Assembly: GCA_041636435.1 (NCBI GenBank)
Contig: JBFKTF010000001.1
Location: 1 to 37,138, forward strand
DNA: 37,138 nt
Reading direction: 5' to 3'
DNA from: Thermoplasmatota archaeon
GTDB lineage: Archaea > Thermoplasmatota > E2 > JACPAO01 > JAHFTW01
Shown: piece after piece, positions 1 to 37,138 of the stretch
Position numbering within the stretch: the stretch's first letter is position 1
How the letters are laid out: each line of letters opens with the position of its first letter
The notes under the pieces: model-generated
Told to the model about the DNA's origin: nothing
Seen by the model: the letters and a program-made list of their open reading frames with translations, nothing else
Database searches by the model: none
Position numbers and translations under genes: made by a program

Positions 1-1078
1 CGATGACGTTGGTGCGTTCGCCCACCAAGACCGGTCGCGTGTCCGGGTCGATGGAGCGATTCTCGATGCCGGATACCACGCCGCCTCGGGGTGCGTCGGC
101 CCGGCGTGGGGGTCGCCCGTCCACCAGTTGGCGGATGGCTTGCACGTGCTCGGGCGTGGTGCCACAGCAACCGCCCACGAGGTTGATCCAACCGCTCTCC
201 ACAAACGGCTCCAAGTGCCCGGCCAAGATCTCGGGAGTCTCCGGGTAGGTGCCGTCCGCGTCGGGCAGCCCCGCGTTGGGATAGACACTGATGGCGCAGT
301 CGGCCACTTGAGCCAAGCTGCGGATGTGGTCCGTCATGAACTCCGGGCCCGTGGCGCAGTTCATGCCCACGGCCAACGGCTGGAAGTGCGCGATGCTGGT
401 GTACCAGGCCTCGATGTCTTGGCCCGCCAGCATGGTGCCGGTGGGCTCGATGGTGGCACTCAGGATGACCGGCAAGCGCCGGCCCGTGCGGGTGAATGCG
501 TCCTCCACGCCGATGGCGGCCGCCTTCATGTTGAGGGTGTCCTGGGCGGTCTCGATGACCAACAGGTCGCAGCCCCCCTCGATGAGTCCGATGGCTTGGT
601 CGCGGTAGTTCTGCAGCAACTCGTCGAACGTCGTGCCCCCCGTGACGGTCAGCGCCTTGGTGGTGGGTCCGATGCTGCCGGCCACGAACAACGCATCCGC
701 GCGCTCGGGGCAACGCTGGGCGACGGCGTCCCGGGCCGCGCAGGCGACGCGCGCCGCCGCGACGTTGATTTCGTGCACCTTGTCCTGCAAGCCGTACTCG
801 GCCAGCACGATGGCGGTGGCACCAAAGGTGTCGGTCTCCACGATGTCCGCGCCGGCGTCGAAGTAGGCTTCGTGGATGCCTTGAATCACCTCGGGGCGGG
901 TCAGCACCAGGTGCTCGTTGCAGCCTTCCAGTTCCGGGCCCCCGAAGTCGTCGGCGCTGAGCTGCGCCTCTTGCAGCATGGTGCCCATGCCGCCATCCAG
1001 CACCAAGATACGCTCTTGCAGCAGCTGGCGCAGGCGTGCTTCGGTGTCGGGCCGCAGGGTCGCGTCCTGCGGCGTCAT
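1..1078 (-). CDS. metH: Cobalamin-dependent methionine synthase MetH, N-terminal part (homocysteine-binding domain, start of pterin-binding domain); gene continues beyond the left edge
   Basis: Absent from the ORF track because it has no stop in the window. My translation of the minus strand from ATG 1078 gives MTPQDATLRPDTEARLRQLLQERILVLDGGMGTMLQ...IVETDTFGAT...VYPNAGLP...LVGGCCGTTPEHV. These are hallmark Hcy S-methyltransferase domain motifs with the Cys/Cys-Cys zinc ligands. The start lies 2 nt after the metK stop. Confidence 0.85.
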   Translation of the reverse strand, partial: MTPQDATLRPDTEARLRQLLQERILVLDGGMGTMLQEAQLSADDFGGPELEGCNEHLVLTRPEVIQGIHEAYFDAGADIVETDTFGATAIVLAEYGLQDKVHEINVAAARVACAARDAVAQRCPERADALFVAGSIGPTTKALTVTGGTTFDELLQNYRDQAIGLIEGGCDLLVIETAQDTLNMKAAAIGVEDAFTRTGRRLPVILSATIEPTGTMLAGQDIEAWYTSIAHFQPLAVGMNCATGPEFMTDHIRSLAQVADCAISVYPNAGLPDADGTYPETPEILAGHLEPFVESGWINLVGGCCGTTPEHVQAIRQLVDGRPPRRADAPRGGVVSGIENRSIDPDTRPVLVGERTNVI

Positions 1079-1080
1079 GG

Positions 1081-2274
1081 TCAGACCAACGTCCCGACGA
1101 CGTCGTGGACGGCTTCGACGCGGTCCAGGGCTTCCCATGGCAGGTCCACGTCGCGGCGACCAAAGTGGCCGTACGCGGCGGTGGGCTCGAAGATGGGGCG
1201 GCGCAGCTCGAGTTGGTTGATGATGTCGCCCGGTGCGAAGCTGAACTGGGTCTTCAGCAGGTCCACAATGGCGGCGTCGCTGATCTTGCCCGTGCCGAAG
1301 GTTTCGACGTTGTAGCTCACCGGCTGCAGGCTGCCAATGGAGTAGGCGACCTGAATCTGCAGCTTGTCGGCCACGCCGGCGGCGACGAGGTTCTTGGCGG
1401 CGTAGCGGCTGTAGTATGCGGCGCTGCGGTCGACCTTGATGCAGTCCTTGCCGCTGAATGCGCCGCCACCGTGGGGAATCCAACCGCCGTAGGTGTCGAC
1501 GATGATCTTGCGGCCCGTCAAGCCGGTGTCGGCGGCGGGGCCACCCAGCACGAACTTGCCGGTGTGGTTGATGAAGAACTCCGTGCCATCGTGCAGGAAG
1601 TCTTCGGGGACGACGCGGTGCACGACGTGCTCCTTCAGGTCGGCCTGGATGGTTTCCTGGTCGACGTCTGGAGCGTGCTGTGCCGCCAGCACCAAGGCGT
1701 CGACGGCGACGGGCTTGCCATCGTCCGTGAAGCGCAGGCTGACCTGGCTCTTGGTGTCGGGGCGCAAGTAGGCCAGGGTGCCGTCGCGGCGGACCTCGGT
1801 CATGCGGCGCGTGAGTTGGTGGGCCAGGCTGATGGGCACCGGCATGAAGTCGTCGTCGGATTCGTCGACGTCGTGGTTGCGCTGGGCGTAGCCGAACATC
1901 ATGCCTTGGTCGCCGGCGCCGATTTGGCTGTCGTCGCGGGTGCTGGTGCCCATGGCGATGTCGGGGGACTGGGGCACGATGTCGATGGTCGGCGTGATCG
2001 CCGTGCCGTTCCACATGCCCTCGTCGTCGTTGTTGTACCCGATGCGGTCGATGGTCCGGCGCGCAATGCCGGCCAAGTCGACGTCATCGAAACCGCTGCA
2101 CGTCACTTCGCCGCCCAGCGTGACCCGGTGGGCGGTGACGAACGTCTCGGCGGCCACACGGCTGAATGGATCGACCGCAAGCATGGCGTCCAGGACGGCG
2201 TCGCTGATTTGGTCGGCGACCTTGTCCGGATGGCCTTCGCTCACGGATTCGCTGGAGAAGACGAAACCTGACAC
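1081..2274 (-). CDS. metK: S-adenosylmethionine synthetase, bacterial/eukaryal MetK type
   Basis: 397-aa ORF with a GTG start. Motifs SEGHPDKVADQISDAVLDA, GAGDQGMMFGYA and GGGAFSGKDCIKVDRSAAY are classic MetK signatures. Confidence 0.95.
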   Translation of the reverse strand: MSGFVFSSESVSEGHPDKVADQISDAVLDAMLAVDPFSRVAAETFVTAHRVTLGGEVTCSGFDDVDLAGIARRTIDRIGYNNDDEGMWNGTAITPTIDIVPQSPDIAMGTSTRDDSQIGAGDQGMMFGYAQRNHDVDESDDDFMPVPISLAHQLTRRMTEVRRDGTLAYLRPDTKSQVSLRFTDDGKPVAVDALVLAAQHAPDVDQETIQADLKEHVVHRVVPEDFLHDGTEFFINHTGKFVLGGPAADTGLTGRKIIVDTYGGWIPHGGGAFSGKDCIKVDRSAAYYSRYAAKNLVAAGVADKLQIQVAYSIGSLQPVSYNVETFGTGKISDAAIVDLLKTQFSFAPGDIINQLELRRPIFEPTAAYGHFGRRDVDLPWEALDRVEAVHDVVGTLV

Positions 2275-2298
2275 AGGCGGCCGACCCGACGCCGAGGG

Positions 2299-2303
2299 TA
2301 ATA
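2299..2303 (-). promoter_or_regulatory. Candidate TATA-like element for metK (reads CCCTATTACCC on the minus strand)
   Basis: Isolated A/T pentamer in GC-rich DNA, 25-29 nt upstream of the GTG at 2274. The same spacing recurs at several first genes in the window, consistent with leaderless transcripts. Confidence 0.35.
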
Positions 2304-2401
2304 GGGTTTCAGTCAGGGACAGGCAACATAAGTCGCACAGGAATCATCGGAGGCTTCCGATGGACAACGAAGGTGGAAGGGAAAAGGGACGAGAGGCCGG
2401 C

Positions 2402-2668
2402 TTACAGGCGGCCCATTTCCAGGAGCTCGACACCCTGCACGCCAGCGACGCCGGAGACGATCTCCTCGATCTTGTCGTTGTTGCCCTCTTCGTCCTCGAC
2501 GACGATGGTCGTCTCGAGGCACTTCATGCCGAAGGCGAACGGCTTCTGTTCGCAGCCCTGCAGCTTGGCGAAGGCGGGCATGGCCCCCTTCAGGTCGGCT
2601 TCGAGCTGGCCGAGGTCGACCTCGGTTCCGTCGGGCATGACGCGGTACTTGATGAGGACTTCACCCAT
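2402..2668 (-). CDS. ef1b: Translation elongation factor aEF-1 beta
   Basis: From internal ATG 2668: MGEVLIKYRVMPDGTEVDLGQLEADLK...FAFGMKCLETTIVVEDEEG...GVQGVELLEMGRL. At 88 aa, its length and pattern match aEF-1beta. The 15 upstream codons of the ORF have no support. Confidence 0.85.
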   Translation of the reverse strand: MGEVLIKYRVMPDGTEVDLGQLEADLKGAMPAFAKLQGCEQKPFAFGMKCLETTIVVEDEEGNNDKIEEIVSGVAGVQGVELLEMGRL

Positions 2669-2689
2669 GCGTCGGCCGACAAAGGGCCC

Positions 2690-2695
2690 ATATTT
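2690..2695 (-). promoter_or_regulatory. Candidate TATA box for ef1b (GTGAAATATGG on the minus strand)
   Basis: AAATAT lies 22-27 nt upstream of ATG 2668, and there is no Shine-Dalgarno sequence in between. Confidence 0.4.
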
Positions 2696-2745
2696 CACCC
2701 AACCGGCGGACAAGGGATTTGGACCAAGAGGTTCTGGCCGCGTCC

Positions 2746-4314
2746 ATGCGAGCGATTGCCGTCGTCCTCCTCATCGCCATCTCCGGTTGCCTCGGCTCCG
2801 ACCCGGCCCCCGAACCGGAACCCGAACCAGAACCGGAGCCCGTGACGGAACCTGACTGGGCCCGTGCCGCGGTCTATGGCCCGGACTTTGCCGACTTCGG
2901 GGCCGGCGACCCCGTTGGGCACGACCACAGCGACCGCAGCCTCCACATGGCCACCACACCCAACTTCGAGGTGCTTGGCTGGGACCCACTCATCACCCAA
3001 CACCACGGCATGGGTGCCGGCGGCTACTACTGCGGCGAGGTCAGCAAGACTGGCGACCGCACCCTGGCGGTGGTCAATTCCTTCACCAGCCAAGTCGCCA
3101 TGGTCGTCCTGGACGTCACCGACCCGGCCGCACCCGAATACTTGGGCGAGCTGGTGTTGACCAACGCCCAAATCTACGACTCCGCCATCAGCGACGATGG
3201 GCGCTTCGCCTACCTGGCCACCAGTCCGCTGGTCATTGTCCACGAAGACGACGAACGCGCCGGCCTGGACACCATCACGGTCCAGCCAGTGTTCACCGAC
3301 CGCTGCGGCAACACATACCAAGGCCCCGAAGACGAACTGCCGGTCGCCAGCGGCATCGCCCTCATCGACATCCGCGACCCCACCCAGCCGGCGGTGGCCG
3401 ACTTCGTCAGCCAACCCGCCATTGGGCCCCACAGCGTCAGCGCCACCAGCATCGACGGCACCAGCTACGCCATCGCCAGCAACACCAACCTCGTCTACAC
3501 GGCGAGCTTCTTCTCCGTCTTCACGGTCGAAGAACTGGCTGGCCAACCCAAGCTCGTGCCCTTCGTGGAGTACTCGGCCAACTACGAAGGCCAAGTCGAT
3601 GACAGCGGCAACGCGCCGTCGCTTCTGCTCAACGGCCACGTGGACGCCACGCTGGACCAGCACCCCAACGGCGAGCTCATGCTCTGGGTCGCCAACTGGG
3701 ATGGTGGCCTCCATGCGGTCCGCATCGACGGCCCCGGCCAGACCACGCTGCTCGACGTGTTTGGCCAGCGGGGCGGTGCGCCATTGGCCGGCAGCATCCA
3801 CAGCGCCGAAATCGTGGGCGAACGCAACGGCTCCTACTACATCCTGACCGGCCAAGAAGTCGGAAGCAGCCGCCAAGCAGGCGACTACAAGCTCCCCACG
3901 GGGCAAGTGGTCTTGCTCGACGTCACCGACCCCGCCAACCTCGACCCCGTGGCGCGCTGGACGCTGCCCGTGGACGTCAGCTGGTCCGGTGACCTGCACA
4001 TGAGCACCCACTACATGCACATGATCGGCGACACCCTGTTCATCGCCAATTACCACAACGGCGTCTGGGCCGCCGACGCCAGCCCCGAGCAATGGCCCGA
4101 CCTGCCAAGCCTCGGCGTCTTCATGCCCAGCCTCGTGGCCGAGGAAGGCATCCGGACCGACACGAGCTACGCTCCCTACGTGCTGGATCTGCAGCCCCTG
4201 GCCGATGGCAGCCTGCTCGTCTTCGATGGCAGCGGCGCCTACACCGTCGCCTTCAGCGGCGCCCATCCGGACGTGCCGCCCACGACGCCGTGGGAACAGC
4301 AGTTCATCGGCTAG
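2746..4314 (+). CDS. Secreted lipoprotein, LVIVD-repeat beta-propeller-like
   Basis: MRAIAVVLLIAISGC is a signal peptide with a lipobox, followed by a (PE)n linker. Recurrent motifs VVLDVTDPAAPEYLG, IALIDIRDPTQPAV and VVLLDVTDPANLDPV resemble LVIVD repeats. The start could also be TTG 2719. Confidence 0.7.
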   Translation: MRAIAVVLLIAISGCLGSDPAPEPEPEPEPEPVTEPDWARAAVYGPDFADFGAGDPVGHDHSDRSLHMATTPNFEVLGWDPLITQHHGMGAGGYYCGEVSKTGDRTLAVVNSFTSQVAMVVLDVTDPAAPEYLGELVLTNAQIYDSAISDDGRFAYLATSPLVIVHEDDERAGLDTITVQPVFTDRCGNTYQGPEDELPVASGIALIDIRDPTQPAVADFVSQPAIGPHSVSATSIDGTSYAIASNTNLVYTASFFSVFTVEELAGQPKLVPFVEYSANYEGQVDDSGNAPSLLLNGHVDATLDQHPNGELMLWVANWDGGLHAVRIDGPGQTTLLDVFGQRGGAPLAGSIHSAEIVGERNGSYYILTGQEVGSSRQAGDYKLPTGQVVLLDVTDPANLDPVARWTLPVDVSWSGDLHMSTHYMHMIGDTLFIANYHNGVWAADASPEQWPDLPSLGVFMPSLVAEEGIRTDTSYAPYVLDLQPLADGSLLVFDGSGAYTVAFSGAHPDVPPTTPWEQQFIG

Positions 4315-4319
4315 GTGGG

Positions 4320-4324
4320 TTTTT
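4320..4324 (+). terminator. Oligo-T tract directly after the lipoprotein stop; may alternatively be the TATA-like element of the tRNA transcription unit
   Basis: TAGGTGGGTTTTTCAG: a T5 run 6 nt after stop codon 4312-4314. Archaeal terminators are oligo-T tracts. Confidence 0.3.
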
Positions 4325-4356
4325 CAGCAGCACCAAAGTCGCGCTGCCCCTCAGCT

Positions 4357-4376
4357 GGGCACTTAGCTCAGCCAGG
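4357..4376 (+). pseudogene. Truncated tRNA-Lys-like 5' fragment (acceptor 5' strand plus D-arm only)
   Basis: GGGCACTTAGCTCAGCCAGG versus GGGCACTTAGCTTAGTCAGG of the intact tRNA 102 nt downstream. The 8-9 nt upstream flanks are also similar (CCTCAGCT versus CCTCCAGTT). There is no anticodon arm, no T-arm and no matching 3' acceptor strand. Confidence 0.45.
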
Positions 4377-4458
4377 CGAACGGCCAACCGTTCGATCGTT
4401 TGGGCGGCGTCCGGCTTCGCCGGAGCCACCCCCATCCGCACCCCCTTTTCCTCCAGTT

Positions 4459-4532
4459 GGGCACTTAGCTTAGTCAGGTAGAGCAGCGGGCTTTTAACCC
4501 GCCGGTCGCCGGTTCGAACCCGGTAGTGCCCG
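4459..4532 (+). tRNA. tRNA-Lys (anticodon UUU)
   Basis: Hand-folded cloverleaf. Acceptor GGGCACT/AGTGCCC. D-arm GCTT-AGTCAGGTA-GAGC. Anticodon arm GCGGG-CTTTTAA-CCCGC. Variable loop CGGTC. T-arm GCCGG-TTCGAAC-CCGGT. Discriminator G. No encoded CCA. Confidence 0.93.
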
Positions 4533-4764
4533 TTTCATTGCCCCTGGCGATCCGGCCTCGATGCCGGCGTCGCGCGCCGCTTGGCGCCTTGCAGGGTGGC
4601 TGTGCGTCGCCGCAGCCTGGGGCGGGTCGCTTGGCCGCCCCAACGCTTAAGTGTGGGCCCTCATCGGCCGGTTTTGCATCCAGGACCGTAGGGTAGGCCA
4701 CCCCAGGCCACGCCATGCGGTTTGAGGAGAAACCGGCCCCCGGTGGAGTCTCTTAGGTGATCCA

Positions 4765-5019
4765 TTGACAGACGACGACCTGCGCTTCAACGTGCTCAAC
4801 CACACGATCGTCCCCCAGCACATGATTCTGGCTGAGGACGACGTACCCACGCTCCTTGCGAAATACAACATCGTGAAGGAACAATTGCCCAAGATCAAGA
4901 GCAGCGATCCGGCCGTCAAGGTCATCGGTGCCAAGGTGGGCGATGTTGTCCAGATCATTCGCCCAAGCGCCACCGCCGGCCGCTTCACCGCCTACCGCCT
5001 CGTTGTCGAGGCCCTCTGA
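4765..5019 (+). CDS. rpoH: DNA-directed RNA polymerase subunit H (Rpo5)
   Basis: 84 aa. [60 protein letters not shown] matches the Rpb5 C-terminal domain pattern. TTG start with AGGTGA 4 nt upstream. Sits first in the rpo cluster. Confidence 0.92.
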
Positions 5020-5029
5020 GGAAATTACC

Positions 5030-8000
5030 ATGCGCGAACTCGTTGACGCGTTCTACAAGGAACGCTCGATCGTCAACCACCACATCGCAAGCTACAACGA
5101 CTTCCTCGCAAGCCGTCTCCAGCACGTCATCGATCACATCCGGATCGGCGACGACGAGACCAGCGAGCGTGGCGTCGTTCAGACCGACATCGAGGGCTAC
5201 TACATCAAGCTCGGAAAGGTCGGCATCGGCCGCCCCGTCGTCAAGGAAGCCGATGGCAGCCTGCGCCCCCTGACCCCCATGGAGGCGCGCCTGCGCAACC
5301 TGACCTACCAGGCCCCGCTCACCCTCGAGTTCGTCCCCGTCATCGACGGCATCGAGCACGAACCCGAGATGGTCCAAATCGGCCGCCTGCCGGTCATGGT
5401 CCACAGCGACCACTGCAACATCGACCGCAAGGTCGTCGAAGAGACCGAAGGCCGCCCCCTCAGCGATGAGGAATACCGCGACCGCCTCATCGAGATGCAG
5501 GAAGACGCCCTGGACCCCGGCGGATACTTCATCTCCAACGGCACCGAGCGTGTCCTGATCACCCTCGAAGACCTGGCGCCCAACCGCGTCCTGGTCGAGA
5601 AGGCGACCCGCTACGGCACCGACGTCGAGATCGCCAAGGTGTTCTCGCAGCACGAAGGCTACCGCGCCCTCGTCGTCGTCGAGCGCAAGAAGGATGGCGA
5701 CCTGATGGTCACCGTCCCCAGCGCCAGTGGCCAGATTCCCCTCGTCATCCTGCTCCGCGCCCTCGGCATGGAGTCCGACGAAGAAATCGTCCACGCCATC
5801 ATGACGGACAACAAGATGGAGCCCCTCATCCTGGGCAACATCGAGTCCGCCGCCGAAGAATACGGTGTGGCCACCCGCGAGGATGCCATCGCCTACCTCG
5901 GCAAGCGTCTGGCCGGCGGCCAGGCCAAGGAATACCGTGTCAAGCGCGTCGAGGCCCTCATGGACCGCAACCTCCTGCCCCACCTGGGTCAGGAACCCGA
6001 GGACCGCATCACGAAGGCCATCTTCCTTGCCCGCATGGGCCAAGCCGTCTTCGAACTGTTCCTGGGCATCCGCGAACCCGACGACAAGGACCACTACGCC
6101 AACAAGCGCCTGAAGCTCGCTGGCGATCTGATGGAGGACCTGTTCCGCGTCGCCTTCATGGCCCTGTGCAAGGACCTGAAGTACCAGCTGGAACGCGCCC
6201 ACGCGCGCAACCGCGACGTCAAGATCCAGACTGCCGTCCGTGCCGACGTGCTGACGCAGCGCCTGCTGCACAGCCTCGCCACCGGCAACTGGGTGTCCGG
6301 CCGCGCTGGTGTCAGCCAGCTCCTGGACCGCACCAGCAACCTGGCCGCGCTGAGCCACATGCGCCGCGTGACCAGCCCCCTGACGCGCAGCCAGCCTCAC
6401 TTCGAAGCTCGTGACTTGCACAGCACCCAGTGGGGCCGCCTGTGCCCCAACGAGACCCCCGAAGGTCCCAACTGTGGTCTGGTGAAGAACCTCAGTCTGT
6501 GCGTCGAAATCAGCGAAGGGTTCCCCGAGCGCGAAGTCGAACGCGTCCTGCGCGACTTCGGCATCCGGCCCATCGAGCGCGACGCCCCCGGCGCCCAGGT
6601 CTACATCAACGGTGACCTGGTCGGCCTGCACGACGACGCCCCCGACTTGGTGCGCCGCATCAAGGAGCGCCGCCGCGCCGGTCTGCTGAGCAACGAAGTC
6701 AACGTCTTCCACGACCTCGACACCAACAGCGTCATGCTGAACTGCGACGCCGGCCGCGTGCGCCGCCCGCTCCTGGTCGTCGAGAACTCCAAGATGCGCT
6801 ACAACGAGGAATACCAGAAGGACGTCGCCGAAGGCCGCCTGAACTGGTCCGACCTCGTCAACGAAGGTGTCATCGAATACATCGACGCCGAAGAAGAGGA
6901 GAACCTGTTCATCGCCGTCGACCAGAGCGACCTCGACTTCAAGTTGGGCCAGATGAAGCAGGATCCGACCATGCCGGAGATCACCCACGTGGAGATCGAC
7001 CCCATGATCATCCTCGGCATCGGTTCGAGCCTGGTTCCCTACCCCGAGCACAACTCCAGTCCGCGCATCACCATGGGTGCCGGCATGGGCAAGCAGTCGC
7101 TCGGCTTCGGTGACGCCAACTACCGCATCCGCCCCGACACCCGTGGCCACCTGCTGCACTACCCGCAGGCGCCCCTGGTCCAGACCCACGCCACGAAGTA
7201 CATCAACTTCAACGAGCGCCCGGCTGGCCAGAACTTCGTCGTCTGCGTGATGAGCTTCCACGGCTACAACATGGAGGACGCCATCGTCATGAACAAGGCG
7301 TCCATCGAACGTGGCCTGGGCCGCAGCACCTTCTTCCGTACCTACAGCACGGAAGAACGCCGCTACCCCGGTGGTCAAGAGGACCGCTTCGAGCGCCCCG
7401 ACCCCGAATGCCGCGGTGTGCGCCCCGAAGAGATGTACACGTACATCGAAGAGGACGGCCTCATCTCCCCCGAGCGCCCCGTCTCCGGTGGCGACGTGCT
7501 GATCGGCAAGACCAGCCCGCCCCGCTTCCTTGAGGAGCCCACCGACTTCCTGACGCCCCAGAAGCGCCGCGAGACCTCGGTCACCGTGCGCCACGGCGAG
7601 AAGGGCAACGTGGACACCGTCATGCTCACGGAATCGGTCAACGGTTCCCGCATGGTCAAGATCAAGGTCCGCGACCAGCGCATCCCCGAGTTGGGCGACA
7701 AGTTCGCTTCCAAGCACGGCCAAAAGGGTGTCCTGGGTCTGCTCGTCCCCGCCGAAGGCATGCCCTTCGACGAGAACGGCATCACGCCCGACATCGTCGT
7801 CAACCCCCACGCCATTCCCAGCCGCATGACCGTCGCCCACGTGTTGGAGATGATCGGCGGCCTGACCGGCAGCATGGAGGGTCGCTTCATGGACGGCACC
7901 GCCTTCACCGGTACCGACAACGAGGAGATGCTGCGCCAGAGCCTGCTGAACAACGGCATCAAGCACAACGGCAAGCGCCAGATGTACGACGGCCAGACCG

Positions 8001-8431
8001 GCCGCATGTACCAGGCCGACATCTTCGTGGGCTGCATCTACTACCAGAAGCTGCACCACATGGTGAGCGGCAAGATCCACGCCCGCAGCCGCGGTCCCGT
8101 GCAGATCCTCACCCGCCAGCCGACCGAAGGTCGTGCCCGCGACGGTGGTCTCCGCTTCGGTGAGATGGAGCGCGACGCCCTCATCGGCCACGGCGTGGCC
8201 ATGGTCATCAAGGACCGTCTCCTGGACGAGTCCGACCGCACCGTCCAATACGTGGATGCCAAGAGCGGCTTCATCGGCATGCTCGACCGGCGCGGCTTCT
8301 ACCGCAGCCTGAGCAGCGGTGACGACGCCGACATCCACCCCGTCGAGATGAGTTACGCCTACAAGCTCCTCATGGAGGAACTGCAGGCCCTCATGCTCGC
8401 ACCCCGCATGCGCTTGGAGGCGATCGCTTGA
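5030..8431 (+). CDS. rpoB: DNA-directed RNA polymerase subunit B (Rpo2), unsplit
   Basis: 1133 aa from ATG 5030 (GAGGA 7 nt upstream). Motifs [23 protein letters not shown] and [28 protein letters not shown]. The track ORF start at 4928 overlaps rpoH and is rejected. Confidence 0.97.
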
Positions 8432-11154
8432 ACCCGACCCTGACCAACCAGCCGAAGAAGATCGGCTACATGGAATTCGGCCTGCTCAGTCCGAAGGAAG
8501 TGCGCGGCCTGTCCGCCACGAAGATCATCACCGCCGACACGTACGACGACGATGGCTTCCCCATCGAGATGGGCCTGATGGACCCCCGCCTGGGTGTCAT
8601 CGAACCCGGTCTGCGCTGCAAGACGTGCGGCCAGAAGGTCGGCGACTGCCCCGGTCACTTTGGTCACATCGACCTGGCCATGCCGGTCATCCACGTCGGC
8701 TTCGTCAAGACGATCCGCGACATCCTGCGCAGCACGGACCGCGCCACTGGCCGCCTGCTACTCAGCGACCGCGCCCGCGAGGAGTACGAGAAGGAACTGA
8801 TGCAGCTCTTGAACGAGGGCCGCGACACCAGCATCCTGACCAAGCGCCTCGTCAAGGAGTGCAGCAACGTCACCGTCAGCCCCCACTCGGGCCGCGAGCA
8901 CGGTGCCATCGATGTCGACAAGCCCACGACGTTCCGCGAGAACGGCCACAAGATGACCCCCAGCGAGGTCCGCGAGTGGCTCGAGAAGGTCCCCGATGAG
9001 GACCTTCCCCTGCTGGGCATCAACCCCAACGTGTGCCGCCCCGAATGGATGGTCCTGACCGTCCTGCCGGTGCCCCCGGTCACCATGCGCCCCAGCATCA
9101 CGCTGGAATCCGGCGAGCGCTCCGAGGACGACTTGACCCACAAGCTGGTCGACGTCATCCGCATCAACCAGCGCCTCCAGGAGAACCGTGACGCCGGTGC
9201 GCCGCAGCTCATCGTCGAGGACTTGTGGGAACTGTTGCAGTACCACATCACGACGTACTTCGACAACCAGACCGCCGGCATCCCGCCTGCCCGCCACCGC
9301 TCCGGTCGTCCCCTCAAGACGATCAGCCAGCGCCTGAAGGGCAAGGAAGGTCGCTTCCGCAGCAACCTGTCGGGTAAGCGTGTCAACTTCTCGGCTCGTA
9401 CCGTCATCAGTCCCGACCCGAACCTCAGCATCAACGAGGTCGGCTGCCCCATCCAGTGCGCCCGCGAACTGACGGTCCCCGTCCGCGTGACGCCCGCCAA
9501 CTTCGCGTACTGCCAGGAACTCATCCTGCGCGGTCCCGAACCCGAGGCGCCCCCGGGCCGTCTGTACATCCCCGGTGTCAACTACGTCAACCGCGCCGAT
9601 GGCCGCCGTGTCAAGGTGACGGACAAGAACAAGGACGAAGTGGCCAAGCGCATCGAAGTCGGTGCCAAGGTGGAGCGCCAACTCGACGACGGCGACGTCG
9701 TCCTGTTCAACCGGCAGCCCACCCTGCACCGCATGTCGATGATGGCCCACAAGGTCCGCGTCATGCCCGGCAAGACGTTCCGCTTCAACCTGCCCTGCTG
9801 TCCTCCGTACAACGCCGACTTCGACGGCGACGAGATGAACATGCACATCTTGCAGGGTGAAGAGGCCCGCGCCGAAGCAGAGATCCTGATGAAGGTGCAG
9901 GAGAACATCCGTTCCCCGCGCTTTGGTGGCCCCATCATCGGCGCCATTCACGACCACATCTCCGGGAACTTCCTGCTGACGTGGAACTACTTCAACAAGG
10001 ACGCCAAGGGCGCCAAGCTGCCCCTCCAGGACGCCACGCAGGTGCTCGCCCGCGTCGGCTTCAAGGGCGCCACGCCCCCAATCCACGAGGAGAAGCACCC
10101 CAAGACCGGCGAGACCATCCGCTACGTCTGGGGCAAGGACCTGTTCAGCACCCTCCTGCCCGATGACCTCAACCTCAGCTACCGTGGCGCGGCCTGCCCG
10201 CCCGGCATGTCCGAGGAAGAGGCCCGCAAGCCGGAGAACGACTACTGGGTCGTCATCGAAGACGGTGTCCTGGTGAGCGGTGGCATCGACGAGAAGTCGA
10301 TCGCCAGCTTCAAGGGCACTGTCCTTGACCACATCGCGCGCCGCTACGGCAACGCCCGCGCCCGCGAGTTCCTCGACAAGGTCACCAAGATCGGCAACGG
10401 CTTCCTGACCCTGCGCGGCTTCTCCACCAGCATCGACGACGAAGACATCAGCGACCAGGCCCGCGCGGACATCGACAAGAAGGCCGATGACACCCGCAAG
10501 CGCGTCGAAGAACTGGTGCAGCAGTACGAGGAAGGCACCCTCCAGTCCCTCCCCGGCCGCACCGTCGAAGAAACCCTCGAAATGGAGATCATGCGCGAAA
10601 CGGGCCAGGCCCGTGACGCTGCTGGTGAAGTGGTGGCCACCCAGGTCGGTATGACCAACTCGGCTGTCCTGATGGCTCGCTGTGGTGCACGTGGTTCCAT
10701 GCTGAACCTGTCCCAGATGGCCGGCATGGTCGGCCAACAGGCTGTCCGCGGTGAGCGCATCAAGCGCGGCTACCACAAGCGCACCCTGCCCCACTTCCGC
10801 TGGGGCGACCTGGGTGCCAACGCCAAGGGCTTCGTGGCCAACTCCTACAAGACCGGCCTCACGCCGACCGAGTACTTCTTCCACTCCATGGGTGGCCGTG
10901 AAGGTCTCGTCGACACCGCCGTTCGTACCAGCCGCTCGGGCTACATGCAGCGCCGTCTGATCAACGCCCTGGAAGACCTGAAGGTCGCCCAGGACGGCAG
11001 CGTGCGCAACACCGCGGGCACCGTCATCCAATTCACCTACGGTGAGGATGGCATCGACCCCACCCGCAGCGCCGGTGGCGACCCCATCGACTACGAGCAC
11101 GTCTTCAACTCCGTGCAAAGTGGCAAGGCCGCCAAGAAGGGAGGAAAGAACTGA
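8428..11154 (+). CDS. rpoA1: DNA-directed RNA polymerase subunit A' (Rpo1N)
   Basis: 908 aa. Zinc motifs [17 protein letters not shown] and the catalytic [13 protein letters not shown]. The TTG start overlaps the rpoB TGA (TTGA). Confidence 0.97.
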
Positions 11155-12749
11155 TGGCTTCCGCACAGACGATCAAGTCGTACGTCAACACGTACGCCTT
11201 CGACCAGGACACCGCCGAACGCCTCGCCGAGCACTTCACCGTCACCAAGGCCAAGGCCGCGACGAAGAAGGACTTCATGGACGCCGGCTTCACCGGCAAC
11301 GAAGTCGAAGAAATCCTCCTGAAGCTGCAGAAGGGCAAGCGTGAAGCCGCCGCCCGCCGCGGCCGCCGCCGCGTCGTCGAGGACACCCGCGACTTCGAAG
11401 CGACCCTGGAATACGTCGACGACCGCGAACCGGATCTGCTGAAGCTCGACCAAGAGGCCGAAGCCTACATCGAGAAGATCGGTGGCTGGATTCCCAACGG
11501 CGTCGTCCGCACCCTCATCGACAAGTGCCAAGACCGCGGCTTCACCAAGAAGCAGCGCGAACAGGTGCTCGACCTGGCCTGGGAAGAATACGCCCGCAGC
11601 TCCGTGGACGCCACGGAAGCCGCCGGCATCGTCTCCGCCCAGAGCATGGGTGAGCCCGGCACGCAGATGACCATGCGCACGTTCCACTTCGCCGGTGTGG
11701 CGGAGATCAACGTGACCCTGGGTCTGCCCCGTCTCATTGAGATCGTGGACGCCCGTCGCCAACCCTCCACGCCCACCATGAGCATCTTCCTCGAAGAAGG
11801 CGTCAAGGCGGACCGCAAGAAGGCGACCGCCATCGCCAACCAAATCGAGACCACGACGCTCCTGGACATCGCCGACATCGACAGCGACCTCGGTACCCTC
11901 GAGATCCACGTCGTGCCCAACAAGGAGCTGATGAACGAGAAGGACGTCACCATGGAGGAGGTCTTCGAGGCCTGCCGCCGCGTCCGCAAGATTCAGCCCA
12001 AGTGGGAAGAAGGCGAAGACGAAGTGCTCGTCACCCTCGGTGAACCCAACTACAAGAACCTGCAAAAGGCCGTCGAGGACCTGCGCAAGGTGAAGGTCAA
12101 GGGCATCGACGGCATCACGCGCCTCGTCATCCGCAAGGACGAGAAGGAAGGCGGCTACATTCTGTACTCGGAAGGCAGCAACCTCCGCGAAATCCTCGAA
12201 CTCGAAGGCGTCGACCGCAGCCGCGTCAAGACCAACGACATCCTGCAAATCCAGGATGTCCTGGGCATCGAAGCGGCCCGCGTCGCCATCATGAGCGAAG
12301 CCTACGACACGCTGGCTGGCCAGGGTCTCCAAGTGGACCAGCGCCACCTGATGCTCGTGGCCGACGTCATGACCGCCGACGGTGACGTGAAGGCAATCGG
12401 TCGCCAAGGTGTCTCTGGACAGAAGTCCAGCATCCTGGCCCGCGCCGCCTTCGAAATCACCGTGGACCACCTGCTGACTGCTGGCATGATTGGTGAAATC
12501 GACCCCCTCAACGGTGTGGCCGAGAACATCATCGTCGGCCAGCCCGTCAACCTGGGTACTGGCGCCGTCCGCCTCGCCGTGGACAGCGACAAGCTCCAGG
12601 AGCTCCGCAAGACCATGCCGGAGCCCAAGAACACGATCCCCGAACCCGAAGAAGAAGAGTTCGAGGACGCCTTCGCCCAAATGGTGGGTGGCGGCACGGA
12701 CGCCTCGCCCGAAGATGAGGCAGAAACTCCCGAAGAAACGGAGGCCTAA
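11154..12749 (+). CDS. rpoA2: DNA-directed RNA polymerase subunit A'' (Rpo1C) with an N-terminal extension of about 95 aa and an acidic C-terminal tail
   Basis: 531 aa. Contains [22 protein letters not shown] and a conserved C-terminal core. The ATG overlaps the rpoA1 TGA (TGATG), with GGGAGG 9 nt upstream. Confidence 0.95.
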
Positions 12750-12751
12750 AC

Positions 12752-13042
12752 ATGGACGTACAACGCAGCCTGAGAACCGCCGTCGCCAGTGGCAATGTGC
12801 TCATCGGAGCCGACCAAGCCAACAAGGCGATCGGTCGCGGGGAGGCCAAACTGGTCATCCTTGCGAACAACTGTCCCGCCGGGGATGACATCCGCCAGTC
12901 CGCCAAGGACAAGCGCGTCCCCGTCTACGACTTCGCCGGCATGGGAACCCAACTGGGTCCCGCATGCGGCAAGCCGTTCGCCATCTCTGCCCTCGCCGTC
13001 ATCGACGCCGGCGAATCCGACATCCTGCAGCTGACGAAGTAA
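12752..13042 (+). CDS. rpl30e: Ribosomal protein eL30 (L30e)
   Basis: 96 aa. GNVLIGADQANKAIGRGEAKLVILANNCP...VPVYDF fits the L30e/L7Ae fold pattern. GGAGG 7 nt upstream. Canonical position after rpoA2. Confidence 0.9.
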   Translation: MDVQRSLRTAVASGNVLIGADQANKAIGRGEAKLVILANNCPAGDDIRQSAKDKRVPVYDFAGMGTQLGPACGKPFAISALAVIDAGESDILQLTK

Positions 13043-13043
13043 G

Positions 13044-13496
13044 ATGCGCGACCTCGAACTCTCCATGGAGACCATCGGCCTCATCACCGAGGCCGAGAAG
13101 CGCCTGCGCGCCCGCATCGTCGACGCCATCGACGAAGGCGAACGCGTCGTGTTCGTGACCGCCAAGGGCCACCTCGGCCAGGCGCTCGGCAAGGAGGCCA
13201 AGAACCTGGAGATGATGCGCCAACTTCTGAAGAAGGACGTCAAGTTCGTGGAATACGACGAGGACCAGCAGGTCTTCGTCCGCAACCTGTTCAAGCCGTT
13301 CGACCTCAGCTCCATCCGCATGGAGACTGGCGGCACCACCACCGATGATGGCGAGGAGCGCATCCGCACCCGCGCCATCGTCGAAGTGGAGGCCAAGGAC
13401 AAGGGCAAGGCCATCGGCAAGGGCGGCCGGAACATCAGTTCCATCCGCCACATCGCCAAGCGCCACCACGACATCGACGAAGTGCAAGTCATCTGA
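13044..13496 (+). CDS. nusA: Archaeal NusA-like protein (two KH domains)
   Basis: 150 aa with GQALGKEAKNLEMM and GKAIGKGGRNISSI KH-type GXXG loops. Canonical position after rpl30e. Confidence 0.88.
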   Translation: MRDLELSMETIGLITEAEKRLRARIVDAIDEGERVVFVTAKGHLGQALGKEAKNLEMMRQLLKKDVKFVEYDEDQQVFVRNLFKPFDLSSIRMETGGTTTDDGEERIRTRAIVEVEAKDKGKAIGKGGRNISSIRHIAKRHHDIDEVQVI

Positions 13497-13574
13497 GCAC
13501 GGCTCAGGACCGCACGCGTCGACGCCCGCGGACACTTCGCGGACACCGGGCTGGCGCCCGGGGTCTGCGTTCGG

Positions 13575-13598
13575 ATTCTTTCTCCTTTCTTCCTTTGA
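13575..13598 (+). terminator. Pyrimidine/T-rich tract downstream of nusA, candidate operon terminator
   Basis: GATTCTTTCTCCTTTCTTCCTTTGAAC is the only T-rich stretch in the 105-nt convergent gap between the nusA stop and the stop of the next minus-strand gene. Confidence 0.3.
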
Positions 13599-13601
13599 AC
13601 T

Positions 13602-14531
13602 CTACGCGTCGGGGTGGTATTCCCCGTCGGCTTGGAGCGTCCAGCCTTCGGGCGGAGCGTGATTGAAGAAGCCGCTGGCATAGAGCGAGTACTTCTGCTG
13701 CAACACGACGCCGGGGCCCACGGCCGTGCCGGGAATGCACCCCTGGTAGCAGCCGGGGAACACGGTGGCGCGGAAGCCGCCGGGGAATCCGGTTTCATTG
13801 AGGCCGGCACCCCCGCCACCGGTGCCGTCGCCGTTGTCGCACACCGCCTCGCGGGTCACGGTGCACACCAGGGGGCTGGGCCCCCAGACGTTGCCCACCC
13901 GTTGGCTCTCGCCGCCATCGGGCGCCGCGACGTATGCGATGATGCCCAGGTCGCGGCCGGTTTCCTGGGTCTGGGTCCACACGATTTCGGCTTGGAGGAC
14001 TTCGGGCATGACGTCGGTGCCGAAGTCGATGACCTCGTTGCGATCGGGGTCGCCAAGGGACGAGCACATGTTGGGGAAGACAATCCACATGACGAACGCG
14101 CAGCCGATGTACCCGTCGAATGCGGAGAACACGCTGAACGGTTCGCTGCCTGGGATGCGTTGGACCATGACGCGGAGCACGTCGGGTTTGGCGACGCCCG
14201 CCTCGACTTGGGTGCTGGTCTGGACCTTGGCGTAGCCTGGCTTCGTGACCTCCACGAAGTAGCTGCCCGGCTCCAGATCCAAGAACAGGAAGGTGCCGTC
14301 CGCGCCCGTCACCACGGCTTGATCATGGCCGACCAGGGTGGCGGTTGCGCCTTCGATGGGCGTGATGGCCTCGTCGATGATGACACCGCGAATGACGCCC
14401 TTGTCGTCCTGCACGTCATCCGGCTCCACCGTGGGTCCGCAGTGCTCCATGCAGTCGGCAATCGGCTCCGGTGCCCCGGCGCATCCAGCAAGACTGGCGA
14501 CGAGGAGCATGGCGATGACGGGCGTGCGCAT
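13602..14531 (-). CDS. Paralogous lipoprotein P1: lipobox, CarboxypepD_reg-like beta-sandwich, unknown Cys-containing C-terminal domain
   Basis: MRTPVIAMLLVASLAGC; GVIRGVIIDEAITPIEGATATL...GADGTFLFLDLEPGSYFVEVTKPGYAKVQTSTQVEAG; C-terminal QAEIVWTQTQ...GCIPGTAVGPGVVLQQ...FFNHAPPEGWTLQADGEY. Confidence 0.8.
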   Translation of the reverse strand: MRTPVIAMLLVASLAGCAGAPEPIADCMEHCGPTVEPDDVQDDKGVIRGVIIDEAITPIEGATATLVGHDQAVVTGADGTFLFLDLEPGSYFVEVTKPGYAKVQTSTQVEAGVAKPDVLRVMVQRIPGSEPFSVFSAFDGYIGCAFVMWIVFPNMCSSLGDPDRNEVIDFGTDVMPEVLQAEIVWTQTQETGRDLGIIAYVAAPDGGESQRVGNVWGPSPLVCTVTREAVCDNGDGTGGGGAGLNETGFPGGFRATVFPGCYQGCIPGTAVGPGVVLQQKYSLYASGFFNHAPPEGWTLQADGEYHPDA

Positions 14532-14577
14532 GCCCAGTCACCGGTCTTGGCGTCACTTGAGCCTTGTGGGCCTTGCC

Positions 14578-15477
14578 TCAGGAGGGCACAGGGTATTCGC
14601 CGTCCTTCTCGAAGGTCCAGCTTTCGTCGGGGTCGATGTTCCAGAACATGGTGACGTAGCCCACGAATGGTTGGTCCAACGTCGCGCCGGTCGCGAAGGC
14701 CGGGCCATCGGCGCTGACATCCACGCCGACCCACCATTGATCCAGGCTGTCTTTGCCGAAGTTGGCTTTGGCTTGGTCCATGAAACCAGCGGGCGTGCGG
14801 ATGACGGCGGGGCTCTGGTAGGTGCCTTCGCCCCAGCGTTCGCCGGCGGCGATGGTGCCGGGGCAACTCTCGTAGTTCTCCGGCGGGCAGAGGCTTTGGA
14901 TCAGGTACAGGTTTTCGCTGGCCGGCTGGGTGTTCTTCCAAATGATCTCCACTTGGATCCAGTCGGGCTCCCCGTTGACGATGTACTCCAGGTGGTAGTC
15001 GTCCTCCTTGCCCAGTTCTTCGCCACAGTAGCCGTAGGTGATGGGGACGCCCCAACCACAAGCCACGAAGCCCTCGTCCTTGAACGTAATCGCCGCGGGC
15101 TCCGTGCCCGGGATGGGCAGCATCTGGATGCGCACGGCGGGCGGGTTGGCGATGTCGGCTTCGACGATGGTCGACTGTTGGATGCTGCCCCAGCCGGGCT
15201 TGCTGGCCAACAGGAAGTAAGCGCCCGGGTCCAAGTCAACGAACGTGAACGTGCCATCGGGCCCGGTGACGGCTTCCTCGCCGCTCTCTTGGACCTCGAC
15301 GGTGACGCCCTCGATGGGTTGCACGGTGCCATCGATGACCACGCCACGGATGGCGCCCTTGCCGGCCGCCACGCGGTCAATCTGTGGCACGTCGTCCTCT
15401 TCCTCGGTGGCCGGGGCATCCCCGGCGCAGCCTGCCAGGACGACGGAGAGGACGATGGCGGCAGCTAGGATTCGCAT
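14578..15477 (-). CDS. Paralogous lipoprotein P2 (same family)
   Basis: From ATG 15477: MRILAAAIVLSVVLAGC; GAIRGVVIDGTVQPIEGVTVEV...GPDGTFTFVDLDPGAYFL; QVEIIWKNTQPASENLYLI; FWNIDPDESWTFEKDGEY. The 14 codons upstream in the track ORF are unsupported. Confidence 0.8.
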   Translation of the reverse strand: MRILAAAIVLSVVLAGCAGDAPATEEEDDVPQIDRVAAGKGAIRGVVIDGTVQPIEGVTVEVQESGEEAVTGPDGTFTFVDLDPGAYFLLASKPGWGSIQQSTIVEADIANPPAVRIQMLPIPGTEPAAITFKDEGFVACGWGVPITYGYCGEELGKEDDYHLEYIVNGEPDWIQVEIIWKNTQPASENLYLIQSLCPPENYESCPGTIAAGERWGEGTYQSPAVIRTPAGFMDQAKANFGKDSLDQWWVGVDVSADGPAFATGATLDQPFVGYVTMFWNIDPDESWTFEKDGEYPVPS

Positions 15478-15483
15478 AGGTTC

Positions 15484-16293
15484 ATGTTCTCGTTGCGCCA
15501 AGAAAACCGCTCCGGCCACGTCCTGAAAGCCTCATGGGGGCAATGGCCGCCCATCCCCTGGCTTGGCAAACCCCTAAGCCACGGCATCGGTGGGCCGCCT
15601 GTGTCCCGCTCCGTCCAGGAGATGTTCGGCCGCATCGCGCCCAAGTACGACCGCGCCAACACGGTGCTCAGCATGGGCCAGGACCGCTCCTGGCGCCGCC
15701 TGGCCGTCCGCATGGCCGACGTGCAACGCGGCGACCACGTCTTGGACGTCGCCTGCGGCACGGGCCCATTGAGTCGGGCGTTGGCCAAGGCCGTGCGCCC
15801 GGACGGCTCCGTCATTGGCGTGGACTTCACCCAAGGGATGCTGGACGTCGCCACCAAGCGCGGCGGCCGCCCCGAGGATGCGCCCATCATGTACCAATGG
15901 GCGGACGCCCAGGAGTTGCCCTTCGAGGACAATCGCTTCGATGCGGCCACCATCGCGTTCGACATCCGCAACGTGGATGACCCCGGCAAGGGCGTGGCCG
16001 AAATGCACCGCGTCGTCAAGCCTGGCGGCCGCGTCGTGGTCTTGGAGTTCGGCCAGCCCAAGGGGCCCGTGGGCGTCGGTTACCGCACGTACGCCCGCCA
16101 CGTCATGCCCCGCATCGGCGGCATGCTCACCGGCGACCGCAAGGCGTACGAGTACCTGCCCCGCACGGCGGCTGCCTTCCCGGCGGGCAAGGACTTCGTG
16201 GACCTGATGGAACGCTCGGCCGCATGGGGTGGCGTCCGGGCGCGCCGCCGCATGGGCGGCTTGGTTTGGTGCTACGCTGGCACCGTCGCCTAG
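15484..16293 (+). CDS. ubiE: Demethylmenaquinone methyltransferase (UbiE/MenG family)
   Basis: FGRIAPKYDRANTVLSMGQDRSWRR, SAM motif VLDVACGTG, and RVVVLEFGQP...YLPRTAAAFP. The start is uncertain: in-frame GTG 15601 (GGTGG upstream, giving 230 aa) or ATG 15622 are as plausible as ATG 15484. Confidence 0.85.
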   Translation: MFSLRQENRSGHVLKASWGQWPPIPWLGKPLSHGIGGPPVSRSVQEMFGRIAPKYDRANTVLSMGQDRSWRRLAVRMADVQRGDHVLDVACGTGPLSRALAKAVRPDGSVIGVDFTQGMLDVATKRGGRPEDAPIMYQWADAQELPFEDNRFDAATIAFDIRNVDDPGKGVAEMHRVVKPGGRVVVLEFGQPKGPVGVGYRTYARHVMPRIGGMLTGDRKAYEYLPRTAAAFPAGKDFVDLMERSAAWGGVRARRRMGGLVWCYAGTVA

Positions 16294-17126
16294 GGGACGT
16301 ACTCGCCGTCGGCGATGAAGCTCCACTCGGGGTCCGGTTCGGGGATGTTGTAGAAGAACGTCCCATAGACCTGGAATGGTTGGTCCAGCGCCACGCCCGT
16401 GCCATTGGCCGGGCCGCCGGGGCTCGCCCAGACGCCCAGCTGCATGCTGGTGCGGTTGTCGCCCGTCGTGCGGGCAATGTGGGGGCTGGAGAAGATGCCC
16501 TCACTGAAGCGGCCATCGAAGCCCCAGTCGCAGGGGTCGCCGCAGATCTTGGAGATGAGGTAGAGTTCGTTGCCGGCGGGCTGCGTGGACTTCCATTGCA
16601 CTTCCACTTGGACGTGGTCCGGGTTGCCGCCGTAGGGGATCGTGACCTGGCTCTTGTCTTGGTCGTCGAGGCCGGGGCATTGGTGGATGGTCAGGGGCGT
16701 GCCGGCACCGCATTGGACGAAGCCTTCGGCGGTGAACGTCATGGCGCTTGGGAGGCTCTCGGGGTAGAACTCGAGCATGACGCGCACGATGTCGGGCTTG
16801 GCCACGTCGGCGACCACGAGCACGCTTTGCTGGACGCGGCTCCAGCCGGTCTTCTCGATGGTGATGAAGTGGTTGCCGGGCTCGACGTCGACGAACTGGA
16901 ACGCGCCATCGTCGCTGGAAAGAATCGATTCGCCGCCTTGCAGCGTCACGGTGGCCTCGGGGACCGGCACAATGCTGGTGTCGACGACGACGCCGCGGAT
17001 GACGCCCAAGCCGCTGCCGACGTTGGCTGGCTCGTCGAAGAGGTCTTCTTCGGGGTCAACGGGGGCGTTCTCGGCGCAGCCGGCAAAGCCGATGGCGAGC
17101 AGGAGCAGGGCGGCGAGGAGGCGCAT
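16290..17126 (-). CDS. Paralogous lipoprotein P3 (same family)
   Basis: From ATG 17126: MRLLAALLLLAIGFAGC; GVIRGVVVDTSIVPVPEATVTL...DDGAFQFVDVEPGNHFI; QVEVQWKSTQPAGNELYLI; FYNIPEPDPEWSFIADGEY. Confidence 0.8.
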   Translation of the reverse strand: MRLLAALLLLAIGFAGCAENAPVDPEEDLFDEPANVGSGLGVIRGVVVDTSIVPVPEATVTLQGGESILSSDDGAFQFVDVEPGNHFITIEKTGWSRVQQSVLVVADVAKPDIVRVMLEFYPESLPSAMTFTAEGFVQCGAGTPLTIHQCPGLDDQDKSQVTIPYGGNPDHVQVEVQWKSTQPAGNELYLISKICGDPCDWGFDGRFSEGIFSSPHIARTTGDNRTSMQLGVWASPGGPANGTGVALDQPFQVYGTFFYNIPEPDPEWSFIADGEYVP

Positions 17127-17222
17127 CGGTCCAGTACGGCGCTGCCGGGGCATGAAGCATTGGGTGGTCGGGGCCATGGCACTGCGACAAACGCATCCAG
17201 GATAAGGATTCCGTGGAATCAG

Positions 17223-18473
17223 TCACGGTTTCCGCAATGCATCGGTGAGGTCGCGTCGCAGGATCGCCCGGCGGGGCTTGCCTGAGGCCGTCCGCGGCAC
17301 GTCGTGGACCGCATGGAACGCCTTGGGGCGCTCGTGGGGCGCCAGGCGTGCCTTGCACCACGCCGCCAGGTCGGCGGGCACCACCTCGGCCACGACCGCC
17401 GCCACGACGCGCTGGCCCCATTCCGCGTCCGCCACGCCAATGACCATCGCGTCCGCCACGTCCGGGTGGGCGCACAACACGGCCTCCACCGCATCCGGGG
17501 ACACGTTCTCGCCCCCGCTCACGATGCGGTCGTCGGCTCGCCCCAAGACGAACAGGTGCCCGTCCTGCAAGCGCCCCAGGTCGCCCGTGTGCAAGGGCCC
17601 CGGCGTCGTGACCGTGGTGCCGTCCACCACAATCTCTCCGATGCCGGCGTCGTCCGCCATGTGAATGGATACCTCCACGCCCCGCAACGGACGGCCTGCG
17701 GTGCCGGGCATTGCGTCCACTTCCTCGGGCAACGCCGTCGTCACCTGGCTGCACGCCTCCGTCAAGCCATAGGTGGCATGGATTGGCCAACCCGCGGCCC
17801 GGGCACGCTGGGTCAACTCCGCGTTCAAAGACGCCCCGCCGACCAAGGCACAATCGAGCTTGCCCGGCGCCACGTCCGCATCGAGCAGGCGCTTGAGCAT
17901 GGTGGGAACCAACGACGCATGGGTGGCGATCTCCAATGCCTTGGCGACCTTGGGCACCTCGAAGCGCTCATGCAAATCGATGCGGCCACCCCCGTGCATG
18001 CACCGGTCGATGAGCATCATGCCCCCCACGTGCCACGGCGGCAACACGTCCAACCAGACGCTCTCGCCGTCGCACGCAAGCCGCTCCATGGCCGCACCCC
18101 GGTGCGCTTGCACATGGTGCCGTAGCATCGTGACCCAACTGGCCTGCGTCGTGCCGCTGGTCAGCACGTGCGCAAACGCATCCGGTCGCGCGTCCCCCAC
18201 ATCGCCGGGCAAGGTGTCTTGGGGATCGCCGCGCACATCGCACACGATGAGGGGGCGTGGCCCCCGCACCGACTCCGCCAGGCTGCGTCGCTCCGGGTCG
18301 CACACCAGACCATCCACGCCGACGGTCGCCATCGCCTCCTGCAATCGCTGCGCCGGCAGGTCGATGGGCAGTGGCACCAACACGAAGCGTTGGGAATTGA
18401 CCGCCGCGTGCATGGACAATTGCGTGGGCGTGTTGTGGGCCAGCAAGCCGATGCGGTGGCCCGGGCGCAACAT
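17223..18473 (-). CDS. menE: O-succinylbenzoate-CoA ligase-like adenylate-forming enzyme (short, divergent)
   Basis: 416 aa from ATG 18473, which overlaps the menC stop (TGATG). ANL motifs YGLTEA, TGDLGRLQDGHLFVLGRADDRIVSGGENV and PRTASGKPRR. The upstream 160 codons of the track ORF overlap menC and are Arg/Gly-rich shadow sequence. Confidence 0.75.
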   Translation of the reverse strand: MLRPGHRIGLLAHNTPTQLSMHAAVNSQRFVLVPLPIDLPAQRLQEAMATVGVDGLVCDPERRSLAESVRGPRPLIVCDVRGDPQDTLPGDVGDARPDAFAHVLTSGTTQASWVTMLRHHVQAHRGAAMERLACDGESVWLDVLPPWHVGGMMLIDRCMHGGGRIDLHERFEVPKVAKALEIATHASLVPTMLKRLLDADVAPGKLDCALVGGASLNAELTQRARAAGWPIHATYGLTEACSQVTTALPEEVDAMPGTAGRPLRGVEVSIHMADDAGIGEIVVDGTTVTTPGPLHTGDLGRLQDGHLFVLGRADDRIVSGGENVSPDAVEAVLCAHPDVADAMVIGVADAEWGQRVVAAVVAEVVPADLAAWCKARLAPHERPKAFHAVHDVPRTASGKPRRAILRRDLTDALRKP

Positions 18474-19465
18474 CAGAGATCCTCCGGTGCCGTGCCAAGG
18501 CCGAAGCGACGGGGGACCTTCATGCGGCCAGCCACAATGGCCGGTGGCGGTGCGACGTCCTTGGCCAGGTAGCTCGACGTGGCCAAGCCCGCAGGCTCCG
18601 TCGTGCCCGCCGCCACGTGCAGCGCATGGTGGACGCCGATGCTGGTCTCCAAGCTGTTGGTCACCACGACGCGCTTGCCTTGGCGCATGGCGGCTTGGAT
18701 GCATTCCACGGCGCGGTCCGGGCCGCCGACCCGCTGCGTCTTGACGATGACCACGTGGCCGATGCCATCGGCCAGCAAGCGGTTGATGGTCTCGGCATCC
18801 GTGGCCGATTCGTCGATGGCGACGTCGAAGGGCCCGCGCGCCGTCAGATGGCGCAGCGTGTCCTCGTGCTCCGGCGCCACGGGCTGCTCGATGTAATCGA
18901 TCCCGAATCCGGAAAAGTCCTGCATCTTCTGGATGGCATCGTCCGGGCTCCACGCCGCGTTGGCATCCAAGCGCAGCTTGGCGTGCGGGGCGCCTTCGCG
19001 CACGGCGCGGGCCCGGGCCAAGTCGTTGCGGTGGTCGGTGCCAATCTTGAGCTTGATGGCCTCGTAGCCGACCAAGGCGCTGGCGGCGGCAATCTGGCGC
19101 ACCGTGTCGGGCTCGGGCGCGGTGATGAGCGTGTTGACGGGGACGTCGGCGTGCGGCTCGTCATGCAGCAATTGGGCGATGGGGCGGCGTCGCTGCTGCG
19201 CCTGGACGTCCAACTGGGCTTGGGTGATGCCGCAACGGACGCGGGGGTGCGCCGCGTCGAGCGCGCTGCCGGTGGCCTCGTTGGCGCGGTCCACCCAGGT
19301 TTGCAATGGCGTGGTGTCGTCCGGCGGCGGCGCAATTTCGCCCCAGCCGACCACCTCGGAGTCCTCCAACCGCACCAACACCACGCGGCGCCGATGCTGC
19401 ACGCCGCGGGCCCACCGATACGGGGCCGAGAGGGGCAGGTCCATGGCGTGGAAGCTCCACTCCAC
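18473..19465 (-). CDS. menC: o-Succinylbenzoate synthase (enolase superfamily)
   Basis: IKLKIGTD, LRLDANAAWSPDDA, YIEQPV and VAIDES are MR/MLE-type metal-ligand and catalytic-Lys motifs; men cluster context. Start is GTG 19465 or ATG 19444. Confidence 0.85.
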   Translation of the reverse strand: MEWSFHAMDLPLSAPYRWARGVQHRRRVVLVRLEDSEVVGWGEIAPPPDDTTPLQTWVDRANEATGSALDAAHPRVRCGITQAQLDVQAQQRRRPIAQLLHDEPHADVPVNTLITAPEPDTVRQIAAASALVGYEAIKLKIGTDHRNDLARARAVREGAPHAKLRLDANAAWSPDDAIQKMQDFSGFGIDYIEQPVAPEHEDTLRHLTARGPFDVAIDESATDAETINRLLADGIGHVVIVKTQRVGGPDRAVECIQAAMRQGKRVVVTNSLETSIGVHHALHVAAGTTEPAGLATSSYLAKDVAPPPAIVAGRMKVPRRFGLGTAPEDL

Positions 19466-19501
19466 GACGCGGCGATGGGCTCGGCGCCTAAGGCTTGCTC
19501 G

Positions 19502-20374
19502 TCACAGCCACAAGCCAATGGCGGCCAAGAGGCTGTACACCAACAGCACCCGCGCCGTGCCCCCCAGGGCCGGATTGTACGCGCGGCGATCGGCGTGGCG
19601 AGCCCACACGATGCGCGCCGGGGGAATGGCGACCAATCCGGCCGCCACGGGCAGCAACCACCACAAATCTTGGGCCAAGTGGCCGATTCCGAACGGGGCC
19701 AAGATGGCGGCGCCGACGAGGATGGCCCACAGCCAGCGCGTGGGGGATTCGCCCATGCGGACGGCCAAGGTGCGTTTGCCGGCGCTGCGGTCCGTCGGGA
19801 TGTCGCGCAGGTTGTTGACGACCAAGATGGCCGCCGCCAACAAGCCCAGCGGCACGCCCCACAGCAACGCCATGGGTTCCCAAGTCAAGGACTGCACGTA
19901 CACGGTGCCCGCCACGGCGATGGGTCCAAAGAACGCGAACACGAACACTTCTCCGAGCCCGATGTACGCGATGCTCTTGCGAGTGGCCGTGTAGAAGATA
20001 CCGCTCAGGATGCCCGCGCCGCCGATGGCGAGGATGGGCCAACCACCAATCCAGATGAGGTAGCAACCCACCAAGCCCGCCAACGCAAAGGTGCCAAACG
20101 ATGCGTTGCGCACCGCCAATGGATCCAGCAGGCCCGCCGCACTGGCACGGGTCGGGCCCGCCCGGGCCTCGGTGTCGGCGCCCTGGATGTGGTCGTAGTA
20201 GTCGTTGGCCAAATTGGTCCCAATTTGCAACAGCAACGCACCGGCCAAGGCCGCCAACGCGGGCCACAAGGAGAACGCGCCCATGTCGACCGCGAAGGCC
20301 ATGCCCACAATGACGGGGCTGGCCGCAGCGGGCAGGGTGCGGATGCGGAGGGTGCCGATCCAGGGACTGGCCAC
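19502..20374 (-). CDS. menA: 1,4-dihydroxy-2-naphthoate polyprenyltransferase (UbiA family)
   Basis: 290 aa, polytopic, with NDYYDHIQGADT and VVNNLRDIPTDRSAGKRTLAV Asp-rich motifs. GTG start. Confidence 0.9.
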   Translation of the reverse strand: MASPWIGTLRIRTLPAAASPVIVGMAFAVDMGAFSLWPALAALAGALLLQIGTNLANDYYDHIQGADTEARAGPTRASAAGLLDPLAVRNASFGTFALAGLVGCYLIWIGGWPILAIGGAGILSGIFYTATRKSIAYIGLGEVFVFAFFGPIAVAGTVYVQSLTWEPMALLWGVPLGLLAAAILVVNNLRDIPTDRSAGKRTLAVRMGESPTRWLWAILVGAAILAPFGIGHLAQDLWWLLPVAAGLVAIPPARIVWARHADRRAYNPALGGTARVLLVYSLLAAIGLWL

Positions 20375-20404
20375 GGCGCAGCGAGTCCGGCGTCGTAGGA
20401 AAAC

Positions 20405-20794
20405 CTACGCGGTGATGGCGGCCACGGCGCGCTCCAATCGAGCCGCTGCCTCCAAGCCGACCTCGGCCACCTTGTCGTTGCCGATGAGGCCCAGCGCCGC
20501 TTTGGGTTGCATCGCCGCCACGACAATGTCACCGTCGTGTTCGTAGACGCACACGTTGCACGGCAACAGCACGCCGATGTCCATGACCTCATGCACGGCG
20601 TCCCACGCCAACGGCGGATTGCATGCGCCTAGGATGAGGTACCGGCCCATGTCGCGGTCCAGCTTCTCCTTCATCTTGGCCTGCATGTCGATCTCTGTCA
20701 ACACCCCAAAGCCCTCCTTCATCAACTCGTCCCGCGCCTTCTGCACGGTCGCATCGAAGTCCAGCGGACTGGTGGCCTTGATGGCAATCTCCAT
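20405..20794 (-). CDS. DUF302 family protein
   Basis: 129 aa. FGVLTEIDMQAKMKEKL...YLILGACNPPLAWDA...IGVLLPCNVCVYE matches the DUF302 pattern as I remember it. Confidence 0.75.
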   Translation of the reverse strand: MEIAIKATSPLDFDATVQKARDELMKEGFGVLTEIDMQAKMKEKLDRDMGRYLILGACNPPLAWDAVHEVMDIGVLLPCNVCVYEHDGDIVVAAMQPKAALGLIGNDKVAEVGLEAAARLERAVAAITA

Positions 20795-20836
20795 GCCCTG
20801 GCCAATGGCGACGGGACTTGAAGGGTCGCGTCCGGG

Positions 20837-20989
20837 CTACCCGGGGCGCATGGCGAGGGCCATCCAAGCGGCTCCGCCGGCCAAGAGGGCGCCCGCCACG
20901 ACGGCAGGCCACACGCCATAGAATCCGCTCACCACGACGATGAGCATGCCCAACACGGCGACGGCCCAGAGAGGCCGGAGGTTGCCCAT
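20837..20989 (-). CDS. Small hydrophobic membrane peptide (50 aa, two predicted TM segments)
   Basis: MGNLRPLWAVAVLGMLIVVVSGFYGVWPAVVAGALLAGGAAWMALAMRPG. Its ATG overlaps the stop of the upstream 60-aa gene (TGATG). The rest of the 140-aa track ORF is Arg/Pro-rich shadow sequence. Confidence 0.45.
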   Translation of the reverse strand: MGNLRPLWAVAVLGMLIVVVSGFYGVWPAVVAGALLAGGAAWMALAMRPG

Positions 20990-21171
20990 CAGAGGGGATC
21001 GCAGCCGGCGCACATGCAGTCGTCGTGGTCCGCGTGGACCTCGGCGATGATGCCGCGCAAATCGTCGGCGTTGGGGGGTGTGCAGTACTTCATCTCGAAC
21101 TGCTGGATTTTCTCGTCCACGATGTCCATGTGGTTGGCGGCGCGGGGGAACTCTTCGAGGATGTCGTCCAT
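20989..21171 (-). CDS. Small acidic Cys/His-rich protein (60 aa), function unknown
   Basis: MDDILEEFPRAANHMDIVDEKIQQFEMKYCTPPNADDLRGIIAEVHADHDDCMCAGCDPL. AGGAG sits 5 nt upstream of the ATG, and codon usage is coding-like. Confidence 0.55.
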   Translation of the reverse strand: MDDILEEFPRAANHMDIVDEKIQQFEMKYCTPPNADDLRGIIAEVHADHDDCMCAGCDPL

Positions 21172-21185
21172 GGAGACTCCTACGG

Positions 21186-21200
21186 GGACCTCGGCTTGTC
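21186..21200. repeat. Direct repeat copy A (GGGACCTCGGCTTGTC-like) upstream of the 60-aa gene
   Basis: The 13-nt core ACCTCGGCTTGTC is identical to 21271-21283, with 16 of 17 identical when the flank is included. Confidence 0.6.
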
Positions 21201-21262
21201 AGCGCTCGGGGCTGCGCCCCTGAGGGCCCGCGCGCGGCATGCCGCTTCGCGGCAGCCACGCA

Positions 21263-22123
21263 TCATGGGTACCTCGGCTTGTCGCGGAAGGCCGGCTGGC
21301 GCTTCTGCAAGTACGCGTTCTTCCCTTCCTGGCCCTCTTCGGTCATGTAGAACAGCAGCGTCGCGTTGCCCGCCAGTTCCTGGACGCCAGCGGCGCCGTC
21401 TTCTTCCGCGTTGAACGCGGACTTGAGGGTGCGGATGGCCAGGGGCGACTTGTGAAGGATCTCGTCGGCCCACTCGATGCCTTCCGCTTCCAGTTGCTCC
21501 AGGGGGACGACCTTGTTGACCAAGCCCATCTTCTCGGCTTCTTCGGCGTTGTATTGGCGGCAGAGGTACCAGATTTCCTTGGCCTTCTTGGGGCCGACCA
21601 GGCGGCTCAAGTGGCTGCTGCCAAAGCCGCCATCGAAGCTGCCGACGCGGGGGCCGGTTTGCTGGAAGATGGCGTTGTCGGCGGCGATGGTCAAGTCACA
21701 GATGACGTGCAGGACGTGGCCGCCACCCACGGCGTAGCCGGCCACCAAGGCGATGACGGGCTTGGGCATGCTGCGGATGATGCGTTGCAGGCGCAGCACG
21801 TTCAGGCGCGGCACGCCGTCCTCGCCGACGTAGCCGGCTTCGCCGCGCACGGTTTGGTCGCCGCCGCTGCAGAAGGCCCACTTGCCGTCCTTGGGGCTGG
21901 GGCCGTTGCCCGTGAACAGCACGCAGCCGACGTCGGTGTCATGCCAGGCGTGCTCGAAGGCATCGATCAGTTCGTCCGTGGTCTCGGGGCGGAACGCGTT
22001 GCGAATCGCCGGCCGGTTGAACGCGATGCGGGCGATGTTGTTCCACTTGTGGTAGGTGATGTCCTCGTACTCTTTGACCGTCTCCCACTCCGCTTGGCTG
22101 GGGAGGAACTGCACTTCGGGCAC
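21263..22123 (-). CDS. menB: 1,4-dihydroxy-2-naphthoyl-CoA synthase (crotonase fold)
   Basis: [49 protein letters not shown] and GSFDGGFG. There is no in-frame ATG, so GTG 22123 (or 22114), 23 nt after the menD stop, is proposed. The upstream 157 codons of the track ORF overlap menD. Confidence 0.88.
21267..21283. repeat. Direct repeat copy B, forming the last codons of menB
   Basis: GGGTACCTCGGCTTGTC encodes ...DKPRYP-stop on the minus strand and is duplicated about 83 nt away at 21186-21200. Confidence 0.6.
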
Positions 22124-22145
22124 GGGGCCGGCACAGGGGCGTCGC

Positions 22146-23762
22146 TCAAAGATGCTGCGCGAGCGCCTTGCCGGCGGCCTCGTGGGCTTGGCGATGCAGG
22201 GCCTGTCGCTTGTGGGCCTCGCCGCCGGGGGTCTCCACAATGGTGACGCCCGGATCGAGCTTGGCCAATCCAGTGGGCGTGGCGAAATGCACGGGCACCT
22301 CGGCGGCGTAGCATGCGGTCTCGATGTCGAGACCTGGCGGCGTGACGAACAGTTCCTGGAACCGCGTCGTGGCCGCGGCGACGGGCAGGTGTTCGAAGAT
22401 GCGGCCACCTCCGTTGTCGATGACGACAAGGGACAGCGCATCGTGCCATAGTGCCAGGCTGGATTGATCGTGGGCAAACGCCAAATCGCCGATGATGGCC
22501 GTGGTGGGGCCGCTGCGAGCGATGCCGGCAGCGGTGGCGATGGTGCCGTCGATGCCACTGGCGCCGCGGTTGGCCAAGACGTCGATCGTGGCACCGCTGC
22601 GCCCGTAGCGCTCCAAGTCCCGCACCGGCATGGAGTTGCCCACGAAGATGCGCTCGGGTGCGCCCGCCAACAGCGAGGCGACCCAGGCGGCTTCGTCGTG
22701 GTCCTCGGGCACCACGTCCGCCACGGCGGCGTCCATGGCGCGCCAGAGGGCGGCCCATGCGTCGGCGCCCGGCATCGGGGCGGCTTCCTTGGTGGCCTTG
22801 TCCATCCAACGCGCCGGATCGGCGTCGGTCATGTCGCACGGGCCAATGTCGTCCCAGCCGCGACCCGACCAATCGAAGCGCAGCCGATTCTCCGCTCGCG
22901 CCAGGTACCTGGCCAGGTGGCGGCTCGTGGGCGTGGCACCGAATTGGACGACCCAATCCGCTTTGGGCAACGCGTCCAGGTCGGCGAAGCGATCGGCGCC
23001 CGACACCACGTCGAGGCCCGCAAACCGCAGACCCGACAAGCAGTCCGCGACGATGGGTGCCTGCAACGCCGCCGCGAGGCGCTTGATGGCCGGCGCCAGG
23101 TGACGCCCTGTCTTGGGGCCACACACGATGAGGCCCCGCGGCCCGAGGTGGCCGAGGCTGACTTGAGGCAAGTCGCCGCTGGGCTGGGGCTGCGCCGGGG
23201 GCTTGGTCTGGCGGCGTGCCTGCTTGGCCAGTGCCCGCAGCGCCTCGTGTCCGCCGCCGTCCGGCTCCAAGGGCTTGTCGAATGGTTGGTTGAGGTGGAT
23301 GGGCCCCAGCGGGTAGCTGCCCAACGCGTCCGCGATGCTTGGCGGGATGGCGTGGGCATCCGGCATCGGCAGGTCGACGGAGCTCCGCGCCACGCGGTCA
23401 AACAAATCGACTTGGTCGATGGTCTGGTTGCTGCCGGTGTCGCGCAGCCGAGGCGGCCGGTCGGCAGTGAGCGCCACCAAGGGCACGTTGGCTTGGTGGG
23501 CCTCCGTCATGGCGGGCCACAGGTTGCTGACGGCGGTGCCACTCGTGGTGATGACGGCGGCCGGTCGTCCCGTGCCCAACGCAACGCCCAATGCGTGGAA
23601 CGCGGCGCCGCGCTCGTCGATGTGGATCGTGGTCTCGATGTCCGGATGGGCGTCCACGGCCAGCGCCAGGGGCGTGCTGCGGCTGCCCGGGCAGAGCGTG
23701 GCGTGGCGCACGCCAAGGGATGCCAGGTGCTCGAGGATGGCGATGCTGGCCTGCGTGTTCAT
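22146..23762 (-). CDS. menD: SEPHCHC synthase (2-succinyl-5-enolpyruvyl-6-hydroxy-3-cyclohexene-1-carboxylate synthase), ThDP enzyme
   Basis: From ATG 23762: [33 protein letters not shown]...[31 protein letters not shown]...GASGIDG. The ATG overlaps the menF stop (ATGA). Confidence 0.9.
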
Positions 23763-24874
23763 GCCAACTCCCGCAAGGTGGCCAACTTGTCCTCGGTCTC
23801 CTGCCATTCGGCTTGGGCCTCGGAGCCGGCCACGATGCCCGCTCCCGCGAACAAGGTCCGGCGATCACTATGTTGGTGGGCGCAGCGCAGCGCCACGTTC
23901 AGCACCCCCTCGCCCTGGGCGTCAAACCATCCCACGGCACCGGCGTACCAGCCCCGGGGAACGTCCTCCAGTTCTCGGATGATGGCGAGGCTGCGGCGAC
24001 GGGGCGTGCCGCACACCGCCGGCGTGGGGTGCAACCGCGCGGCGATGTCCAGGATGTGTGTCCCGGGCGGCGCGGTGCCCTCCAGGGGTGTCTCCAAGTG
24101 CGTGACGTGGCGCAGATCGCGACGCCTGCGCGGGGATTGTTGAATGGAATGGATGCCCGACTCGACGAGCCGTTCCCGGACGAAGGCCGCCACCAGTTCG
24201 TGCTCCAGGATGTCCTTGTCCGCGGAACTGAGGTGCTCGGCCGCGCCGTTGCGTGCGGTGCCGGCCAAGGCGTGGGTCTCCACGCGGCCATCCTGCAAGC
24301 GCACCAGGGTCTCGGGGGTGCAGCCAAAGAACGTGGCCCCGCGTTGGAACAAGAACGACGTGCCCTCTTCCAGGCCTCGCAGGGCGTGGAATGCGGCCAT
24401 GGGGTCCCCGGCATCGATGCAGCGGCTGCGCGCCAAGACCACCTTCGCCACGTCGCCGCCGCGGATGGCGTCCGTGGCGGCCTGCACCATGCGGGCCCAA
24501 TCGTCTTGGTCCACGTGGCTGCTGGCCAAGGCACCCCCCTCGGGTACCTCCACGTCCGGGGCCGCGATGGTGGTCTCAAACAACGCCCCATCCGCCCAGA
24601 CCCATTGCCTTCGCGGCAACGTGAAGCAGGCATCGGGGAAGCCCGACCACGCATCGCCGGGCGCGAATCCGATGCCGCCGGTCCAGCGTGGGCGCCCCGC
24701 AGCGGGGCCTTCGTACGCCAGGGGTTGGTCCACGGCCGCGCGCAACGCCTCCATGCGCCGCTCCCCTTGGGCATGGGCCACGGCCACCACGCCCGCCTGG
24801 ACAATGGTCTCCGAGCCCGACCAGACCGCAACGGGGCCTTGGCATTGGTCCAAGATTTCCTCCACGCTGCGCAT
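23759..24874 (-). CDS. menF: Isochorismate synthase
   Basis: LAGTARNG..., CGTPRRRSLAIIRELEDVPRGWYAGAVGWFD and AGAGIVAGSEAQAEWQETEDK are chorismate-binding motifs. Start is ATG 24874 (371 aa); GTG 24904 is possible. ORF codons further upstream run antisense to the wHTH gene. Confidence 0.85.
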   Translation of the reverse strand: MRSVEEILDQCQGPVAVWSGSETIVQAGVVAVAHAQGERRMEALRAAVDQPLAYEGPAAGRPRWTGGIGFAPGDAWSGFPDACFTLPRRQWVWADGALFETTIAAPDVEVPEGGALASSHVDQDDWARMVQAATDAIRGGDVAKVVLARSRCIDAGDPMAAFHALRGLEEGTSFLFQRGATFFGCTPETLVRLQDGRVETHALAGTARNGAAEHLSSADKDILEHELVAAFVRERLVESGIHSIQQSPRRRRDLRHVTHLETPLEGTAPPGTHILDIAARLHPTPAVCGTPRRRSLAIIRELEDVPRGWYAGAVGWFDAQGEGVLNVALRCAHQHSDRRTLFAGAGIVAGSEAQAEWQETEDKLATLRELA

Positions 24875-25021
24875 GGGGACTTCCTGGCCACGGCCGATGA
24901 ACACAATCGGCCCACACCGGTCGCCGTCAAGGGCATTTCCACTGGGCCCTCCTGGGCGATGGGCCTCTGGGGGCCAGGGGTTGGACTCGAAGTTCAACCT
25001 TCGCAGGGGGGTGCCATATGC

Positions 25022-25273
25022 ATGGATGGCCCATGCACTGCCATGGCCTGCCACGACCTCGTCCAACGCATCGACGGCCCCGCCTCCATGAAGACGGTGG
25101 CCAGCGCACTCTGCCACGACCGCATGACCCTGAAGGACCTGCAACTCCGCTCCGGCCTGGCCCGGCGCACCGTCTACGGGGCGCTGCGGCGCCTGCGCGA
25201 CATGGGGCTCGTGCAAGAACTCCCCAATCTCCGGGACACGCGCCAATCGTGGTACGTCCTGCGGTCCACTTGA
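25022..25273 (+). CDS. Small winged-helix DNA-binding protein (MarR/TrmB-like wHTH)
   Basis: The tail of the frame-2 ORF reads ...MKTVASALCHDRMTLKDLQLRSGLARRTVYGALRRLRDMGLVQELPNLRDTRQSWYVL, a helix-turn-helix plus wing. The start is uncertain among four in-frame ATG codons starting at 25022. The TGA overlaps the next ATG. Confidence 0.6.
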   Translation: MDGPCTAMACHDLVQRIDGPASMKTVASALCHDRMTLKDLQLRSGLARRTVYGALRRLRDMGLVQELPNLRDTRQSWYVLRST

Positions 25274-26418
25274 TGCGCTTCCTGCCGCTGGCCGTCCTGA
25301 TGCTTGCCTTGGCCGGCCCGGCCGCCGCGGAGCACGTCAGCACCGGCGAAATCCGCTGGGCCTGCGGCTTCAACGGCAGCGGCCAACGAGGCCACCCGGA
25401 TGGCTGCGGCATCGACCCCATCGGCGGCGAAGGCGTCGACAGCGAAGGCACGCCCGAGTGGGGGCCGGCCTGGGTGGACGACGACGAGCCGGTGTTGGGC
25501 ATCGTCGTGGACGGGGATGCACGTGCGGTGCCCGTCGTCATGCTGGATGCCCACGAAATCGTCAACGACCGAATCGGTGGCCGCGACATCGCCATCACCT
25601 ACTGCCCTTTGTGTGGCAGTGGCGTCGCCTTCGACCGCACCGTGTTCATCGACGGGGCGACGCGGACGTTGACCTTCGCGGCCAGCGGCTTCCTTTACCA
25701 GAGCGACCTGGTCATGTGGGACCCCGAAACCAGCACCCTGTGGAATCAAATCACCGGTTCCGCCATCGCCAGCCTGGTGGATCGACGCGTCGAAGCCGTG
25801 CATCACGAGGCGACCTTGGCCACGGTGCCATTGGTGGTCACCTCGTGGGGCGAATGGCGCGAACAACACGGTGGCGCGACGATGTTGCAGAAGGTGCGGG
25901 CCGGCTATGGAAGCGCGTACGCCGGCTACGATGCCAGCAGCGGCCAATGCGGCCTGGGCACGTGCATCGGCGTCGACGAACGGCTCCACCCGAAGGAGCT
26001 GGTCATCGGGGTCACCGAGCCCAGCACGTGGGCATTTCCGCTCTTTGGTGTGCAGGCCGCGGGGGGCGTGGTGGTCCATGCAGGGCTCGTCGTGACCGCC
26101 ACGCCAGGGGGCGCCCACGCGGTCCACGACGCATCAGGATACGAGTTCACGCGCATGCAGGACGGCTGGGTCGATGCCAACGGCACGCGATGGAATCTGC
26201 AGGAGGGGCGATCCGAACACGGCGCCACCCTGCCCCCGGTGGACAGCGTGCGCCTCTACTGGTTTGCATGGGCCGAGCACCACCCCGACACGGATCTCTG
26301 GCAACCCACCAACGCCAGCAGCGAATTGGAGCGGGACAACGGCAAGCTGCTGGGGTTCACCATCCCCATCGTGGCGGGCGTGCTCTTGCTCATTGCCATC
26401 TTCTGGCGGCGTCGATGA
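25273..26418 (+). CDS. DUF3179 family secreted protein with a PGF-CTERM-like C-terminal anchor
   Basis: From ATG 25273: signal peptide MRFLPLAVLMLALAGPAAA, then ARAVPVVMLDAHEIVNDRIGGRDIAITYCPLCGSGVAFDR...SGFLYQSDLVMWDPETSTLWNQITG (DUF3179 pattern). The tail is LLGFTIPIVAGVLLLIAIFWRRR. Confidence 0.75.
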   Translation: MRFLPLAVLMLALAGPAAAEHVSTGEIRWACGFNGSGQRGHPDGCGIDPIGGEGVDSEGTPEWGPAWVDDDEPVLGIVVDGDARAVPVVMLDAHEIVNDRIGGRDIAITYCPLCGSGVAFDRTVFIDGATRTLTFAASGFLYQSDLVMWDPETSTLWNQITGSAIASLVDRRVEAVHHEATLATVPLVVTSWGEWREQHGGATMLQKVRAGYGSAYAGYDASSGQCGLGTCIGVDERLHPKELVIGVTEPSTWAFPLFGVQAAGGVVVHAGLVVTATPGGAHAVHDASGYEFTRMQDGWVDANGTRWNLQEGRSEHGATLPPVDSVRLYWFAWAEHHPDTDLWQPTNASSELERDNGKLLGFTIPIVAGVLLLIAIFWRRR

Positions 26419-26612
26419 CGATGGAACACCGGTGGGTGCGGTGGCCCATCGCGCTCGTCGCCGGCTTTGGGGCCATCGCGGTGCTGGCCCTCGTCATGCA
26501 GCAAATCATCCAGGGGGCGTTGGGCGTCCGCTGGGTGATCCACTGGTTCGAGACGGTGCCGTTCATCGCCCTGCTGTTTGCCTACCTCATCGACAGGCGG
26601 TTGCGGGCTTAG
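26415..26612 (+). CDS. Small membrane protein (65 aa, two TM segments)
   Basis: MTMEHRWVRWPIALVAGFGAIAVLALVMQQIIQGALGVRWVIHWFETVPFIALLFAYLIDRRLRA, with an ATGA overlap with the DUF3179 gene. Confidence 0.5.
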   Translation: MTMEHRWVRWPIALVAGFGAIAVLALVMQQIIQGALGVRWVIHWFETVPFIALLFAYLIDRRLRA

Positions 26613-27562
26613 AACTCGTATTCGCCTTCGTCGATGAATTCCCAGTCTTCCTCGGGGATGTGGTTGTAGAACAGGGTCACGTAGAACGCGACTTCCTGGT
26701 CGATGGCCACGCCGACACCCCAAACGGTGCCCGGAACGCACTGGACACCGCAGTTGCTGAACAAGCCGATGGCGAATTGCTGGTTCCAGCCATTGCCGTC
26801 GTTGATGGTCGTGAAGTTGTTGCCCCCGCCGCCAATGTCCTCACTGGCCACGTTGTTGTTGACGCGGCAGATGAGGGGGCTCTCGCCGCGGATGTTGCAG
26901 ATGCGGTCACTGCCGGTGCCGCTGGTGCATCCGGCGTTGTCGCGGTTGCATTGGATGGTGACCAGGCCGCTGCTGAGGGGCTGGTTGGCCTTCCAGAAGA
27001 CCTCGGATTGGAAGTGGCTGGGGGCGTCGGGGCGACCCGCGTCGAAGACGCCCATGCTGTTGTCGCGGTCGCGCATTCCGGCGGCTCCCGTGGGGTCGCA
27101 GGAACCAGCGTCCCAGACAAAGTTCAGCGTCTTGAAGCCGCAGGAAATGAATGCCTCGTAGTACAGGGTCTGGGCGCTGGGCAGCTCGCTGGGGTTCAGT
27201 TCCACTTGGATGCGCAGCATCTCCGGCTTGTCGACGCCCGCCTGGACCTGGGTGCTGGATTGGACCTTGCCGTAGCCGACCTTCTGGACGTCCAAGAAGT
27301 AGGCGCCGGGCTCCAAGTCCGTGAAGAGGAACAAGCCGTCCTCGTCGCTTTGGGTCTCCAGGCCCAAGTTCTTGATGGCGATGGTGGCGTCCGCCACCGG
27401 GCGAATCTCCGTGTCGATGATGACGCCGCGAATGACGCCCTTGTCGTCGGCGACCTCGACGTCCTGGAACTTCTCGGGTTCCGCTTGGGCATTGACCGGA
27501 GCAGGGTCGGCGCAGCCGGACAAAGCGACGGCCACCAACATGAAAGCGACAAGGACGCGCAT
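26609..27562 (-). CDS. Paralogous lipoprotein P4 (same family, closest to P1)
   Basis: From ATG 27562: MRVLVAFMLVAVALSGC; DDKGVIRGVIIDTEIRPVADATIAI...EDGLFLFTDLEPGAYFLDVQKVGYGKVQSSTQVQAG; QSEVFWKANQ; QCVPGTVWGVGVAIDQ; FYNHIPEEDWEFIDEGEY. Confidence 0.8.
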   Translation of the reverse strand: MRVLVAFMLVAVALSGCADPAPVNAQAEPEKFQDVEVADDKGVIRGVIIDTEIRPVADATIAIKNLGLETQSDEDGLFLFTDLEPGAYFLDVQKVGYGKVQSSTQVQAGVDKPEMLRIQVELNPSELPSAQTLYYEAFISCGFKTLNFVWDAGSCDPTGAAGMRDRDNSMGVFDAGRPDAPSHFQSEVFWKANQPLSSGLVTIQCNRDNAGCTSGTGSDRICNIRGESPLICRVNNNVASEDIGGGGNNFTTINDGNGWNQQFAIGLFSNCGVQCVPGTVWGVGVAIDQEVAFYVTLFYNHIPEEDWEFIDEGEYEF

Positions 27563-27583
27563 GCGAGGGCCTCGGATTCCCGC

Positions 27584-27588
27584 TATTT
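27584..27588 (-). promoter_or_regulatory. Candidate TATA-like element for P4 (GTCAAATAGCG on the minus strand)
   Basis: AAATA lies 22-26 nt upstream of ATG 27562, in the 53-nt gap after the DUF547 stop. Confidence 0.35.
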
Positions 27589-27615
27589 GACGGTTGTTGG
27601 CGTCCTGTGCAAGTC

Positions 27616-28275
27616 TCAGGCCTTGTTCAGGGTCCAATCGTAGCGAAGCCACTGGATGCGGGGGTGGTTGGCGCGGGCCCATAGCACGTCGCTCTTTCCG
27701 CCGTACTTGTGGAACACTTCCCTGGGCGATCCGATGCGGGCGAAGTCCTTGCGGAACCACTTGAGAATCGTGGGCAAGTACAGCACGTTGGCCGCCCGGT
27801 CCAGGCGGGCGTCGGCCATGAACGCCCGGCCCGCCAATTCGAGTTCTTCGTGCAGGTCCTCGCCGTGGTAGATGCCCTCGCGCAGCGGGGGGCACCCCGC
27901 GGTGGCACAAACCAAGGCAAAGTGGCCCCGCGGGTCGCGGCGCAGGAAGGGCTTGAGGCGCCGGTATTCCAGCGTCGCCAGGGTGCTCCACTTCCCCGCG
28001 ACCTTGAATGGGGTCAGGAAGAAGAAGACGAACCGCGTCCACGGGTTGCGCAAGGAACCGCGCACCTTGCCATCGCGATACAAGCGACGTTGCACGGCCC
28101 GGATGGTGCAGATGTTGTATGCGTTGAGCAGGAACGCGTACTGCGCGGTTTCGGGCATGCCGCGGAGGTTCGCCTTGGCGATGGCGTCCAGCGCCTCTTG
28201 GAGGTCGTCTCCCTTGATGGCATCGTAGTCGACGCCATCCGAAGAGGCGTGGACCAACACCGCGTCACCCGTCAA
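27616..28275 (-). CDS. DUF547 family protein (cytoplasmic, no signal peptide)
   Basis: AFLLNAYNICTIRAV...STLATLEYRRLKPFLRRDPRGHFALVCATAGCPPL...ELELAGRAFM fits the DUF547 pattern. There is no in-frame ATG downstream of the P5 stop, so TTG 28275 (or GTG 28260) is proposed. The track ORF start at 28587 lies inside P5. Confidence 0.7.
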   Translation of the reverse strand: MTGDAVLVHASSDGVDYDAIKGDDLQEALDAIAKANLRGMPETAQYAFLLNAYNICTIRAVQRRLYRDGKVRGSLRNPWTRFVFFFLTPFKVAGKWSTLATLEYRRLKPFLRRDPRGHFALVCATAGCPPLREGIYHGEDLHEELELAGRAFMADARLDRAANVLYLPTILKWFRKDFARIGSPREVFHKYGGKSDVLWARANHPRIQWLRYDWTLNKA

Positions 28276-28322
28276 TGCGTCGTCACCGGCGTGTAGTGGA
28301 AAACGTCGATGGTGCGAGTTGG

Positions 28323-29222
28323 TCAGACCATGCCATCGTTGGCGAAGACCCAACCTTCTGGTGGCACCATGTTGTAGAATGAGGCCGCGTACGTGTGGAT
28401 TCGCTGCTGCACCACGATTCCAACCCCGGCTTCCGGCGCGATCGGGTCGCCGCAGACGGTGCAGTCTGCCTTCACGAGCAGGCCGATGCCCACGCCGGAT
28501 CCGCGGCCATGGCCGACGGCACCGATGGTGCTGATTTGCCCGACCGTGCCGCTGGCGGCCACGTCCTCCAGCGTGGAGCGGCACCACAGGGGGCTGCTAC
28601 CCCAGTGCTGGCACATGGTCCAACCATTGAGGGGGTTGCAGTACGCGCCACCGGTGCAACTGGCCCACGTGGAGGTCAGGCTGTCGCCCAGGGCCTGGGT
28701 GTTGTCCCAGACCACTTCCACTTGCACTGCGTCGGGCACGCGGTCTTCGGCGGGCAAGAAGATGGCGTTGTCGGGCGCGCCGAATTGGCCCGTGCCCCCA
28801 TCGCAGGATTCGATGAATGTGGCCACGATGGCCTCGCACGCGATGAAGCCCACGTACTCCGTGATGATGCCATAGGGCAGCGTGCTGGCCAGTGGCTCCA
28901 AGGCGACGCGGACGTCGGCCACCTCGCCAGCGACGACCTGCACGCTGGTCTGCGTCGGGATGAAGTCCGTGGCGTTGAAGCCCAAGAAGTGCGCTCCCGG
29001 GGGGACGTCCTTGAACGCAAAACGACCATCGTCCCCGGTGGTCGCTTCGATGCCGCTCAACGCGACGCGGACGCCGGGCAACGGGTTGATGGCCCCATCC
29101 GTGACGAGGCCCCGGATGGCGCCGAGGGTGGGCACGTCCGCCACCGGCTCCGCCGCGTCCTCTTGTTGGGCGCAGCCTGCAAGGGAGGCCAACAGCAGGA
29201 GGGCCAGGACGGAACGACGCAT
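28323..29222 (-). CDS. Paralogous lipoprotein P5 (most divergent member)
   Basis: MRRSVLALLLLASLAGC; GAIRGLVTDGAINPLPGVRVAL...GDDGRFAFKDVPPGAHFL; QVEVVWDNTQ; EAGVGIVVQQ; FYNMVPPEGWVFANDG. Confidence 0.8.
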   Translation of the reverse strand: MRRSVLALLLLASLAGCAQQEDAAEPVADVPTLGAIRGLVTDGAINPLPGVRVALSGIEATTGDDGRFAFKDVPPGAHFLGFNATDFIPTQTSVQVVAGEVADVRVALEPLASTLPYGIITEYVGFIACEAIVATFIESCDGGTGQFGAPDNAIFLPAEDRVPDAVQVEVVWDNTQALGDSLTSTWASCTGGAYCNPLNGWTMCQHWGSSPLWCRSTLEDVAASGTVGQISTIGAVGHGRGSGVGIGLLVKADCTVCGDPIAPEAGVGIVVQQRIHTYAASFYNMVPPEGWVFANDGMV

Positions 29223-29246
29223 GCCGGCACCTCGGCGACCTGACGG

Positions 29247-29250
29247 ATAT
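29247..29250 (-). promoter_or_regulatory. Weak TATA-like element for P5 (CCCATATCCG on the minus strand)
   Basis: ATAT lies 25-28 nt upstream of ATG 29222, in the 40-nt gap after the CARF-wHTH stop. Confidence 0.25.
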
Positions 29251-29262
29251 GGGTTGTGGTGC

Positions 29263-29913
29263 TTAGCTCGGGCGCTTGCCCACCAGCATCAAGGAACCCA
29301 TCTCGGTGAGGCGGATCGTCAGGCGGCCGAATGTGGCGCGGTCAATGTGCACCAAGCCCATGTCCTCCAGGCCCTTGCCTTCCCGCGTCGTGCGCAGGTG
29401 GTAGCTGAGCAGGCTCTTCTCCACGCCGCTGGCCTCGGACAACGCCGCCAAGGACTCCGCGTGTCCCCCCATGGCGTCGAGGCTCTGCAGGATCTTGTAC
29501 TTGGCATCCGAAATCAGCTCCGCGTAACTGAACTTCAGGACGGGCAAGGAGAACGGTCCATCGGGGGCGATCCCGATGGCCGGGATGCCGTTGACGAACG
29601 CCGCCGACAAGGCACTGCAGGTCTGCATTTTCTCGCCGCTGCTGACGTTGATGAGGACATCCGTGAAGCCCATTTCTTCGCCTTGCAGGTTGCTTACCTT
29701 GTGCAAGGTGTCCATGAGCATGTCCTCGTCGTCGACCTCCAAGGATTCCACCTCGATGTGGAGTGGTTCGAGCTTCTGGCGAATCTCCTGGGCTTGGGCA
29801 GCGAACTTGTCGGGGTGGAGGAGGATGAGTTTGCGGACCGGATAATCGCGCACGCCGATGAGCACCGGATCGATGTCGTCGCCGACGGTGGCGATCATCA
29901 GGACCTTGGACAC
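29263..29913 (-). CDS. Csa3-like regulator: N-terminal CARF-like Rossmann domain plus C-terminal winged helix
   Basis: (V/M)SKVLMIATVGDDIDPVLIGVRDYPVRKLILLHP...DVLINVSSGEKMQTCSALSAAFVNG parallels the Csa3 layout (beta1 xxTxGF, and the D/N-x-S/T-x-G-x-K/R motif). The C-terminus ISDAKYKILQSLDAMG...LSEASGVEKSLLSYHLRTT...GLV is a wHTH. Start is GTG 29913 or ATG 29898. The track ORF start at 30195 lies inside the helicase gene. Confidence 0.7.
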   Translation of the reverse strand: MSKVLMIATVGDDIDPVLIGVRDYPVRKLILLHPDKFAAQAQEIRQKLEPLHIEVESLEVDDEDMLMDTLHKVSNLQGEEMGFTDVLINVSSGEKMQTCSALSAAFVNGIPAIGIAPDGPFSLPVLKFSYAELISDAKYKILQSLDAMGGHAESLAALSEASGVEKSLLSYHLRTTREGKGLEDMGLVHIDRATFGRLTIRLTEMGSLMLVGKRPS

Positions 29914-29937
29914 GGATGGTCCATGGTGGTCCCGCAC

Positions 29938-29942
29938 GTAAT
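29938..29942 (-). promoter_or_regulatory. Candidate TATA-like element for the CARF-wHTH gene (GCATTACG on the minus strand)
   Basis: ATTAC lies 25-29 nt upstream of GTG 29913, just downstream of the helicase stop codon. Confidence 0.25.
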
Positions 29943-29944
29943 GC

Positions 29945-32900
29945 CTACTGAGCGAGTCGCGCCCGCTCCACGGCGCCCACGATCCGGCGCACTTGCTTGT
30001 CGGGGTCGTGCAACCAGTTGCGACTCCACACGCGCACCACGGACCAACCACGGGACTCCAGGAATTCTTGCCGTTGCACGTCCCGCTCCCGGGCGCCATG
30101 GGCGGCGCGGAAGTTGGGGCCATCCAATTCCACGGCCACCAAGAAACGCTCCGGGTCCTCCTTCGTGGCGACGGCGATGTCGATGCGGTAACCACTGTAG
30201 CCCACCAGCGCCTTGGCCACGTATCCTTCGTCTTCCAGCGCCTGGCAGAGGCGGCGGTGCATGCTGGTCGGGGGGCTGGCCCGGCCGGAGCGTTGGGTGC
30301 CTTCGGCGACGCGGGCCAACACGGCCTCGGCGGTGCCGCGGTCGCCCCGGTCGACGGCGCGGGCGTACTCCAAGTAGGCGCGCAGGTGCTTGGGTCCCAG
30401 GTGGGTGCTGGATTCCACTTGCAGGTCCTCGGGGTCCATGCTCGTCACGACGTGCACTTGGCTGCGGGCGCGGGTGATGGCGACGTTCAGGCGGTGTTCG
30501 CCGCCGCGTTGGTTGAAGACGCCGAAGCGGTTGCTGAGCTTGCCCTCTGCGTCGGGGCCGTACGTGGTGGAGAACACCATGACATCCCGTTCGTCGCCTT
30601 GCACGTTCTCGATGTTCTTGATGAACGGTCGCCCATCGGCGTCGGCTTGCAACGCACGGGCCCAATCGGCGGCGAATTCGGTGTCCACTTCGCAGCGAGC
30701 ATCGATGCGTTCCTCGATCAGTTCCCGCTGTGGTTGGTTGAAGGTCACGACGCCGACGCTGGGGGGCTCGGGGCGGGACAACAAATCGGCCAAGATGTCC
30801 ACGATGGCGTCGGCTTCGACGCGGTTGCGGCGGTCCACGAAGCGGCCCTCCACGCGGTGGTATCGGATGGGCCTTGCACCGTGGTCCGGGTTGGGCACCA
30901 CCTTGAGGCCACCACCGTAGTAGGCCTGGTTGCTGAACTCCACCAGTTCTTGGTGCTCGCTACGGTAATGCCATTCCAACATGTGGCAACCAAAGGCAGC
31001 CTGGGCCAGACTCAGCAAACTGTCCGTTTCCAATTCGGGCTCGTCGTCCTCGCCTTGGCCACGGAACAAATCGAATGGTGGCAGTTGTTGTTCGTCGCCC
31101 GCGACCACGATGCGCTTGGCGCGGTAGATGGCGGGCAGGGCACGCTCCACGGCAAGTTGGCTGCCTTCGTCGAAGACCACCAAATCGAAGCTGCCCGACT
31201 CCAGAGGGTGCACCGCGGAGACCGCTTCTGGGCTCATGAGCCAGCACCGCGCGGCGCGGTCCCAGACGTGGCCCAGGCGCACGTCGTGCAGCAATTGGCG
31301 CATCGTGGGGATGCGGCGCTTGCGGCGCAACAAGGCGCCGGCCTGGTTCCATGCCCGGGCATCGCCGGTGGGGTTGCGTGCCAATTCCCGCATGGCGGTG
31401 CCGATGCCGTCGGCCATGCGGCGGCGGCGTTCGTTCAAGATTATCGCCAGGCGGTCCCGCTTGCGGGCATGGTCGTGGAACGGGTCCCCACGGAGCATGG
31501 GAATCTCTTGTTCCAATTCGGCAATCCAAGCCGCCAGCACCTCTTGCGTGATGCCGTGGGCCGCTGCATCACCAAATTCGCGCAGGCCCAGCAGCACAAG
31601 GCGCCGCGCGGCGACGGGCAACTCGCCCAAGTGGCGGTCCACTTGCACCAGCGTCTCCCAGTCGCGGCAACCGTCGCGCCACGCGGCCACGACCTCGAGG
31701 CTGTGGTCGGCGTCGTCTGTGATGCGGTTGCGCATGCGCGCACCCACCACGTCGTCGAGTGCATCCAATGCATCGAGCACGCGCAGGCCTTGGCGGATGC
31801 GCGCGGCCCACTCGGCGGCGTCCTGCTCCGAGGCCGCGACGCCCGACAGGAACGCTTGCACGTGGGTGCGGGCGGTGCGCCATTCGGGGTCGACGCGGCG
31901 CAGCATGCTGCGGCGCTTGGCCATCCACGTGGTGAACGCGTGCAGGTCGGCTTCCAGGTCTTTGCGGGGGCCGATGTGGTAGGGGCGCTCCAATTCGTCG
32001 CGCAAGCGATCCAGGCGTTCCTCGACGTCGGCCCGGCGGGGTGCGTCGTGGCCCAGGTCCCGGCGGCCGGCCCACACGTGGTCGATGCGGTACCGGCGCA
32101 CGTCGGCGCCAATGTCTTGGATGGCCGCCGTGGCGCGCTCCACGTCGGACCATTGCACGTCGTGCAAGTCGCGGTGGCCCGCCAAGCGCACCGTGTGGTC
32201 CGGGTCCGCTTCGGCGTGGATTTCATGGATGGTCTTGCCTCGGTGCGTCTGGCCAAAGACCTCCACGATGGCGTCCAAGTCATCCACGAGGCGGTCCACC
32301 TCATCGCATAGTGGGCGCAGGTCGGGGACACCCGGCGTGGGTCCGTCGATGAGCCGCGCCAAGGCCTGGAATGCCGCCTTCCGGTCGGCGTTGGGGTCGT
32401 GCACCAAGAGGCAGATGTCGTCCAGTCCGGCTTGGCGCAGCCGCTCGTGCACCACGTCCAATGCGGCGCGCTTCTGGCACACCACCAACACGCGCTGGCC
32501 ATGACGCAACGCGTCCGTCACGAGGTTGGTGATGACCTGCGACTTGCCCGTGCCCGGGGGTCCACGAATCACCGTGCAGGGCGTGGCGCGGGCACGCAGC
32601 ACCACGTCCGTTTGTTTGCCGTTGGCGGCCAGGACGTTGCCGATGTCGTTGTCGGCCACGGCATCCACGTGGGGCACCTCCACGTCCGTGGTCAAATCCG
32701 CTGGCAAATCCAGCAAGTGCTTCAGGAGCTCCATGCCGTCGCCGTCGGCGGCCGCAATGAGGCCGTCGTAATCGGCGTGGATGGGTTCGTTGGCCTGCGG
32801 AAAGTCCCCCATGACCACGTGGCGGGCCAAGTGGAGTGGCGCATTCTGCGTGGCGCGGTCTTCCTTGGTCATGGGCGCCAAGGCCTGCGTGGCGCCATCC

Positions 32901-33562
32901 ATCAGCGGCGCCAAGATGCCATGCTGCTGCAACAGATCCTCCATGTCCGCCAAGAGCTGATCCAGGTCGAACTCGCCCGCGGGCAAGTCCGAAAAACGTG
33001 CCACCAGGTCCTCCAAGCCATCGATGAGGGTGTCCTGGATGCGGGTGTCCTGCACCTTCGCGACCGCCGCCAAGAGGGCCTTGTTGACGGCGGGGTGGGC
33101 GCCTTCGCGTAGACTGGCATGCCATCCACCCGGCCGGCTGCCGGGTCGGTGCTCGATGTCGATGGGCAACAACAGCAACGGGCCACGGACCCACGTGTCT
33201 TGGTCCAACTTGCCCGTCAAGAACGGGAAGCCCAAGTGGCCCGATTCGAGGCCGGTCTCTTCGCGTTGCAAGTGCAAGTGGCGGCGCATCGCCACCAAGC
33301 GGGCACGGGCCTCGCTGGCTTCCGGACTGGTGTCGCGGTCCGGCACGATGCAGGAACTGCGGCCCGAGAGGACGCGACGAATCGTCGTCGCGGCCAGCTC
33401 ATGGTCATGGCCCAAATCGAGGCCGCGGCGCTTGGGGAGCGTCGCCAACATGATGCTCGGATTGCGCGCCGTGATGTGCAGCAACCGGTCGCGCAAGAAG
33501 GTGAGTCGGGAGGGGAGATCGGGGGACGAAGCGTGCTTGGACTGAGAGGAAAAAGCGCTCAC
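29945..33562 (-). CDS. Large SF1 (Upf1-like) helicase: N-terminal DUF4011-like region, C-terminal Vsr/DUF559-like (PD-(D/E)xK) endonuclease domain
   Basis: 1205 aa, GTG start. N-terminus LTFLRDRLLHITARNPSIML. Walker A IRGPPGTGKSQ. A helical insert of about 450 aa. Motif II LVVFDEGSQ...VVAGDEQQLPP. Then YRSEHQELVEFSN, ENVQGDERDVMVFS and GEHRLNVAITRAR. C-terminus GYRIDIAV...LVAVELDGPNFRAAHGARERDVQRQEFLESRGWSVVRVW. Confidence 0.85.
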   Translation of the reverse strand: MSAFSSQSKHASSPDLPSRLTFLRDRLLHITARNPSIMLATLPKRRGLDLGHDHELAATTIRRVLSGRSSCIVPDRDTSPEASEARARLVAMRRHLHLQREETGLESGHLGFPFLTGKLDQDTWVRGPLLLLPIDIEHRPGSRPGGWHASLREGAHPAVNKALLAAVAKVQDTRIQDTLIDGLEDLVARFSDLPAGEFDLDQLLADMEDLLQQHGILAPLMDGATQALAPMTKEDRATQNAPLHLARHVVMGDFPQANEPIHADYDGLIAAADGDGMELLKHLLDLPADLTTDVEVPHVDAVADNDIGNVLAANGKQTDVVLRARATPCTVIRGPPGTGKSQVITNLVTDALRHGQRVLVVCQKRAALDVVHERLRQAGLDDICLLVHDPNADRKAAFQALARLIDGPTPGVPDLRPLCDEVDRLVDDLDAIVEVFGQTHRGKTIHEIHAEADPDHTVRLAGHRDLHDVQWSDVERATAAIQDIGADVRRYRIDHVWAGRRDLGHDAPRRADVEERLDRLRDELERPYHIGPRKDLEADLHAFTTWMAKRRSMLRRVDPEWRTARTHVQAFLSGVAASEQDAAEWAARIRQGLRVLDALDALDDVVGARMRNRITDDADHSLEVVAAWRDGCRDWETLVQVDRHLGELPVAARRLVLLGLREFGDAAAHGITQEVLAAWIAELEQEIPMLRGDPFHDHARKRDRLAIILNERRRRMADGIGTAMRELARNPTGDARAWNQAGALLRRKRRIPTMRQLLHDVRLGHVWDRAARCWLMSPEAVSAVHPLESGSFDLVVFDEGSQLAVERALPAIYRAKRIVVAGDEQQLPPFDLFRGQGEDDEPELETDSLLSLAQAAFGCHMLEWHYRSEHQELVEFSNQAYYGGGLKVVPNPDHGARPIRYHRVEGRFVDRRNRVEADAIVDILADLLSRPEPPSVGVVTFNQPQRELIEERIDARCEVDTEFAADWARALQADADGRPFIKNIENVQGDERDVMVFSTTYGPDAEGKLSNRFGVFNQRGGEHRLNVAITRARSQVHVVTSMDPEDLQVESSTHLGPKHLRAYLEYARAVDRGDRGTAEAVLARVAEGTQRSGRASPPTSMHRRLCQALEDEGYVAKALVGYSGYRIDIAVATKEDPERFLVAVELDGPNFRAAHGARERDVQRQEFLESRGWSVVRVWSRNWLHDPDKQVRRIVGAVERARLAQ

Positions 33563-33592
33563 ACGTACTCTTTGTTTTCAAGCCCTCAAAGC

Positions 33593-33608
33593 CCTTCGGG
33601 AACGAAGG
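33593..33608. other. Perfect 6-bp hairpin (CCTTCG-GGAA-CGAAGG) in the gap between the MscS-USP and helicase genes
   Basis: Read directly from the sequence. It lies in the 79-nt intergenic gap. On the minus strand it is followed by GCTTTGAGG. It could be a terminator or processing element, or nothing. Confidence 0.3.
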
Positions 33609-33641
33609 TCGAACGATGCGCTCAAGACGGTACGTGCGTTG

Positions 33642-35072
33642 TCATGGAGCCCGCTCGTCCGGGTGGACCTCGGCCTCGTCGCCATCTCCTTCCAGCTCCG
33701 CGCGGGTCTCCTCCACGGGCGCCGCTTCGTCGGGCTCTTCTTCGGGCGGTGGAGGGTGCAGGTGCTTGCGCCACGTCTCAATCCACTCGTCCGGGATCTC
33801 GCCATGGGAGCCCACCGTCAGCAACGGCACCGGGCTCTGTTGTCGTGCCGCGGCCACCTCGGAGCGAATCCAACCGACGCCCATGGCACGGGTCTGCGGG
33901 CGGCCAAACAGGACCAGTTTGGCGTTCTCTTCGCGCACCACTTGCCGGAGCACCTTGGGCAGGTCGCCGACTTCGGTCTCCGCCTTCGCCGTGACGCCCG
34001 CTTTGTGGGCCTCGTTCAGATAGATGTTGAGCGCACCTTGGCCATCTTGGATGCTCATGGCGTACGTTGGCTTGCGCACGTGCAGCACCACCATGCGGCC
34101 ATCGAGGCGGCGCACCACGTCCACGATGCCGGCCGCCATGGCACGAGCCGATTCCCGGCCCCGCGTCACGACCAGGATGACTGGTTTCTGGCTCGCTTCG
34201 CCAAGCAAGAACGGCGGCGTGGGTGCGGCTTCGGGCAAGTTCTCGTGGCGGCTGATGGTGTGCTGCGGGAACGGGAAGATGACGCCGTCCTCATCGAACC
34301 GACGCTTCACGTCGCGCAGCAAACGGTCCCGCACGGCGGGCCGCGCACGGGCTTGACTGATCCACACACGCAGTTGCAGGTCGATGGATGAATTGCCAAA
34401 GCCCATGACACGCACCACGGGCTCCGGATAGTCCAAGACGCCGTCCTCGGCGCGGGCCGCCTCAAGCAACAAACTCTCGGCCAACGGAATCGATGATTCG
34501 TACGAAATGCCGACGGGCAGATCCAGGCGATAGCGCGGGTTGCCGCCGTACGTGAAGTTCCACAACTCCCGCGTGTCCAGCATCGAATTGGGCACCACCA
34601 CCAAGTCGCCGTTGACGGTCATGATGCGCGTCGAGCGCAGACCCACCGTCAACACGTCGCCCCACGTGTTGCCAATCTGGATGCGGTCCCCCACGTCGAA
34701 TGGCTTGTCCACGGCGAGGCCAATTCCGGCCGCCATGTTGGCCACCGTGTTCTGCAAACCAAAACCAAGCGCCAACGACGCCACACCCAGCGTCGCCACC
34801 AACGACAACGGCTCGACGCGGTACACCAACCCAAGCGCCACGAAGAACCCGAACGTCACGACGGACACGACCATGATCTTGCCAAACAAGACCTGGGCAC
34901 TGGTCATGCGCTTGCGGTGCGAATGATCGTACAAGTAACGCAAACCGCGGCCCAACAAGTACGCCGCGAGCATGATCGCCACAAACGTCAGGACATTCAC
35001 GAACGCCTCCAACAAGGCGTCCCGACTCAACCAATCGGGGCGGGCTTGCTCAAGCGCCGTGTGGTTCGCCAC
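33642..35072 (-). CDS. MscS-family mechanosensitive channel fused to a C-terminal universal-stress-protein-like domain and an acidic tail
   Basis: 476 aa, GTG start. TM helices, then GVASLALGFGLQNTVANMAAGIGLAVDKPFDVGDRIQIG...GDVLTVGLRSTRIMTVNGDLVVVPNS (MscS core). Then KPVILVVTRGRES...MVVLHV...KLVLFG...VPLLTV (USP-like alpha/beta domain). Confidence 0.85.
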   Translation of the reverse strand: MANHTALEQARPDWLSRDALLEAFVNVLTFVAIMLAAYLLGRGLRYLYDHSHRKRMTSAQVLFGKIMVVSVVTFGFFVALGLVYRVEPLSLVATLGVASLALGFGLQNTVANMAAGIGLAVDKPFDVGDRIQIGNTWGDVLTVGLRSTRIMTVNGDLVVVPNSMLDTRELWNFTYGGNPRYRLDLPVGISYESSIPLAESLLLEAARAEDGVLDYPEPVVRVMGFGNSSIDLQLRVWISQARARPAVRDRLLRDVKRRFDEDGVIFPFPQHTISRHENLPEAAPTPPFLLGEASQKPVILVVTRGRESARAMAAGIVDVVRRLDGRMVVLHVRKPTYAMSIQDGQGALNIYLNEAHKAGVTAKAETEVGDLPKVLRQVVREENAKLVLFGRPQTRAMGVGWIRSEVAAARQQSPVPLLTVGSHGEIPDEWIETWRKHLHPPPPEEEPDEAAPVEETRAELEGDGDEAEVHPDERAP

Positions 35073-35094
35073 GGGTCAGGATTCCAACGCTGGA

Positions 35095-35100
35095 TGATAA
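35095..35100 (-). promoter_or_regulatory. Candidate TATA-like element for the MscS-USP gene (CCCTTATCATCC on the minus strand)
   Basis: TTATCA lies 23-28 nt upstream of GTG 35072. Confidence 0.3.
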
Positions 35101-35128
35101 GGGGCGTGGGGTGCACAGCGTGATTCGG

Positions 35129-36472
35129 CTAGCCAATGGATGGCGGCCAGCGGCCGTCATCAACAGCATCAAGCTCGTCGATAGGCAGGACCAGCCACCA
35201 TAGCGATCCGTCCGACGGGTCGACGACCAATTGGTCGGGAAGGCCGGAACCGAATTCGGTTGCCTCGGGACTGGGCCAGAGCGCAACATAACGCAACGGA
35301 ATGCTGCGCGTATTCTCGTTGGCGAACATGGGTGCCTGTGAAAGCACCAACACGTCGTGGATGCCGCTATGTGTGGGCGATGACAACGCTAGTTGCGAGA
35401 AGTCTTCGAGGGTCATGGCAGCGGCCGGCCAAATTGCGCGCGCGGAGCAACCTCGGGAATCGCGCTCGGCAGGGCCATGGTCAATGATGTCATATTCCGT
35501 TGCAGAGGGCCCCAGCTCCCACTGCACCGTCCATTCGTGGGACGTCCGCCCGTCCTGGAGAACGAATCGATGCCGTTCCACTGTTCGCAACGGTTCGCCG
35601 CCGGGAACCACTGCTTGAGAACTCCATGGCCCCGACGCCTCATACATCGTTATGCAACCACTCTGCATGATGCGGTTCGCTGCTTCTACATCGTCGATAA
35701 GGACGGCCATCGATTGCGCCGGTGACCGGTTCATGCCGGTCAATGGCTGATTGGGAAGGCCAAAATCGGCAGCAATGCCGAGGTCATATTCTTGGGGTCG
35801 CAGCGGCCATGTGTCTGGAGGGTCTTGTTCAGAACGAACCTCGAGGGATGTTCGCTGCAGAGTGGCTTCGCCGATTGGCGGTCCTGACCACTCCAACCGG
35901 GCCGGGGCCCAATGGCCATCGTAGGCGACCCGCGCAGGTCCATGCATATAGTGACCATCGCTCAAGCGGGGGCCTGAGGATGTGATGACGTTGCCCTCCC
36001 GTTGCAAGTCCAGGTGAACGGTGTCGATCCCTGACTGGAAAACAGATTCGGGGGCGGTCACCCGGTTCAGTCCAATGCCGAACGGGGGTGGATTTCCCCG
36101 CTCTGCCCAGTGAAACATGCCCTGCGTGCACGATCGAATATCTGCGTACCCGCAGGGCAGGTCCAGTCGAACAGTGCGAAGTTGGTCGTCAATCCAAATT
36201 TTGGCAACTCTGGACTCTCCGTCGGTTAAGCCATAGCCCGTAAGGGTGAATTCGACGGGTATCGCCCGTCGCAGGGCGCGGTCCTCATCGAGGATCGCCC
36301 TGGCGGCGCCCATGGCCACGGTCAATGATCCCTTGCCCCAACGGCCCTCGACATCGTACGTTGCGACCCAGGTCTGCCACGGAGGGTCGGGGTCGGGCTC
36401 CGGAATGCCTGCCAAGCAGCCGCTCAGAAGGGAGATTGCTAGAGCAAGAAATGTGCAACGCAACTTCAGCAA
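35129..36472 (-). CDS. Lipoprotein of unknown function (447 aa)
   Basis: MLKLRCTFLALAISLLSGC is a signal peptide with a lipobox. I recognise no motif. Coding-like, but with visibly more A/T-ending codons than the rest of the window. Confidence 0.65.
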   Translation of the reverse strand: MLKLRCTFLALAISLLSGCLAGIPEPDPDPPWQTWVATYDVEGRWGKGSLTVAMGAARAILDEDRALRRAIPVEFTLTGYGLTDGESRVAKIWIDDQLRTVRLDLPCGYADIRSCTQGMFHWAERGNPPPFGIGLNRVTAPESVFQSGIDTVHLDLQREGNVITSSGPRLSDGHYMHGPARVAYDGHWAPARLEWSGPPIGEATLQRTSLEVRSEQDPPDTWPLRPQEYDLGIAADFGLPNQPLTGMNRSPAQSMAVLIDDVEAANRIMQSGCITMYEASGPWSSQAVVPGGEPLRTVERHRFVLQDGRTSHEWTVQWELGPSATEYDIIDHGPAERDSRGCSARAIWPAAAMTLEDFSQLALSSPTHSGIHDVLVLSQAPMFANENTRSIPLRYVALWPSPEATEFGSGLPDQLVVDPSDGSLWWLVLPIDELDAVDDGRWPPSIG

Positions 36473-36885
36473 TTGACACTCGCTGTCTGCGGAGGAACCG
36501 CGCCTCCAATGAAGGCGGCGGTGACATGTGCGCGGGCACAGACGCCGGTGCCCGAAGATGGGTAGATGTCAACCCGCGATACCGTCTTGCTGCACGAGAA
36601 TGCGGGGGCGGCCGACGCACATGCATCACTATCGCTGTTGGTAGCACCGCTGCCAAGCAGGCTCATGGATCCGGCCACTGGTGCATTGATGGATCCCGTG
36701 GCGTACCAACGGTAGCACGTTCCCTGACTGCAACTGTAGGTGGCGCCCACCGAGGCCGTCGCAGTGACACAGTTGAACAATGCATCGCACTCGTGTTGAG
36801 TGTCCGACCACGAGGATGCGTTTGCGGGTACAGTGGCAACGAGCGTCATGGTGAGCAATAGCCCGAGGGGCAACCAAACGCGCAT
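36466..36885 (-). CDS. Small secreted Cys-rich protein (139 aa, 8 Cys)
   Basis: From ATG 36885: MRVWLPLGLLLTMTLVATVPANA-SSWSDTQHECDALFNCVT...YSCSQGTCYRW...DACASAAPAFSCSK...GVCARA...SVNC. It overlaps the next gene by 7 nt. The upstream part of the 202-aa track ORF is unsupported. Confidence 0.55.
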   Translation of the reverse strand: MRVWLPLGLLLTMTLVATVPANASSWSDTQHECDALFNCVTATASVGATYSCSQGTCYRWYATGSINAPVAGSMSLLGSGATNSDSDACASAAPAFSCSKTVSRVDIYPSSGTGVCARAHVTAAFIGGAVPPQTASVNC

Positions 36886-36906
36886 GCCAAAGAATAGTGT
36901 ACCGTC

Positions 36907-36914
36907 TATTTTTT
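36907..36914 (-). promoter_or_regulatory. Candidate TATA box (GCAAAGAAAAAATAGACGG on the minus strand) for the Cys-rich protein/lipoprotein operon
   Basis: AAAAAATA lies 22-29 nt upstream of ATG 36885, with a purine-rich BRE-like AAAG just upstream. This is the strongest A/T block in the window. Confidence 0.45.
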
Positions 36915-37138
36915 CTTTGCTTCGGGGGGCACATACCGCCATGACATGCCTTGCGAGCGAGCGACGCGAGGCCGGCGTGCAAGGGGCCGGATTGACGCCA
37001 AACTCGGACAAGTGCTCGCTCGGGGGTCCCCTCGCATTGTGGCTCGGGCGAATCCAGCCTCTTGGGGTAGCCATCGCCGAAGGCGATGGTGCAAGGGCGG
37101 TCGCACAGGCCGAAGGTCTGTGCGAGCGGAGGGCGCAA

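Follow-up and report, generated by a model that had tools for sequence, protein, structure and literature searches.

A paralogous family of predicted lipoproteins with a jelly-roll-like C-terminal domain in Thermoplasmatota

Five predicted lipoprotein genes in the window

The window, a 37,138-nucleotide stretch of a Thermoplasmatota contig, contains five minus-strand open reading frames of 278-317 aa (P1 to P5), lying where a first-pass annotation of the sequence had placed them. P1 (13602..14531; ORF, family HMM and Pfam) encodes a 309-aa lipobox lipoprotein. Its signal peptide (14484-14531) is followed by the lipobox cysteine, Cys17 (codon 14481-14483), and a 28-aa acidic tether that contains the motif CMEHC. 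A CarboxypepD_reg domain comes next (14190-14393, residues 47-114; PF13620, E = 3.3e-12), and a 184-aa C-terminal domain, predicted by AF2 and Foldseek to be a jelly-roll-like sandwich, completes the protein (13605..14156). The mature part has a pI of 4.1 and 8 cysteines, and the whole protein is identical to database entry P0002.

The other four lipoproteins were delimited by ORF, alignment, Pfam and the family HMM and are built in the same way. P2 (14578..15477, 299 aa) has its CarboxypepD_reg domain at 15166-15351 (E = 1.6e-12) and a 178-aa C-terminal domain at 14581-15114 with 4 cysteines and no Gly-rich insert; it corresponds to database protein P0003, and its closest relatives, L013.1 and L023.2, share 58% identity with it. 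P3 (16290..17126, 278 aa) carries the minimal C-terminal domain, 158 aa long (16293-16766), behind a CarboxypepD_reg domain at 16806-17000 (E = 2.8e-10). The database entry for P3, P0006, begins at an upstream ATG, at 17177. In P4 (26609..27562, 317 aa), the CarboxypepD_reg domain at 27230-27433 (E = 7e-12) precedes a 195-aa C-terminal domain with 8 cysteines and a GGGG insert (26612-27196). Its closest relative, L010c (68% identity), occupies the same position, with DUF3179 on one side and DUF547 on the other. P5 (28323..29222, 299 aa; database protein P0001) combines a CarboxypepD_reg domain at 28896-29117 (E = 4.6e-12) with a 189-aa C-terminal domain containing 8 cysteines (28326-28892), and its closest relative, L010b (67% identity), likewise sits beside DUF547. 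The proposed start codons are backed by the alignment and the signal peptides, although the P2, P3 and P4 reading frames extend further upstream.

When the window was translated in six frames and searched with an HMM built from the five sequences, exactly P1 to P5 came back (E = 1e-118 to 1e-138) and no sixth member. P2 to P5 are 34-37% identical to P1 over their full lengths, and the alignment of five has 45 invariant columns; judged from the sequences, their kinship is far beyond chance. The motifs that had been listed for the C-terminal domain are present with small deviations, such as YIGCA instead of a CG motif in P1 and a DGMV ending in P5. The alignment also contains the Gly-rich inserts noted in P1 and P4, and the proposed P2/P3 subgroup holds up, with C-terminal domains 42% identical.

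All five N-termini begin with MR, continue with 10-12 hydrophobic residues and reach a lipobox at residues 14-17, which reads LAGC, LAGC, FAGC, LSGC and LAGC in P1 to P5, as first described. This feature is conserved throughout the family. Lipoproteins of this type are recognised by a signal peptide whose n-region is basic and whose h-region is hydrophobic, ending in [LVI][ASTVI][GAS]C. Of 161 full-length members, at least 152 have a lipobox (LAGC in 108), and the remaining nine are mostly near-variants. The mature proteins are acidic (pI ~4.1) and contain N-glycosylation sequons, and in P1 to P5 the acidic tether after the lipobox measures 17-28 aa. Cysteine counts fit disulfide pairing, as had been suspected: of 157 members, 146 have an even number after the lipobox cysteine, and two cysteines are 99-100% conserved.

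Because an RR pair occurs in P5 only, export is most likely by Sec. We take the host to belong to the classical Euryarchaeota. Abundant and mostly Sec-dependent lipoproteins are predicted for Euryarchaeota, non-haloarchaea are predicted to use Sec for their lipoproteins, and in Haloferax lipobox proteins are archaeol-lipidated by AliA/AliB (PMC12462473). P1 to P5 resemble the AliA/AliB substrates of Haloferax volcanii in having a signal peptide that ends in [LVIF][AS][GAS]C and a predicted lipidated-cysteine anchor, but differ from them in a mature part that is a new domain combination.

The N-terminal sandwich, first read as CarboxypepD_reg-like, is a bona fide member of the CarboxypepD_reg/transthyretin-like proteins, scoring 47.0, 48.1, 40.8, 46.0 and 46.6 bits in P1 to P5 against a PF13620 gathering threshold of 32.3 bits. 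It has neither a peptidase nor a TonB-receptor module attached. One repeat of the model for the anammox S-layer glycoprotein Kustd1514 (NF052345) also aligns to this domain, with E down to 2.8e-11, but P1 to P5 score only 19-42 bits where the cut-off of the model is 1400. Since a single domain is all they have in common, the five proteins are not S-layer homologues.

Fold and conservation of the C-terminal domain

The C-terminal domain, 158-195 aa long in P1 to P5, had been called unassignable, and database searches bear this out. Neither P1 to P5 nor 40 diverse members gave a Pfam match to it at E<=1 beyond noise, NCBIfam matches were confined to the N-terminal domain or the signal peptide, and a profile search of PDB sequences reached a best E of only 0.6 to 2. 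Independent AF2 models of the P1 domain (pLDDT 91.4, pTM 0.85) and the P3 domain (pLDDT 91.2, pTM 0.87) are both confident. They depict an all-beta unit of ~160 aa with 8-9 strands, of which the N- and C-terminal ones are long.

Foldseek searches of PDB and BFVD with these models returned generic jelly rolls as best matches, with probabilities of 0.97-1.0 yet TM-scores of only 0.30-0.45 (E = 2e-4 to 1e-2, identity 5-14%, rmsd 6-16 Å). As modelled, the domain is a jelly-roll-like beta-sandwich, a likeness at the level of fold class and not of family. Because the matches are this weak, no function can be transferred from them. They include jelly rolls that serve in binding or assembly, among them capsid proteins, TNF-like domains, CBM4/CBM15, the Kex2 P-domain, and phage fibre and cement proteins. 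The single jelly-roll and related sandwich proteins among the best matches (bromovirus, luteovirus, circovirus and SPMV capsid proteins, TNF/C1q-like domains, PirA, GOLD, CBM4/CBM15 and the Kex2 P-domain) resemble the C-terminal domain in their all-beta fold and have no sequence relationship to it. A viral origin was considered and rejected: no relatives appear on IMG/VR viral contigs, and the gene context is one of cellular housekeeping.

Segments of fixed length alternate along the domain with variable ones of 6-25, 16-46, 18-42 and 29-106 aa. In 179 C-terminal domains from all paralog groups, Q154 is conserved in 100%, E57 in 98% and Q55 in 93%; together with Q64, these residues are retained across all paralogs. 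E57 is the sole invariant acidic residue among the 179 domains, and no conserved set of His, Ser, Asp or Tyr accompanies it. From the sequence and DSSP, Q55 and E57 would lie on the strand face opposite the hydrophobic residues L54, A56 and I58. Within the P1-like group conservation extends to the loops as well: the P1 loop CDNGDGTGGGGAGLNETGF is nearly invariant among 14 P1-like sequences.

Tandem arrays, a second family and the placement of P1 to P5

The first-pass annotation suggested a lineage-specific expansion, with five genes. Expansion is indeed what we found, but neither the restriction to this organism nor the number applies to the family: an exhaustive profile search collected 602 clusters at 50% identity, and nearly all of them share this architecture. 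Wherever a source is named, it is a Thermoplasmatota MAG. The figure of five applies to the window and not to the genome. Assemblies holding an identical P1 contain at least five further copies, which implies at least ten per genome if they represent one organism. We have before us a hitherto undescribed family of proteins in Thermoplasmatota with predicted lipid anchors. It is not a common single-copy protein, its C-terminal domain has no characterised match among Pfam, NCBIfam and PDB sequences, and signal peptide and lipobox are both in place.

As a rule, 6 to 9 paralogs stand in tandem in one array, and the interleaved scatter in the window is the exception. Directly upstream of the canonical arrays lies a second family of unannotated, secreted proteins of 400-470 aa with a predicted C-terminal anchor. 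Partner and lipoprotein genes share one strand in arrays L009 (one partner and six lipoprotein genes), L027 (one and seven), L026 (three and at least eight), L024 (four and three) and L018 (one and two). No homology between the C-terminal domain and the second family was detectable (hhalign probability 0.65%). Adjacency, which alone does not prove interaction, leads us to infer a partnership between the two families. Best matches between arrays are partly collinear, and this, like the near-invariant loops of P1-like sequences, argues for stable, distinct roles of the paralogs and against rapid diversification.

P1 to P5 are not beside the second family; they lie near rpo and men genes instead. 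Their scatter around the men genes is as first described, but it is inherited synteny and not recent scatter, since related MAGs conserve the placement near rpo and men. Synteny with the men operon, DUF3179 and DUF547 is kept in L010, L013 and L023, and in L028/L029 two P1-like genes lie just upstream of menF with one opposite-strand gene between. The scattered set of the window is a derived subfamily.

Candidate functions

The long tandem arrays adjoin a second family of unannotated, predicted surface proteins, and for this reason the lipoproteins are probably part of the cell envelope. On balance, we lean towards P1 to P5 being non-enzymatic, lipid-anchored, extracytoplasmic and disulfide-stabilised envelope or binding proteins. 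They would be exported, most likely by Sec, and the lipobox cysteine would be lipidated and the signal peptide cleaved by analogy with Haloferax lipoproteins. The jelly-roll domain would then be kept off the membrane by the acidic tether, 17-28 aa long, and by the CarboxypepD_reg domain, which is rigid and transthyretin-like. There it could act as an interaction module, presenting an exposed and conserved Q-x-E strand (Q55/E57) on a scaffold of fixed length, with four variable-length loops that differ between paralogs. As a surface coat, the family would probably work with the C-terminally anchored 400-470 aa proteins, each old paralog adding its own binding surface for a partner protein or for external polymers.

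A reading that overlaps with this one denies both the structural role and the partnership with the second family, and casts the paralogs as surface lectin- or CBM-like lipoproteins of differing specificity that capture nutrient polymers for exoenzymes and transporters. CBM4, CBM15, a porphyran-binding CBM and a pectate-lyase CBM are among the Foldseek matches, the loops vary between paralogs over a fixed scaffold, lipobox exoenzymes are encoded near arrays (an S15 peptidase, L024:3-962, and a PETase-like hydrolase, L009:4052-5764), and a Reprolysin-like protease adjoins the paralogs in L013. However, the TM-scores of the CBM matches (TMq 0.31-0.37) do not exceed those of the capsid proteins, and Pfam scans of P1 to P5 and 40 diverse C-terminal domains matched no CBM family, so membership in one is not seen by sequence. 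The polar residues common to all paralogs, moreover, argue for a shared ligand rather than varied ones. A functional parallel would be the SusE/SusF-type surface glycan-binding lipoproteins of Bacteroides, which consist of beta-sandwich domains only, a spacer followed by distal binding modules, and occur in paralogous sets. The family resembles them in its predicted lipid anchor, its beta-sandwich-only build and its paralogous sets, but belongs to another domain of life with different lipidation chemistry, and Pfam and NCBIfam gave no sign of similarity. Their PUL-like context is missing too: at the loci examined, neither a transporter nor a glycoside hydrolase is consistently adjacent. We regard nutrient capture as unlikely, though a contender.

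A site for catalysis or metal binding, in place of a binding surface, could also explain the conservation of Q55, E57, Q64 and Q154. The C-terminal domain would then be a small beta-sandwich hydrolase or lyase using Glu57 with Gln55 or Gln154, comparable to glutamic peptidases (G1, eqolisins), which carry a Gln/Glu dyad in a concanavalin-like sandwich, or to jelly-roll glycanases and lyases. The near-complete conservation of these residues and the predicted orientation of Q55 and E57 fit such a site, and the prevailing view of sedimentary Thermoplasmatota is that they degrade proteins and polymers. Yet only one acidic residue is invariant, and His, Ser, Asp and Tyr form no conserved set. Peptidase_A4, glycanase and lyase families went unmatched in Pfam at E<=1 (P1 to P5 and 40 diverse C-terminal domains), and no such enzyme, glutamic peptidases included, is among the best 50 Foldseek matches listed. 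G1 peptidases also work at acid pH, whereas sand, sediment and soil were sampled for these MAGs, and 6-10 divergent paralogs of one enzyme per genome would be unusual. Catalysis therefore strikes us as improbable. Still harder to credit is a link to menaquinone, in which the P1 to P5 subfamily would work with the men genes, DUF3179 and DUF547, possibly in quinone-dependent extracytoplasmic thiol-disulfide chemistry or electron transfer. The conserved synteny, the richness of the proteins in cysteine and the CPLC motif of the DUF3179 protein in the window (CPLCGSG) point that way, but shared descent alone predicts conserved synteny among close relatives. Canonical arrays of other lineages have no men genes nearby, nor do L024 and L025, which come from assemblies with an identical P1. 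The paralogs are often on the opposite strand to an unrelated rpo/NusA operon, or interleaved with it. They contain no cofactor-binding motif, and their cysteine pattern, with even counts and short spacing, fits structural disulfides.

A more ambitious version of the envelope reading is that the arrays and the second family encode a new multi-component envelope, in which many different jelly-roll subunits, each with its lipid anchor, would assemble together into a hetero-oligomeric lattice on the surface, much as capsid-like jelly rolls tile. An S-layer protein is one that forms a two-dimensional lattice and ranks among the most abundant in the cell. The pointers to one here are indirect, being the anchored secreted family beside the arrays and the domain-level NF052345 match, which is far under its cut-off, and we consider the lattice a long shot. 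Other archaea are known to have S-layers of one or two proteins, from which such an envelope would differ, and P1 to P5 would be a second, lineage-specific set of subunits. If the paralogs are merely binding proteins, the result is a useful annotation and no surprise.

Next to nothing is known of what covers uncultured Thermoplasmatota cells in sediment, soil and groundwater. With at least 600 clusters, 6 to at least 10 copies in a genome, a new domain that is modelled confidently and a partner family that is conserved, these lipoproteins are a concrete candidate for a major part of the envelope. Archaeal lipoproteins have only recently become open to experiment (AliA/AliB, 2025), and the family supplies a clean set of predicted Sec-type substrates outside the haloarchaea. 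Its C-terminal domain, absent from Pfam and NCBIfam, could be added to both.

The lipoprotein family and its range

The five paralogs lie on the minus strand at 13602-14531 (P1), 14578-15477 (P2), 16290-17126 (P3), 26609-27562 (P4) and 28323-29222 (P5), where the first-pass annotation had placed them, and an HMM of P1-P5 recovered only these five from a six-frame translation of the window (E 1e-118 to 1e-138). Full-length identity to P1 is 34-37%, and 45 columns of the P1-P5 alignment are invariant. All five begin with MR, 10-12 hydrophobic residues and a lipobox of the form [LF][AS]GC, followed by an acidic, proline-rich tether of 17-28 residues behind the lipobox cysteine. The CarboxypepD_reg family (PF13620) scores above the Pfam gathering threshold in every paralog, at approximately residues 36-115, and the mature forms are 28-33 kDa with a pI of about 4.1. 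By sequence, P1-P5 are lipobox lipoproteins that carry PF13620, and both the signal peptide with lipobox and the CarboxypepD_reg-like β-sandwich proposed earlier hold up.

Searched exhaustively with HMMER, 1.84 billion representatives yielded 602 clusters at E≤1e-3, a number that falls to 303 at E≤1e-10; word-indexed protein searches, with 28 and 34 matches, strongly under-report the family. Because nearly all members found exhaustively are 280-340 residues long, with the C-terminal domain (C-domain) starting near residue 125, their architecture is the same. Of 161 full-length members, 152 have the lipobox (LAGC in 108) and most of the other nine a near-variant of it; the number of cysteines behind the lipobox cysteine is even in 146 of 157. 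Two database entries, P0029 (412 aa) and P0135 (360 aa), fuse unrelated N-terminal regions to a truncated CarboxypepD_reg and C-domain; both are probably chimeras or assembly errors. A third, P0065 (2544 aa), gives 12 matches, each at the Gly-rich loop region only, which probably reflect low-complexity matching.

A P1-like profile search of GTDB species representatives found two loci only, both from Thermoplasmatota archaeon, and a profile scan of metagenomes yielded eight short contigs. All loci examined have a G+C content of 65-71%, and the window's operon rpoB-A'-A''-L30e-NusA(KH) is archaeal in type. Literature searches on Thermoplasmatota lipoproteins and lipoboxes, on S-layers and archaeosortases, and on archaeal CarboxypepD_reg lipoproteins found no description of the family.

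The C-terminal domain

The first-pass annotation could not assign the C-domain, and the searches bear this out. Pfam places no family on the last 158-195 residues of P1-P5, and 40 diverse C-domains gave only noise against it. Three profiles built from 5, 29 and 40 C-domains (A2, A3, A5) matched PDB sequences with a best E of 0.6, and NCBIfam matches to eight family members were confined to the N-terminal domain or signal peptide. The C-domain is outside every characterised family tested. We rate it as a new domain family within a known kind of protein, namely surface lipoproteins built of β-sandwich domains.

AlphaFold2 models of the P1 C-domain (184 aa, 29-sequence alignment; pLDDT 91.4, pTM 0.85) and of the minimal P3 C-domain (158 aa, 40 sequences; pLDDT 91.2, pTM 0.87) are both all-β, with eight or nine strands of which the first and last are long. 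We compared the P1 model with the PDB and BFVD, and the P3 model with the PDB, using Foldseek. The matches listed are exclusively jelly-roll sandwiches: capsid proteins of bromovirus, luteovirus, circovirus and SPMV, phage fibre and cement proteins, TNF-like domains, PirA, GOLD, CBM4/CBM15 and the Kex2 P-domain. With E values of 2e-4 to 1e-2, TM-scores of 0.30-0.45 and 5-14% identity, the likeness to known jelly rolls is at the level of the fold, and the models point to a jelly-roll-like class for the predicted domain, not to a family. A capsid or viral origin was rejected, since IMG/VR scans found no relatives and the neighbouring genes are cellular ones.

Across 179 C-domains, C19 and C31 (P1 C-domain numbering) are 99-100% conserved, and P51, Q55, E57, W60, Q64, S94-P95, G149, Q154, F163, P168 and W172 are likewise highly conserved. 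The segments between these anchors are either of fixed length or variable at 6-25, 16-46, 18-42 and 29-106 residues, the pattern of a rigid scaffold carrying four variable loops. The whole protein is composed of a lipobox signal peptide, an acidic tether, a transthyretin-like sandwich and a disulfide-containing, jelly-roll-like sandwich.

On inspection, the P1 loop DNGDGTGGGGDG fits neither the RTX motif GGxGxD nor the EF-hand motif Dx[DN]xDG; a calcium-binding role was rejected for this conserved loop. The C-domain can also occur alone, as in a 171-residue protein (L012:11046-11561) that has a normal signal peptide lacking a lipobox and, after it, this domain only, and that is flanked by two full-length members.

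Scattered genes and tandem arrays

The window runs from rpo/NusA through P1, P2, ubiE (opposite strand), P3, menE-C-A, DUF302 and menB-D-F to a small HTH gene with DUF3179, then P4, DUF547, P5, an HFX_2341-like gene and a large helicase. The related MAG loci L010, L013 and L023 repeat this layout with differing numbers of paralogs, L010 having an extra one upstream of its P5 relative. In two further loci, L028 and L029, two P1-like genes stand just upstream of menF, with one opposite-strand gene between, inside a compact men-ubiE-NusA-rpo cluster. The men/rpo interleaving of P1-P5 is conserved synteny and, because related MAGs repeat it, the scattered arrangement is inherited rather than a recent dispersal. 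Immediately upstream of the two P1-like genes in L028/L029, an integrase gene and about ten unannotated genes (1305-9956) may form an integrated element; the protein by which these loci were looked up occurs in 53 blocks of the indexed collection.

The DUF3179 gene (25273-26418, plus strand; Pfam E 7e-59) encodes a CPLCGSG motif; its likeliest start is 25273 (MRFLPLAVLMLALAG..., a signal peptide) rather than the first ATG of the ORF at 25018. A small TrmB-like HTH ORF on the same strand (25043/25088-25273) ends exactly at this start. The pair adjoins menF in L010 and L013; in L023 the DUF3179 gene alone is called there. Between menB and DUF302, two small minus-strand ORFs (approximately 20800-21260) encode a Cys-rich protein of 60 residues (MDDILEEF...CMCAGCDPL) and a hydrophobic peptide of 50 (MGNLRPLWAV...). 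At least one small gene is called at this position in L001, L010, L013 and L023 too, so the two may belong to the men cluster and be conserved with it. DUF547 (27616-28587, minus strand) separates P4 from P5, an order kept in L010; its annotated 323 residues are probably too many at the N-terminus, because the L010 counterpart has 223. The paralog region is bounded in both the window and L010 by the HFX_2341_N-like gene (29263-30195) and the helicase it precedes (29945-33562, minus strand; 1205 aa), whose L010 counterpart has AAA_11, AAA_12, DUF559 and MTES_1575 domains.

The interleaving with men and rpo genes noted in the first pass is present in the window but is not the norm of the family, which elsewhere forms tandem arrays beside a second, partner family. 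One-strand arrays hold six lipoprotein genes in L009, seven in L027 (a 673-kb contig) and at least eight in L026 (492 kb). All three have RtcB and archease on one flank; the other flank is NucS in L009 and L027, and the L026 array reaches the end of its locus. Short JGI contigs (L015-L019, 1.3-4 kb) each carry two or three adjacent copies. Best matches between arrays are partly collinear, the first three L027 genes pairing with the first three of L026, L027.5 with L026.6 and L009.4, and L027.6 with L009.6. The arrays are multi-copy sets of old paralogs. P1-P5 have no clear one-to-one counterparts in the arrays, scoring 57-136 bits to every member of that in L027 with no clear best, and form a subfamily of their own.

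Assemblies GCA_041623295.1 and GCA_041632075.1 contain a P1 identical to that of the window, together with L024 (three more members) and L025 (two more). Provided that these MAGs and the window come from one organism and that the bins are clean, the genome holds at least ten copies. The five-copy expansion in the window stands, but the family is not limited to those five genes.

A putative partner family and possible roles

Partner genes (L024:1196-7607, L009:7408-8760, L026:8485-12781, L027:10001-11392 and L018:2-1540) immediately precede the arrays in L009, L018, L026 and L027 and are interleaved with lipoprotein genes in L024. The encoded proteins, 400-470 residues long, have an ordinary (Sec) signal peptide, share a conserved N-terminal region (MYFHINGFQDFPVNTQKP...) and end in SPG followed by a hydrophobic helix and RRR. 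This C-terminal tail resembles a PGF-CTERM or sortase signal and matches sorting-signal models below threshold; the partner proteins are secreted and C-terminally anchored. Nothing in Pfam or NCBIfam scores above cut-off. An indexed search found 62 relatives, the few named ones being from Thermoplasmatota or Thermoplasmata MAGs, and hhalign detected no relationship to the C-domain (probability 0.65%). The two families recur together in five or more loci spread over different lineages, which is the only functional association found. This array-plus-partner organisation is unusual and conserved.

We lean, with confidence a little better than even, towards lipid-anchored envelope or binding proteins that probably act with the neighbouring partner family. 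By analogy with Haloferax lipoproteins (PMC12462473), the protein would be exported, its lipobox cysteine thioether-lipidated and its signal peptide cleaved; the jelly-roll domain would be projected from the membrane, in a non-enzymatic interaction role. That such proteins build a multi-subunit, lipid-anchored jelly-roll surface lattice seems quite unlikely.

Pure nutrient binding, of a CBM-like or SusE/F-like kind, recalls the carbohydrate-binding modules among the structural matches; we consider it unlikely. An enzyme could use the conserved E57 with Q55 or Q154, a reading we hold very improbable. Synteny in the window and its relatives would suit a functional tie with the men genes, DUF3179 and DUF547, to which we give hardly any credence. 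What probability remains falls to explanations other than those considered here.

Other putatively exported proteins are encoded near the lipoprotein genes. Upstream of those in L012 are two paralogs of about 597 residues (5890-7686 and 7881-9671), neither with a Pfam family; each has a hydrophobic N-terminus resembling a signal peptide and, at its C-terminus, repeats of the NGGG/GVNGG type. Lipobox proteins near the arrays (L024:3-962, minus strand; L009:4052-5764; L009:1103-2122; L025:6391-7479, minus strand) comprise an S15 X-Pro dipeptidyl peptidase, a PETase-like hydrolase and two of unknown kind, one with a His-rich tail. Many exoproteins of these archaea appear to be anchored through a lipobox.

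Follow-up and report, generated by a model that had tools for sequence, protein, structure and literature searches.

The first description of Hhe is reportedly that of Gao et al. 2020 (Science). Hhe has been described as a single-gene defence with a Vsr domain, whose nuclease-site mutant E1731A is inactive, and nuclease-dependent phage resistance is known solely for the E. coli Hhe (bioRxiv 10.1101/2022.06.16.496414). T7 DNA-metabolism genes act as Hhe triggers (bioRxiv 10.1101/2024.10.10.617714), anti-hhe genes are carried by phages, and in pipolins hhe is described as exchangeable cargo. PDC-S37 belongs to the PDC series, which has been described as 145 untested guilt-by-embedding candidates; in the literature searched, neither the name PDC-S37 nor a source publication for the name ProA was found. 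Besides, MTES_1575-type giant conflict proteins fuse a Vsr-family REase (PF18741) to an SF1 helicase (Anantharaman et al. 2013, PMC3710099).

Gene, reading frame and host

The window, which is the whole stretch of 37,138 nucleotides from a Thermoplasmatota archaeon that was analysed, contains a complete helicase-nuclease gene on the minus strand at 29945..33562 (ORF listing; stop codon included), which starts with GTG and encodes 1205 aa. The GC3 of this ORF is 0.84, as in real genes of the 65% GC window, and the plus-strand ORF at 29993-32311 (772 aa) is its antisense shadow. The next in-frame start is Met38; the GTG at 33562 was retained because a start at Met38 would drop the nearly invariant R33-N34-S36 motif. 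It turned out that a database protein is 100% identical to the product and that there are 1,340 homologues at E<=1e-10, the entire architecture being common to the top matches; the 1205-aa ORF and its architecture are not due to chance. The host genome is archaeal, as the initial annotation had it, and the window encodes RpoB, a split RpoA'/RpoA'' and a KH-only NusA.

The 79-nt intergenic stretch upstream of the gene (33563..33641, minus strand) is probably its promoter or leader. It is conserved along with the gene, with about 90% identity to L090 and L004 against 65% identity of the encoded proteins, and differs by eye from the 80-nt gap found where the related genome L091 lacks the gene. 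It is present once in the window, has no unusual structure (z = -0.34) and found no match in Rfam.

Domain architecture and conservation

The initial annotation described a single polypeptide with a DUF4011-like N-terminal region, a Upf1-like helicase core with a split 1A domain, a 2A domain and a C-terminal nuclease. In the Pfam scan all four modules exceed their gathering thresholds, and every motif quoted for them is present, at the residues listed below. The protein was modelled with AlphaFold2 (pLDDT 88.5, pTM 0.80), and conservation was read from an alignment of 49 homologous sequences (29-66% identical), to which the invariant residues below refer. All feature coordinates are on the minus strand.

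The family-specific N-terminal alpha/beta domain (residues 16-300; 32663..33517) contains LTFLRDRLLHITARNPSIML at residues 20-39 and the DUF4011 match at residues 81-165 (26.8 bits, threshold 22.2), with E102, G104, G117, P128, P133, N160, G252, F254 and Q256 invariant. A separate model of residues 1-310 reached pLDDT 89 and pTM 0.81, and Foldseek against PDB gave a best E of 0.26 and no match above TM 0.16; confident as the model is, it presents a fold without a solved counterpart. An exhaustive HMMER search with this domain gave 316 cluster representatives, and the matches longer than about 1100 aa have lengths within the range of short and long forms. Short forms carry the domain at their N-terminus, and in long forms about 400-900 residues precede it.

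The first part of RecA-like domain 1A (residues 311-393; 32384..32632) includes Q317, the Walker A motif GPPGTGKSQ (334-342) and motif Ia VCQKRAALDVV, and is assigned from invariant columns, the AAA_11 match (58.3 bits) and PDB sequence matches to Upf1/NAM7 and IGHMBP2. The second part (residues 771-860; 30983..31252) includes VFDEGSQ at 796-802, with motif II DEGSQ at 798-802, and motif III GDEQQLPP at 822-829; D798, E799, S801, Q802, G822, D823, Q826 and P829 are invariant. An all-helical insertion separates the two parts (residues 394-770, 377 aa; 31253..32383; DSSP on the AlphaFold2 model). The charged helical insert proposed in the initial annotation is borne out by the 456-residue spacing from Walker A to motif II, by the 377 helical residues and by a composition of 34% D/E/K/R; it is purely helical, with three long helices of 29-37 residues each. 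Like the N-terminal domain, it is a module specific to this family. Homologues keep its length (369-422 aa), but the distant ones are just 19% identical to it, and residues 541-790 scanned alone against NCBIfam and PADLOC matched no model.

Domain 2A (residues 861-1050; 30413..30982) includes NIENVQGDERD (983-993), VQGDERDVMVFS (987-998) and GGEHRLNVAITRAR (1020-1033), the latter ending in NVAITRAR (1026-1033), and is assigned from the AAA_12 match (65 bits, residues 858-1041), invariant columns and Foldseek matches to SETX, Upf1, IGHMBP2, Sen1 and Dna2. Walker A, DE, Q and motifs III, V and VI are invariant. Foldseek matches of the model cover SETX, Upf1, IGHMBP2, Sen1, Aquarius, Dna2 and ZNFX1 (E 6e-15 to 1e-7), and PDB sequence matches to Upf1-like helicases reach 1e-10. 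With both Pfam models, intact motifs and the structural match, the core belongs with the Upf1-like SF1B helicases, in agreement with the initial annotation; as far as its residues tell, the ATPase/translocase core is intact, and by analogy with the family we infer a 5'->3' polarity.

A Upf1/Sen1-like motor might also take RNA or RNA:DNA hybrids as its target, removing R-loops or transcripts while the nuclease nicks the DNA strand, either to resolve transcription-replication conflicts or as an RNA-targeted defence. The best structural matches are RNA/R-loop helicases (SETX with ssRNA at E 6e-15, Upf1, IGHMBP2, Sen1, Aquarius), and Upf1/NAM7 gives the best PDB sequence matches. However, some Upf1-like SF1B enzymes are DNA helicases, among them Dna2, itself matched here, the fused Vsr/DUF559 domain is a DNA endonuclease fold (PMC3710099), and the Hhe literature examined (bioRxiv 10.1101/2022.06.16.496414 and 10.1101/2024.10.10.617714) presents a nuclease-domain system and is silent on RNA. 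We consider an RNA target very unlikely. Sequence alone does not discriminate between RNA and DNA as the target.

The C-terminal Vsr/DUF559-type (MTES_1575) endonuclease (residues 1100-1199; 29966..30265) scores 86 bits with PF18741 (threshold 38.2, residues 1103-1196) and 27.6 bits with DUF559 (PF04480), and its profile matches the DUF559 structure 3HRL (E 0.008). It contains YRIDIAV (1125-1131) and VAVELDG (1142-1148), and its motif residues are D1128, E1145-x-D1147-G, E1159-R-D1161 and R1164. E1145, D1147, G1148, E1159, R1160 and R1164 are invariant, while D1128 and D1161 occur in at least 90% of the 49 sequences. Both the domain match and the conserved D...ExDG...(E)RD..R residues place it in the Vsr/DUF559 type, as had been read from the motifs. 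The His of 'FHS', equivalent to Vsr His69 by manual alignment, is Arg1152 in the window's clade. These residues indicate an intact metal-dependent endonuclease on the same chain as the motor, and their conservation suggests that the helicase and nuclease catalytic machinery is under selection. DUF3320 (PF11784), a domain listed for checking in the initial annotation, has no Pfam match in the protein, whose chain stops 6 residues past the nuclease domain.

Relation to ProA, PDC-S37 and Hhe

The best-scoring named family is NCBIfam antiphage_ProA (NF058533; 624 bits), and the protein also matches PADLOC PDC-S37 (572 bits, E 8e-172), NCBIfam Hhe_antiphage (NF042953; 447 bits) and PADLOC Hhe (326 bits). 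Its segments are collinear with positions 453-1707 of the 1903 in the ProA profile: the DUF4011 region (residues 82-168) aligns to 453-538 with nothing upstream, and the helicase-nuclease core segments lie in order at 648-868, 1303-1588 and 1602-1707, as they do in PDC-S37 at 294-514, 937-1224 and 1239-1343. BLASTP gave 36% identity to a bona fide ProA from Achromobacter (2360 bits) over residues 679-1196, and 38% to a Klebsiella plasmid Hhe over residues 727-1195 (RecA2 plus nuclease), with 35% around Walker A; this Klebsiella homologue is numbered differently from the E. coli Hhe to which E1731 refers. The Hhe profile is matched in pieces (positions 344-470 and 1282-1682 of 1797), and DUF4011, AAA_11/AAA_12 and a Vsr-type nuclease, the modules of Hhe, are present on a single polypeptide. 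The earlier statement that no function has been assigned to this architecture no longer holds, because the same collinear architecture defines Hhe and ProA/PDC-S37, all three of which are matched strongly.

Both curated equivalog cut-offs are missed, with 447 bits against 2000 for Hhe (NF042953) and 624 bits against 1500 for ProA (NF058533). With the ProA model, the Achromobacter and Apibacter controls score 2360 and 2156 bits and a Bacillus short form 716 bits. DUF4011 begins at residue 385-482 in ProA proteins, and PF11784 was found in 3/3 long forms checked. Because the cut-offs are missed and two ProA modules are absent, the protein is not placed within Hhe or ProA; judging from its sequence, it is an uncharacterised short variant of the Hhe/ProA kind.

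Homologues and genomic contexts

The short-form clade comprises proteins of about 1200-1450 aa in Thermoplasmatota, Methanomassiliicoccales and many bacteria. In the tree, which held no Hhe sequence, the clade of the 1205-aa protein is separate from the sampled ProA-type long forms, and archaeal and bacterial sequences interleave. Long relatives occur on 481 plasmid records and are IS-flanked in Klebsiella; short forms are rare on plasmids, where no record covers at least 80% of the query.

In the window, the gene stands alone as an insertion among housekeeping genes (RNAP, menaquinone, MscS and lipoprotein genes), and it behaves as accessory. The related genome L091 keeps the order MscS / CARF-like / lipoproteins / DUF3179 / MenF / MenD with the helicase absent, and in the sister clade (53-56% identity) the gene is at another locus, SNF-HEL-S8-DUF1405-XPD. 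Between the window and L090 the helicase-nuclease is 65% identical, MenD 64% and MenF 61%, so it diverges no faster than these; its GC content and GC3 are like those of its neighbours, and no flanking repeats were found around it.

Generally, the great majority of the four nearest genes in 28 short-form loci have housekeeping functions (ThyA, DHFR, Mur ligases, enolase), as do the most frequent flanking Pfam families, and the contexts in Methanomassiliicoccales and Bacillus are of the same type. By raw counts, the 112 flanking proteins of these 28 loci include one clear type I R-M neighbourhood and a few mad3/mad8 matches, and no conserved neighbour gene was found among the loci. The defence island for which a scan had been suggested did not appear, as PADLOC matched none of the 10 other window proteins. 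Synteny is steady within lineages; for instance, DHFR-ThyA-HEL is inferred in four Clostridia species. Besides, P. aeruginosa has a large DUF4011 gene that belongs to its core genome (PMC10250203).

Such contexts would suit a chromosomal genome-maintenance enzyme, Dna2-like, that acts on the cell's own stalled forks, flaps, gaps and recombination intermediates, in which case the long mobile forms would have specialised in defence of the Hhe/ProA type. Dna2 was matched both by structure and by sequence, and the mostly housekeeping surroundings, the synteny kept within lineages, the divergence equal to that of MenD and MenF, the lack of mobile-element hallmarks and compositional anomaly, the core status in P. 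aeruginosa and the rarity of short forms on plasmids all agree with it. Yet the gene is missing from the syntenic locus of L091 and sits elsewhere in the sister clade, it is scattered patchily over two domains of life, whose sequences interleave, its sole characterised relatives are anti-phage proteins, and no gene for repair or replication keeps a constant place beside it. We regard maintenance as the main rival to defence, and as clearly less likely. The core-genome position that the initial annotation named as evidence against defence is found in part: homologues are mostly among housekeeping genes with lineage synteny. The flanks and the synteny keep a repair role alive, and 'defence or repair' was the right frame.

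The CARF-like neighbour

The neighbouring gene encodes a CARF-like domain and a wHTH, as first annotated (Pfam HFX_2341_N, 43 bits; PADLOC CARF3 models to 2.6e-17). It belongs to the DUF6293/HFX_2341 family, with 198 homologues conserved across Thermoplasmatota. One reading is that this protein senses a cyclic-oligonucleotide signal and switches on the helicase-nuclease gene as its effector: it matches CARF models, the two genes run in the same direction with about 31-46 nt between them, and they are neighbours in the closest relative as well. However, the CARF-like gene is downstream, not upstream, of the helicase, and is far more conserved (88% vs 65%). It stands beside the same MscS gene in L091 without the helicase, and in other, helicase-free contexts in L092 and L093. 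No homologue of it was found among the 87 other helicase loci compared or in Pfam-annotated helicase contexts, and scans of the window gave no CRISPR repeat family match and no Cas or cyclase family among the proteins scanned (Pfam, PADLOC). Association with a CARF or cyclic-oligonucleotide synthase gene is not conserved, the adjacency being seen in this lineage only. The neighbour is incidental, because the related genome keeps the MscS / CARF-like / menaquinone order without the helicase, and the weight that the initial annotation implied for it falls away; control by the CARF-like protein is extremely improbable and close to refuted.

Proposed function

We put it at slightly better than even that this is a stand-alone helicase-nuclease defence gene against viruses or plasmids, akin to Hhe and ProA. 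The motor would load on single-stranded or branched invader DNA, e.g. replication or recombination intermediates, and ATP-driven 5'->3' movement would bring the nuclease to cut it. The N-domain and the helical arm may serve as substrate sensor or autoinhibitory elements. The enzyme would act without the C-terminal DUF3320 DNA-binding module and the N-terminal extension of ProA, and would work alone, with no conserved partner gene.

For defence speak the collinear homology to ProA/PDC-S37 and Hhe, the last a single-gene defence backed by experiments (bioRxiv 10.1101/2022.06.16.496414), the helicase and nuclease residues invariant in 49 sequences, the accessory behaviour (empty L091 site, other sister-clade locus, archaeal/bacterial interleaving, mobile long relatives) and the 28 short-form loci with no conserved neighbour. 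Against it speak the wide margin by which both equivalog cut-offs are missed, the clade apart from the sampled ProA-type long forms, the window without a defence island, the housekeeping flanks in 28 loci with lineage-stable synteny, the MenD/MenF-like divergence and neighbour-like composition without flanking repeats, the core DUF4011 gene of P. aeruginosa (PMC10250203) and, by manual alignment, the Arg at the Vsr His69 equivalent in the window's clade.

More speculatively, and we think this unlikely, the short DUF4011/SF1B/Vsr proteins (about 1200-1450 aa, no DUF3320), which range over Thermoplasmatota, Methanomassiliicoccales and many bacterial phyla, could form a functionally distinct family. 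They might be a vertically stable maintenance enzyme from which the mobile anti-phage Hhe/ProA forms were recruited, or else a minimal, self-contained immune sensor in which the N-terminal domain, its modelled fold absent from solved structures, would recognise the trigger. In either version, archaea and bacteria would share a widespread and so far unstudied enzyme of DNA processing.

Comparison with known systems

The 1205-aa protein shares with Upf1-like SF1B helicases the RecA1/RecA2 core, the motifs and an insertion within 1A, where the 1B/1C accessory domains of these helicases sit at the corresponding place. Identity to them is just 10-14%, they have no DUF4011 N-domain, and the insert here is, unlike theirs, a large all-helical arm. 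Dna2 is also a helicase-nuclease fusion, but its nuclease, a PD-(D/E)XK domain containing an Fe-S cluster, is N-terminal, whereas that of the 1205-aa protein is C-terminal and Vsr-type. The MTES_1575-type giant conflict proteins have the Vsr-family REase and SF1 helicase in common with it, and add HEPN, transglutaminase and two wHTH (DUF3320) (PMC3710099), none of which is in the 1205-aa protein by Pfam.

Hhe, named a DUF4011-domain protein by NCBIfam, likewise combines, on one polypeptide, a helicase core of the Upf1 type with a Vsr-type nuclease, whose acidic motif reads IECDG...RDRD against VELDG...RERD here. It is about 1890 aa long against 1205 aa, its N-terminal region is barely alignable, and the Klebsiella gene (one context examined) is on a plasmid with IS elements at both sides, while the gene of the window lies among housekeeping genes of an archaeal host. 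ProA carries an N-terminal extension of about 370-480 aa and, at the C-terminus, about 200 aa with DUF3320 (double wHTH), both absent from the 1205-aa protein, and its insert is about 650 aa against about 380 aa; from DUF4011 through Walker A, the helical insert and motifs II-VI to the MTES_1575 nuclease, the order is the same in both.

The helicase-nuclease gene and its domains

The helicase-nuclease gene is an ORF at 29945..33562 on the minus strand, which starts with GTG and encodes 1205 aa, and its codon-position GC (GC3 0.84, GC2 0.45) is like that of the real genes of the window (65% GC). Two ORFs lie opposite to it on the plus strand, of 772 aa (29993-32311) and 237 aa (32399-33112), and they are regarded as high-GC artefacts because their GC1 is 0.84-0.87 and their GC3 0.73. 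The host is archaeal, since the window encodes RpoB, split RpoA'/RpoA'' and a KH-only NusA, and the homologues of the neighbouring CARF-like gene, labeled Thermoplasmatota, agree with this.

The initial annotation had proposed four modules, and it turned out that all of them match Pfam above the gathering thresholds: DUF4011 (residues 81-165; 26.8 bits, threshold 22.2), AAA_11 (58.3 bits), AAA_12 (residues 858-1041; 65 bits) and MTES_1575 (residues 1103-1196; 86 bits, threshold 38.2), with DUF559 overlapping the same region as the last. All the motifs it quoted were found in the 1205-aa protein where it had placed them. No match to DUF3320 was obtained in the Pfam scan of the protein.

We then refer to an alignment of 49 sequences, which are 29-66% identical to the query. 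Invariant helicase residues include Walker A (G334-Q342), C362-Q-K-R365, D798-E799, S801-Q802, G822-D823, Q826, P829, Q988-G-D-E-R-D993, L1025-N-V1027 and R1031. In the nuclease, E1145, D1147, G1148, E1159, R1160, R1164, G1172 and W1173 are invariant, while D1128 and D1161 are kept in at least 90% of the sequences. Given this conservation, the loss of nuclease catalytic residues, which had been named as an argument against the annotation, is not observed, and the acidic residues are conserved. One caveat concerns the frequent "FHS" motif, whose His, aligned by eye with Vsr His69, is Arg1152 in the clade of the window. Compared with distant homologues, the RecA parts are 48-57% identical, the nuclease 43%, the N-domain 29% and the insert 19%, though the insert keeps a length of 369-422 aa despite this low identity. 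The SF1B motor and the Vsr/DUF559-type nuclease are both intact and lie on one chain, together with two family-specific modules.

Predicted structure

The AlphaFold2 model of the whole protein, built from 49 homologues, is confident (pLDDT 88.5, pTM 0.80). In this model, a disordered tip (residues 1-15) is followed by an alpha/beta N-domain (residues 16-300), RecA1 in two pieces (residues 311-393 and 771-860), RecA2 (residues 861-1050), a helical linker and the nuclease (residues 1100-1199). RecA1 is split by a purely helical insertion (residues 394-770), which includes three helices of 29-37 residues. Foldseek with the whole model matched only Upf1-like SF1B helicases, led by SETX (6e-15) and followed by Aquarius, Upf1, IGHMBP2, Sen1, Dna2 and ZNFX1. 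The PDB sequence search concurs, and whole-model searches of PDB and BFVD found nothing beyond generic SF1 helicases.

The N-domain modelled by itself is as confident as the whole model (pLDDT 89, pTM 0.81), and no significant match was found among 350,542 PDB chains (best E 0.26, TM never above 0.16). Its predicted fold is one without a solved counterpart, and is worth retaining. An exhaustive HMMER search of 1.84 billion representatives found the N-domain in 316 clusters. Matches longer than about 1100 aa have the length range of the short forms (relatives of about 1200-1450 aa lacking DUF3320) and the long forms (Hhe/ProA-type proteins) of the family: the domain is N-terminal in proteins of 1200-1450 aa and lies about 400-900 residues in for those of 1770-2320 aa. 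The shorter matches are probably fragments. Besides, the nuclease-domain profile matches RAP domains and, at E 0.008, the DUF559 structure 3HRL. This agrees with the literature, where MTES_1575 is placed in the Vsr family of restriction-endonuclease folds (PMC3710099).

Genomic context of the gene

The other genes of the window encode SAM synthetase, RNA polymerase subunits, NusA, UbiE, MenF and MenD, as well as DUF3179, DUF547, an MscS-Usp channel and several CarboxypepD_reg lipoproteins. PADLOC matched none of ten other window proteins, and the window is not a defence island. A related MAG (L090) is collinear, with MscS, helicase, HFX_2341_N, lipoproteins, DUF547, DUF3179, MenF and MenD. Between the two, the helicase is 65% identical, MenD 64%, MenF 61%, DUF3179 63%, the lipoproteins 66%, MscS 80% and the CARF-like protein 88%. 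Faster evolution of the helicase than of its neighbours was rejected (65% against 60-66% for five neighbouring genes), and since its identity matches theirs, it evolves at the pace of the housekeeping genes around it.

A more distant genome, L091 (CARF-like protein 77% identical, MenD 49%), keeps the order MscS / HFX_2341_N / lipoproteins / DUF3179 / MenF / MenD, with only an 80-nt gap at the helicase position, and no helicase homologue was found on its 10.6-kb stretch. As the conserved order lacks the helicase there, a gain or a loss of the gene has taken place at this junction. A search of the flanks for direct or inverted repeats gave nothing convincing, the GC content of the gene does not stand out, and a tRNA-Lys lies 25 kb away.

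The intergenic stretch of 79 nt that separates the MscS stop from the start of the helicase (33563-33641, minus strand) is about 90% identical to its counterparts in L090 and another locus, L004, compared with 65-80% for the flanking proteins, and by eye it is unlike the empty-site gap of L091. It is single-copy and not unusually structured (fold z-score -0.34), and an Rfam search for structured RNA upstream returned tRNA only, leaving the stretch unmatched. It is probably a promoter or operator travelling with the helicase gene.

Downstream of the helicase lies the CARF-like gene (29263-29913, minus strand), which encodes a Rossmann domain and a wHTH and belongs to the DUF6293/HFX_2341 family. 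Its start is most likely the GTG at 29913, not the first start codon of the ORF at 30195, because the homologues begin with MAKVLMIAT; this leaves 31 nt to the helicase. The protein is strongly conserved in Thermoplasmatota and has 198 homologues, mostly labeled Thermoplasmatota or Thermoplasmata (nearest 88% identical). The initial annotation had pointed out this neighbour, but its standing as a meaningful partner is contradicted by several observations: the gene adjoins MscS without the helicase in L091, it lies elsewhere and without the helicase in two further genomes, and no homologue was found in 87 other helicase loci. Metagenome scans with the CARF-like protein, as single sequence and as alignment, gave no matches for more empty or occupied sites, and no CRISPR repeat family was matched in the window. 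A CARF-coupled system is rejected on the grounds of the empty site and the distribution of the gene, and control of the helicase-nuclease by CARF is considered extremely improbable. Since the CARF-like gene stays put without the helicase, the two genes are neighbours as a by-product of the site at which the helicase landed, and this is not evidence for a functional pair, which cautions that a single CARF adjacency is poor ground for reading function. No conserved partner gene of the helicase-nuclease was found.

At least five paralogous lipoproteins of about 300 aa with an N-terminal CarboxypepD_reg domain are scattered over the window (13602-14531, 14578-15519, 16290-17177, 26609-about 27600 and 28323-29222, all minus strand), and they also exist in L090 and L091, which looks like an expanded surface-protein family of the lineage. 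In the translations of the ORFs at 26609 and 28323, the domain is preceded by a lipobox-like signal. The mechanically called ORFs of a lipoprotein (26609-28042, minus strand) and of the DUF547 protein (27616-28587, minus strand) overlap by about 430 nt, and the starts of both are over-extended; for the lipoprotein, the internal MRVLVAFMLVAVALSGCA signal near 27600 is the most likely start, and in the other ORF the DUF547 domain begins at residue 142. Menaquinone-type biosynthesis is represented by a UbiE/MenG-like methyltransferase (15484-16293, plus strand) and by MenD and MenF (22146-25246, minus strand), syntenic with L090 and L091, where an ECH_1 (MenB-like) gene follows MenD.

Distribution of the short forms

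The family is large: we found 1340 homologues at E<=1e-10, of which the top 120 include 65 with a length of 1200-1299 aa, and a relative occurs in at least 595 GTDB species. The 80 loci listed from a search of genome contigs do not include the closest relatives of the window. In a neighbour-joining tree of 509 core columns, the long forms stand apart from the short forms, and the window protein falls within the short-form clade, where archaeal and bacterial sequences are interleaved. Built without bootstrap support or an outgroup, the tree supports only the short/long split and the mixing of archaeal with bacterial sequences, and gives no direction for any transfer. Two proteins, P0013 and P0032 (1435-1441 aa), represent a subgroup of about 1400-1450 aa in which the nuclease is followed by a tail of about 200 aa; DUF3320 is absent from the precomputed domain annotation of this tail, which may be a wHTH module that has diverged, or another kind of C-terminal domain.

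In a sister clade (53-56% identity) the gene lies at another locus, with an SNF transporter, the helicase, an S8 peptidase (present or absent), DUF1405 and XPD. The contexts differ again in Methanomassiliicoccales, metagenome contig L008 and a Bacillus chromosome, where no known defence genes were seen. For the two nearest genes per side of 28 short-form loci (112 proteins), PADLOC gave one clear type I R-M neighbourhood (Bacillus salacetis) and a few mad3/mad8 matches, and the commonest flanking Pfam families are thymidylate synthase, DHFR, P-type ATPase, Mur ligase and D-Ala-D-Ala ligase. Four Clostridia species (L038, L041, L042 and L046; GC 28-42%) contain at about 8100-13450, in this order, an apparent DHFR (165-166 aa), ThyA (276 aa) and a short-form helicase-nuclease, identified from ORF sizes and family counts, which appears to be a long-term stable synteny beside nucleotide-metabolism genes. 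A role in genome maintenance is possible, though we do not favour it; what gives it weight is that the contexts are housekeeping ones, that synteny is stable within lineages and that the gene evolves at an ordinary rate.

Among 481 plasmid records with relatives, none covers at least 80% of the query, and those inspected or annotated are long Hhe/ProA-type proteins; the Klebsiella Hhe has IS elements on its flanks. Only one phage-labelled record matched. At the sister-clade locus L001, ParE-toxin-like and PIN-domain genes (3899-4962) are found about 5 kb upstream of the gene for the helicase-nuclease, and the small ORF next to each of them may be its antitoxin; these toxin-type genes are the only conflict-type genes seen near the archaeal homologues inspected.

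Proposed function

An anti-virus or anti-plasmid role is the reading to which we incline. The single-gene system Hhe, which has a Vsr domain, is reported to act against lambda, T3, T7 and PhiV-1, and its nuclease-site mutant E1731A lost the weak T7 protection (bioRxiv 10.1101/2022.06.16.496414). A T7 knockout screen identified seven class II DNA-metabolism genes as potential Hhe triggers, which its authors read as sensing of gene functions, not of the proteins themselves (bioRxiv 10.1101/2024.10.10.617714). Besides, hhe is counteracted by a phage ORF, and it is an exchangeable cargo of pipolins and plasmids. A large DUF4011 gene in P. aeruginosa is a core gene flanking a defence hotspot (PMC10250203). 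The literature searched gave no study on the mechanism or the structure of Hhe or ProA, and PDB no relative of them nearer than generic Upf1-like helicases.

From the family and the Hhe literature, the motor would engage single-stranded or branched DNA, translocate 5'->3' and present the DNA to the nuclease; RNA or an R-loop as the substrate is improbable. The N-domain and the helical arm might gate the activity, and the short form would manage without the wHTH tail. With 1205 aa and a confidently predicted fold, the protein is a convenient object for cryo-EM and biochemical work. Little of the defence repertoire of archaea has been charted, and Thermoplasmatota in particular have few CRISPR systems (PMC12988326). 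The outcome would be an added archaeal defence gene if the protein is immune, or a repair enzyme if it is housekeeping.

Comparison with Hhe and ProA/PDC-S37

In PADLOC, the 1205-aa protein scores 572 bits with PDC-S37 and 326 bits with Hhe. The PDC series are candidates proposed by guilt-by-embedding, with candidate status only; the name PDC-S37 was not found in the literature searched, nor was the source publication of the name ProA, a label that rests on NCBIfam only. The NCBIfam scores are 624 bits for antiphage_ProA (cut-off 1500) and 447 bits for Hhe_antiphage (cut-off 2000), so that neither curated score is reached. As controls for the ProA model, an Achromobacter protein (2051 aa) and an Apibacter protein (1934 aa) score 2360 and 2156 bits, while a Bacillus short form and a 1425-aa Legionella form score 716 and 775 bits.

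The ProA proteins have the Pfam order of N-terminal extension, DUF4011, AAA_11 with an insert of about 650 aa, AAA_12, MTES_1575 and DUF3320. Segment scans of the window protein are collinear with positions 453-1707 of the 1903 in the ProA profile, whereas the first 450 or so and the last 200 or so positions are unmatched, and it misses the N-terminal extension and DUF3320. By BLASTP, residues 727-1195 share 38% identity with the Klebsiella plasmid Hhe (1893 aa), in which the glutamate of ECDG is residue 1719, and residues 679-1196 share 36% with ProA.

In conclusion, the architecture, which the initial annotation took to be without assigned function, is the core of Hhe and ProA/PDC-S37; it is already known and not new. 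Judging by its sequence, the window protein is a member of a widespread short clade which extends into archaea. This naturally minimised version shows the putative conserved core of the family, namely the DUF4011 domain, helical arm, motor and Vsr nuclease, and marks the wHTH tail and N-terminal extension of the long forms as apparently dispensable.
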